From Chiloscyllium plagiosum (lineage: Eukaryota): a stretch of DNA of 64,000 nt. The translations under genes and the position numbers were made by a program. Location: the NCBI RefSeq assembly GCF_004010195.1, contig NC_057719.1:22283174-22347173 (forward strand), in the 5' to 3' direction. The notes beneath the pieces were generated by a model. That model saw only the letters and a list, made by a program, of their open reading frames with translations. It ran no database searches and had not been told where the DNA came from. This document shows, piece by piece, positions 1 to 64,000 of this stretch (within the stretch, counting starts at the first letter, position 1; every line of letters begins with the position of its first letter).

Positions 1-255
1 TGGGTGGTGTCTCGAATGTATGTGGGGAGTTCCTGGACTAGGGGGGATAGGACAGTGTCGAGGTAGGTAGAGATGAGTTCAGTGGGGCAGGAGCATGCTG
101 AGACAATGGGTCGGCCAGGGTGGTCAGGCTTGTGGATCTTGGGAAGGCGGTAGAACCGGGCAGTGCGGGGTCCCGGACTATGAGGTTGGAAGCTGGGGGT
201 GGGAGATCTCCTGAGGTGATGAGGTTCTGTATGGTCTGGGAGATGATAGTTTGGT
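1..255 (-). mobile_element. Penelope-like element (PLE) reverse transcriptase fragment; runs off the left edge of the window
   Basis: Minus-strand translation [80 protein letters not shown], with one frameshift. FYxLPKIHKP..PGRPIVS is the typical PLE RT N-terminal motif. Confidence 0.85.
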
Positions 256-307
256 CGGATGCTGCCTGAATTGCTGTGCTTTTCCAGCACCACTCTAATC
301 CAGAATC
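256..307 (+). mobile_element. PLE terminal-repeat fragment (family A), inverted relative to the adjacent RT
   Basis: cggatgctgcctgaattgctgtgcttttccagcaccactctaatccagaatc matches the family A copies at 36030-36075 and 61516-61565. Confidence 0.8.
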
Positions 308-501
308 CTTTCCAGAACATTACCTGGATCTCTGGATTAACAGTCCAGCTGTAATACCACCTCTCACTAATATATTCACAAGAATATGTCAATGCAGTTT
401 TAACAAAATAACGTTAATATTAATTACACACAAAAGGAAAATAAAAGTCTACACTACATAAGAACAATTTGCAATGTTTTCCTTGCAAGTTTCAACAATA
501 T

Positions 502-820
502 GGGTGGCATGGTGGTTCAGTGGTTGGCACTGCTGCCTCACAGTGCTCGGGACTCAGGTTCAATTCCTGCCTCACATGACTGTGTGGAGTTTGCATGTTC
601 TCCCTGTGTCTACATGAGTTTCCTCCAGGTACTCTGGTTTCCACCCACAATCCAGAGATATACAGGTCAGGTAAATTGGCCATGCTAAATTGCCCATAGT
701 GTTAGGTGCATTAGTCAGGTGTAAGTATAGGGTAGGGGTCTGGTGGGTTACTCTTCAAAGGGTCGGTGTGGACTTGTTGGGCTGAAAGGCCTGTTCCCAT
801 ATTGTAGTGAATCTAATCTA
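502..820 (+). mobile_element. HE1-type tRNA-derived SINE (V-SINE group)
   Basis: A box (tggttcagtgg), B box (ggttcaattcc), central tgtgtggagtttgcatgttctccctgtgtct block, (aatct)n tail. At least six similar copies occur in the window. Confidence 0.85.
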
Positions 821-1814
821 AAGATTAAATCTTTCTACCTTCAACAACAACCTGACAGTTCAGTAAAAGCTCAATCTGTTTCTCTTCCAAAGTTCCTTGT
901 TTATTAGTCATAGCTGCACTAGGCGTCTTTCTGACAAATGCCAACAGTCATTTGATATTAACATCTTTAGTTAATGTCTCTTCATGAGGCCCTTAACTGC
1001 CAACACATCTCATTTACTTCTTAGTAGGATTTCCTTAAATTCAGGCATTCTGTATGAGCTGTATATGTTGACGTATTCTCATTCTGGAACTTTTCTCTTA
1101 CTAACTATTAAGCCACTTTGGCCTTATTTTATTCTACTCTGAAGGTTTTGGAGAGTGCTAATCTGCACCGCTGATGCTACAAGTTTATTCCTCCATAAAT
1201 AACTGTTATTTTGTGAAAGAAACCCTGTGCACTCACTGACCTTCTGGGTGGTTCTTCTTATATAAATTAATCAGTTTCTGTCTCCTTCTGCTGCTAGACA
1301 GCTTCTTGCCAGACAGCAGCCCACATGTTCTCCTCTTCTCTTCTAACCTTGACTTTGAAAGCACTAAACAATTTACTTCAAGTGTTTTCTAAAGATCTTA
1401 TTTCAATGCATGTACACAAATGACCAGATAATCCTGCGTTACTCAAAAATGGAGCAAAATCTATGCCCTCCAATCCTCAACAAGTATAATATAGAAATAT
1501 AAATCAATTTAAAGCTACACATAGGTTTGTCAACTTTAGAAGCAAAGTTTTAAATGATGATAATATATAGTGAACCTTCAGTGCATTGGCCAAGTTTGGT
1601 ATGATGTAATTACGGGGTTATAAATTCCGAGATATTTCTACAGGTGTTTTATGTGCTGGGGAATAATTGATTGTTGGACATTTGAGTTTCCTGGGTTAAA
1701 ACAGATCCCAGAACTTAATAGAGTCAAAAAATGTTGATCTGATCTAAACTCAATTGACAATTCTTGCTGTTGAAAACAAGTTCTTCATGATGAGTTGCCA
1801 CCATTAGTAAGTCC

Positions 1815-2443
1815 CACCGGTATGAGATTCTTGCTCCCTATACAGATGAGGAAAAGGGCTCTGGACAGGATGAGCCAGCTGACTATGGCACCATGGTGCA
1901 GAAGGCCATTCAAGAGGGGGGAGCAAAAAGACAAGTAGTTGTAATAGGGGATTCTATAATTAGGGGGACAGATAGTATCCTTTGCAAGCCGGAATGGGAG
2001 TCTCGCATGGTGTGTTGCCTACCCGGTGCCAGGGGTCGGGAAATCTCTGGCCGGCTTGAAAGGATATTGGAGCGGGAGGGGAGGATCCAGTTGTTGTGGT
2101 CCACGTTGGGACTAACAACATAGGCAAGACTAGGGTGGAGGACCTGTTTGGGGATTATCAAGCACTAGGAAGGAAATTGAAGTACAGGTCCTCAAGGGTC
2201 ATAATCTCCGGATTACTGCCCGAGCCACGTGCCAATTGGCATAGGGATAAGAAAATTAGGGAAGTAAACACGTGGCTAAGGGATTGGTGTGGGAAAGAGG
2301 GATTCCACTTCATGGGGCATTGGCATCAGTTTTGGAACCGGGGGGATCTGTACCGTTGGGACGGTCTCCACCTGAACCGATCAGGTACCAATGTTCTAGC
2401 GAAGAGGATAAATAGGGTGGTCAGTAGGACTTTAAACTTCTGA
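1815..2443 (+). pseudogene. CR1 ORF1 C-terminal part, SGNH/GDSL esterase domain; 1-bp frameshift near 2080
   Basis: SGNH blocks VVVIGDSIIRG, CCLPGA, VHVGTNNI and DGLHLN are split between track ORFs 1893..2123 and 2096..2443. Confidence 0.9.
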
Positions 2444-2460
2444 GTTGGGGGGAAGGGAAA

Positions 2461-5296
2461 GTGAAAGCGACAGGGAGTATGGAGGTAAATGGCAAGATAA
2501 GCAGCAGGATAGCATGTTTCCAGGCAGATTTAAAATTGAGGCAGACTGAGAATACAGTAAAAAGCAAGGATAACTTAGGACATATGACTTCCAACATCTC
2601 TAATGATAAGGAAGTTAGCATTAAGGCACTTTACCTGAATGCTCGTAGCATACATAACAAAGCCGATGAACTAATGGCACAGATAATAGTGAATAATTAT
2701 GATGTAGTAGGCATCACAGAGACTTGGTTACAGGGGGATCAGGACTGGCAGTTAAACCTCCATGGTTTTTCAACTTATCGAAAAGACAGAGAGGTGGGCA
2801 AAGGGGGTGGGGTTGCCTTGTTAGTTAAGAACAAAATTAAATCTATGGTATTGAATGACATAGCCTCGGATGATGTGGAGTCTGTGTGGGTGGAATTGAG
2901 GAACCACAAAGGCAAAAAAAACAGAATTGGAGTTGTGTATAGACCTCCTAACAGTGGTCAGGACCAGGGACACAACATGTACCGGGAAATAGAGAAGGCA
3001 TGTCAGAAAGGCAAGGTTACATTGATCATGGGAGACTTCAATATGCAGGTGGACTGGGTAAATAATGTTGCTAGCGGATCTAAAGAAAGGGAATTCATGG
3101 AATGCTTACAGGATGGATTTTTGGAACAGCTTGTCATGGAGCCCACAAGAGAGCAGGCTATTCTGGACCTAATGCTTTGCAATGAACCAGACTCTATAAA
3201 AGATCTTAAAGTAAGGGAACCCTTAGGAAGTAGCGACCATAATATGATAGAGTTCAGTCTGGAGTTTGAAAGGGAGAAGGCAAAATCGGATGTAATGGTG
3301 TTACAGTTGAATAAAGGTAATTATGAGGGCATGAGAGAGGAACTGACTAAAATAGACTGGAAGCAGAGGCTAACCGGGAAGACAGCAGAGCAAAAATGGC
3401 AGGAGTTTGTAGGTATAATTGAGGACACTGTACAGAGGTTCATTCCCAAGAAAAGAAAGATTAACCGGGGAGGGATTAGACAACCTTGGCTGACAAAGGA
3501 AGTCAGGAAATGTATTAAAGAAAAAGAGAGATCCTATAAAGTGGCTAAGAACAGTGGGAAATCAAAAGATTGGGAAGGATACAAAAGCAAACAGAGGATA
3601 ACAAAGAGTGTAATAAGAAATAAGAGGATCAAATATGAAGGTAGGCTAGCCAATAATATTAGAAATAATAGTAAAAGTTTCTTTCAGTACATAAGAAACA
3701 AACGACAGGCAAAAGTAGACATTGGGCCACTTCAAACTGATGCAGGAAGCCTAGTGATGGGAGATAAGGAAATAGCAGGAGAACTTAACAAGTACTTTGC
3801 ATCAGTTTTCACAGTGGAAGACATGAGCAATATCCCAAAAATTAAAGGGTGTCACGGGGCTGAATTGAGTATGGTTGCCATTACGAAAGAGATAGTGCTA
3901 GAAAAATTAAAAAGTCTTAAAATTGATAAATCTCCTGGCCCCGATGGGATACACCCTAGAGTTCTGAGAGAGGTGGCTGAGGAAATAGCAGAGGCATTGG
4001 TTGAGATCTTTCAAGAGTCACTGGAGTCAGGAAAGGTCCCGGATGATTGGAAGATGGCTGTTGTAACCCCCTTGTACAAGAAAGGATCAAGGCAAAAGAT
4101 GGAAAATTATAGGCCAACCAGCTTAACCTCGGTTGTTGGTAAAATTCTAGAATCCATCATTAAGGATGAGGTTTCTAAATTCTTGGAAGAGCAGAGTCTG
4201 ATTAGAACAAAACAACATGGATTTAGTAAAGGGAGGTCATGCCTGACAAACCTGTTGGAATTTTTTGAAGAGGTAACAAGTAGGTTAGACCAGGGAAACC
4301 CAGTGGATGTGGTATATCTAGACTTTCAAAAGGCCTTTGATAAGGTGCCACACGGGAGGCTGCTGAGCAAGGTGAGGGCCCATGGTGTTCGAGGTGAGCT
4401 GCTGGGATGGACTGAGGATTGGCTGTCTAACAGAAGGCAGAGAGTTGGGATAAAAGGTTCTCTTTCAGAATGGCAGCCGGTGACGAGAGGTGTCCCGCAG
4501 GGTTCGGTGCTGGGGCCACAGCTGTTCGCAATATATATTAATGATTTGGATGAGGGAACCGGGGGAATTCTAGCGAAGTTTGCCGATGATACAAAGTTAG
4601 GTGGACAGGCAGGTAGTACTGAGGAAGTGGGGAGGCTACAGAAGGATCTAGACAGGTGGGGAGAGTGGTCCAGGAAATGGCTGATGGAATTTAACGTGAG
4701 CAAGTGCGAGGTCTTGCACTTTGGCAAAAAGAATAAAAACATAGACTACTTTCTAAAATGGTGAGAAAATTAATAAAGCCAAAGCACAAAGGGATCTGGG
4801 AGTGCTAGTCCAGGATTCTCTAAAGGTAAACATGCAGGTTGAGCCCGTGATTAAGAAAGCGAATGCAATGTTGTCTCTTATCTCAAGAGGGTTGGAATAT
4901 AAAAGCAGAGATGTACTACTAAGACTTTATAAAGCTCTGGTTAGGCCACATTTGGAGTACTGTGTCCAGTTTTGGTCCCCACACCTCAGGAAGGACATAC
5001 TGGCACAGGAACGTGTCCAGCGGAGATTCACACGGATGATCCCTGGAATGACAGGTCTAACATATGAGGAACGGCTGAGGAAACTGGGATTGTATTCGTT
5101 GGAGTTTAAAAGATTAAGGGGAGACTTAATAGAGACGCACAAAATAATACATGGCTTGGAAAAGGTGGATGCTAGGAAATTGTTTCAGTTAAACGAGGAG
5201 ACTAGGACCCGTGGACACAGCCTTAGAATTAGAGGGGGTCATTTCAGAACAGAAATGCGGAGACATTTCTTCAGCCAGAGAGTGGTGGGCCTGTGA
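2461..5296 (+). pseudogene. CR1 ORF2: AP-endonuclease plus reverse transcriptase; frameshift near 4758, premature TGA at 5294
   Basis: APE motifs LYLNARS, GITETW, IMGDFN, LDLML, SDHN. RT motifs KSPGPDG, NYRPTSLTS, QHGF, YLDFQKAFDKV, GVPQGSVLGP, KFADDTK. C-terminus LYKALVRPHLEYCVQFW lies in ORF 4802..5296. Confidence 0.95.
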
Positions 5297-5484
5297 AATT
5301 CATTGCCACAAAGTGCAGTGGAGGCTGGGACGCTAAATGTCTTCAAGGCAGAAATTGATAAATTCTTGATGTCACAAGGAATTAAGGGCTACGGGGAGAA
5401 TGCAGGTAAGTGGAGTTGAAATGTCCATCAGCCATGATTGAATGGCGGAATGGACTCGATGGGCCAAATGGCCTTACTTCCACT

Positions 5485-5712
5485 CCTATGTCTTATGGTC
5501 TTATGGTCTTATATTCCAGTCATGCTCTTTAGTTTTAGCCATCATTGCATTAGCATCAACAATGCACAGAATCCAGGAATACTTCCTGCAATGCTCGCCC
5601 TATGTCTTATGGTCTTATGGTCTTATATTCCAGTCATGCTCTTTAGTTTTAGCCATCATTGCATTAGCATCAACAATGCACAGAATCCAGGAATACTTCC
5701 TGCAATGCTCGC
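5485..5712. repeat. Tandem duplication, 2 x 114 bp, spanning the CR1 tail and its 3' flank
   Basis: cctatgtcttatgg...tgcaatgctcgc at 5485-5598 and 5599-5712; also visible as a 38-aa repeat in the ORF track. Confidence 0.95.
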
Positions 5713-6117
5713 TTTATGCTGTAGGAACAGGTTCACACTGGTGGATAAACCAAATAGTAGTGTCTGGAAGCAATGTCCTCTGAATGTGTTCTGAAGATCG
5801 CGTGTTCTTGAGATTCCTCGACCAAGTGAACCAACAATACATATGTCTGGTCTTAGTTGGTGAAAAAAAAAACCTCCTGTGAATTTGGAATTCAGTTCCT
5901 CGAATTGTTGGAATTTATCTGATTATGTCTTTAGATCAAGATTTATGTTGTGGGTCCAAGCATGCCTGGATTTTTCTATGCATTTTCACTTCACATATGA
6001 TAGTTTTGTGTCTTATGGTGCACATATATATAATGCTTTGATGATCCCTGCCACCTTCTTCATCCTTAAGCTGGATGTACAGAATATACTTTCCAGGACA
6101 GTTGATTGAAGGAAGAT

Positions 6118-6375
6118 TAAGACCATAAGATCCTAATAAATAGGAACAGGAGTTGGCTATTTGGTCCCTCCAGCCTGCTCAACCATTCAATAGGATCATA
6201 GTTGATTTGACATTCCTTGCATGCACTTTCTTCTTGATTCTTGTACTGATCAAGAACCTATCTATCTCTGCCTTACATGTACACAAGGACTCTGTCATAA
6301 AGCTCTCTGTGGCAAGAAATTTCAAAGACTCACAACCCTCTGGTAGAAGAAGTTCCTTCTTGTCTCAATCTTAAC
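6118..6375 (-). mobile_element. Old CR1 3'-end fragment
   Basis: Begins with the reverse-complement tail gaccataaga, followed by CR1 3' UTR-like sequence. Confidence 0.7.
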
Positions 6376-6420
6376 TACTACAGTACTTTCCTAAGAGTCA
6401 AATTGGTCTAGTACATCTGT

Positions 6421-6540
6421 GCTGAAAATGTGTTGCTGGAAAAGCGCAGCAGGTCAGGCAGCATGCTGCCTGACCTGCTGCGCTTTTCCAGCAACACATT
6501 TTCAGCTCTGATCTCCAGCATCTGCAGACCTCACTTTCTC
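6421..6540 (+). mobile_element. Short PLE-derived insertion (family A) with perfect 86-bp palindrome and 14-bp TSD
   Basis: Palindrome at 6421-6506; TSD ctagtacatctgtg at 6408-6421 and 6541-6554. Confidence 0.9.
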
Positions 6541-8263
6541 CTAGTACATCTGTGGGCAGACATAGATAGATTCAATGAGAACTATTCATGGCTTTGCTTC
6601 ACTGAAATTGGTATTGGTAGTCTCATGAATGGTAACAATATTGAGCTCTGCATATGCCAATAATGCTGCAGTTTTTGGTGTGCTCATCCTTACCAAGTAA
6701 AATGCTTCAGTTTGTCATTCAGACTTGCCATACCTTCATTTCAATGTCAGTGCATTCTGAAAGAACGGATGTCGCATTATTCACAGTTAATTTGGGTTGT
6801 ATTGTTGACTTCCAATAATCTAGATACAACTCCTGTCAGGATTCTGATTGGTAAGATGTTTGCACTTGCTCCCTTGTTGACTTTGGTTAGGATTCCATGT
6901 TGCTGTTTTTCTTCAACATATGCAGCTATAATTAGCAAAAGATTCCAAAAGTTCAATTTTGTCTGTACAGTATGCTATATTTGTACTGTGGAAAGGCCTG
7001 TTTGCTTTCTCAGATCTTCACTCTGGTCTGTCTTGCTATTAGCATCATGTATTGGTTTTTACAAAAGTCTCTAAGCGCTCCCTATCACTGCTGCAGTACG
7101 CTGCAGAAAGTTTGGTTATACATCTGGAATCAGATTCCTTGTATAGCTGAACCCAATGCTCTTTTACACCAATCACTCCCCATGTGGCTCATTTACTTTC
7201 TGCATCCTGGCTATTACACCAGTACCAGTAGCTGCATCTAGCGCTTGCAGATGTTGCTGTTCAGCCACAAAGACTGAATATTTTCTGCTTTATCTTATTA
7301 GTCTGTCAATTACGAGGCCATTCTTTCACTCCATGAGCTTTTTAAACTCTTTGATCAGCACTGAAGCTATAGCCAGCTCTGTTATCCCTTTAGAAAGCTG
7401 ATCATCATGTTGTGATTCTGTGTTTGCTTACACAAATTTACTAATCTCACAGCAGACTTGACTGCTGTTTATTTGAAGATATGGTACAGGAATGATCTGC
7501 AGGGAGACTTGTTATGAAGAATCAACAACTATTATTGTATGAAGGCAGAGTTGCAGTAGCTCTAAGCAAGACTGTTCAATGGCAGCCAGTCACATCCAGG
7601 ATATTTGCTCAATAGCATGTCACCCCTGAAAGTAATATCACAATACCCTACACTTTCTCAACAATGTGCATGCACAAATTTCTCAGCCTTTGTGTTGCCT
7701 GGCATAGCGTTGATCCTGTACAATCTTTGGTAGGAAACCTGACAGAGTTATGGACAGGAAAACTGTAAACATTGTCAATTGTATAAAGCCAAACTGTGGC
7801 TGGCTGCTTAGTTGTCCACTTTTGAAAATCAAAACCGATATCTTCCTGGGGCTATACTGTCATAATTCAATACTTTGTGATCTTCATTTTACTCAGTTTG
7901 GCTTTGTACATGCATTATTCCTTTTAAAATGACATTAAGGTCAAGACAATAATATCTCTGAAACCTTCTGGTACATCTTCAATGAAAGTTGCAAAAGAGA
8001 GATTTGCAGAAGGATTGCAAACACTAGAGCAATAATAACAGTAACCATGGTGATGTATCTATATTAAGTCACTGGGAAAGGCACCTCATTAATTTGTGAC
8101 ATAACACAACATGATCAATACATTAACCTTTTCATTCATAGCTCATTGGATAACTCAGTAACAATGACGCTATAATGGAATTAAAGCAAAATCAAATAAT
8201 ATCGTAAGACGTAAGAGGAAATCGTGTTTCACTAATGTAATTTTAAAAATATTTTTCTGTGTC

Positions 8264-9032
8264 TGTGATGAAGCTGCTCCTTTAACAAGGTTATGCCATC
8301 CTTGGCTTTTCTTTTCAGAGAGGTCGTAAATGACACAGACAGCAAAAACCCTGAAGGTGTTGACTTTTAGGGTCAATGTGATAATAGGTAACGATGCTGT
8401 TTTTGGCAGAAGTCTTTCAAGTTTAAAAAAAAAACAATGAAAGGGGAGTGGGCAGTTCTCCAAGCTCAGTTTGTCTCTGGTTTAGTTTGTTTTTTAGCAT
8501 TTGTGTGGAAAAACCTGCTGGTCCAAAGAAGCAGGTCAAGGCTGGTACTCTCTCTCTGACTTCTCTCCTGTGAGAACCCGTGTTTGCTTTTACCTTTTGT
8601 GCCAAGGGATATTTATGGGAATTGTTGCAAGTATTTGGAACAGCATCAATACGTTGGTATGATCTGTTGGGTTTTCGGATAGGATAAATTATTCAGTAGT
8701 GTGGTGCTGGAAAAGCACAGCAGGTCAAGCAGCAAGTGAGGAGCAGGATGCTGCCTGACCTGCTGTGCTTTTGCAGCACCACACTCTCGACTCTAATCTC
8801 CAGCATCGGCAGTCCTTATTTTCACCTAAGTTATTTAGTATTCTGTTCTCTTTTGATTGCATTTTATTTGGTTATCTTGTAAATAGATTTTGCTTTGTTT
8901 AAAACTAAGTGGGTTGACCAGCTGTATCCCTCCTGGAATATCCGTGTTACACCTGCTTAATACAACGAGCAAAGTTAGGGCTTGGACTACTTTGCTGGAA
9001 TGTTTAGAGATGGTCTGGCCTGGTCCATAACA
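8264..9032 (+). mobile_element. Candidate solo LTR
   Basis: Begins tgtgatg and ends cataaca (imperfect TG..CA inverted termini), about 640 bp once the PLE insert is removed. No convincing TSD. Confidence 0.45.
8699..8826 (+). mobile_element. Short PLE-derived insertion (family A) with fold-back arm
   Basis: Inverted arms gtgtggtgctggaaaagcacagcaggtca / tgacctgctgtgcttttgcagcaccacac; TSD taaattattcagta (8685-8698) versus taagttatttagta (8827-8840). Confidence 0.85.
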
Positions 9033-9772
9033 GACTGTTATCCATTAGCTTTATTCCATGAATGGGCTGCAGTCAAAGTGTTTTGCATCATTACTGCCTG
9101 AAGGCGTTTATGTTCTTTAGCGGAAAAAGGTTTGTCAAAAGCTGGATATTGACTGCCTTGAAGTGCAAGGTTACATGAACACACCATTGCATGCATGGTC
9201 AATTTACGGTTATGTGCTCCCTTTGTCCCCACCTACCCCCCACCCCTTCCACAAATGAACGAAATAAATTATAAGGCCAGGTATGCCATTATAGAAAACT
9301 CAAATGAAAATCAAACAGCACTGACTGTTTAAATGCAGTTCCCCATGATTTCCCTGTAGTTGTTATCATCAACAGGGAATTTTGCACACGCACAATGGAT
9401 CCGTCAAGGTTCGAGATGTGATTTTTCATCAGAAAAGACATAACCAAGGAGTGAAGTACTTTCTACAATTAAATAAAGAGGGAAGGATGTTAAAATCAAA
9501 TCCATGAGACATATGCAAAGGCAGACCCTCTCTAGTGCACTTGGGTATAAATATTAAAGTAATTAGAGCCCATGCAGGACAATTAGGGAAGTATGCCCAC
9601 AGTGGAATCTTCCTGAATTTGTGTCTGCTTAATGTCAAAATGGAAAATCATACAGACCACTTTCTGCTCAATGTATGAGGAGTACAATTCATCAGATATG
9701 ATCTACTTTCACAGGGGCTAATATAAATAAGAATTTGCAGAGAGGTTTTAAGACAGTGGGCAAAAAAAACCA

Positions 9773-9965
9773 TACAAGCAATCCCTAGGTCACAAACAGG
9801 TACTGTTTTGGAATCTGTTCACAAGTGGATTTGTATGGAAGTCAGAACACAGTGCAGGACAATATGCAGGAAGTGCCTATATGTCCGATCTTTAAAATTA
9901 CACCCGTGCGTTTGTAAGTACAAGCATTTGTAAGACAGGCATTCATTATTCAGGGACCCGCTGTA
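9773..9965. mobile_element. Degraded Tigger/pogo-like MITE
   Basis: Bounded by ta-caagcaatccct ... agggacccgctg-ta (degenerate TIRs, TA flanks). Confidence 0.45.
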
Positions 9966-10174
9966 TGCTAGATTAAGTTCACTCTTATATTTATTCATCG
10001 AAGCTACTACTGGAGCAGAATGTATCTATCTTTATAGAAAAACATGTTTCTCAGCTGGGGAGTGACCTCTTCCACTTCCATATCTGCAGCATTGTCTGAG
10101 AATCAAATCTTGAACAGAATTCCTCCCCCTACTCGGATAGTTTGAAGGTCAACATCACGTTTTTTTTTCAAGGA

Positions 10175-10612
10175 ATAAATCTAGGGATGAACGGGCCTCA
10201 CACGAGGAGCAATTGAATAGCATGGGCTTGCACTCGCTGGAGTTGCCGTTTGTGCTTATGCTTGAAGTGTCGATTCTCCTGCTCCTCGGATGCTGCCTGA
10301 CCTGCTGCGCATTTCCAGCACCACACTCTTCTACTCTGATCTCCAGCATCTGCAGTCCTCGCTTTCTCCATTGAGTGAGAGGAGGCAGGTTCAAAACTGA
10401 AAGGAGGAAAAACTATTTCTCTCAGAAGTTTGTGAATCTTTGGAACTCACTGCCCCAGAGTGAAGCAAAATCAGAACAACAGATTCAACAAAGAAATAGA
10501 TATGTTGCTGAAGAAAAGCAGGACAGAAAGCAATGGGAAGCAGACGAGAAACTGGAGCAGAGATCAGGATAAGAGCAGACATAATCATGCTAAATAACAG
10601 GGTGGTTTTGAG
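10175..10612 (+). mobile_element. Old CR1 3' fragment, interrupted by a PLE insertion and a Rex/Babar LINE; resumes at about 12811-12856
   Basis: RGGRFKTERRKNYFSQKFVNLWNSLPQ is the CR1 ORF2 C-terminus. Confidence 0.8.
10253..10369 (+). mobile_element. Short PLE-derived insertion (family A), 5'-truncated within the ribozyme
   Basis: gtcgattctcctgctcctcggatgctgcctgacctgctg...ctgcagtcctcgctttctcc, with the same 3' end as the other family A copies. Confidence 0.85.
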
Positions 10613-12810
10613 CAATGTGGTTTCAAGTTCCCCCTCTCCCCAGCATACACCTGGCAAATGTCCAAGCTATTGAAAGCAAACGAGATGACCATAAAGCTAG
10701 ACTTATCTCCCAGAGGGAACTGAGAGACTGCTATGTGGTGTCCTTTACGAAGACTCCTGCTTCACCTGACTGTGCCGTACAGCCTGAAGTTTCTCTACAC
10801 AACTCATGGACTGCATGGCATCCTCAGACAAGCCAAGGGGTGGAGGAGTCTGCCTCCTGGCACACAGACATGGCGAGTTACAGCTCCCTAGACCCAGAAT
10901 ATCATACTGTGAAGTGCTGTCCCTACTGCCTGCCATGGGAGTTCACCTCTGCTATCCTGACAGCAGTCCACAAACTACCCCAGGTACAAGTGAAAAGTGC
11001 ACTTGGTGAAATATACACCAATATGAATAGACTTGAGACAGAATACCCTGAGACCTTGCTCATCGTAGCCCATGACTTCAGCCAGGCCTACCTCAAGGTC
11101 GTGCTTCCAAAATATCATCAGCACATCTCCTGTCCCACCATGTTGCAACACAACCATTCAAGATTCCTATCGCTCCATATCCTGTCCTCAATTTGGAAAA
11201 TCAGATCATGATGCTGTTTTTCCTCCCAGCTTACAAGCAAAAGTTGAAACATGAGGACCCAGCACAGAAAGTAGTACAGTGCTAGTCTGAGACAGTGTAA
11301 GAGCTTCCATGGGATTGCTATGAATCGATGGACTCATCCATATTCAAGAACTCAGGGGCCAACCTAAATGAGTATGCCTCGATTGTTACAAACTACATTA
11401 GCACATGTGTCAAAGACTGCATGCCAAAGAAGTTAATCTGAATGTTCCCTAATCAGAAACGATGGATGAATCGGGAGATTCATTGCCTACCAAAGTCCAG
11501 GTATAAAGCATTCTAGTCAGATGACCCTGACCTTTACAGGAAATCCATATTCCACCACCATAAGGACATTAGAGATGTCAATTGACAATACTGGATTAAG
11601 CTGGAGACCCCAGCTAACCCCACGGACACCCGCCATTTGTGGCTAGACCTACATGACACAACGGGATTCAAAGCAGAGCAAAACAGAATAGTGGACAAAA
11701 ATACATCCTTCCCTGATGCACTCAATGTTTGTTATGCTCATTTCAAACAGCTCCAGCTTCAACGCCATAATTCTAACCAGACTAATCTCCAAACCCCAAG
11801 ATCTATGTCTTTGCTCCACCCTACGCAACTGGATCCTTAAACTTCCTGACTCACAGACTGCAATCTGTGAGAGTAGGCCACACTACCTCCTCTATGATCA
11901 TCCTCAACACCGGCACCCTGCAAAGCTGCATACTCAGCCCCTGACTATACCCTCTCTACACTCATGAATGTGTTGCCAAATTCTGTCCTAACTCCATCTG
12001 CAAGTTGCCTGATGACTCCACCATTGTAGGCCAATCGCAAACCATGGTGAAATAGAAAACAGGAAAGAGATGGAGTGCTTCGTAGCACAATGTAAAAATA
12101 ACAATCTCTCCCTCAATGTCAGTGAAACAAAAGAGATGGTCATCAATTTCAGGAAGCAAGGTGGCTGGCACGCCCCTGTCTGCATCAATGGAGCTGAGGT
12201 GGAGATGGTCATAAACGTCAAGTTCCTCTGAGTCTTGGTCCACCCATGTTGATGCAATGATCAATAAAGCACACTGCCTCCACTTCCTCAGAAGGCTAAG
12301 GAAATTAGGCATGTCCAAAAAGACTCTTACCAATTTTTGAAAATGCACCTTGGCTTAGTACAGCAACTGCTGTGCCCAGGACTGTAAGAAATTTCAGAGA
12401 GTTGTGAACACAGTCCTGCCCTTCACGCAAGCCAACCTTCCATCTGTTGACTCCATCCTTACTTCTTGCTGCTTCGGGAAGTCAGCTAACATAATCAAAG
12501 ACCCCTCCTACCTGTCATAATCTCTTCCAACTATTCCATCGGGCAGATGATACAAAAGCTTGAACACACAAACCAGCAGACTCAAGAACAACTTCTTCCC
12601 CACTGTTGTTAGACTGCTCAATAGATCTCTCAAATTTTAAATTTAAATGTTGATCTCATCCTTTGTGCACCTTCTCTGCAGCTGTAACATCATATTCTTT
12701 TCTCTGTTCTATACCCCTTACGCACATTGCATACTGCTATACTGCACGCAAAACATATCTTTTCACTGTACCTAGATACATGTGACAATAATAAATAAAA
12801 TAAAATCAAA
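10613..12810 (+). mobile_element. Rex/Babar-type LINE, degraded and internally deleted
   Basis: APE segment LANVQAIESK...EYHTVKCCPYCLPWEFTSAILTAVH (Rex1-like CRPxYLPREFT motif), RT remnants (CNWIL, LSPxLYxLYTHEC, KxxDDSTIVG) and tail gtgacaataataaataaaataaaatc. Confidence 0.8.
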
Positions 12811-14949
12811 TTGAAAGGCTGAATTGGCTATGCCCGCTCTTAATTCCTATATTCCTAAATGACTTGCACTGACTATGCAATGCAAGACATTGATTGAAAG
12901 ATGTGTTTGAATTATTTTTTGTGCCCCATCAGTTAATGCCCAACTAGTTGAGAAAACCACTTTATTTGATCAAAAGGAGTGCATTAACGGAGCAGAAAAT
13001 GTCATTTTGTTTACATATATTGTTTTCTTTAAAAGACTATTTTAAAAGTTATTATTAAAATTCTTGTGGTTTTATTTGTACTTCCCTACTTCATGGAACG
13101 ATGGAGCATGTCTTGTGCTAGAATGAGTTACTGCAAGATGTTTTCAATAAATACATTTTGATTTAATATTATTTACTAAATTGTACGTTCCATTGACACA
13201 CCAAAGATTACAGACTCAAAGTTATACAGTGATTGTCACAGATTCAATCTTCTAGTGGGGTTGTTACTACATTAGTTATTAGTTATGACATTGACTGCTA
13301 AAAGAAACACTTCAACACAAAGTAGCAAATACAGCATGGTCTAAACCCAGCTGCTCGTAACAGAAATGTTATACACAACTGGATAACTTGCTAATGATCG
13401 CAATGGAAAGTATTCATCCTTAGGCAACTTGAGATTTAGACACCAAATCAGACACTCTTGTGATTTACGATGTCCTCTAAACCTCAAAAAGAAATTATTT
13501 GCTCATAGTTGCAACTATTCAAGCATCCGTTGTTCCCCATTTAACCTTTTTTTTATTGCAGCTACTTCAATGTGTTCTGAATCAGACTTCCAATGATGAG
13601 CTTCTCTACACATATGACAAACCCCGAATCTGAGCATTTCACCAGCTGAGAATTTTTTTTTAAGATGCACCTTGACTTATTAAAAAACTGGTTCTGATGA
13701 CTAGATAAAAGACAATTTGAAAAGAAGAGTAAACAAGATAAGATAAATGGAGATATACTGCGATTTACAAGTCAGTAGATTGAAGGAAGGACAAGAAACT
13801 GAGGATAAAAAGATCCTGTGGGGGAATGCATTAGATCTAGGAAGTGATGGGATGAGTCTTCATCCCAAAATGGGAGCTACTCAGGGAATGCAAAGTATAC
13901 TTAGGATATCTTCGGTAAAGCTAAGGAAAGAAATGAGAGAGGGAACATTCATGGTTATATGAATTGTGAATTCAAATGGTCACAGGTTGTAAATGAATAA
14001 TACTTGTACAAATGTTCTGCGGTGTGAAATTTCAGCATGGAAGGACACTACTGATTAAACTGTCTGTACTAAAATAAATTTAGAGGTTCACAAGTGACAG
14101 TGATTTTATCTCAACGCAGCACAGATTATAACTGACTTATAGAGTGATCTAAAACTACTTTGGGAATTAAATGAAGGCTGTAAGTGAAATGCCATTTAAG
14201 ATTAAAAAAAACACAGTTTGGGAGATCAGCCAACAAATTCATTGATCTTCCAAGGATGAGTAATAGTTGCACAGCAGCACTTTTCTAAGTCGTGGCATTT
14301 AGTCTTGTGTTGAGACTTAGATTCGACTGTCCAACAGAATGACCTTGTAACAATAATGGGATCAGAAGCTAAACAGCAGGCTCAGAAGATGTCAACTGTG
14401 TTGCTCCCACAGATCTCCAAGGAAAAACAGCATGGGACTAAAGGTACATGGGTCCAGTAATACAAAGAATATGATTTCCAGTACACTCTTGCACTAGAAT
14501 CATTGGAGATTACAGACTCAAGAGCAGGACACGTAATAGCATGGGTAGGAGCAGGTAGTGTTAGACTCCATCTGACATTGCTACTTCTTCCATTTGTGTT
14601 GAGATAACTTAGATTCTCTTAACTGAGGGATTCTTGACTCCAGAATCCATGTCATTTGATTCTAACCTCAGAGCTTGCATGTGTGATTTTTCTCAAACAT
14701 TCATCTTTTGAGATGACAGCTTATGCTCCTGTTCTAAGAAGTTCCCATGTCAATTCACTCCTCCAGTTACCTTCTGCATTGCAAGTCACTTGTGCTATAC
14801 TTTCTCTTACAATATCTAATTTCTCCTGAGACAATACAACTGACCTGCTGAGTAGGACTGAAACCATAACATATGCGATGAGCTCCAGGAGAACGAGTCA
14901 GAGGGACAGATGTAAAGTTTTGCTTCAGATACTCAGATGTGATTTATCC

Positions 14950-15700
14950 TTTTTCTTAATTTTCATCATTATTGTTAATAAGGAAGGACTTAGTTCCCTT
15001 CTCTTCATCATCACCACCTTCCTTTTTTCCATTATCATCTTTCCTCTCTTGGTATGACATCAGCATGAATGGAAAGCTTTGGATCGGATAGGTACACATG
15101 ACCACCAACAAGAATAAGGAGTCTGACAAATGGAGAGAAGGTGGTCTGTACGTCAGTGCTGCTCCAGAGGAATTACAAGGTGGCCTCAGGTGTGCACCCA
15201 CTAACCTGTGCCTCTACAATTCCACAGAGCTCACCTCCTGCCTGAGTGATAAAACTCTGAAGCTGATGCAAGCGATTCACTAGTTTCATTCTATCTAAGT
15301 GCAGGAAGGGGTAATAAGGTTTGGGGCTAGAAATGACCATTGTTCAAGAAAGTGGAAGCAAACATTTTAAGATAGTGCATGATAATGCACACCATCAGCA
15401 CAGCATAGTATTAATGGATTAAGTCTACAATATCCACCAACGGATCAACGGTGTGTTGATGTCCAAAGAATGAAAAGGAAGAGCTTTTTGTTTGATAATG
15501 TGTCTTTCTCACCAGGTAACAGATATTTTCCAACGTTGGCTGGCTGACTCAAGGCTGAGAAAAGTTGCACTCCATGCTGATGCTACCTCTGACCACACAG
15601 CATGATTTAAAGTATTTGTAGCTTCATCTTGTGAAGGCCCAGTTTTGTGCTGTTTTCTTCTTATGTATATGTATTGAAGGCCTAGCTTCTGTGATGCCCT
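14950..15700 (-). mobile_element. Possible very old PIF/Harbinger remnant
   Basis: Minus-strand peptides AVWSEVASAWSATFLSLESASQRWK (Myb/SANT-like) and SSGAALTYRP followed by an acidic stretch. Similarity judged by eye and weak. Confidence 0.25.
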
Positions 15701-16393
15701 CAGCTTGACCTTCCAACAGAAAACAGTGTTTTAAAAGAGAATTGACACAAAATCACACATACAATCTCATGCAGCCAGCTGACAGTGACTGTAATGACCC
15801 AGATACTTTCCCATTTATGTGTTGGTGTAAGCTTCAACAATTGCCGAATTTGTAAAGGTATCATTCTAAAATCTAAGGTCTCCTTAGCATAGCTTGTTTT
15901 ACATAGAATTTGTGCTAGTGAACTGCTTATATACATTTAAATGAGGTAGTTCAGTTATTTGGAGCCCTACAGAAGATTGGCAAAGCAAGGCTTAAGAATG
16001 CCAGTGGCCCTGTTGAAGTTCAGAGCCTTAATTTAAAAATCAGTTACAATGGGCACCAAGTTGAGTTTGCAGAATCTATCCAGGCTGGTGACGCAATCTG
16101 ACTGGTTGAATAGAAAAGGCCATTGTTAGTTGTGATCTCCAACCATCAGGTCACATAATAAAAGAAAACTCCTTTCAATGGAATGCAGGTTATCCACTGC
16201 AAATTTCTTCAAATATTCTCCTGACTGGCTGCTCAAACTTCAGCAGCTGATCTACATTTCTGCAGCATCTGATCATTTCCCAACAGGATCAGAGTTGCTA
16301 ACAGGGAGGACCTTTTATAGAGGACACTGGGAGACATCACTGACTGAAGTTAACCTGTGGATTTATATTACATTCCCCCTAATGTTAGATGAA

Positions 16394-16508
16394 GACCATA
16401 AGACCATAAGAAATAGGAGTGGATGTAAGGCCATTCGACCCATTGAGTCCACTCTGCCATTCAATCATGGCTGATGGACATTTCAATGCCACTTACCTGC
16501 ACTGTCCT
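16394..16508 (-). mobile_element. CR1 3' tail fragment
   Basis: gaccataagaccataaga plus the reverse complement of the 3' UTR seen at 5395-5510. Confidence 0.85.
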
Positions 16509-16964
16509 CAATTTGAAGGGATTCTTCTCAAGGAATCTTCCTAAAATTTTCACCACAGACCTTCCCCTGTTGTGTAAACAATTGCACAACTAACAGTGCA
16601 AGTAAATGATCTCCTATGTCTATATTGAAAGCACTCTCAAAGTCACCATTGGTGATAACAAAGGGACGTTCAAGGTGACCCATCCTTATCTTTGGGTTTA
16701 CCCATTAAACAATGTGAAATGTATAGCTAGGATTTCAGTCAATTTGATGTTGGTTACAAGCAAGTATTGCTTAAAAATTGGATTATTATGAGGGTAAACA
16801 ATGTATTTGATTTTTTTTCTGACTCTGAACTGGCTTCATGTAAGGTACCAATACCATTACTCCAAGGCTGAACAGAGGCAGTAAAAGTTACAAGTGGTAA
16901 CGCTCATTTTATCCAGCATGAGTAACACAGAAACCATCACCAAGTAAGGGAGGAAACATGTACA

Positions 16965-17245
16965 CTTTCACAACATCAGGACATCCCAAAGCACTTTCGA
17001 ACCAATAGCTATTTTTGAAGTGTAGTTACTGTTGTGATATAGCAGCCTCATAAGCCAATTTGCGCAAAGCTTGGTCCCATAAATAGCAACGTGATAATCT
17101 GTTGTAATAATGTTGATTAAGCAATAAATGTTGGCGAGTACATTGGGAATAGTTTTCCTTCCTTTCTCTGAAATAGTGCCATGGAACATTTTGCTTCCAC
17201 CTGAGAGGACAGATGGGCCTTATTTTAATGTCTCATGATGAAAGT
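16965..17245 (-). mobile_element. Old Deu-domain-type SINE (AmnSINE1/SacSINE1-like)
   Basis: Minus strand reads atgagacattaaaataaggcccatctgtcctctcaggtggaagcaaaatgttccatggcactattt... and ends aaagtgctttgggatgtcctg, matching the recalled Deu-domain and L2-type tail. Confidence 0.6.
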
Positions 17246-18589
17246 ATATGGCTTTAACAGTTGAAATACTTTCCATATGCATCTAAATTTAAAAAAATTC
17301 CGAGCCCACCACACTTGAAACCTTTGGAGTACCTCAGCTATGTTGTTCTAAATACATAATTAACTTGATCATAAAAGATGAGGGGTCTTTCTACTAATAT
17401 TTGTCAATGTAACTGAAACAACAGTAACCTTCTGATTGCATTTAATCAGCTAACTGTTGTAAAGTGGGGCAATTTCTTTGATGGCAACAGAATCTCATGA
17501 GCCTAACAGTGTGAGTACTGTTATTAAAACCAAACAATATGAACCTTGTAATCTTAAGTGATTCAAATTGGGATTTTAAAATGTCTATAATGCATGCTTT
17601 GCTTTGCTTAAAATTAAGGAGGGATATTTCATAACATCTCATAGGGGTAATTGTATTGATTACACAGCACATTTCATAAAAAGGTATTAGCGGCATGAGA
17701 AAGAGGGCTTTTATGATACAGCGTTGAAATTTGAAGTGATTATAAGCAGGCAATCAAAGCGGGTTTAAAATTATACCAGCCACATCTTGCAAGCTGCAGA
17801 GTTCACTCAGAGGTCATTAGACATTAAATATGTGAACATTTGAGTTATTGTCCTACAGTGAGGCTGTTCCACCACTTTCATTCCACCTTCAGTGAGCTGC
17901 AATCAATACCACACAATTTTCTAACTAAGCTTTTTCAATAGGTCCTTTGTGAACTGACAAATGTCATAAAGAAACAGTGAATTATGGTAATTAGCCAGCT
18001 GGCCCTGAGCAGCCTGTACTTTTCTATATTTTTTCACCGCTATATAACATGTTACAGGATTAACAAAAAATCTTGCATGAGGGCCTTGTTAAGAATTACA
18101 GAAAACAGTCTATCAGTTATGCACACAGACATAAAAATTGCTTGTTTTTCTAGGTTTTCAGCTGTGAAACTAAGCCAGAAACAGCCATTTGATTAACAAA
18201 ATTTCCTTGGCACCATTTAGCAGAGAATAAGTACTGGAAATTACCCCATGCTCGAAATTGTGCTAAAATGGTGGGCTCGGTTTCACCTTAAAGCATATAA
18301 AATACTTAATAATCAAGAGAATGTGCGGAGCAGCTCTGCTGGTGTCAGTGTGCAGTTCATTGGTGACCTCTGAACCTGCCAAAGCATCCAGGGTCAAAGG
18401 GAAGTCGTGTCATTTTAATAATCCTGGCAGGTGCCCACATGCCACTTTCAGTGCATCATGAGCACCTGGCTGAGGGGAAGATGGGAAAAATAGATCAGGC
18501 TGCCACTCACAATGAAACAAACATCATCTTTTACTGTCATTGTTTTTTCCTGTAGAAGGTTTAAAATTAACACACAACAGATCTAACGT

Positions 18590-18900
18590 TAACTAACATT
18601 TGTGGATGGGAGTTCCAACCTCTCACACCTTTTGTTTGTCAAAGCGTTTCCTAACATCTCTCTTGAATGGTCTGGCTGTAAGTTTTAGACTGTGCCACTC
18701 GTTCTAGAATCCCCAACTAGTGGAATTCGCTTACCTTTCTGTCTTTTCTGGTTTATATGTTGAAGACCCTTAGCCCTCTAAATTCTTGAGAAAACAGGCC
18801 TAATATATGCAACATTTCCTCGTAGCTGGACTTTAGGCATTAAGTTATCATTTTTGTAAACCTATATTCTACTCCCTCCAAGGCCAATATATTCTTCTGC
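18590..18900 (-). mobile_element. Old CR1 fragment
   Basis: Reverse-complement CR1 ORF2 C-terminal sequence (gagttccaacctctcacac...tactccctccaaggccaatat). Confidence 0.55.
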
Positions 18901-20219
18901 AGTTCCTTGTACTTGCAGAGGACAGGTTTCTGCATATGAATTGAGTGGGCCCAGCACAGAACTCAAGTGGACTCAATATACAGACCTCAAGAGAGTCCTG
19001 CTTGCAGACCTTGAGTGAGCCCTTACTTTTTCGGAGTGAACACAAGACCCTGGCATCTGAATCAGTGGCTGCTACATCAGTGGAGACAATGTTAGTAAGG
19101 TAGGCCCAGCTGTAAAAGATGGCGCCTAAGGGTTGGCGATTTGTCGTTGGTTGGGTCCAGCGCTGGTGGTAGCAAAGCAGAGATGGAAAGGCATCACAGT
19201 GGCATCACTGAGGTGGGGCCACAGTGAGACTCCATTGTTTGTTGGTCCAGCGCAGGCAGCGGTGAGGCAGTGGCAGAGAATTATCGGCTCAATGGTGATG
19301 GTGCCTGAGGATTAACAACCTCACAGTTGTATGGGGCAAGTATAGATTGCAGTGAAGTGGTGGAGGAGAGATGGCGGTACAGGCTTTGTTGATGGATTCG
19401 TTGGATCAGGACTGATGGACTATTCCATCTATACCTTTCCTTTCTTTCTTTATTTTCCTTTTCCCCACATTATTCAAAATGGTACCAAATCATGATGACA
19501 AATGGAAGCTTTTCACTGTATTTTATTGTATTCTTACAGTAAAATACACATGACAATAAAATCATTCATTCATGTGGCTTCTACCAAGTATTTTGAGAGT
19601 CAACTGACAAATATATAATGGTTGTTAGCAAAAACCTCAATCCTCTCAGCATTGTTCTGAAAGTGCTCTCTAATTGTAGAATCACATTTAAAATTAGACT
19701 TATGCCCTAAGGTTTTGCAAGCTATCCTTGCAAAAATTTAGGACAGAATATTTGAATATGATTTTTCAATGAAACAGCACCTGCTGAAAAATCTTGAGCA
19801 TGCTAAGGTTTTCACATACATCCGGATTAAAATTATTAGTTGGCTTGCAATGTGTTCACTTATGCTTGCCAGCAGCTACATATATTCATAAGCAGCACCA
19901 GGCTCTAAATGAGACAGGAATATGCCCAAATATTCGTTTTTTATTATTAGCCGAAGTCATAGATAATAGCAGTTTCCCATTGTATTTTGCATGGCAACAC
20001 CACAGCACGCTGAAAGTAACTTGCCTACTAATCAGCACATTTTGTAATGTAGTATAAATTGCTGTTCCCTTCTAAATTTGTCATTATTCTGTCTGCCTTG
20101 ATGAGTACAAAGTTTTTGATAGCAATACTCCTTTTGCAATAATACTCAATGCTTATTGTGTGACAATATATAATCCATTAACATGTCTAATGATAATAAG
20201 TCAGAGGGTCTGTTATAGG

Positions 20220-21418
20220 GTCATAGAGTCATAGGGATGTACAGCACGGAAACAAACTCTTTGGTCCAACCCATCCATGCCGACCAGATATCCCAACCCA
20301 ATCTATTCCTACCTGCCAGCACCTGGCCCATATTCCTCCAAACCTTTCCTATTCATATACCTATCCAGATGCCTCTTAAATGTTGCAATGTTGCAATTGT
20401 ACTAGCCTCCACCACTTCCTCTGGCAGCTCATTCCATACATGTGCCACCCTCTGCGTGAAAACGTTATCCCTTAGGTCTCTTTTATATCTTTTCCCTCTT
20501 ACCCTAACCTATGCCCTCTCGTTCTGGATTCATCCACCCCATCTGTGCCCCTCATGATGTTATAAACCTCTATAAGGTCACCCCTCAGCCTCTGAAGGTC
20601 CAGGGAAAACAGCCCTAACCTATTCAACCTCTCCCTTAAGCTCAAATTCACCAACCCTGGCAACATCCTTGTAAATCTTTTCTGAACCCTTTCAACATCT
20701 TTCCGATGGGAAGGAGACCAGAACTGCACACAATATTCTAACAGTGGCCTAACTAAGGTCCTGCAACATGACCTCCCAACTCCTGTACTCAATACTCTGA
20801 CCAATAAANNNNNNNNNNNNNNNNNNNNNNNNNNNNNNNNNNNNNNNNNNNNNNNNNNNNNNNNNNNNNNNNNNNNNNNNNNNNNNNNNNNNNNNNNNNN
20901 NNNNNNNNNNNNNNNNNNNNNNNNNNNNNNNNNNNNNNNNNNNNNNNNNNNGACTCCACTTTCAAGGAGCTGTGAACCTGCACTCCAAGGTCCCTTTGTT
21001 CAGCAACACTCCTTAGGACCTTACCATTAAGTGTATAAGTCCTGCTAAGATTTGCTTTCCCAAAATGCAGCACCTTGCATTTATCTGAATTAAACTCCAT
21101 CTGCCACTTCTCAGCCCATTGGCCTATCTGATCAAGATCCTGTTGTAATCTGAGGTAACCTTCTTCGCTATACAGTACACCCTCAATTTTGGTGTCATCT
21201 GCAAACTTACTAACTATACCTTTTATGCTCACATCCAAATCATCTTTCTGAATGGTGAAAAGTAGTGGACCCAGCACTGATCCTTGTGGCACTCCACTGG
21301 TCACAGGCCTCCAGTCTGAAAGACAACCCTCCACGACCACGCTCTGTCTTCTACGTTTGGGCCAGTTCTGTTTCCAAATGGTTAGTTCCCTCTGTATTCC
21401 ATGAGATCTAACCTTGCT
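20220..21418 (-). mobile_element. CR1 LINE 3' portion containing an assembly gap
   Basis: WRPVTSGVPQGSVLGPLLF, KFADDTK, LVRPLLEYCVQFW; tail gtcatagagtcatag. Confidence 0.9.
20809..20951. other. Assembly gap (N run)
   Basis: Run of n characters. Confidence 1.
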
Positions 21419-24073
21419 TTTTAAAATTATAGTGCATTTTCAAATGAAGAGTTTTGATCAGTTATGAATTAAATGAACTACTCATGATATTTTTATGCAT
21501 CGGACTATCTTGTTTTTTTCTTAAACCAACGAATGATTTTAATTCCAAATCATTCTCTTTTTAAGAATCTTTCGCATGGCTTATGATGCATTCAGCACTA
21601 TTAAATGTATGTGCCAGAATGGTCTTAGAAAATAACATATGTGATAAGGTAACATATATTTTACAGTTTTCTTGTGGTCCAAGACTAGGCACAGGGGCCT
21701 CTCCAGAACTCAAAAAAAAAATGGTTTGTGCCAGGATATCCCCAGTCCTCGCCTGATCCAACTATTCTATTTGCAGATTAAATTTCTCAGATTTCCACAT
21801 TCCATCACTAAACATGGCCATGAGCTTTTGCCCCTCACTAAGTCCAATGATTCCCAATGACCAGCTCCATTATTATTGTGGCTCTGTACCGCTTGTTTCT
21901 TCTCTGTCCCACCTGCCAGGCTGACAGATGAAAGTCTGCATTGATTTATTTAAATGAAGACCTACTGTTAAAATTATCAATGCCTCCTCATAATCCCATC
22001 ACCTCCCTGCCCCTTGCTATTCTCTTATCTTGCTACCTCCCTGCAAACATTGGGGGCACTTTGTTCTAAGTTCAACCAAAACAACTCGAACGATGAACAG
22101 ACAAGTCATAGTTGACTGTGTGGATCGCAACAGATGCGCATGAAATGCTAGGTATGGGACAATTTTGGAATTGAGAGAGATAAATTCAAGATCCGTTAAG
22201 AAATGCTGAACTGTGATAGAAACACTTTTCATTCTGGTCGAAATTTGTTCCTTGAAGCTTTAGTATTTTGCACTTTAACAACCATTTAAAAGACATAAAA
22301 ACGTATGAAGGAAGTAAATCAGAAGATGATTGTAAGCATTGAACTGAAGTTGTGTTCCAGGTCATCTGCTGCACCAGGATCATTTTGAATGAGGTCAGTA
22401 ACCATTTCATCTAGCGACAACTTATTTCTATATAATTATCGGAAAGCTGACTTTAAAAATGATTGCAATGCAGGGATAGCACATTATTTGAAATGGGAAA
22501 GTAGGAAGGATGGTTTTGGACTTTGTTACAATTGCTAAGCAACAACATTTTAACAATACATGAACTTCTTATTGATTTTTTTACAAGTGAATAAATGTTA
22601 ATAAATGTGAAAGGTTTAGTGTAGAATTACACACAAACTCTCCAAAACCAAAATGTACTGTCTTGGAATTCTGGGCCAGACAAGGCTCATTAGATAACTT
22701 AAAATTAAATTGAGTTTTCTTGTGAGCTAGGATTGGGCACGGGACTGACAAGAAAGCATTGTGCCTCCTTGGCACCAGGTTACTACCTGGTTCCGGCCTC
22801 CTAATCATGGAACTAATCTCTCGGGCTCCCCCCACCGTCTGCACTCTTGGATCTGGCCATGGACCTCCCACCCCAGTACCTCCCTCTATCTGAAGCTTTT
22901 TGATTCATCCCAAATGGAATTCACTAAATAATTGAAAGATCTGTCCTGCCCTGATGTCAAGCAAAGACTTGATTGGCAGAGAAACAAAAAGCCATTGTTT
23001 TCAATTCAATTCGGCAAACATTCAATTTTAATATCAGAGATATTCAAGTCAGTTAAATCACAAGTTTTGCTGGAGCTATTTATTTTAGAGAGCACTATTG
23101 ATTTGAACAGGAATAAATCATGGAAGAATGCAGCTGTAGTATTTTGAACGAACACATCCAATTGTTTCAACATTATGTTTGCATGACTTGGAACAAATGT
23201 TAACATTCAGTTTTTTTGACTGATACATTTTCTATTCACCCTGTAAGTTCTATTCATTGCTCTGTGCTCAGTTCAGAAAAATGGTATTAAATCCTTAGAG
23301 CCTTGCAGTGCCTGGGAGAGAAATTATGGGATTTTGTGGTTTTCCTGTTTCGAGGCCCATTATTGCACATAACCACCACTCCAGCTTCACATTTAACTCT
23401 CCCCTTCACATCTTTCAGGTGCCCAGAATGGGAACCATTGTCACAGTGGTGATAATGCATCGATTTAGAAACCATGTCAAAAGCTTAGGTTTCAGGATAA
23501 TATATTTCACACCATGACTTTGTTAGGCAATTACACAAAATGTGATCATTCAAGTTATGAAAATAACACTGTGACTTTGAACACGGCCTTCTATATTATC
23601 CAGACAATAACAACATCCAAAAGTCTTGAACCTCCCAATAAGCAGACCAAAGAATAATCCTATGGACATAGGATAATATCTTGAAATAACAATGATACAT
23701 TCTATTGTTGTATAATTCCTAGCTTCATTGCTAAGTTTGAAAATGGCAAAAGTCTTCCAGTAAACTAACACTAACCCGTTCACCTTCAATAACCTTCTAT
23801 TTCTATTCATACAGATAGACTTTGAAACAAAAAATTATATAGGCTGTGCAACTGTGTGGTAGGTACCTTTTTAATTTGAAAATGATGCTAATTATACTCA
23901 CAAATTCTAACAGGGTCTAAATAACAAAGAGAACAAAATACTGCAGATGCTAAAGAAAAGGACAAAATTTGTTTTTCAGGGAGTGATTATTTTTTGTTTT
24001 ACATGTGCCCCTTTTCCATTTTCCATGAACTGATTCTTTAGATGATACAGTCACATCATACCTTCTCCTGCAA

Positions 24074-24222
24074 GGGCCAGTTTAGCTCAGTTGGCTGGGC
24101 ATTGGCTATTGAATTAGTGTGATGTCGATAGCATGCGTTCAATTCCCCACACTAGCTGGGGTTAGCATGAAGGACTCTCCTTCTCAACCTCTCCCCTTGC
24201 CTGAAGTGTGGTGATCCTCGGG
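24074..24222 (+). mobile_element. tRNA-headed SINE, second family (partial)
   Basis: A box tagctcagttgg, B box gttcaattcc, body atgaaggactctccttctcaacctc...cctgaagtgtggtga; a minus-strand relative lies at 36808-37020. Confidence 0.7.
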
Positions 24223-24362
24223 CAACATTTGTGCTGAGATATGGGGTATTTGAACTCAGAGGCAGAATTAGAAGAATTCAGCAAAATGTTCAATAATCAT
24301 CACTACTCTACTGAACCAAAAGCTACAACATGCTAGGCAAACATTGATTTCTTATACATCAT

Positions 24363-24570
24363 GTACAGTCGGTTCCACTATAATGTGTGTTTCTTCAACA
24401 CAAATTGGTTTTACCGTGCTTGAAGAATTTAGACCTTTCTTGTGAATTTTCCTTTCTTGTATTGTCTATAATGTGATTCCGGCCGCATTAGATTAAATGG
24501 CGCAGCTAATGCGCAATTTTCTTATAACGCGAGATTGCACAAGAACGCATTATGTCAGAATAATTTGATA
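24363..24570. mobile_element. Degraded Tigger/pogo-like MITE
   Basis: Begins ta-cagtcggttccactataa; internal tataacgcg-like repeats; right end decayed. Confidence 0.5.
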
Positions 24571-25777
24571 TAAGACAACAGTCATAATTTAGTAACTTTA
24601 TTTTTCAAGTAACTCATGCATATTTGACTGATGGTCCTAAAATACCTTCCATTTTTGAAATCTCAGCTCTCAGTTCATTTCCATCACAAAATCACAAAAC
24701 TCAAAGGTCACATCCACGCAGTAATTATTCCAATTACCACATCTTGGATCTTAATCTCACATTTAAATAAACCACTCTCACAGTGTTCAATACAATAGCA
24801 TCTACTAATTTTTCTCCAGTTCCTGATAATGTGCAGCCTTAAGCTACTTTATTTGTAAGTAATTTGTAATTTCAGTGATTTCAAGATTTTATTGGTTCAT
24901 TGTTAGCTGAATGTTGCATTGTTGGCAGGTTTATTTCATTTTATTTGCAGCCTCCCATTTTTCCCTGTTCCTTGTTGTTCCCTCAGTCATCCACTGTCTC
25001 CTTACAAACCTTCTGTCTCCCTATCTTTATTGCAGCCTCCCTCTCTTTCTGTCTCCAATCTGCTTTGAAGATTTCCTCTCTTTTCCGTCCCTCTTGTGTC
25101 CTCCCATTTAACCACTGCAACCTCCCTATCACAAGCAGCCCCTTGTATCCTCTTTGTCACTCTATAATCTCCTTGCAGCCTCCCTCCCTACCAGCTCTTG
25201 GTTTTCCTTTCTCACCAGGCCATCTTCCAAGAATCTTCTCCCCTACAATTACTTGCAGAGTCCTTTGTCCCCCTCTCCCACACAATGGTCTCCCTTTAAG
25301 CCCATTCTGGACAGATGGAAGCCCCCACTAGCAGAAGGAATACTCAGAACTAGTGAAAGACACTGCCCTCCAAGACTCAGTTAAAGACACCAATTTAGCT
25401 TTGGAAAAAGTGGCCCCCACCCAAGCTGGCAAAAGGTGGCCCTTTTCCAATCCCCGCTTTAAGCAAAAGATTCCCAGTTCAAAGGTCAAGGCCCCAGGTA
25501 AAATGTGTCTCAAATTTTCCTGGTGACACGCGAGCTTTCCCTATTCCTGATAGGACTAATGGATGATCCTTGCATCAGGGACTCCATCTGTCTTGCCGCC
25601 ATTTCTGATCGGTTCACTATTAAACCCATCAGCAACATACACAGGACAAAAGCAGTGACTGTAGAAGTAGCTCTTCCCTCGATTCAACCTACATTTGAAT
25701 GCCATAACTTCAAAGATTATACTGACTGCTGTCAAGTGGTTCACTAATTCTAAGCCATTGGTGAAAGCAATATGATT

Positions 25778-26050
25778 TTCTTATTCATTCAAGGAATGTG
25801 GGTGTCACGGTATCAGTCAACATTTATTGACCATCTCTTATTGCCCAGAGAGTTCTTAAGAGACAACCATTTTGCTATAGTTCTGGAGTCATATGACAGG
25901 CCAGATCAAGTAGGGTTGCCAATTTCTTGTCCTAAAGGACATAAGTGAACCAGATGGGTATTTTTTACAACAAATAAAAAAACAGTGATTACACTAGACT
26001 AGCTTTTTATCCCAGATTTTTATCAAATTCAAATTTCATCTTCTGCCACC
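25778..26050 (-). mobile_element. SINE-like short element sharing body and tail with the adjacent LINE
   Basis: Minus strand: cccatctggttcacttatgtcctttagga...tgactccaga...gggcaataagagatggtcaataaatg...cccacattccttgaatgaataag. Confidence 0.75.
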
Positions 26051-26070
26051 AGCCCAGAGTTAGGGATTAT

Positions 26071-29000
26071 TAAATTGAAATCAATAAAATGTACCTGGTA
26101 TTAAGAATCAACTGATGACCATGAAACCATTGTTGATTGTCAGAAAAACCCATCTGGTTCACTACTGTTTGTCAATGAAGGAAACATCCTCTCCTGATCT
26201 GGACTCTATGTGACTCCAGTCACAGCAATGTAGTTGACTCTCAATTATGCTCTGAAATGGCTGGACAAGTTATTCAGTTGTATCAATTGCTACAAAATCT
26301 CAAAGCAATTAGACCGGACAGATCAACTTGCATAAACCTTGGCATCAGAAAAGACAAAAGTAGAAACACCCCTATCAGCCCTACAAAATCCTCCTCACTA
26401 ACATCTGAGGGTTAATGCAAAAATTGGGAGAGCTGTCTCACAGACTGGTCAAGCAACAGTCTAACATAGTCATACTCACGGAACCATACCTTACAGACAC
26501 TGTCCCAGACATCAGCATCACCATCTCTGGATATGTCCTGTCCCACTGGCAGGACAGACTCAGCAGAGGTGGTGACACCATGGTATGCAGCCAAGAGAGA
26601 GTTGCCCTAAGAGTCCTTAACATCAACTCTGGATCCATGAAGTCTCATGTCTACAGGTTAAACAGGTTAAGCAAAGAAACCTCCTGCTGGTTACCACATA
26701 CCATTCCTCTGTCAGCTGATGAATCAGTACTCCTCCTTGTTGAATGACACTTGAAGGAAGCATTGAGGATGACAAGGGCACAAAATGTGCTCTCGGTGGG
26801 GGATTTCACTGTGACTCAGCAGCAGTACTACTGATCATGCCGGTCAGGTTCTAAAGGATATGGCTGCTGGATCTGCAGCAGGTAGTGAATGAACTTATAA
26901 GATGGAAAAACATCTTTGGACTTCATCCTTACCAATTTGTTGCCTGCAGATGCATCTGTCAATGACAGTATTAGTAAGGGTGACCACCATACAGTCCTTG
27001 TGGAGACAAAATACTGCCTTCACAGATACCATGCTCCATTGTATTGTGTGGCCTATTGTCATGCTAAATGGGTGCTTCAAACAGATCTAGCAACTCAAAT
27101 CTGGGTATCCATGAGATGCTGTGGGCCATCGACAGCAGCAGAATGTTACTCCAGCACAATCTGCAATCTCATGGCTCAGCATATCCCCCATTTCACCATT
27201 ACCATCAAGGCAGGGGATCAACCGTGGTTCAATAGACAGTGCAGGAGAGCATGCCAGGAGCAGCACTAGGCATAACTGAAAATGAGGTGTCAACCTGGTG
27301 AAGGTACCTAATAGGACCACGTGCACATCAGACAGTAAGTGGCAGACAGCTAGCAATCCCACAAACAACAAATCTGATCTAAGCTCCGCAGTGTTGCCAC
27401 ATCCAATCATGAATGGTGGTGGACAATTAAACAACTCACTGGAAGAGGAGGCTCCACAAGTATCTCTATCCTCATTGATGGAAGAGACCAGCACATCAGT
27501 GCAAAAGATAAGGCTGAATCATTTGAGTGGATGATCTATCTCAGCCTCCTCCAGCGGTCCCAGAATTACAGATGCCAGTCTTCAGCCAATGCGATTCACT
27601 CCATGTGATATCAAAAAGCAGTAGGATACAATGGATACTGCAAAGGCTCTGGCTAGGGTACTGAAGACTTGTGCTCCTGAACTTGTCACTCCCCTAGCCA
27701 AGCTGTTCCAGTACAGTTGCAACACTGACATCTACCTGACAATGTGTAAAATTGCCCAGGTCTGTCAAGTACAAAAAAAAAGGGCAATTCCAATCCAACT
27801 AATTACTGCCCCATCAGTCTAATGTCGGTCATCAGTAAAGTGATGGAAGGTGTCATCAATGGTGCTATCAAGCAGCACCTGCTCAGCAATAGCTGCTCAG
27901 TGACACCCAGTTTGGGTTCCTCTAGGGTCACTCAGTTCCTGACCTCATTATAATTTTGGTTCAAACATGGACAAAAGCGCTGAACTCCAGAGGTGAGGTA
28001 AGATTGACATCCCTTGACATCAAGGCTGCATTCAACTGAGTGTGGCATCAAGGAGCCCTGGCAAAACTGGAATCATTGAGTATCCAGGGAAAATTTTCCA
28101 TTGGTCATACCTGACACATAGGAAGATGGTTGTGATTCTTGGACGTTAGTCTTCTCAGATCCAGGACGTCTCTGACGGAGTTCCCCAGGGTGCTGTCCTC
28201 GCCCAAATGTCTTCAGCTGTTTCATCAATGACTTTCCCTCCATCATAAGGTCAGGAATGGGGATGTTCACCCATGATTGCACAATGTTCAGCATCATTCC
28301 CAACTTCTCACATACTAAATGTTCAAATGCAAGATCTGACAATATTCGGGCTTGAGCTGAAAAGTGGCGAATAGCATTCATGTCACACAAATGCCAGGCA
28401 ATGGCCATCTCAAATAACAGACAATCTGAATACCACCACTAGACATTCAATGTTACCATCACTGAATCCCCTACTATCAACTTCCTGGGGGTCACCATTG
28501 ACTAGAAACTTAGCTGGACTCTCCACATAATCACAGTAGCTACAAGAGCAGCTCAGAGGCTCAGAAAACCATGCCCTAAAACTCTCTTCATGACTCTCCA
28601 AATCCTGTGTATCTACAAGGCACAGTCAGGAGTGTGATGGAATACTCCCTTCTTGCCTGAATGAGTAGAGCTCCAACAACACTCACAAAACTTGACACCA
28701 TCAAGGACAAAGCAGCCCACTTGATTGACACGAATCCACAAGCATCCATTCCCTCCACCACCGAAACTCAGTAGCAGCAGTGTGTAGTATTTAAAAGCTG
28801 CACTGCAAAAATTCAAAGATCCTCAAAGAGCACCTTCCAAACCCAGGACCACTTCCATCCAGAAGGACAAGGGCAGCAGATACATGGGAATACCACCACT
28901 TTTAAGTTCCCCTCCAAGCCATTCACAATCCTGACTTGGAAACATTGCTGTTCCTGCACTGGTTGCTGGATCAAAATCCTGGAATTCCCTCATTAAGGGA

Positions 29001-29131
29001 ATTGTGGGTCACTCCACAACAGGTGGAATGCAGCGGTTCAGGTATGCAGCTCATGACAACCATTTCAAGGGCAACGCGCGACAGCTGAATGCTAGCCAGC
29101 CAGCAATACCTACATCCCACAAATAAATAAA
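26071..29131 (+). mobile_element. Near full-length degraded single-ORF LINE (CR1/Jockey group, distinct from the CR1 at 1812)
   Basis: APE motifs KLGELSHRLVKQQSNIVILTEPYL, DFILTNL, GDHHTV; linker QPWFNRQC; RT motifs VLKTCAPEL, NYCPISL, QFGF, LDIKAAF, GVPQG, FINDFP; 3' tail ending cacaaataaataaa. No ORF1 visible. Confidence 0.85.
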
Positions 29132-29199
29132 ATGACATGTTGTGAAATCATATAGTTGTACAGGCTAGTCTGTCTCAAATATCTGTCATAAAATGACAG

Positions 29200-30092
29200 A
29201 GATGAGGGAAGTGCATGTACTACTGCCAAGTTTGCACATAACGTAAACATAGGTGTGAAGGTAAGTGGTGACCGTGACACAGAGTTTGCAGAAGGCTAGA
29301 GACAGGTTAAGTGAGTTGGCAAAAACTTGGCAGATTGAGCACAATATAGAGAAATGTGAGGTTATGCACTTTGGCTTGAAAAATAGAGAAGCTGAATATT
29401 ATTTGATCAGGGAAAGACTGCAGAAAGCTACAGAAAAAAGGGAGTTTGGAGTCATCATCCCATGAATCTCACATTTTTAGCAGGCAACAAGGAAGGTTGA
29501 TTTTTTATTTCAAAGGAAACAGAGTATAAAATCGGCAGGTTTTGATGAACCAATACAAGGCATACGTCAAATCATGGTTGAAATACTCATAGAACACCTC
29601 TGGGTCCTTTATCAATGAAAAGATAGACTGGCATTGGAGACAGTCCAGAAAAGGTTCATTATGATACCAGGCATGATGGGACTGTCTTATGAAAAGAGAT
29701 TGAGTAATTTGGGTCTGTACGCATTGAAATTTAGAAGAATGAGAGCTAACCTTATTAAACCATGCAATATTCTTAGCAAACTTGACAGGGTAGGTGTAGA
29801 AAGGTTGCTTACCTTGTGGGAGAGGGCATAATGTCAAATAAGTAGCCTCACATTTAAGACAGAGGAAAAGAGGAATTTCTTTTGTCAGAAGATTGTGAAC
29901 CTATGGAAATCTTTACTGCAGAGAGCTGTTAAGGTTGGGTCATTAAGTAGATTCAACGCTGATAGAGGGCTTTAGGCAGTGAGGGAATCAACAGTTATGG
30001 GGGAAAGGCAGGAAAGTGGAATTGAGGTTTATCAGATCAGCTTATGATCTCACTGAATGTCAGAGCAGAACCAATGGATTTTATGACCTACC
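29200..30092 (+). mobile_element. Old CR1 3' fragment
   Basis: WQIEHNIEKCEVMHFG and VQKRFI..IPGMMGLSYEKRLSNLGLY. Confidence 0.85.
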
Positions 30093-30099
30093 ATCTTCT

Positions 30100-30862
30100 G
30101 TCCATGAGCCCTAGCAAAGTTAGAATGAATGGGAATCAAGAAGATAAATCTTCTTAGGTTGGAATGACTCCTCGCACAAAAGACGATTGTTGTGGTTGTT
30201 GGAGGCCTGTCATTTCAGCTCCAGGATATCTCTACAGGTGCTCCTCAGCTGCTTCATCAAAGACCTTCTCTTCATCTTAAGGTCAGAATATTTTCTGGTG
30301 ATTGCACAGCAGGATTTGTGACTTCTTGATTCAGAAGCAGTCCATACCCAAAAACAGCACGACCTGGACAATATTCAGGCTTGTGCAAGTAACATTCACA
30401 CTACACAATTGATATTTAATGACATTGCTATCACTGAATACCCCACAGAACTTAAGCAGAACTTAATCAAAACCTTCTAAAAAATCCAAGCAAAAAACCT
30501 CTTATCAACTCTACTAGTTACATCCTCAAAGGTTATTAGTAGATTTATCAAGCATGGTTTTCCTTCCATGAAACTATGTTGACTCTGCCCAATCAAGTCA
30601 CTGTTTCCCAAGTGCTCTGCTTTAAATACATTACAATGGCCTCTTGCATTTTCTCCATTACCAATATTAGACTAACCAGTCACCAGTCACTGTCACTGAA
30701 GCTAACCTCTGGAACTACCTTCCCAACAATACCATTGGTGTCCCTCCATCACACGAAATTACAGCAATTCAAGATGGCAGCTCAACATTATCTTCTTGAA
30801 AGCAATTAGGGATGGGAATAAATACTAGCCTAGTTAGCAACACCACATCCTGTGAATAAAAC
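30100..30862 (+). mobile_element. Fragments of the 26071-type LINE (RT part and 3' tail) interleaved with a minus-strand CR1 piece
   Basis: gagccctagcaaag...cagctgcttcatcaa matches 28050-28230; tail gcaattagggatgggaataaat...cacatcctgtgaataaaa. Confidence 0.6.
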
Positions 30863-31601
30863 TGTTGGTCTCACTAAAAGAAATGACACAATGGTTGGCG
30901 TGTGAGATGGGGAAATATAATCTCACTGGTATAATTCTGGGTTCTTTTCTGAGTGGGACAAAAGACGTCAATGGCATTTTAATCTGCACCCCGGGCTCTA
31001 ATGGTGTAGTGGTTCTATCCCTACCTCTGAACCAAAAGGTTCAACTCCCACCTTCTCTACATGTGTGTAATAACATCTGAGCAGGTTGATTCATAAAATC
31101 CTGCTATAGGCTAACTTGGTAAAGCCATGATCTTAATTATACCCATGAGTTGAAATTAGCAGATTTCTGTCCAAAGACTGCACCTTGTAAAAATTGAAGC
31201 CATGGGTATTTTAACCTATGAATTTTACTTAAATGACGTTAATTAATTTCTCACCCAGTCTGCATGGTACAGAGGTCCCATACCAGAAATTACGTAAAAT
31301 GTATAACACAGAAACCAGCCTTTCCATACAACTGAGTTACATCAGTGTTTATACTCACCACAAGCCTCCTCTCATTTTATTTCATCTCATGGATCTGCAT
31401 ATCCTTTTATTACACTCTCCGAGCACTTCCCATAAAGGCATCCATGTTATTCATCTCAACTACTCCAGGTGGAATCAAATTGCACCTTCTCATCATTTTT
31501 TGATCTTAGAAGATTTTCCAGAATTCCTTATTAGATTTATTAGTGACTGTCTTAGATTTATGGCCCCTATTTTTGAGTTACCACTCATTGTCAATATCTG
31601 A

Positions 31602-32940
31602 GAGTCTTAGAGTCATGCAGCACGGAAACAGACCCTTTGATCCAGCTAATCCACACTGACTATGTCCCTAAACCAAGCTAGTCCCATTTGCCTGAATTGG
31701 GGCCAATTCCCTCCAAACTTTTCCTATTCCTGTCCTTATCCAAATGTCTTTTAAATGTTGCAAATGTATCTGCATCCACCACTTTCTCTGACACATATAA
31801 TCTGTATAAAAAAAGTTACCCTTCATGTCCTTTTTAAATCTTCCTCTTCTCACGTTAAACTATGCCCCTAGTTTTTAACTCCCCCATCTAGAGAAAAGAC
31901 TCTTGATAATAACCTTATCTATGCCCATCATGATTTTATAAACCTCGATAAGGTCACCCTTCAACCTTCAATGAAAAATGTCTCAGCCTATCTTTATAAC
32001 TCAAACATTCCATTCCAGGCAACATCCTGGTAAATGTTTCCTGAACCCTCACCAATTTAATAATATCCTTCCGATAACAGGATGATCAGAATTTCACACA
32101 GTACTCCATAAGAGGCCTCACCAATATCCTGTTTAACCTCAGCATGATGCCCCAACTCCTATGCTCAAAGATCTGAACAATGAAGGCAAGCATGCTAAAT
32201 GCCTTCTTTATCACCCTGCCTACATGTGATGCAAATTTCAAAGAATTATGTACCTGAACCCTTGGTCTCTCTTTTCTATAACATTACCCAGGATTCTATT
32301 ATTAGTTGTACAAGTTCTGCCTTTGTTGTTTTACCAAAATGCAAAACTTAACATTTATCTAAATTAAACTCCATCTGCCATTCCTCAGCCCATTAACCCA
32401 ATTGATCAACATACCCTTGTAATCTTAGGTAACCCTCTTCATTGTCGACTATACCACCAACTTTGGTGTCATCTGCAAACTTACTAACCATGTCTCCTAA
32501 ATTATCATCTAAATCATTTCCATTAATGACAAATAAAAGTAGACCCAGTACTGACCTCTGTGGAACACTGCTGGTCACAGGCCTCCAGTCTGAAAAACAA
32601 CCTTTCACTACCACCCTCCATCGCTTACCTTCAAGCCAATGTTGTATCCAATTAGCAAGCTCACCCTGAATCCCACGTGATTTAATTTTACTCAGTACTC
32701 TATCATGTGGAACGTTGTCAGAGCCTTTACTAAAGTCCATGTAAATGTCTACCATTCTGCCCTCAATCTTTTTGTCACTTCCTCACAAACTCAATCGAGT
32801 TTGTGAGACACAGTTTCCCTCGCACAAAGCCATGTTGACTTTTTAATCAGTCATTGCTACTCTAAATGCATGTAAATACTATCTTTCAGTATCACCTCCA
32901 ACAACCTTCCCATCACCAATGTCAGATTTATAGGTCCATA
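31602..32940 (-). mobile_element. CR1 LINE 3' portion
   Basis: VDIYMDFSK, WRPVTSSVPQ, KFADDTK on the minus strand; tail at about 31602-31620. Confidence 0.9.
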
Positions 32941-33289
32941 TGTCTACTCTACCAAACCTCTTTATCAATTTAAAGGCCTCTGTTAGGTCACCCATCAACC
33001 CTCTCATTTCTAAAATGAGATATTCTACTTTTACCAAAGACAACAGTCAGGGCTGCTTTTTAACAAAGTGGCTGTGACTGTATAATGTTATCTTAATACA
33101 TCTTTGGATTATCCGTTTAGATTTTGTGTTCAAGTCTTTGATGTTGGAGGTTTTATGAATATGACCACGAAGCCACAGCTTCACACAGGCCATGCTTGTC
33201 CTTAAGTTGTACTAGGCACCATTTCTTGATCAACAGGTCTCACAGACTTCTTTGCCAGTGTCATTCTGAAAGCAATTGCTGTGTTCATA

Positions 33290-33862
33290 AGATCATAGAA
33301 TCATTAAGTGCAAAAAGAAGCCCTTTGACCCATTGAGTCTGCCCCAACAAACAGCTGCTCTAAATCTATAGTATCCAATCTCCCAGCACTTGGCCCAAAG
33401 CCTTGAATGTATGATATTTCAAGTGCCCATCCAAGTACTTTTAAAGGTTGTGAGGTTTCCCTCCTCTGCTATCCTGCCAGACACTACTTTATGGTGAATA
33501 CAATTTTCCTGAATTTCCCTCTAACTTCCTTCCTTTCACTTTAAAACCATATCCCCTTGTTACTGGCACATCAACTGAGGGGAACAGCTGCTTTCCATCT
33601 GTCCTGTGCATGCCTCTCAACTTCATACATCTCAATCAGATCCCATCTGAGCCAGCACTTGTCCAGCCGCTCTTCATAACTAAACTGCTCCATCCGAGGC
33701 AACATCCTGGTGAAGCTCCACTACACCCCCTCAGGAGCAAACACGTCTTTCCTATAGTGTGGTGACTAGAACTGCACACAGTACATCAGCTGTGGCTGAA
33801 CTAAAGTTCTGTTCACCTCCAACATAGCCTCCGCTTGTGTGATGTATGCCAAAAATGATAAA
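33290..33862 (-). mobile_element. Old CR1 3' fragment
   Basis: atcatagaatcat tail; ggcaacatcctggtgaa and agaactgcacacagtac are reverse-complement CR1 ORF2 hallmarks. Confidence 0.7.
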
Positions 33863-35797
33863 GTGGAGTTGGTATTTGCTCCTTGCTTGCTCACCCAACA
33901 AAGCACGGGGCACTTCACTATATAAACCAGTGAATAAAACATCTCAGTAATTATTGATTGAACTGAAAACTATTTTGTTTGTAATAAGTTGATCAACTGT
34001 AAGGAGTTCAGACTTGTAAATGCGTATTGGAACCAGTCTCAAGCAGCTTTTAAAAGTAAATTGGTTTAGTAAACCCACCCAATTATCCAATTTATAACTT
34101 GTGTGTGAATAACTGGATGTAAAACAATCTGACCTTTTGCTTCGGTGGTTCTGAACGGGGAATGTGGGTGTGTTATTTTTCGTTTACTTTCTCCAGCTTC
34201 ACTTGGGCAGTAAAATCACTCTAAGAAATTAAACAGTTCTGGGGCTGTACAGTCTCCATATCCAGCTGCTCCACAAGTCTGGTGTTGATGAAGTAGGTGT
34301 AAAAACAGACCCACAGATTACCAACTCAAGCAGAAAGGAATGCTTGCCTCTTCACCGATAACACAGCAAAGGAAAAGTTCAAAACTAAATGTTGATGCCT
34401 TCAGTTTCAACTTTTAAGGAACAAAGTGACAGGGTGATAACATAATGTAAGAAATGCTTGATACGCATGAAGTGTGATGCCAAAAAAAATCTAACACTGC
34501 TCAATAATCACATGTCATCTTTTGTTCAATGACACACTCTTTAAAGCTTTCTTATCAGTTTTCTGCATACTGTGAATTCTTTCTATGGGCTTTCATTTGG
34601 CTTATGGTATATAAATCATCTCAGGGAACATAAGAACACATTAAGCAAGTCACAGTGCCAGAATTCTGAGTCTGCTGGTTTGGTGTTCTTTAATGAAGGG
34701 TGATGCGATTACAAGTGGAAGGAATGTAGGAGCTATCATTAGTGTGTCTGGTAATGGCAAACTCTGCAATTACTGATAAGCTGCTCTTTGAACTAACTAT
34801 TAAAGGAAGACTGAAGCTGTGAATTTCTCAGCTTTTTGAAGTTAGGGCAAACATTTCACAAGTAGGAAAAGTACTCAAAGAAATCTATCTCAACAGTTCA
34901 TATTCCACATCTTAAATTTGATTATCATTATAATATACCTACAATCTGAAGTCAGGGTGTGTAAACACAGTATATTCCACAACTTCTCTTCTCACCTGAA
35001 AGCACTGAGTCCTGTTGGAAAACAGTTCATGGATGATGACAGTTCCCAAAGATCCTAGTATTCACTGTCAGTAGCTGCCCCAATACCAATTTGAATGAGC
35101 TCAGAGAGGCGGTCACTTTTAATCCCTCACCCCACTCTTCAGCTCAGCGGGAACAATGCATGGGAAAGGTTAAAAATCAATCAAGCTCAGTGGCGTTTTA
35201 TTTTACGTTGACTTTAGTTAGTTCAAAGAGTATTTCCCACTGTGGAAAGGTGAAGGCCTAAATTAAATCCAGAAGTCCTACTGCAATGATAAAATCAACA
35301 AAGCTTCAGCAAACTTTTGCGAAGTCCCAGGGACCCAAGCATTGTTGAACCTTGATTCCAGGGACAAAGAACCACTGCCTGAAAACCTGAAACGCTCAGG
35401 GTATGTACCATTACTGAGATATTGTAGAATTCGTTGAGAGCTAAGAGGAACAGGAAGTACTATTCTGACCACCAGAAAGAATCCTTAGGTTCCTGTGCTG
35501 TAACAATCCCAACACCATCGTCTTTTTTGCACTCACCCACCCTGTCTCTCCTAAACTTTCTAATACCGGGAACCATTTCTTTGGATGCCTGGTGGTGGCA
35601 CCATCTGTCCTGAATCCTCTTCCCCCATCTGCCCAGCATCCATTAGGCAATTCCCTCATTTGGGAGACCAAATACGTAGGTAAGATTGCAGTTGGATATT
35701 TAAATCTAACAGGCCTTGCCTCCTGCTGAACATATGTGAGCACCTAGCCCATCATCTCTGCAACAAGTCCGCCATAACTTTAAAACTCCAGTCTGCC

Positions 35798-36218
35798 ATT
35801 TAGCACTGCTGCTTCATGGCACCAGGGATCCAGGTTCGATTCCAGCCTCAGGCAACTGTGTGGAGTTTGCGCATTCTGTGTAGGTTTCCACCGGGTGCTC
35901 TGGCAGTCCAAAGATGTGTGGACTTGCTTGATTGGTCACATTTAATTGCCCCATAGTGTCCAGAGATGTGCAGGCTAGCTTCATTCCTGATGAAGTGCTT
36001 TTGCCCAAAACGTCGATTTTCCTGCCCCTCACATGCTGCCTGACCTGTTGTGCTTTTCCAGCACCACTCTAATCTAGATTAGCCATAGTAAATGCGAGAT
36101 TACAGATATAGGGTGGGGAAGAGGGTCTGGGTGGGTGCTCTTCAGAGGGTCAGTGCAGACTCGATGGGCTAATGGCTTCTTTCTGCACTGTAGGAATTCT
36201 ATGATTCTATGATTCTAT
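35798..36218 (+). mobile_element. HE1-related SINE with a nested family A PLE insertion
   Basis: ttagcactgctgc..caggttcgattcc..tgtgtggagtttgc; tail (ttctatga)n. Confidence 0.8.
35980..36078 (+). mobile_element. Short PLE-derived insertion (family A) with a mutated hammerhead motif
   Basis: ctgatga-agtgc-tttt-gccc-aaaacgtc at 35987-36014; GAAA changed to AAAA. Confidence 0.85.
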
Positions 36219-36599
36219 TCACCGCAGTACCACAACCAACCCCTGATCTCATCCTTAAACAACATTCATATACCCACTTTCCCACAGGTGGCACAGAATG
36301 TTAATTCATTGTACGTCACACACTGGCAAGTTTCAACAGGAGAAGACATACCAGAATAATTATTTCATTTACTAATACCCCTCTGGAACAGAAATCCAGG
36401 TTATTTCCCCAACCTCAGCTCCCCTCAGCAACACCCAAACATTTCTCTTTACTGAAATTATGCTAATTCTTCAATCATACCATACTGGATTTCATGGTTT
36501 AGTTTCATGTTAGATAGAGGTTTGAACATGAGAGCTATGGAGAAAGATGTCAGGCTGTTTTTTTAAAACCAACATTTAACCGTACTAACTTGAATATCA

Positions 36600-37062
36600 C
36601 TAAATAAAGAGACATGTTGTTGAAGCTTTTTGTTTTTATACACATCAGGACCAAATGCAAGAATGCCTAATTTCAAGTAAATTGTATCACAGCGAGAAAG
36701 AATGTCAATGTCTTATCCATTTAGGATCAACTTACCAGTTCCCTTTTCTCTTGTAATATAAACTGTGTGATTACTTTAAATCTGGTATTCTTGTATTTGT
36801 CCTGATGTAAAGTTATTATAGTCTTACCAGACCAGAGGGCTGCTCTGTTATTAGACGGATATGACTGATGGTGGTTAAACCTGAGGGTCACCATGCCTCA
36901 GGTGAGGGATGAGGTTGAGAAGGAGAGTCTTTCATGCCACCTCAGCTTGCATGGGAATTGAACAATTCAATTCTGCATCACAATCCAGCCATACAGCCAA
37001 CAGAGCTAACTGACTGATTTAGTTAGTGTGTTGGATGAAAAACTTTAGCAACATGTCGATTT
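36600..37062. mobile_element. Old inverted-repeat element with degenerate hammerhead-like motifs, interrupted by a SINE
   Basis: Left arm gacatgttgttgaagct...catcaggaccaaatgcaagaatgcc. Right arm ggtattcttgtatttgtcctgatg [SINE] agtgtgttggatgaaaaactttagcaacatgtc. Confidence 0.55.
36808..37020 (-). mobile_element. tRNA-headed SINE, second family
   Basis: Reverse complement matches 24074-24222 (cctcaggtgagggatgaggttgagaaggagagtctttcatg). Confidence 0.7.
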
Positions 37063-37064
37063 TT

Positions 37065-37300
37065 GAAGTGCAGCCATTGTTGTAAAGTTGGAAACATGGT
37101 ACATCAGCCACATCCTTCAAACAGCAATATGATAAATGATCATGAATTCCATTTTATGATGTTAATTTGGCCTTAAATATCAACCAGGGGGGCGAGGAGA
37201 GCAGCCTTACTGTTCTTCAAAATATTGGAGTGGGATTTTTATGTCCACATGAGGGAAAACAGGATCTGAGGTAACCTTTCATATGAGAGACAACACCTTG
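37065..37300 (-). mobile_element. Old Deu-domain-type SINE fragment
   Basis: Similar to 16965-17245 (ttcttcaaaata..tgggatttttatgtccacatgag). Confidence 0.5.
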
Positions 37301-37329
37301 AAAAAAAGCAATGCATGAAAACAATGCAT

Positions 37330-37642
37330 GGAGCAGCACGGTGGCTCAGTGGTTAGCACTGCTGCCTCACAGCACGAGGGTCCCAGGTTCGATTCCAGCC
37401 TCGGATGACTGTCTGTGTGGAGTTTGCACATTCTCCCCATGTCTGCGTGGGTTTCCTCCAGGTGCACCAGTTTCCTCCCACAGTCCAAAGATATGCGGTT
37501 CAGGTGAACTGGCCATGCTAAATTGCCCGTAGTGTTAGGTGCATTAGTCAGAGGGAAATGGGTGGGTTACTCTTCAGAGGGTCGGTGTGGAGTTGTTGGG
37601 CTGAAGGGCCTGTTTCCACATTGTAGGACATCTAATCTAATC
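37330..37642 (+). mobile_element. HE1-type SINE
   Basis: gtggctcagtggttagcactgctgcctcacagc, B box ggttcgattcc, (aatct)n tail. Confidence 0.9.
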
Positions 37643-38834
37643 ATTAAGACATAGGAGTGGAAGTAAGGCCATTTGGCCCATTAGCTAAGATATTACCTTG
37701 AACCTGCACTCACGCAAGCTGCTTACTTGTTGCCCATATTTGGTGACAAATATGTACGTGTTGTATACTTGTGATAGAGTGTACTATCTGAAGAAGTAGT
37801 ACCTGTCTCCAATTGATTTTTGCCCTCGAGGTAACATGGTCACAAAACCATGGAAGATTATGAGTCATTTATCACTTGCTGCCACATTTTTGAAATTACT
37901 TCATGTGCATATCAGTTAACCTTTAAAATGGTAAAACATTTTTGAATTGCCCGCCACAGCATTGCTCCTGATTTCATTGTGCAGAAATAAATCATTGTAA
38001 CTGTATTCTGTCAAATCAGGGTTGACTGCATGCTGAACCTACAAATCTGATTCTTGTGAGGTGAATTAATGACCAAGCCTGAATTGGAGGTCTTTTGTTA
38101 AATAAATGGAAATGTTGATGCTATGCGGGGGGTCAGACGGGAATGATTCAGACTTCATCAATGGTTCTCGAATGCATTGGAAAAACAGTGATTGAGAAAA
38201 GAGTATTGTCTTTCTTTTTGCTCCTGCTTTATATCTAATCAATCATAAAGAGTATTTTGGGAAAATTCTTGACAGCTGGAAGGCCAGACCGATTTCAACA
38301 ACAGGGCAATGTAAACAGTTTTACATCTAATAATTTCGTCATCAAATGAAACTGTCTCCTGACATTTTTTCTTCAAATAAGCAGCAGTCCTGTCAAGTGA
38401 CCAAAGTGAAATGGCAGGTTAATGATTCAGCTTTGACCTTCTCTTTAAACTGAGAACTGACAGATAGCTCGTATTTGAGTCTGGCTGAGAGGAAATAGCA
38501 GGTGAAGACGTGACAGTGACTGGCAGTCACACTGAGACAAGGAATAACAGCAACACAACATGAATTAATATGGCACCGTCAGTAGAATGAAACAGTCTAG
38601 GATCTTTTATACAGACACACAGCCTCAGAGTAAACAGAGAGCCCTTTGGAATTGAGATAAGGCAGAATTTCTTCAGCCAGAGCATTATGAATTCGTGGAA
38701 TTCATTGCCACAGAGGGCCGTGGAGGCCAAATCATTGTGTGTACTTCAGACAGAGATAGATAGGTTTTCAATAAGTAAGGGCATTAAGGGTTATGGGGAG
38801 AAGGCAGGTAAATGGGGTTGAGTAACATATCAGA

Positions 38835-39023
38835 GTCAAGTGTGTAATGCTGGAAAAGCACAACAGTCAGGCACAACAGGAAAGGCTGATCAAAATTCCT
38901 GATGAAGGGCTTATGCCTGAAACGTCGATTCTCCTGTTCCTCGGATACTGCCTGACCTGCTGTGCTCTTCCAACACTGCACTCTCGACTCTGATCTCCAG
39001 CATCTGCAGTCCTCGCTTTCTGT
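38835..39023 (+). mobile_element. Short PLE-derived insertion (family A) with inverted 5' arm and 17-bp TSD
   Basis: TSD ttgagtaacatatcaga (38818-38834) versus ttgattaacatatcaga (39024-39040). Confidence 0.9.
38899..38926 (+). ncRNA. Minimal type I hammerhead ribozyme motif, core intact
   Basis: CTGATGA-A-GGGC-TTAT-GCCT-GAAAC-GTC. Confidence 0.75.
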
Positions 39024-39727
39024 TTGATTAACATATCAGACATGATTAAATGGTAGAGCAGACTAGATGGGCTAAATAGCCTAATTTTGCTCCTCTATCT
39101 TATGGTCTTAGACGTCCTGCTGAGCAAACCAATTCATAAAAGTAGATAATCGGGCAGATAACTAAAATATTGCTCAAAGAGAAAGGCTTTAGGCATTAAT
39201 TTGGAGAGAGAGCAAGTTGGAGATATTAGGGCAGGGATTTGCCCGGACAAATGAAGGCCACCAATGACTAAGAGTTGAGAATGCTCAAGAGGTTAATATT
39301 GGCAAGTATCTTACGGAGATCTCACCCAGCTCTTAATGCTGGAAAAAGAAATCAGTGAACTACAGGTAAGTTGAAGCCACAAAGGGATCTGAAAACAAAG
39401 ATAGGAATTTTAAAAACCGAACCACTGTTGGAAATATGAATTAACTGCATGAATATGTTAGCAATAATCAGCAGGCCAGGCAAGATCAGTGGAAAGGCAG
39501 AGTTAAAATGTCGGTCCTTTCATCAGGACATTAATCACAATCTCCTAGCCTCCTTGGTGATGAGCTGGAAGATGGTAAGACTGGAAAATGGCAGTGAAAA
39601 GATAGTATAGGTAGGGGGAGGAAGGGATGATAGGGAAAGCCTAAAGTCTGACTATCTCCAAGTCAATTTACAAGGGGCAGGAAAGTTGGAAGTGTGGACA
39701 CCCATTGAAATACCTCCATTGAGGTGA

Positions 39728-39920
39728 CACTGATCCAGCTCCCTCAGACCCAGCTGTCAGAGTGAACCAAACCCCTGACACTCCTGTTCATTTTTTCTTT
39801 TTTTTTAAATTTTCCCCAAACAACCGTCTAACTGAGGAAAATTAAAAAAAGAAAAAATGAACAGGAGTGTCAGGGGTTCTGTTCACTCTGACAGCTTGCT
39901 CTGAGGGACCTTGATCAGTG
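39728..39920. repeat. Inverted duplication (arms about 85 bp, loop about 20 nt) of an LTR/Tx1-tail junction
   Basis: cactgatc...cccctgacactcctgttcattttttc..ttttcc / ggaaaa..gaaaaaatgaacaggagtgtcagggg...gatcagtg. Confidence 0.9.
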
Positions 39921-39964
39921 GTGAAGGAGGGGACTGACCTCTGAACTGCCTGGATCATACAGTC

Positions 39965-40620
39965 AGTGTGTTATAACTGCTGTTGTGCTTATTCCTTACC
40001 CCGGCACCCATGTTGTGTGAGATACAGGGAAAGACACAAGGTGTACAAACCTTTATTCAATTTCCACCACCAGGAAAGTGGCCAGTGACAAGCAGTTCCC
40101 TTCACATCAAAGAGCAATGCTGTGTGATCAAACAGTGAAGGGGAGGGCAGAGATTTAATCAAAAAAGAGTTGGATAGGGAAATAATACACTCCACTCCCT
40201 GTAGCGCCCACCTCTCCCTGAACAGCTCAAGGATGTTAGTGGACACCGTTTGCCTCTTCTCCAGAGACACCCGGGCTCGAACATAACCACAGAAGAGGGG
40301 CAGGCAGTCGGCCCTAACGACCCCCTCCATGGCCCTTTGCCTCGACCAGGTTATGGTCAGTTTAGCCAGGCCCAGGAGCAGACCCACGAGGAGGTCTTCT
40401 GTACGGGTGCACAAAGATCAGGACCGTGAGACTGAAGTGCAACCAAAAACAGAGAAGGAGGTTTTTAACAAAATCAAAAAAGGAGTGTGAGTGCCCACAC
40501 CCAATATATACATGATGGTTCACAGACTCCACAGCACCACAGAACAAGCAGTTGGGCTGTACCTCTCGCTTTGTGGAGTCTTGTGTCCAGCATAGGTATT
40601 CCCGATGCCGTCTCACACTC
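39965..40620 (-). mobile_element. Tx1/L1-clade LINE 3' fragment
   Basis: C-terminal CCHC finger CLFCGAVESVNHHVYIGC, then EDLLVGLLLGLAKLTITWSRQ; aataaa in the 3' UTR. Confidence 0.8.
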
Positions 40621-41139
40621 CCCTCCCAGGTCCAGGAAGATCAGATTTAACCTGATGTGGAATCTTCTCCCCATTAGCAATGTTGGAGCTATCCTGCGTT
40701 TGTATAAAGTGTGGACCAATAATCAAACAGGAACAGGGACAGTTTGGTATCTAGCGAAGATGTAGGCTGTTTCTTTAAGCCTGCCTTCAAAGTTTGGACT
40801 GTTCTTTCTGCCAGACCATTGGACAATATGTGGCATGAAGCTGTCCTTGTATATGAAATACCATTCAATTTCAGGAAATACTCAAATTCTCTGCTGGTAA
40901 ACAATGGCCAATAGCAACACTTCTGCAAGTCTGTGCGTTGCAAAGATGTGTGCAGTTTTTCTATCGTCATCATTGTGTTTGACGCATGAACTCTTTGCAC
41001 ATCCAGCCACTTTGTCGTCCTTAATCACTAAGAACATTGAGCCCATGAAATGACCAGCATAGTCAACATGTAGTGAGTCCAGTGTTTACCCAGCCATTCT
41101 CACGAATGTGAGGGAGTGGCTAGCAGTAATTCTTTAAAG

Positions 41140-41260
41140 GAGAAAGTGAGGACTGCAGATGCTGGAGATCAGAGCTGAAAATGTGTTGCTGGAAAAGCGC
41201 AGCAGGTCAGGCAGCATCCAAGGAGCAGAAGAATCGACATTTCGGGCATGAGCCCTTCTC
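41140..41260 (-). mobile_element. Short PLE-derived insertion (family A) with perfect 16-bp TSD
   Basis: TSD cagtaattctttaaag at 41124-41139 and 41261-41276; 5' end truncated inside the hammerhead core. Confidence 0.92.
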
Positions 41261-42052
41261 CAGTAATTCTTTAAAGACTGGTCTGCAAATGCCAAAACAG
41301 CTGCACCAATCTCGACCTCCATTAGAACCAGCTGACTATTTAAACAGACGTTTATTTTGATTCGTTCTGATTTGGATGTTGTTAAGCAATTTAATTGTTC
41401 CAAACCAGCTGTAGGTGAACTTTCCAGGGTATGCACTTTCCTAGATACTGGAATATAAGCTCTCTTACGCAATTTAGATCAAGTGGAATTCTTTTACTCT
41501 CCCAAGTCAGCATACCGACAGCAACTACAATGGCTTACCAGCCAGAATACTGAAGAAAACTGTAATTATTTGTCTTAGGCTTGGCTATGTTTTGGGGTTT
41601 TGTTGTGGGCTGACCTAGAGTCCCTCTATTCAGGGTATGTCTGAGTGAGGTTACGTAATTGTCTTCACTCCAATTGCGTTCCCCAAGCTCAGTCGGATTT
41701 GCAGGTGTATCTACTTCCGTCAATACATGTGTGCTCCACTTGCCACATTTTCCAATGATAAAGCCATTGTAGTGTTTGAAATCCAGTTAGCCTTCAGCTA
41801 TTGGGTGCTTTTTCATGGTTGCATCATTAATCCCACATACCAAACAATCTCTCAGCATCTCATTAAGGGTAGCCCAAAGTCTCATGTCTCTGCCAGTCAT
41901 CTTACTCTAGTCAAAAATCCTGATAAGCCTCCCCTGGTTCTCAAATTGGCAAATTAAAGCCAATTGTGTCTCAGAATTAGAGGAGGCTTAGTGCCATAAT
42001 ATTCCTTAAGTAAATCTGTCAACTCTTGAAATGTTTTAGTATATTGTGCCTC

Positions 42053-42518
42053 AGGGAGTTGCCAGGTTTGGAGGATTTGAGCTATAGGGAGAGGCTGAAC
42101 AGGCTGTGGCTGTTTTCCCTGGAGCGTCGAAGGCTGAGGCGTGACCTTATAGAGGTTTACAAAATTATGAGGGGCATGGATAGGATAAATAGACAAAGTC
42201 TTTTCCCTGGGGTCGGGGAGTCCAGGGAGGGCATAGGTTTAGGGTGAGAGGGGAAAGATATAAAAGAGACTTAAAGGGCAACTTTTTCACGCAGTAGGTG
42301 GTACGTGTATGGAATGAGCTGCCAGAGGAAGTGGTGGAGGCTGGTACAATTGCAACATTTAAAAGGCATTTGGATGGGTATATGAATAGGAAGAGTTTGG
42401 AGGGATATGGGCCGGATGCTGGCAGGTGGGACTAGATTGGGTTGGGATATCTGGTCGCATGGAAGGGTTGGACTGAAGGGTCTGTTTCCGTGCTGTACAT
42501 CTCAATGACCCTATGGCT
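42053..42518 (+). mobile_element. Young CR1 3' fragment inserted in the Gypsy gag
   Basis: LPGLEDLSYRERLNRLWLFSLERRRLRRDLIEVYKIMRG followed by the CR1 3' UTR. Confidence 0.9.
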
Positions 42519-43021
42519 CTAAATGAAAAAGCTGTGGGTCCACACGCTGTCAGGAGAATTATTTGATGCTTTTCATCTGCCGCGGTGTCATTTTCCCAGA
42601 GAGAAATAAAACATTCTTTCCACATACTGGGCCCAGTCTTCAACAGCAGGATCGAAAGAGTCAAGCTTCCCAAATAATAGCATGATGCCAGAAATGCTTA
42701 CCCCAAACCAAAGGTGACTCTTGTGAGTGAATTTCTTCAGGAGAATGCTTTTCTCTTATTGCCACTGAAATAACTCCACAGAGGCCAATATCCTTTCATC
42801 TTTTATTTACACATGGAGAGTCCGTGACACAGATCCAGCACCTTCAGAGCCAGCTCTCAGAATGAACAGGATGGCCTGTGTATGCCAAGGCTCCCTGATT
42901 GGACCAAGTGGACCAGATTAACAGCACCAATCAGGGAACTCATATTCTATGAGGTCCACCTGGCAAACCTTGTTACAGTCACTACACCCGCCAACACATC
43001 AATTGAGCAAAATTAGGCAGA

Positions 43022-43679
43022 CAGAGGAACTGCGATTATCTGAACGAGATAGGCGGGGACTATTTCGTTCGGATAATTGATTATTCGGTTAATTGGTGAA
43101 ATGCCTTTCCTCTGGGGCTCAGAGTTTTTAAAGTCTGCTCTCTGCTCAGGAGACAGCAGAAGCACACAGCACGCGAGCCCCTTCCCCCAACACCGCACCC
43201 TGCCTGCCCTCAGAACCCCGTCCAACCCTGCCCCCCTCCACCTCCAGCACAAAGCACGTGAACCCTATCCACCCCCGACCCTCTCTGGGGCAGCCGGACT
43301 GTACACCAACAAGACTGCTGCTGCTGTTGCAGCTGCCTTTGTGGGGTAAGTCTCCAAACAGCACACACACACACATCTTTTTCTTGCAACTTTTTGACAA
43401 GTTCCACTTTTGCCCTGTACACGACAATGTTTGAGAATTATCTGGGGAAGGGGGGTGGTTAGAGCACACCTCTCTGTAGAATTCCAGGGAAAGAGTGGGG
43501 AGAGAGAGAGGGCAGAGGTCAGACCTTTGTAGACAGTGCCTGTTTAATCACTGTAAACAAAAGATGCGATCACTGCAGGAAACACCTCTTTGATGTAATG
43601 TTTCTATCGGGACCTCGAGATCTCCTTCGGATAATCGGATTTTCGGATAATTGGTATTCGGATAATCGAGGTTCCTCTG
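43022..43679. mobile_element. Non-autonomous Tigger/pogo-like DNA transposon (MITE)
   Basis: 23-bp TIRs cagaggaactgcgattatctgaa / ttcggataatcgaggttcctctg, TA on the right flank, subterminal ttcggataat repeats. Confidence 0.85.
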
Positions 43680-43924
43680 TACTTGATTTTATTAGTCAAG
43701 GTTTAAAGCATAGAGTCCAGCAGCAGGTATGTTATGCTGGAACTCTATAAAATGTTGGCTATGCCATAACTAGACTGTTGTGTGCAGTCGTGGAATTCCC
43801 ATGCTAGAAGGGATGTGATAGCACTCGAGATGATGCAGAATTGATTAATGAAAATGCTACCTGGGCTGGACAGCTTTAGTTGTAAAGAGATATTGGAGAG
43901 ACTGAGGCTGTTATCCTGACAGGA

Positions 43925-44195
43925 AAGTTACAAATCACACTACACCAGGTTATGGTCCAACAGATTTATTTGATTTCATCAGGTAATCTAGGTTGGTTCG
44001 ATATATCGTATCAGTTGCATGACATTATGATCCTTTGCTATAAATTCTGTGTCTTATTAGCTTGCTCCACACTTAACCTGATGAAGGAGCAGTGCTCTGA
44101 AAGCTTGTACTGCCAAATAAACCTGTTGGACTATAACCTGGCGTTGTGTGATCTTTAACTTTGTCCACCTCAGTCCAACAGCAGCATCTCCACGT
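43925..44195 (+). mobile_element. Short PLE-derived insertion (family B) with inverted 5' arm and hammerhead motif
   Basis: Arms aatcacactacaccaggttatggtccaacag / ctgttggactataacctggcgttgtgtgat; CTGATGA-A-GGAGC-AGT-GCTCT-GAAA-GCTT at 44078-44106. Confidence 0.85.
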
Positions 44196-44321
44196 CATCC
44201 TTAGAACAGAGGAGATTGAGAGGGGACATAATTGAGATCTATAAAATTATAGATCAGGTAGATAGGGTAGACAGGAAGAAACTTTTCCTCTTGGTTGAAA
44301 GATCAATGACTACGGATCATA

Positions 44322-44490
44322 GACAGGCTCATGACACCAGGTTATAGTCCAGAAAGTTTATTTGAAACACAGGCTTTGGAAATGTCGCTCCTTCATCAGG
44401 TGATTTCAAGTAAACTTATTGGACTATAACCTGGTGTCGTGTGACTTCTGACTTTGTCCACCCCAGTCCAACACCAGCACCTCCACATCT
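44322..44490 (+). mobile_element. Short PLE-derived insertion (family B), fold-back, 11-bp TSD
   Basis: TSD tacggatcata (44311-44321) versus taaggatcata (44491-44501); minus-strand ctgatgaaggagc in the inverted arm. Confidence 0.8.
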
Positions 44491-44775
44491 TAAGGATCAT
44501 ACATTCAGAGGAGAAGTCAGGAAAACGTTTTCACCAGAGGCTGATGGGAACCTAGAACTCGCTGCCTGTAATTGGGGTACAGGCAAAAACCCTCAGAACA
44601 TTTACAAAGTATTGCGAAGTACACTTGCAATGCCAAGAGACACAAGGCTATGAGCCAAGAGCTGGAAAAGGGATGAGAATAGTTATGCGATTGTTTTTGA
44701 CTGGTGGCAGTGTAGATGGGCTGAAGGGCTTTTTTTGTACTGTAGAGTTCTATAACTCTACTATACTAAAAGGGG

Positions 44776-44868
44776 GAGTTATTCCTGATGAAGGGCTTTT
44801 GCCCGAAACGTCTTCCAGCACCACTGATCCAGAATCTGGTTTCCAGCATCTGCAGTCATTGTTTTTAC
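44776..44868 (+). mobile_element. Short PLE-derived insertion (family A), 15-bp TSD, intact hammerhead core
   Basis: TSD ctatactaaaagggg at 44761-44775 and 44869-44883; CTGATGA-A-GGGC-TTTT-GCCC-GAAAC-GTC at 44785-44812. Confidence 0.92.
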
Positions 44869-46749
44869 CTATACTAAAAGGGGCCAATTCAGGATTACTT
44901 CCCATCATTGTGGACATTTTGCCAACATTGGGAGAACCAACAGCTAGATGGTGAGGTGTAACTGTATTGCCAGGTGATACTGGCAAGTTGTCAGCAGATC
45001 CTGGGAGGGATGCCCTCATTTATGGGTACAATATTACCCACAGACGCTAGACTGTCCTTGTGGCAATGGTGCCACTGATGCACAGTGATAACATCCCACT
45101 CCCAAACAATTGCAGGGGCCTAGCTCCTGGCACCGGAATTCTCTAACCTCACTCTCTTACTTTCGAGAGTGTCTGATATGTGGCACCTTCTCTGTGCAGC
45201 ACATACCCAGTAATGGCGGTCTCTAATGGTGGTCTCTAATGGTGGCACTAATGCATCTGCTCAGGACAGACTGCAGTCCTCAATGAAACAGGAGCCATAG
45301 TGTCAGTCTCTCAATTGGCCACTTCTGGCAATAAATCTCCCTGGGTCTTCTTAATAGCAAACCCCATTCCACTCAGCTGACTGAACCTGACAATTTGTCA
45401 TTTGTAATTTGACAAGTAGTTGGTTAGTGGTTTTCTAAAGCTAAATCATATATTCAGACATCTCTTCAACACTCTCTCAGCCATCGGACCACCTTCTCCT
45501 TAACCCGCCTTTACTACTGGAATTTGAAAAAAAACTAGAGGATTTGTGTGTGTTTTACAGTGACAATTGGGAGAATGCCCATTCACAGCCCATGAATCAA
45601 ATTCTAGTCACAGAAAGCACTGGTTACAAAGCTGCTCGGTTTTATAGCCAAGATTTCATCAGTGAGCTGACAGTTGATTATGCAGAGAAACAAGAATTCT
45701 CCCATTCTATTTCTTTTGTCAAAAGAATTTTGGGCACAGTCTCTAAATGTGACGCAAAACAGCCAGTTGCCTCTATTCAGATTCATAAAAGAGCTTCAGT
45801 ACTTTGCATCTCCGTCCAGGTAAACTGATTGCAATCTGTGAGATTTCAGATAGGCCAGTCATGAAATTCAAACAGTAATTGTGGCAAGCTCTGTCAAAAT
45901 GTCCAGTCCCCTATCAGCACTTCTGCCACAAAATAAACAAGCCACTCATTAAGAATTGTTCATGCATTATTTTCTGTGCATAATCATTTGGCCGCGGTAG
46001 TTTCCAGCTGCTTCTTTTCCTGAAAGCAGAATTTCCCTTGGACGTGCAAATTTTTGAAGAACAAAGGCCACCTTGCCCATCTGGCTCATGTTGCTGTTCA
46101 GGTCGATGTTCAGGACCATGTTCTTCTCATTTGTTGCTTGGCACGGAGCCTATATGCTTTGGTTCTATGTTGGAACAGGGAGAGACTAATTTCTTTTCAG
46201 AATGCTTGAACTAGATCCCCATTCACTCTGCCTGAAAAGTACAGCGGGTCTATTTTGCAGCATAGATACTCAAGACTGTTTTTTACTTAACTGAGAATCA
46301 CAGCCTGAATTTTCCATTGGTCAGACAGTCGTGATTCCAGAGTAGATGGGATTTGCAAATGGGGACCTGCAGATTCTCCATCATAGCTCACTCAGAAGGG
46401 ATTGCGTGGGAAGTTAAACTTTCTGCTGAGGAATTCCATTTGACCAGGAACATTCCAAAGTTCTCCATTTAGTTCAAAGGTCTTGGAGAGTTTCAATGAA
46501 ATTAAGTCAGTAATTACTCAAGAAAAGTTACTCATTATTTAGTTGACCCCGTACTCAGATCACACACTCCCCACTCCGTTTGACCAAGATCCTGACATAA
46601 ATCCCGTACCTGATCCTACTGTCCCCCACCTCCATCACTGAACCCAACCAAGCCAGACCTCACTCAAATCCAACTGGCCCTGACACAATACCCACCATGG
46701 GACTTGATCACCTTCTATTCGAACAGACCAGGCGTATATGACTTCAACG

Positions 46750-47915
46750 CTATAAAAAGTAGGTCATTCAGCCATTGAGTCTACTATGCCATTCATTGAG
46801 ATCTTAGCTGATCCAAAAATCCTCAACTCAATTTTCCTGCCTTTTCTCCATAACTCTGGATTCCATTATTACCTTCACCAGACTGCATCCAATTCCCTAT
46901 ATAGGGGGCCCAAAACATTACAATTGTACTACACCTCATGCATTGGATAGTTTTGGCAAAACCTCCTTATGTTTTTACTCCATTCACTTTGAAATAAAGG
47001 CCTACATTCCATTCGACTTCCCTGCTACCTGCTAAATTTGGATACTAGCTTCTTGGGATTCATGGACAAATACTCCCAAATCCCTCTTCTCTGTAGCTTT
47101 CTGCAGTCTTTTTCCTTTGACATAATATTTAGCATCTATATTCTTCCTGCCAAAGTGTATGACCTCACATTTCCCCCACATTATATTCTATCTGCCAAGT
47201 TTTTGGACACTCGTTTGTCTGTATCCCTCTTTGAGTCTTCTGTATCACTTGCCTTCCCATCAATTTTTGTGTCAACCACAGACTTGGTAATAATACATTC
47301 AGTTCCTTCAGCCAAATCATTAAGGTATGTTGTAAATAATTGTGACACCGATGTTGAGCTCTGTGGCACTCCAGTAGTAACAGGTTGTCATCCTGAAAAT
47401 GCACCCCTTATCCAACTCTCTGTCTGCTATGCATTAGTCAATCCTCTATCCATGTTAATATATCACTTCCAACTCCATGGGCGCTTATCTCATGAAGTAG
47501 TCTAATGTGCAGCACTTTATCAAATGTCTTCTGAAAATTTAAATATATTATATTCACTGTTTCCTATTTGATCTACTGTGCTTGTTATGTCTTCAAAAAA
47601 TCTTAGTAAATCCATTAGGAATTATTTCTCCTTCATGATGACATGCTTACTCTGCTTGATCATATTTTGATTTCAAAATGCTCTGCTATTACATTCTTTA
47701 TAATAGATACCAATGTTTTCCCAATAATAGACACTATGTTAACTGGCTAATAAATACCTGTATTTTGTGTCTCGTCCCTTTTTTAAATAAATGTCTTGTA
47801 TTGGCAGTTTTCCAGTCCTCTGGGACTTTTCCAGAATCTAAGGATTTCTGGGAGATTACAACCAATGCACTCACTATCTCCATATCTACGTCCTTTAGTA
47901 TCTTAGGACATATTC
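46750..47915 (-). mobile_element. Old CR1 fragment
   Basis: SQKSLDSGKVPEDWKTAN, PQSSTSVSQLFTTYLNDL, WQIEYNVG. Confidence 0.8.
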
Positions 47916-48919
47916 TGGGACTCCATGTTACACCCAGACCCAACCTCCCTCCCACCAGACTGGTCACAAGAACATTCCGTCTCTAAACCATCCTGTCAAA
48001 CCCAACCTGACTCTACCCGTTCTATCACACTGATCACAAGCAATTCTGCCCCCTGCCACAAAATCCAATTTCTGCCATCCACCCTGACCTACCCTAAGCA
48101 CTACATCACTAACCTTGTCAGCTTGCACTCTCACCTATCACACCTTTCACCTTACCCCCTTCCCAGTTGAAATCCTACAATCCAGGCCTTCCAGCTGACC
48201 CCCCTCCCCAAGACCCCCATTCTGGCACGGTACACTCTATCTATCTGGTATCTTACCCCTAGCACACTACGTGCTCCTCAGCTGGCACAGCTACTAACGT
48301 AGCTCCCCACTCTCAATTCATATTGTTATCTTACTGCTAGCACTTACCCACTCCCTAGCTTGTACCCTTTTCAGCTTACATCCTACTCACATGGCACCCT
48401 ATTATCTCTACCTATCTGGTACCCTGCCTTGCATCAACTTAACACTGTACTTGCTTTCTGTCCTAATGCAGTTTTTTGACAGCAGCTGTTAATGTGGCTG
48501 TCAGGACCCTTAAATTTCTCAATACATCAGCTGCTGGCTGTAAAGAAGGGCCTTCCTCTGACAGTTCTGTGCCATGGTACTGTCAGAATGGAACTATCAC
48601 TCTGCATTTCTGAGGGAAGGCTATGCAGAATCTCCTGTCAGAAACTCCCTTCTTTTGTACAAAACGGACCACTTAGAATATTCTGTTCCACATCACTTAA
48701 ATTGGCCAAAGGCTCATGATATTAAAAAAAACATTTCTTCTCCTTGGACTGGTCTATTAGAAGGTCCTTTAGTTTCTCTTTACTGATTTAGGCTTGGGAT
48801 TGTATATCTGGCCTTTTTCTGGCATTCTAAAACATTTTGAACCTTTCCATGCAGATAGAGCAAAGTCATCAGTTTCAGGTTCAAGAAAGAGAAATTCAAC
48901 AGAGAAAGTCAGTTGCTTT

Positions 48920-49197
48920 GTGGCAGTGTGAGTAGACTATTATTCCTGAACCCAAGCCTAATGCTTTGGGGTTCAAGTATCACCAAGATACTTCGTAGAA
49001 TTTAAAAATCTAGAATTGAAAGATAGTGTCATGGTTGCTATTATTGAGATTATTATCCAACCCCATTTGGTTGATTAATGTCTTTTCAGGAAGGAAATCT
49101 GCCACCATTACCTGATTTGATCGGGTATGATGATCCACATGTTGTTGACTCTTACTTGCAAAGCAAGTTGTTCAGCTTAAAGGCAACTAAAGATAGG
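48920..49197 (+). mobile_element. Degraded tRNA-headed SINE sharing body and tail with the 26071 LINE
   Basis: Degenerate head (ggggttcaagt), body ccccatttggttgattaatgtcttttcaggaaggaaatctgcc...gttgactctt, then directly the tail start aaggcaactaaagatagg. Confidence 0.65.
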
Positions 49198-49600
49198 TGT
49201 GAGATGATGCACTTAGGCAAGACAGAGAAGGCAAGGGCATATGTGATAAATGATAGGTTGCTGGAAAGCACCAAGGATCAGAATAACCTTGGTGTACGTG
49301 GCACCTGGTCTCTTAATGTAGGTAAAGTGGTTAAGAATTCATAAGGGATTCTTGCCTTTATTAGCCAATGCGTAAAGTTTAAGAACAAGAAGATTATGTT
49401 GGAATGGCATAAAAAGTTGGTTAGGCCCCAATTAGAATAGTATGTGTGCAGTTTTAAAATCCACATTGTAGAGTGCATGTGAGTGCACTGGAGAGGGTGT
49501 AGAAGAGATTCAGCAAGATTTGCCTCAGCTGTAGACTTTCAGTTCTCAAGAGAGATTGGATAATTTTTTTTTCCCTTGAAAAAGAGGAGACTGAGGGGAT
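49195..49600 (+). mobile_element. Old CR1 fragment
   Basis: RCEMMHLGK; ttggttaggccccaattagaata. Confidence 0.65.
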
Positions 49601-49624
49601 GTATATGATTGATATATGTAACAT

Positions 49625-50285
49625 GTTGAGATGCATAGTCAATCAACATCCTAAGGGTTATCATTGATCAAAAACTGGATTGGACAAGCCATATAATTAC
49701 AATGGCTATAACAGCAGGATAGAGGTTAGGAATTCTGCAGCAAGAAATTCAGCTCATGATTCCTTAAGTCTGTCCACCATTTACAATGCGCCAGTCAGAA
49801 AAGCGATGGAATGCTGCTCACTTGTCTGGATGAGTGCAATTCAAACAATATTCAAGAGCTTTACCACCATCAAGGACAAAGTAGCCCACTTGATTAACAC
49901 CACACTTACAAACATTCACTCCCTGCACCACCAGTGCTCAGTAGCAGCAGGGTGTACCATCTACAAAATGCCCTGTAGAAATTCATGCAAGGATCATTAG
50001 ACAGCATCTTCCAAACACATGACTACTGCCATCTAGAAGGACAAGGGCAATATGTATACCACCTGCAAGTTCCTCTCCAAACCATTCAACATCCTGAGTT
50101 GGAAATATATTGCCACTCATGTCGTGGGTCAAAATCCTGGAACATCCTCCCTAATAGTATTATAGGTCTACCTACACCAAATGGACTGCAGTGGTTTAAG
50201 AAGGCAGGTCAACACCACTTTGTCAAAGGCAGCTGGGGATGGGAAATAAATGCTGTCCCAGCCAGTGATGCACACATCCTGTAAC
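49625..50285 (+). mobile_element. 3' portion of the 26071-type LINE
   Basis: Aligns by eye to 28480-29120 (caaggacaaagtagcccacttgatt, tcaaaatcctggaa, tail gggatgggaaataaatgctg). Confidence 0.85.
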
Positions 50286-50771
50286 TGAATTGGAAAAGCT
50301 GCTTATGACTCTAATTTTCTCCTAAATGCACTGTTCAAGAAAAGTGAGAAAAAACATTTCTCAGCACATATTAGCTTTCTGATTTTAAAAAATGTCATTT
50401 TGTCTAATGGATTATTATTGAACCTGAAAGGATAAAGTGCAGGAGGTCCTGGAATCTGTTGATCTGATGATCTAGCACGTGTGGTCAAGTGATGAATCAT
50501 GCTGGTTGACTCTGAAGTCTTGTAGACAGAGCTTGCTCAGGAAATGCAATTTTAAGTTGTTATTTCAGCTGTTGTTTTGAAAAGAATATATAGGTTGTAC
50601 CCTGAACTGATATTCTTTTCAGAAATGACAGAGATCAGCTGTGCAGTTTGTTCATAGCAACTGAGCCAGATCTCAGCTAGCTTTCTTCCAAACCCATTGG
50701 TTTTTATCAAGCTGTCACCCAATTTGGTTTCAACTGAAATCAAAACAAGCACATCTCCACGGTCAGTCACT

Positions 50772-51080
50772 GATTAGATTCTCTACAGTGTGGAAACAAG
50801 CCCTTCAGCCCAACCAGTCCACATCGACCCTTCGAAGAGTAAACCCACCCAGACCCATTTCCCTCTGACTAATGCACTTAACACTACGGGCAATTTGGCA
50901 TGGCCAATTCACCTGACCTGCACATCTTTGGACTGTGGGATGAAGCCGGAACACCCAGAGGAACCGATGCAGGCACAGGGAAAATATGCAAACTCCACAC
51001 AGAGGCCGAGGCATGGAATTGAACCTGGGACCCTTGTACTGTGAGGCAGCAGTGCTAACCACTGAGTCACCATGCCACCC
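50772..51080 (-). mobile_element. HE1-type SINE
   Basis: Reverse complement of the HE1 head and body; gattagatt tail. Confidence 0.9.
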
Positions 51081-51715
51081 CTGTTCTAAAACAGCCCCAA
51101 CAGGGTCTACAGCAAAACAAGCAATTACCATCATGTGTTTTCTCGGATGACTTGTGAAAGGAAGAGTGCAACGTCCATTTTGAATTTTCAATAATTTGGT
51201 TACAATTGGCCCTCAAGCGAGGATACTAATTATTCTGATAACAAATGGTACAAAACAAAAGACTGTCATGCTCCCAGGTAAGCAGGAATTATATTCCCTT
51301 CTTTACTTTCAACCCCTCTCTGGGTTGATAGCAATGAGGCTAATTTACAAAAATTCCAACAAAATGATTTTATGTTTTAAAAGGAGGCAATTTATTCAGG
51401 CTTCCTTGAGTTAAATAAATAGTGAATTAGTGTTTAAAATACAAGAAAATACAAGAAAATGTGACTCATATATACACACACACACAAACAAAATGTAAAT
51501 GAGAGGTGAATCCAGACAGTAAATGTTAGTCAAATACAAACCAGTCCTTGGCTTTTCTATGATGAATAGATTGTGAGGTTTTGCAGCCATTCATCAGGAT
51601 GCTTCCAGAAGCATTGGCTTAGACAGCTTGGAGGTCCTTGGTTCTATAATTAGCTGAGTGGTGTTTTTCAGTTACTTTCAACTGTGTCATTGATGACTTT
51701 GCCTATCTTCAGCAA

Positions 51716-51890
51716 TCAGAGATTTTTACCTGGAAAAACACAGCAGGTCTGGCTGCAGAGACCCTTCTTCAGAACTGGATCCATCAAGTTAACTCTGCTT
51801 TATTTCCACCAGATTCTGCCAGACCTGCTTTGTTCTTCCAGCAATTTATGTTTTGTTTCTGATTGTCAGCATCCGCAGTTATTTGATATT
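51716..51890. mobile_element. Older fold-back element related to PLE family A
   Basis: ctggaaaaacacagcaggtctggc / gccagacctgctttgttcttccag inverted arms; ends cagcatccgcagt. Confidence 0.6.
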
Positions 51891-52149
51891 TTGATTTTAC
51901 CTGCATGTACTAGGATGTCGAGTGAATTTTTCAGCTATGTTGTTTCACAGCACATTTTACTCTGGTTAAAACCCAAACTCAAGCTAATACACAATACTCT
52001 ATCATTCAGAAACCAGGGGTTGCAAGTGGATTTTCATTCCCTCTTTTGTGTATTTCTGGGAGGGTCAAAAGGAAAGAAGTAGTCCTTCTTTCAAATCATC
52101 ATGTCTGGAGTCTGAGACACTACCAACAAGAGCTTTTGTTTTGCTGAGA

Positions 52150-53414
52150 TGTAGCATGGTAATTACTCCCTCAATGACTACCGCCCAGTGGTCCTAACTT
52201 CGGTGGTCATGAAGTGCTTTGAAAGGCTGGTCATGGCATTAATCAACTCCCCACTACTCTTCTCCCACTCCAATTTGCCTATCGGACCAACAGATCCATG
52301 TCAGATGCCATATCAGCTGCCCTTCACTCCCCCCCCGGAACAGTCATGTAAGAATGCTACTCATTGACTACAGTTCAGCCTTCAACACTATTATCCCCTT
52401 GAGCCTGATTACTAAACTTAGTGACCTCAGACTAAGCCCCACTCTCTGCAACTGGATTCTCAGTTTCACAATCAGTGAAGATTGGGGACAATATTTCATC
52501 CTCACTAACACTCAATACTGGCGCTTTCCATGGTGCATACTCAGCCCCTTACTGTACTCACTATATACCCATGACTGCATCACCAAATACCAGACTAATG
52601 CCATTTACAAGTTCGCTGATGACACCAACATAGTCGGTCAAATCTCAGATGGCAACGAAACAGACTACAGACGAAAGGTGGAAGACCTGGAAAAATAGTG
52701 CACTGAGAACAACCTAGCTCTCAATGCCAGCAAAGCCAAATAACTCATTATTGACTTACAGCTGGGTTTTACTCATGCCCCTCCACACATTAACAGAACA
52801 AAGGTGGAATGAGTGAAGAGTGTCAAGGTATTGGGAGTGGTCATCCACAACAAGCTTTCTTAGGCTCTTCATGTGGATGCACTGGTTACAAAAGCCCAAC
52901 AATGTCTCTTCTTCCTCAGGCAGCTGAGGAAATTGGCATGATGGCGAATACCCTTGGGAATTTTTATAGATGCGCAATCGAGCTCATTCTGTCTGGATGT
53001 ATCACTACCTGGTATGGCAACTGTACCATTCAAGATTGGAGACGTTTACAGAGATTGAACTCAGCCCGGACAATCACAAAAGCCAACCTTCCATCTGTAG
53101 AATCCATCTACCAGGCCCGCTGTCAAGGAAAGGCCACCAGCATTCTCAAAGAGCCATCCCACCCTAGCAATGTTTTTCTACAACCTCTACCATTGGTGAG
53201 AAGGTACAGAAGCCTGAACACATGCACCAGCCAGTTTCAAAACAGTTTCTACCCTATTGTTGTTAGAATACTGAATGGACTCACAAATTCTTAACATTCG
53301 CCTGTACCTGTGTTATTGTTTTTTGCCGTTTGCCTATTATTTACATATCTATGCTACTTAACTCTGTTATCTGCCTGCTGCTCACAAGACAAAACTTTTC
53401 ACTGTGCCTTGGTA
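52150..53414 (+). mobile_element. Rex/Babar-type LINE RT and 3' portion
   Basis: LNDYRPVVLTSVVMKCFERLV, MLLIDYSSAFNTIIP, LCNWIL, ILSPLLYSLYTHDC, YKFADDT, FYRCAIELILSGCITTWYGNC. Confidence 0.9.
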
Positions 53415-54003
53415 GCCCACAAACCCACCAAAACACTAAAATAGCAGTGAATGAAATTGAAAGACCCTATACAGACAACAAGCAAAGCTAATGTCATTTA
53501 CAAAATATGTTGCAAGAACTGTAACAAACACTGCATTGGACAAACAAGCAGAAAATTAGCCACCAGGATACATGAACATCAACTAGCCACAAAAAGACAT
53601 GACCCACTCACACTCATATCCTTACATACAGATGAGGAAGGACACCACTTCGACTGGGGCAACATACCCATCCTAGGACAAGCCAAGCAGCGACATGCAC
53701 AAGAATTCCGAAAAGCATGTCATTCCAATCAGAACTCGATCAACAAACACATTGACTTGAATCCCATCCCTGAGAAAAAGAACAGGAAATGACATCACCA
53801 CAGGTAATGACATCACCAACCCAAGGAAACCGAAACACATAAATAGAAAGCGGGGCATACAACCAGTACTTCATCCAGAGGCTCACTGATGATGTTGCCT
53901 AGTATGGTGACAAAACGTCTGAAAGCAAACCATCTAATTCAGCAAGCAAGCCTCCATCCAGAACCTCAACCTGAGCTACAAATCGTCTCAAAACTCACTA
54001 ACT
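53415..54003 (+). mobile_element. Penelope-like element 3' portion: GIY-YIG endonuclease plus terminal repeat (family C)
   Basis: NVIYKICCKNCNKHCIGQTSRKLATRIHEH...H..EEGHHFDW is a PLE GIY-YIG domain with Cys/His motif. Confidence 0.9.
53886..53919 (+). ncRNA. Hammerhead ribozyme motif, G12 mutated
   Basis: CTGATGA-T-GTTGCC-TAGTAT-GGTGAC-AAAAC-GTC. Confidence 0.65.
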
Positions 54004-54004
54004 A

Positions 54005-54688
54005 AAAGTTAATATTCAGGTGCAGTATGTAATTAAGAAGGCTAATGGAATGCTATCCTTTATTATGAGAGGACTTGAAGATGAAAAATAAAGATTTCAT
54101 GCTTCATTTATACAGACGTCAATTGGAAGGTATTTCAAACATTAGATGGAGTATTCATATCCTTGATTCAGTACAAATGCCGTTATAATATATATTTATG
54201 AAATGGATAAGGGAAATGAATATACTATTGCAAAGTCTTTGATTGATGCAAAAATAGGTGGGAAGACAAATGGGGAAGATGACAGTGAGAGTCAAATAGG
54301 TGAAATGAGCAGGAAAAAAATTGCCAGATAGAATAAATTGTGCGAAAATATGAGGTTGTGAATTTTGGCAGGATGAATGGATGACCTGAATGTTCCTTCA
54401 AAAGAGGACGACTGCAGAAAGCTGCAGCACAGAGGGATTTGATGTCCATGTTCATAAATCACAAAAAGCCTGCATTCAGATTTATCAGGTAATAGTGTAG
54501 ACAGATAGACTACTGGCATTTATTTGTAAGAGAAAAAAATATAAAAATAAGGGTGTCTTACGAAAACAATGCAAGATCGTAATTACATTGCACCGAGAAT
54601 ACTGTGAGCAATTTTGTTTTCCCTATTTAAGAAAAAATACAGTGGTCTTGGAGACAGTTCAGACCAGGTTCACTAGGTTGATTCCATG
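54005..54688 (+). mobile_element. Old CR1 fragments
   Basis: gtaattaagaaggctaatggaatgct; gagacagttcagaccaggttcactaggttgattcc. Confidence 0.6.
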
Positions 54689-54882
54689 ATGTTGAATAGT
54701 AACTGGGACTTCCTGGAGCAGATGCTCAGTCTGTCAGGGAGTGGTCTTTGTTTGAATTGGACTATGTTTTCTTTAAAAAGAATCTGGCTACTGATGCTAT
54801 AACAAGAGCATTAGAAAGCTTTCTGCTTAATCTCCCTTCTTAGCTCTTGGAATCTCAGAGAATAGATAACCAAGTAATTACT

Positions 54883-55020
54883 ATTCGGAGATGCCGGTGT
54901 TGGACTGGGGTGTACAAAGTTAAAAATCACACAACACCAGGTTATAGTCCAACAGGTTTAATTGGAAGCACACTAGCTTTCGGAGCGACGCTCCTTCATC
55001 ACCTGGTGTTGTGTGATTTT
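54883..55020 (-). mobile_element. Short PLE-derived insertion (family B), perfect 16-bp TSD, short fold-back
   Basis: TSD taaccaagtaattact at 54867-54882 and 55021-55036; minus strand TGATGA-A-GGAGC-GTC-GCTCC-GAAA-GCTA; inverted arm acctggtgttgtgtgattttt. Confidence 0.92.
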
Positions 55021-55516
55021 TAACCAAGTAATTACTGCCTTTGTTTGAATGAACCGAAAAGATGACCCTGATCAACACCTTCAGAAAATCAACCAAAAAA
55101 ACCACCATCTCTACCTGTATAAGAGCACATTATGAAAACCATTAAAGTAATCTGACTAGTTTCATTATTTTCTTTTATTTATTCTTTTAACACTGTTGTT
55201 TGTCTGTCTGTCTGTCCTATTTTGTGAATGGGTCTGAGATTAAAGGTTTTTCGGTTTATACCATAGTCCAGTTAGATTACTTTGTTGTTTAATTTTGCTC
55301 TCTCAAAGACATTGCATTATTAAACAAATTGCTCAATCTTTTGTTTAAGGTACAACTGACGTTCAGAATTGATTATTCTGGGATTAGCTATTCAAAAAGC
55401 CTGGTTAGGGACCATTGGGTTCAACATTGATGGTCTTTGAGCATTTTAATTTTACTGTGCCATGAATATAGGGGTAGAAAGGTTCATTCAGTTCAGCTGT
55501 CTGCCTTCATTTTAAG

Positions 55517-57150
55517 GAGTCATAGAGTCATAGAGGTGTACAGCGTGGAAACAGACCCTTCGGTCCAACCCGTTCATGCCAACCAGATATCCCAACCCAA
55601 TCTAGTCCCACCTGCCAGCATTTGGGCCATATCCCTCCAAACCCTTCCTATTCATATACCCATCCAGATGCCTCTTAAATGTTGCAATTGTACCAGCCTC
55701 CACTACTTCCTCTGGCAGCTCATTCCATACATGTATCACTCTCTGTGTGAAAACGTTGCCCCTTAGGTCTCTTTTATATCTTTCCCCTCTCACCCTAAAC
55801 CTATGCCCTCTACTTCTGGACTCCCCCACCCCAGGGAAAAGACTTTGTCTATTTATCCTATCCATACCCTCATAATTTTGTAAACCTCTATAACCCCTCA
55901 GCCTCCGACGCNNNNNNNNNNNNNNNNNNNNNNNNNNNNNNNNNNNNNNNNNNNNNNNNNNNNNNNNNNNNNNNNNNNNNNNNNNNNNNNNNNNNNNNNN
56001 NNNNNNNNNNNNNNNNNNNNNNNNNNNNNNNNNNNNNNNNNNNNNNNNNNNNNNNNNTATACAGCCGCAACATGACCTCCCAACTCTTGTACTCAATACT
56101 CTGACCAATAAAGAAAAGCATACCAAATGCCTTCTTCACTATCCTATCTACCTGCAACTCCACTTTCAAGGAGCTATGAACCTGTACTCCAAGGTCTCTT
56201 TGTTCAGCAATACTCCCTAGGACCTATCATTAAGTGTATAAGACCTGCTAAGATATGCTTTCCCAAAATGTAGCACCTCGCATTTATCTGAATTAAACTC
56301 ATCTGCCACTTCTCAACTCATTATCCCATCTGGTCAAGATCCTGTTGCAATCTGAGGTAATCCTCTTCGCTGTCCACCACACCTCCAATTTTGGTGTTAT
56401 CTGCACACTTACTAACTGTACCTCTTATGCTCGCATCCAAATCATTTATGTAAATGACAAAAAGTAGAGGACCCAGCAACGATCCTTGTGGCACTCCAGT
56501 GGTCACAGACCTCCAGTCTGAAAGAGAATCCTCCACCACCACCCTCTGTCCCCTATCTTTGAGCCAGTTCTGTATCCAAATGACTAGTTCTCCCTGTATT
56601 CTGTGAGATCTAACTTTGCTAACCAGTCTGCCATGGGGAACCTGTCGAACGCCTTACTGATCTCCATATAGATCAAATCTATAGATCACTCTGCCCTCAT
56701 CAATCCTCATTGTTACATCTTCAAAAAATTTGTGAGATATGATTTCCTACGCACAAAGCCATGTTGACTATCCCTAATCAGTCCTTGCCTTTCCAAATAC
56801 ATGTACATCCTGTCCCTCCAACAACTTGACCACCACTGACGTCAGGCTCACTGGTCTATAATTCCCTGGCTTGTCCTTACCACCTTTCTTAAACAGTCAC
56901 ACCACGTTAGCCAACCTCCAGTTTTCCAGTACCTCACCTGTGACTATTGATGATACAAATATCTCAGCAAGGGGCCCAACAATCACTTCTCTAGCTTCCC
57001 ACAGAGTTCTAGGGTACACCTGATCAGGTCCTGGGGATTTATCCACCTTTATGTGTTTCAAGACATCCAGCACTTCCTCCTCTGTAATATGGACATTTTG
57101 CAAGGTGTCACCATCTATGTCCCTACATTCTATCTCTTCCATATTTGTGA
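55517..57150 (-). mobile_element. CR1 LINE 3' portion containing an assembly gap
   Basis: KVDKSPGPDQ, GVPQGSLLGPLLFVIYINDLD; tail gagtcatagagtcatag. Confidence 0.92.
55912..56057. other. Assembly gap (N run)
   Basis: Run of n characters. Confidence 1.
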
Positions 57151-58128
57151 CAGCAGGGAGGGATTTTCTTATGAGGACAGATTGAGTAGATTGGGACTGC
57201 ACTCATTGGTGTTCAGAAGAAAGAGAGGCAACTTTATTAAAACATTGGTGACTCCCCTGCCACAGGAACCCATATCCTCCAATGCAGTACCATCTCCCCC
57301 GCGACACTCCGAAGTTGTAAGAATGAGGCTCAGGAGATAAGGTTGGGAGATGAAGTCATAGTTCAATGACTTATATGGGAAACTGTGGGTTCAATACCGA
57401 TGGGCTCATCAGAAAGCTCAGTACTGAGAGGTGATTGTGGCCAGGAAAAGAATATGCAATTTCAAGAGTGCTTTAATTATCAGGCTCAGCTCACTGCCCA
57501 CTGTATCAATGCCAACGTACATTGCATTCATGCTCATGTAACCTGTAAATGCAGAGTGGAAATGGAAATTGTCTCAAATTCAACCAGCAAGAATGGAGTA
57601 AGTATTTTCATTTGCTGTCAGGGCATAAGCATTCTACCTGTGAGTGATGTGAGACCCTTGAATGGGAAATTGTATTATTGATGTATTTACACAGAACAGA
57701 TTAAATGCATTTATAATCATAGTATCCTACATGTGAAGTGCAGGCAGTATCCAACTATGTGGAATGTAAATCCTGGCAGATTGGAGATGGTCATTGCTGT
57801 GCAGCAGAAGTTATCACAGACGGTCTTAAAAATGCCACCTGCAGACCACAATTCACAAAAACAATCAAAGGATTCATAACCTGCAGATGCCTCTCACCTT
57901 GAACTGTAAGTATTCACTACTATGCTCTTAATATATTACGTTAATTTTTGGGTTATCTACAAATTTGAGTAATAGGTGTCAGTAAACATACAGCACTTAC
58001 AATCTTCTGCTGTCTTTGCACTTCATTGCTTGTGTTGCATTCATCAGAATAAGGTATCTATGTCAGAGATCCATGTCGAGACATTCCATGGCACTCCTAA
58101 TCAGAATTCACTATGTCCCACGGTATAA

Positions 58129-58421
58129 TGCCTCACAGCGCCAGAGACCCGGGTTCAATTCCCGCCTCAGGCGACTGACTGTGTGGAGTTTGCACATTCT
58201 CCCCGTGTCTGCGTGGGTTTCCTCCGGGTGCTCCGGTTTCCTCCCACAGTCCAAAAAATGTGCAGGTTAGGTGAATTGGCCACGCTAAATTGCCCGTAGT
58301 GTTAGATGCAAGGGTAAATGTAGGGGAATGGGTATGGGTGGGTTGCGCTTCGGCGGGTCGGTGTGGACTTGTTGGGCCGAAGGGCCTGTTTCCACACTGT
58401 AAGTAATCTAATCTAATCTAA
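58129..58421 (+). mobile_element. Young, 5'-truncated HE1-type SINE
   Basis: CpG-rich HE1 body, (taatc)n tail, possible TSD taatgc. Confidence 0.9.
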
Positions 58422-58689
58422 TGCACAATGCTAAACCTTCATTTATAAGTGATGTTAATGCAGACTGTACTGTTTCTGATATTTATCACATAGTTTCATT
58501 GGAAGCATAGCACAGCAGCATTTACTATCACTGTTACTCTGATGTAGAGAAATTGGAGAGCAACAGGTGTGTCAACAAGCCCAGGACCAGCAGCAACATC
58601 CAATGGATGCCAAAGAGTGGTACCCTCAATATGCGCAATAGGTACAGGAGGCCCAGACTCTGTCATCCTAAATGATATTTTCTCCAGAT

Positions 58690-59660
58690 TAGAGAGGTGC
58701 CATGTGACCTATAGTCTGAAGACATTCCAGGACATCATCACAGAACTATGCCAGCTGCTGGTTGATGGAATTATCTAATACAACCCCGGGTGGCCTTCCT
58801 GTTCAATGCAGTACATGTCCACTCTATGTTTGAAAGCCAAGTTTTGATCATGAGTCAAAGTCTCCGTAGCAACCTCCAACGGATTCTTTGGTCCTCCACA
58901 GGCCAAACCTCATGTCTGTTATTTCCAAGATCTACATCATGCAGAAGTGGCTATCCTATCCCAATGGCTATCAAGCTGATGGCTGCACTAACCTTGAAAC
59001 CACTGGTTGTTTCAAAGGATCTACTGGGGTCATGTGTGGTATCCCACAACCCTTGATACACAAATGTGTTAATGTTGTTGCCAATTTAAATCGTGTAAAA
59101 TCATGTTGCTTCTTCTCATTTCCCCGTGATGAGATTAATGCTGCAGCCCAGGCAGAACTATGTAGCTGGCTTCCCTCAGATTTAGGGCACTATAGACTAA
59201 ACACATGTCATGGTGAGAGTGCCATGTCACAATGTGGCTGACTTCCATTCCATCAATGTATAAGTCATCTATAATCATCAGTACCACATCTTAAAGTACA
59301 GGCCAGCAACCCTAGGAGATACCATAATACTTATATCCTTGAGAACTCTCATGTTCCTGCTCTGTTCCGTGAGCTGGATACCTGACAAGATGGTTAGTAG
59401 GAGATGAAGACAGCCCCCTGTAACCATGGCTGATGATTGTGTTACACAACCCATGTGTTTAAGGGTGACCATTAATACAAAACAACCCATTCTTCGACCA
59501 GGACCATTGCGAAGTAGATGATAGGCTTCCGAGATAAGGTTTCAATGTTTGAGTCAGTTTTGAGCAGATTCTTGTGGTACAGTCCACATAGAATTTACAG
59601 TATAATCGTCGCATGCTCTGTTCTGCACAACTGGAGCGGGCAAAGAGGGAATGTGATGGT
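58690..59660 (+). pseudogene. PIF/Harbinger DDE transposase fossil (HARBI1-family fold)
   Basis: Collinear motifs across frames: DIITELCQLL; PIPMAIKLMAAL/TTGCFKGSTGVMCGIPQPLIHKCV; AGFPQI*GTID*THV (59165-59209); FHSINV (59243); WLVGD..PWLM (59391); RFQCL; LWYSP..IIVACSVLHN (59611). Many stops and frameshifts. Confidence 0.85.
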
Positions 59661-61160
59661 TACTGACCAGCTGGGAGAGAAGGAGTCAGTTTTCTGAGGA
59701 GGAAGCCGAAGACATTGAGGAGAAGAAACATCACCTTCAGCAAGATAGAATGGTTCAGCACTGGGCACAGCAAGCCAGACAGAATTGAATTGATACCATT
59801 TCCAATAGATGTACATTGCAAAGTAATTTACTGAAAATAAGTTGCAGCTTGAAAGATAAATGATAATTGTCTGTTCCCAGTAGCATATGCTACTTTTATT
59901 AGCTTTGTTTTCTTTTTTTCTACTACTGAATAATAGTGAAAATTAGAAGATGTTAGGCATTGGGGAGAAGTAGCAATCCCTTCAACAGAGTTCTAAGATG
60001 GGATGCTGATGACATCTGTAAGTCCTTTCCTAACTATTTATGAAGAAGTGTCAGCTATGCCACTGATGAAGTGCCCTGAGAAGTGTTTCTTCTTGATGTT
60101 CCCTCCCACTAATTGCCCAGTGAAGGGTAGCTCCTGGCTGGCTCAGCCTGACCCAGTTGGGCTTTAAAAATGACACCAGAGGCAGGAACTCAGGAGGTCC
60201 TGGCAGTGGTGCATACCTCTGTTCTGCCTAGAAGGAAGATAAAACAAGCAGGGCATCAAGGAGGTGTAGCATATAGCCAGTGAGGTGAGTTTTAGAAAAT
60301 AGCAGAAGAAGCCTGGATCATAAAACCCTCCATGCAACTGTCAGATTTGACATTTCGCCCATTTCTGGTCAATTCAGCTCTGTGCCTCAGAAGGTGATTG
60401 AAGGGAAGGGTCATGGAATATATTTAATGCTGAGGCAAATGGATTTTTGTTAGGCATAAGATTTAAATGCTATCGGCATTTGATGGGAATGTGGTTTTCA
60501 AAACACAATCAGCCGTAAACATATTGAATTGTGGAACAGACTTGAGGTCCCAAAAAAACCTTATTCTACTCCTAATCTGTATAACTGTGTGATTGTAAAT
60601 GTCTTAATGACTCATTCTTTGACTTAGTGTCCAATGTTGTTTGATAACACTCCTATAAATCATCTCAGAATGTTTTATACGTTAGAGGTGTTGATGTATG
60701 CTGTAATGTAGGTAACTACATATTATTTACCAGAAACTGGGATAAAACCTGCAAATTTATGTTTCCAAAGTACTTTCAGAGCTTCCAGAGAATATAGAAC
60801 TGAATTTTATATTTTTGGAATACGTTTGAACTCAGGTCCCTGAGGACTATGTGATAGCCCATTGTGCCACAGGATCCATTTACCCTAAAGATGGATTACT
60901 CAAAGTCATGTTAGATTTACTACTTTTAGCTCAAAAGTCATTTTTCTCACATTGTTCATTTGTCTGCTCATGCATTAAGTAGTTGCTTTCCTCCAGTTTA
61001 TTTATTAAAATTGCACCATTTGATGTCAGTCATAAACATTTGTACAACACTCCATTGCTTCCTAAGTTGACAAAAGTGTTAAATTTTAAAACAGTTTGCA
61101 AATTAACTTTGTTTGCCGTTTGAACAATGTATGAATGCATTAAGTTCAATGCTAGCCATT

Positions 61161-61689
61161 GGGTGGCATGATGCCTCAGTGGTTAGCACTGCTGTCTCAC
61201 AGCGCCAGGCACCTGGGTTCAATTCCCACCTCAGGTGACTGTCTGTGTGGAGTTTGCACATTCTCCCTGTGTCTGCGTGGGTTTCCTCCCACAATCTGAA
61301 GATGTGCAGGCCAGGTGAATTGGCCATGATAAATTGCCCATCATGTTAGGTGAGGACTGGAGATGAGAGTCTAGACTAGACCAGTGCTGGAAAAGCACAG
61401 CAGGTCAGGCAGCATCCGAGGAGCAGGAAAATCGACGGTTGGGGCAAAAGCCCTTCATCAGGAAGCAGAGCTCTGATAAAGGGCTTTTGCCCGAAACGTC
61501 GATTTTCTTGCTCCTCGGATGCTGCCTGACCTGCTGTGCTTTTCCAGCACCGCTCTAATCTAGACCCTGTCAGGGGCATTTAGTCAGGGGGAAATGGGTC
61601 TGGGTAGGTTACTCTTCGGAGGATCAATGTGTTAATGTTGGGCCGAAGGGCCTGTTTCCACACTGTAGGGAATCTAATCTAATCTAATC
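61161..61689 (+). mobile_element. HE1-type SINE with a nested inverted PLE dimer
   Basis: HE1 head and body to about 61352, resumes at about 61568, (aatct)n tail. Confidence 0.9.
61353..61565. mobile_element. Family A PLE insertion: two inverted arms of about 93 bp, each with a hammerhead motif
   Basis: Arms 61369-61461 and 61473-61565, spacer gaagcagagct. Confidence 0.92.
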
Positions 61690-61720
61690 ATAACTGCTTT
61701 ACAGTTTGAACAAGGTATCA

Positions 61721-62023
61721 GATTAGATTCCCCACAGTATGGAAACAGGCCCTTCATCCCAACAAGTCCATACTGACCCTCTGAAGAGCAACCCACCCTC
61801 CTCTAACTAATGCATCTAACACTATGGACAATTTAGCACGGCCAATTCACCTGACCTGCACATCTTTGGATTGTAGGAAGAAACCGGAGCAACCAGAGGA
61901 AAACCATGCAGACACGGGAGAATATGCAAACTCCACATAGACAGTCGCCTGAGGTTGGAATCAAACCTGTGACCCTGGTGCTGTGAGGCAGCAGTGCTAA
62001 CCACTGAGCCAATGTGCAGCCCC
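61721..62023 (-). mobile_element. HE1-type SINE
   Basis: Reverse complement of a full HE1 copy. Confidence 0.9.
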
Positions 62024-62235
62024 ATAGCTTGATGTGAAAGTGAACAGAATGGTTTCAGCTGATGGAGTGTAAATAGTTATGATCCTGATGGACATTTAAG
62101 CGCAGGAAAGGAAATAACTAGCAAAAGCACCCTTCACAGCATAGGCACCATTCCAAACATCTGGCACCATCCAAGAGGGTGGCCAGTGCCAAGCCAGAGA
62201 CTTCACATCAGCTTTTTTCAACATAGAGGGACATC

Positions 62236-62340
62236 GGCCAGGAGCAGGCAGGAGGGACTAGTTTAGTTTGGGATTATGTTCGCACAGATTGATTGGGTCA
62301 AAAGGTCTGTTTCTGTGCTGTTTGACTCTATGACTCTATA
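62236..62340 (+). mobile_element. CR1 3' tail fragment
   Basis: gcaggcaggagggactagtttagtttggg...gactctatgactcta. Confidence 0.75.
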
Positions 62341-64000
62341 TATACACCAATGAACTGTAAGCTACAAAGTCATGGCTCTAACATAAGTTGATGACTAAGT
62401 ACTGGCTTTCTGTCGAGAACAATACAGCTCCAGTGACTTCCTGTGCTAGCACATATCGAGCTTCTTGTTGTCCACGGTATAAATATCCTTCTCTACCCCT
62501 GGATGACAGTGAACAAAGCACTTCCATCGACATAGCCTCACAAAAACAAAAACAAGCAACCACATAATTAATTACTGGAACACACTTCTGCAAACTGATG
62601 ACAATCTCTTCTCTGGATCGGGCACCTCCCATTGGAAACATTGCAAACTGCAACCTAGGAACCAGGTGATCCCCCAGGGTTTGACCTTCATGAAAGTTTG
62701 TAATCAACCAGGAAGTACAAAATCAAGAAGTGAGGCTATCATCAGTTTGTACGCTGTGCACTTCAACCCAGTATGGGGCTACAAGATATTAAATAAATGT
62801 GTCCTCAACTGTGTGAGGACAGTCCAAGGTAGATGTGGCCTCTTGCTCCACAAGGTGAGCATGAGGATAAGCTCAAATTGTGACTGTAGCTATTCAAGTC
62901 AGATCATCGCCCATTTATTGAACTTTAAACCCTCCCAAGTGATCCATCTCTCGTGGCTGCAGGACCACTGCTAATATTTAAACAGATGATTCCAACTCAC
63001 TACTGTCATGTGTGAACAATGACATTTTGCTTACATTAACTTTGGCAAGATGATTAATCAATCCCAAAAGTATTATTGTGCTGAATTAATCTGCTATAAT
63101 TTAGCAGTCCTTTGCTTTGAGGACATTTCCCAGCAGCATGCTATATCAGAAATACTCAGTAGCTGAGGGATTTTAAATGTGGGTTGGGACAACTCTAACA
63201 ACAAAACAACAGTTTTGTTTATTTATTGTCTACAACATAGAGAAAACATTCCGAAGCACTCCACAGAGATATGAGGAAGAATTAGATGCCAGCTGCAAAA
63301 AAGTAGATAGAAGGGCTGTAACTATAATATTGTCACTAATAAATTCAGTCTGGAGTTCAGAAGGAAGATCTCTATTGAAAAGAATGGTGCAAATATGGAA
63401 TTGATTATCACAAAGCATAGTCAAGGTGAACATTTAAAGGGACACTAGATACGCTTATGAGGGAGACAGAAATAAAATGTCATGCTACTAGAGTTAAGGG
63501 AAGTCACTGGGAGGATACTCAAACAGAGTATTCATGCCAGCACAGTGCAACTCGGCTAAATAATTTGTTTCAGCAGCATGCATTCTACATAATTCTACAC
63601 ATTATTAAGAAAGGTGACCAAAAGCTTGAGTTAAGATGTGAATTTTTAAGTGTCTTAAAGCAGGAAATTATGTGGGAGGCAGAGAGGTTAGGGAGCCAGA
63701 TTTTGAGTGTGGGGCCACAGTCTCTCAGTTACATAGCAGATAAAACATCTGCAGGAACCCTCTGACCATTCTGCCATTTACACCAATTTTCAGACAAAGT
63801 CACCATGTTTTAAATAACTTAAAGTAGGACATCTTGAATTTGCAACCAACAATAAAGGTGTTATGATTCTTAATAATCAAAAGTTATACAGTGGAGTTTC
63901 CGAATGGGGACATGCCTTGGCCTACTTATCTTCGCTGGTTTACATGTAAAATCCTTTTACATGATTAGTCAGATTCCTTCAGAGTGCAGTGCATGGATAC

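Follow-up and report, generated by a model that had tools for sequence, protein, structure and literature searches.

Short PLE insertions in a shark-type genome, many of which start just before a minimal hammerhead motif

Results

A dispersed family of short repeats (family A) in a 64-kb stretch of DNA (the window, analysed at its full length) behaves as the terminal repeat, or pseudo-LTR end module, of a Penelope-like (PLE) retroelement, probably an endonuclease-bearing one. Its stubs are of a kind known from other animals; the only unusual feature is that many of them start just before the hammerhead motif. We consider them to be, probably, dead-on-arrival products of PLE target-primed reverse transcription, with internal starts and run-off at the 5' end of the RNA.

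Copies and their anatomy

By blastn and alignment over the window, all nine copies listed in the first-pass annotation are recovered at the positions it gave, and blastn adds a tenth, diverged copy that had been missed. Together the ten comprise 1,348 bp, which is 2.1% of the window and one copy per 6.4 kb. Contigs from sequencing runs back a high copy number qualitatively; their summed depth (up to 15 million) is not taken as copy number. Two subfamilies, A1 and A2, are visible in the alignment. Positions within arms are numbered from C3 of the hammerhead, and "tail" is defined below.

255..304, forward strand: A2 arm, about +43 to +92, with neither hammerhead nor tail; read as the inverted arm of an ORF-bearing insertion
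6421..6541, unstranded: palindromic and without a hammerhead; the inverted arm spans 6421-6464 (+47..+90) and lacks the tail, the forward arm spans 6463-6541 (+47..+125) and has it
8699..8826, unstranded: palindromic insert, of which the inverted arm spans 8699-8747 (+35..+83) and the forward arm, which has the tail, 8746-8826 (+45..+122 or more)
10253..10369, forward strand: solo copy, about +10..+125, starting within helix II; tail present, no TSD found
35980..36078, forward strand: solo A2 copy, -7..+92, with damaged hammerhead and no tail; within a tRNA-SINE-like repeat, no long TSD
38835..39023, unstranded: palindromic insert, of which the inverted arm runs from 38835, ending at +90 and lacking the tail; the forward arm, at 38895-39023 (-4..+125), has it
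41140..41260, reverse strand: solo copy, about +4..+125, tail present
44776..44868, forward strand: solo A2 copy with exact core (C3 at 44785) and a variant tail; an internal stretch that begins at the scissile bond (+29) and reaches about +69 is deleted
51715..51890, unstranded: the tenth, diverged palindromic insert, about 74-85% identical to other copies
61353..61565, unstranded: palindromic A2 insert, both arms starting at the hammerhead edge (-3, +1); inverted-arm tail partly deleted, forward arm ending at +92; within a tRNA-SINE-like repeat, no TSD found

The near-fixed single 3' end proposed earlier resolves into two, about 33 nt apart, at about +83..+96 and +118..+125. The 33-nt stretch between them is the PLE "tail", which in all five palindromic inserts is carried by a single arm. 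Head-to-head inverted arms occur in these five and at the 256 junction, and opposite-strand joints are also present in the sequencing contigs.

The 5' ends, described earlier as variable, do vary, but as two clusters of starts rather than freely: seven of the 15 arms start at about -9..+11 and the other eight at about +35..+51, while none starts at the scissile bond (+28/+29). Six inserts reach the hammerhead, and every one of them ends no more than 20 nt from its front edge, an outcome with P of about 2e-7 under memoryless truncation (4e-5 at the upper hazard). Instead of the smooth truncation continuum into full-length PLEs by which the first-pass annotation would have recognized ordinary debris, the 5' ends thus pile up at the ribozyme front edge. 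Among the contigs, loose ends at this edge agree at only 0.30-0.35, a value that simulation reproduces with roughly 5-15% of contigs having common upstream sequence. Because the reference edge forces the pile of loose ends at 38895, only the low agreement is informative, and common upstream sequence collapses into few contigs, so that long copies are undercounted. The cleavage-site position (about +29) is absent among the best-supported contig loose ends.

A1 copies have a 26-codon frame that begins with an ATG at about +47, but since two of the four A2 copies contain a stop in this frame we do not claim it as an ORF start. A search of Rfam gave no hammerhead family match, and its miRNA-like matches at 6421 and 8699, which fall below the gathering score and reflect the palindromes, are rejected as miRNA genes. 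Pattern scans of viral, genome and metagenome contig collections gave no matches.

Target-site duplications

Five readable target-site duplications (TSDs) of 14, 14, 17, 16 and 15 bp had been reported. Four are clear, at 14, 17, 16 and 15 bp, while that of the 8699 copy matches at just 12 of 14 positions.

6408..6421 and 6541-6554, forward strand: TSD of the 6421 copy, 14/14, with end bases common to TSD and element
8685-8698 and 8827-8840: TSD of the 8699 copy, 12/14
38818-38834 and 39024-39040: TSD of the 38835 copy, 16/17
41124-41139 and 41261-41276: TSD of the 41140 copy, 16/16, the TSD end having microhomology to the element's 5' edge
44761-44775 and 44869-44883: TSD of the 44776 copy, 15/15

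The scores of the four clear TSDs (6421, 38835, 41140 and 44776) are equalled by none of 389 random loci; that of the 8699 TSD is reached by 3.3% of random loci, yet the repeat is placed exactly at both edges. The duplicated sequences are 60-86% A+T. The same search found no TSD at 256, 10253, 35980, 61353 or 51715.

The hammerhead motif

The best-preserved motif lies in the forward arm of the 38835 insert.

38895..38930, forward strand: hammerhead motif of the minimal type I form, with C3 at 38899, a 4-bp helix II that in this copy has G-U at its base, the palindrome ACGT at 38922-38925, the scissile bond after 38926 and a 2-bp helix I

This motif presents every element of the minimal form: the CUGANGAH core, helix II, GAAA, a palindromic 15.2-16.2, UH, and a short helix I, here 2 bp plus a U-U mismatch. 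That copies extending far enough carry the motif was overstated, as the exact CTGATGA...GAAAC core is present in two of the seven arms reaching it (38899 and 44785, the latter without the 3' strand of helix I), and the remaining five either carry lesions in the core or break off within it. The full minimal-hammerhead descriptor matches three times in the window (two in family A, one in family B), compared with a mean of 0.005 in 200 dinucleotide shuffles. The claim of a minimal, dimer-type hammerhead agrees both with this excess and with the published minimal consensus (PMC4209133 Fig. S3), self-cleavage being a prediction. Folding of the dimer places the predicted active fold at -8.1 kcal/mol, above both the best dimer (-21.6) and two monomers (-19.0). 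The predicted stable hairpin begins at C3 and has its 3' foot at about +29. Published minimal hammerheads cleave weakly or need protein. In run X1, three CpG positions of the core are altered in 10-12% of the summed contig depth and two in about 4%; family A copies decay at CpGs.

Link to PLE coding sequence

The first-pass annotation attributed the repeats to PLEs while overlooking the reverse-transcriptase (RT) junction at the 256 copy.

1..254, reverse strand: 5'-truncated PLE RT coding fragment found by tblastn, with one frameshift near 170, continuing past the left window edge

The fragment adjoins the 255 arm head-to-head with no spacer, and there is no PLE ORF on the opposite side of the arm. 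It has an iE of 3.2e-9 against a profile of 118 PLE proteins and is 63% identical over 43 aa to its best match, P0115, an RVT_1 plus GIY-YIG protein; a GIY-YIG domain of the family A element itself would be positioned beyond the window. This coding link is one junction, whose far end also lies beyond the window. With the profile match, the one-sided tail and the inverted arms, it upholds the PLE origin, and of the two options given earlier it fits that of truncated PLE insertions. A six-frame PLE profile search of the whole window matched only at 6-170 and 53409-53864. Families B and C in the window have the same design as family A, and in family C alone the endonuclease is seen directly, as an adjoining GIY-YIG ORF.

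No full-length family A element is seen within the 64-kb window. The Pfam search covered 30 of the 219 longest ORFs, and a PDB search with the PLE protein gave one weak RT match. Protein searches with the family A translation gave no match in one frame and three in a second, none with a Pfam family and none a PLE protein; one of the three is a predicted protein running into a family A copy.

Discussion

Run-off as the probable origin of the stubs

On the reading that we judge probable, the PLE protein would nick AT-rich DNA with a stagger of 14-17 nt, as the TSD lengths suggest, and reverse transcription would be primed at either of two internal sites in the PLE RNA, about 90 and 125 nt past C3. 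Such priming would yield the two 3' ends and the 33-nt tail, which are observed in the copies, by an enzyme step modelled on that of Anolis PAc. With the start site near the 5' end of the RNA, the cDNA would run off a few bases before the hammerhead and a 95-130 bp stub would be inserted. Second priming would often add the head-to-head inverted arm seen in the inserts and, less often, a long cDNA with the ORF would be made, as the junction within 1-304 suggests. The hammerhead would be a passenger, the template being uncleaved RNA and the inserted copies decaying neutrally. The PAc element of Anolis has an ORF that begins at hammerhead stem II, with reverse transcription initiating 111-118 nt into that ORF, and insertion proceeds from unprocessed RNA into AT-rich targets (PMC11167929). 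Cleavage, or a stall at the hairpin, would place 5' ends at about +29; their absence there among the 15 arms counts for an uncleaved template and run-off.

Several observations run against this reading, among them that the window shows no full-length element and that the protein matches of the family A translations include no PLE protein. Run-off leaves the eight arms starting at +35..+51 without explanation; in D. virilis the start site is about 125 nt upstream of the hammerhead and separated from it by an intron; and family A TSDs are longer than the 8-10 bp of A. vaga. The 44776 deletion, which begins exactly at the scissile bond, speaks against run-off as well as for the retrozyme reading below.

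Alternative explanations

If cDNA were primed at the 3' pseudo-LTR and truncated at its 5' end in the ordinary way, the same pile would form wherever RNA structure, bound protein or joining driven by microhomology posed a strong barrier just upstream of the hammerhead; we regard this as unlikely. Heavy 5' truncation is typical of PLE insertions (PMC8557442), the 1-304 insertion and family C are truncated within their ORFs, multi-copy contigs extend upstream beyond the motif, over 163 nt at depth 90 and over 92 nt at depth 362, and the second 5'-end cluster at about +45 shows that sequence-dependent stops exist. However, a stall at the predicted hairpin predicts the wrong boundary, and no barrier is identified upstream, where the sequence lies beyond the window. 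Somewhat less likely still is a short circuit, in which most PLE insertions here would be a fixed 95-130 bp unit that arises by internal RT initiation near the 5' end of the RNA, begins where transcription starts, immediately in front of the hammerhead, contains an internal promoter and RT start site, and is re-copied as a PLE-dependent SINE-like family. We hold it equally doubtful that stubs of a 130-bp unit with such a promoter and start site are re-transcribed and re-copied as a self-propagating, non-autonomous family. The discrete unit length with TSDs and the existence of two subfamilies are what such a family would give, and bases near -4 fit the initiator consensus YYANWYY. However, that match covers few bases, falls in a pyrimidine-rich stretch and is absent from family B; the copies show CpG decay; and since one A2 arm is fused to ORF sequence, the subfamilies are not necessarily lineages without an ORF. 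Also in its favor, Penelope of D. virilis has an internal promoter (PMC2377424), and in A. vaga pseudo-LTR sequence alone is enough for mobilisation in trans.

The retrozyme-like family that the first-pass annotation offered as its other option, in which tandem units are transcribed, self-cleaved, circularised and reinserted, is very improbable. Non-LTR retrozymes are derived from PLE pseudo-LTRs and are present in the one chondrichthyan sampled (10.64898/2026.07.22.740005), and a few head-to-tail joints are found in DNA contigs. However, these make up less than 1% of 5' junction contigs (11 vs 1,905 in X1; 9 vs 1,932 in X11) and occur in no contig of X16, a run taken as RNA by guess. In the window copies are solo or head-to-head, with no tandem copy, no circular permutation and no arm that starts at the cleavage site; the motif is minimal, with a 2-bp helix I and no helix III loop, and not of the canonical type I with loop 1-loop 2 contacts; its active dimer fold is disfavored; and the family has an ORF-linked member and a one-sided PLE tail. 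Raw-read RNA run X22 placed none of 8.3 million reads on the stretch and is hence uninformative for transcription or circles, and contigs are no reliable indicator of circles.

Comparison with known systems

Repeats of this kind are already in print. Cervera and De la Pena (2014, PMC4209133) describe most minimal hammerheads as occurring singly and as "probably related to truncated PLEs". The family A core and layout fit the consensus given there for metazoan PLE pseudo-LTRs; the Acropora (Neptune) and Nematostella motifs share the 4-bp helix II, 4-nt loop and C-G-U-C end, and D. virilis also has a 2-bp helix I. As a further similarity, the published minimal motifs are mostly solo ones from truncated PLEs, with some opposite-strand pairs 100-700 bp apart. 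Unlike the family A host, none of the rows compared in Fig. S3 is a cartilaginous fish, and the density of family A, in one 64-kb window, looks far above the 4,000-9,000 motifs of coelacanth and Xenopus.

Endonuclease-bearing PLE units consist of a pseudo-LTR, an adjacent inverted 5'-truncated copy and a one-sided tail of 30-40 bp (PMC8557442, PMC3846280). Family A shares their head-to-head inverted arm, tail on one arm and ORF-bearing member, whereas most of its inserts are without any ORF and the A. vaga TSDs are those of the shorter length given above. Anolis PAc shares the AT-rich targets and has its 3' end about 120 nt past the hammerhead, compared with +122..+125 for the long end here (PMC11167929). 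The pile of 5' ends at the hammerhead front edge is not described for PLE units in the parts of PMC8557442, PMC3846280 and PMC11167929 consulted, and neither truncation nor TSDs are treated in PMC12602865. Non-LTR retrozymes (Cervera and De la Pena 2020, PMC7229834; Li et al. 2026 preprint) resemble family A in being non-coding and PLE-related, with a type I hammerhead and long TSDs, but they occur as 150-450 bp tandem repeats that have canonical hammerheads and form circular RNAs, whereas the ends of family A are unrelated to the cleavage site.

A shark-type genome thus joins the hosts of PLE minimal hammerheads, and PLE stubs can occupy about 2% of a 64-kb window. If the pile-up of 5' ends is the start of the RNA, the copies would be a natural record of PLE replication, confirming in vivo the internal initiation known in vitro from Anolis PAc, with uncleaved RNA as the template. 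It would then explain why solo minimal hammerheads far outnumber full PLEs, and would bear on the purpose of the PLE ribozyme.

Family A inserts and their target-site duplications

Family A inserts, the short hammerhead-bearing repeats, are real and abundant. All nine loci reported by the first-pass annotation were re-found by blastn searches that used six of the copies and in a 15-arm alignment (an arm being one oriented copy), and the same two approaches gave a tenth, diverged locus in the window at 51715-51890. The inserts sum to 1,348 bp, 2.1% of the window. Of five target-site duplications (TSDs) originally claimed, four stand, at the loci starting at 6421 (14/14), 38835 (16/17), 41140 (16/16) and 44776 (15/15); a TSD score of 13 or more was reached by none of 389 random loci. 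The fifth, at 8699 (12/14), is weaker, with an equal score in 3.3% of random loci. Searches at 256, 10253, 35980, 51715 and 61353 found no TSD. Across six TSDs, five belonging to family A and the sixth to family B, A+T content is 60-86%. The inserts in 35800-36175 and 61145-61688 each lie within a copy of one shared repeat, of a kind in the window that we take to be tRNA-SINE-like, and both are without a long TSD.

Family A almost certainly derives from Penelope-like elements

The first-pass link to Penelope-like elements (PLEs) proved correct through an ORF junction and PLE-type anatomy, and we hold a PLE origin of family A to be nearly certain. With 129 fetched proteins as queries, tblastn matched the minus strand of window positions 36-173. 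This frame is 63% identical over 43 aa to P0115, a protein with RVT_1 and GIY-YIG both above Pfam cut-offs, and a profile from 118 such PLE proteins matched it with an iE of 3.2e-9 and only one other site in the window. Minus-strand open frames extend to base 254, with one frameshift near 170, and a family A arm on the opposite strand starts there; a six-frame PLE profile search of the window gave no PLE ORF on the far side of this 255 arm. A 5'-truncated inverted copy adjoining the 5' end is a PLE layout described in PMC8557442, to which the junction corresponds. The ORF link for family A is a single junction, at which RT fragment and arm would represent one insertion event. This layout also accounts for the TSD missing at 256, since it would lie off the window.

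On a scale with hammerhead C3 as +1, family A arms end at about +83 to +96 or at +118 to +125, and one diverged arm aligns to +112. All five palindromic inserts (an inverted and a forward arm, head-to-head) combine one long and one short arm. The difference is the 30-40 bp PLE tail, reported on PLE insertions in PMC8557442 and PMC3846280. For Anolis PAc, PMC11167929 describes the tail as the span separating two sites of internal RT initiation; one of them lies 111-118 nt into an ORF that begins at hammerhead stem II.

Two further families occur in the window:
43924-43972: family B, second hammerhead family
44074-44191: family B
44330-44492: family B
54880-55020: family B
53409-54005 (+): family C, third family, a 5'-truncated PLE with part of a GIY-YIG ORF ahead of a damaged minimal hammerhead (53887)

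Family B repeats the family A anatomy of stubs, inverted arms and tail, with 3' ends near +80 to +85 and +114 paralleling those of family A, a 16/16 TSD (54867-54882 / 55021-55036) and a hammerhead with a 5-bp helix II and the palindrome AGCT. In family C, protein P0001 (weak RVT_1 and GIY-YIG matches) reads through the ORF-hammerhead stretch; relatives are 58-84% identical, the named ones nearly all from carpet sharks. With its nearest named relatives in this group, the host of the window is probably a carpet shark too. This order of ORF fragment and minimal hammerhead is independent of the family A junction.

The hammerhead motif

The motif claimed for far-reaching copies has an exact core in two of the seven arms reaching the core, and not in the other five. 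The full minimal-hammerhead descriptor matched the window at 38899 and 44785 (family A) and 44078 (family B), against 0.005 matches per shuffle in 200 shuffled windows. Compared with the Fig. S3 consensus of PMC4209133, the family A motif agrees in having an additional base after A9, a short helix II, a palindrome at 15.2-16.2 and no helix III loop; its helix I has 2 bp. Computed folds gave -8.1 kcal/mol for the active dimer versus -21.6 for the best dimer and -19.0 for two monomers, in which the core is paired into an inactive hairpin. Minimal hammerheads are described in PMC4209133 as cleaving weakly and as multimers only, and in PMC11167929 as requiring protein. In sequencing run X1, core CpG sites 38919, 38923 and 38924 are altered in 10-12% of summed depth, and 38926 and 38927 in about 4%, a pattern as for neutral decay among copies.

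Copies in public sequencing runs

Stretch 38874-39083 was queried at 80% likeness in four of 24 runs, whose contigs are fragments, not copies. In X1 (organism A), 51,081 of 19.4 million contigs matched; X11 (organism B) gave 57,105 of 25.2 million and X16, tentatively taken as RNA, 5,751 of 1.8 million. None of the 8.3 million reads of X22 matched, which has no bearing either way. X1 contigs depart from the query at 38895-6 (1,905) and 39020-1 (1,842), and X1 holds at least about 1,900 family A loci. The loose-end pile at 38895 is imposed by the reference edge; letters beyond it agree at 0.30-0.35, which simulation fits if about 5-15% of the contigs have upstream sequence in common. Long copies are undercounted because shared upstream sequence collapses in contigs, and two multi-copy contigs (depth 90 and 362) extend upstream of 38895. 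Opposite-strand joints occur at no fewer than eight places among the matches listed.

Origin of the 5' ends

Seven of the 15 arms start at about -9 to +11 and eight at +35 to +51. All six inserts reaching the ribozyme stop within 20 nt of its front edge; memoryless truncation gives this pattern P ~2e-7 (4e-5 at the upper hazard), values that rest on a small sample in which very short copies would escape detection. Beyond the directly observed PLE-type anatomy, ORF junction, two 3' ends, TSDs, 5' pile-up and decay, we propose that a PLE protein would nick the target and carry out target-primed reverse transcription (TPRT), that synthesis would begin internally on PLE RNA with uncleaved RNA as template, and that cDNA run-off at the RNA start would set the 5' edge. 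This mechanism as a whole is, in our judgment, probable. Run-off at the RNA 5' end predicts the 5' ends actually seen; the putative RNA start would then lie just before the hammerhead. Initiators follow the consensus YYANWYY; bases -6 to 0 match it, a weak hint of the RNA start, and family B is without such a match.

Cleavage or a hairpin stall would instead place 5' ends at +29. Truncation limited by a barrier seems to us unlikely; a self-propagating PLE-dependent SINE is somewhat less likely again. The retrozyme option of the first-pass annotation is very improbable and was dropped: no arm of 15 starts at the scissile bond, and full head-to-tail joints number 11 contigs in X1, 9 in X11 and 0 in X16. 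One hint contrary to run-off comes from the 44776 copy, whose internal deletion of about 40 nt has its 5' breakpoint (44812/44813) exactly at the scissile bond, as would result if the RT had switched template to the end of a cleaved RNA; this single case could be chance.

Other repeats in the window

Pfam places RVT_1 and endonuclease pieces of a CR1-like LINE at 2428-4761. The element, at 2060-5296 (+), is fairly intact, with a GDSL/esterase-like ORF1 piece and a 778-aa endonuclease-RT frame, then a frameshift. A 142-aa open frame at 39989-40417 (-) has no Pfam match and presumably resembles the 3'-terminal part of a reverse transcriptase from a LINE of another clade. At 39728-39920, inverted arms of 77 bp, 92% alike, have T-rich/A-rich inner parts and sub-threshold miRNA matches only; the structure is possibly a small non-autonomous DNA element. 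A perfect 114-bp tandem duplication at 5485-5712 is possibly an assembly artefact.

Relation to described elements

In the literature searched (subscription journals, Repbase and Dfam lay outside its scope, and supplements of preprint 10.64898/2026.07.22.740005 may include chondrichthyan families), this shark family and the 5' pile-up are undescribed. A PLE expansion in whale shark introns is reported in 10.1101/443036. Family A is a further case of known PLE stubs.
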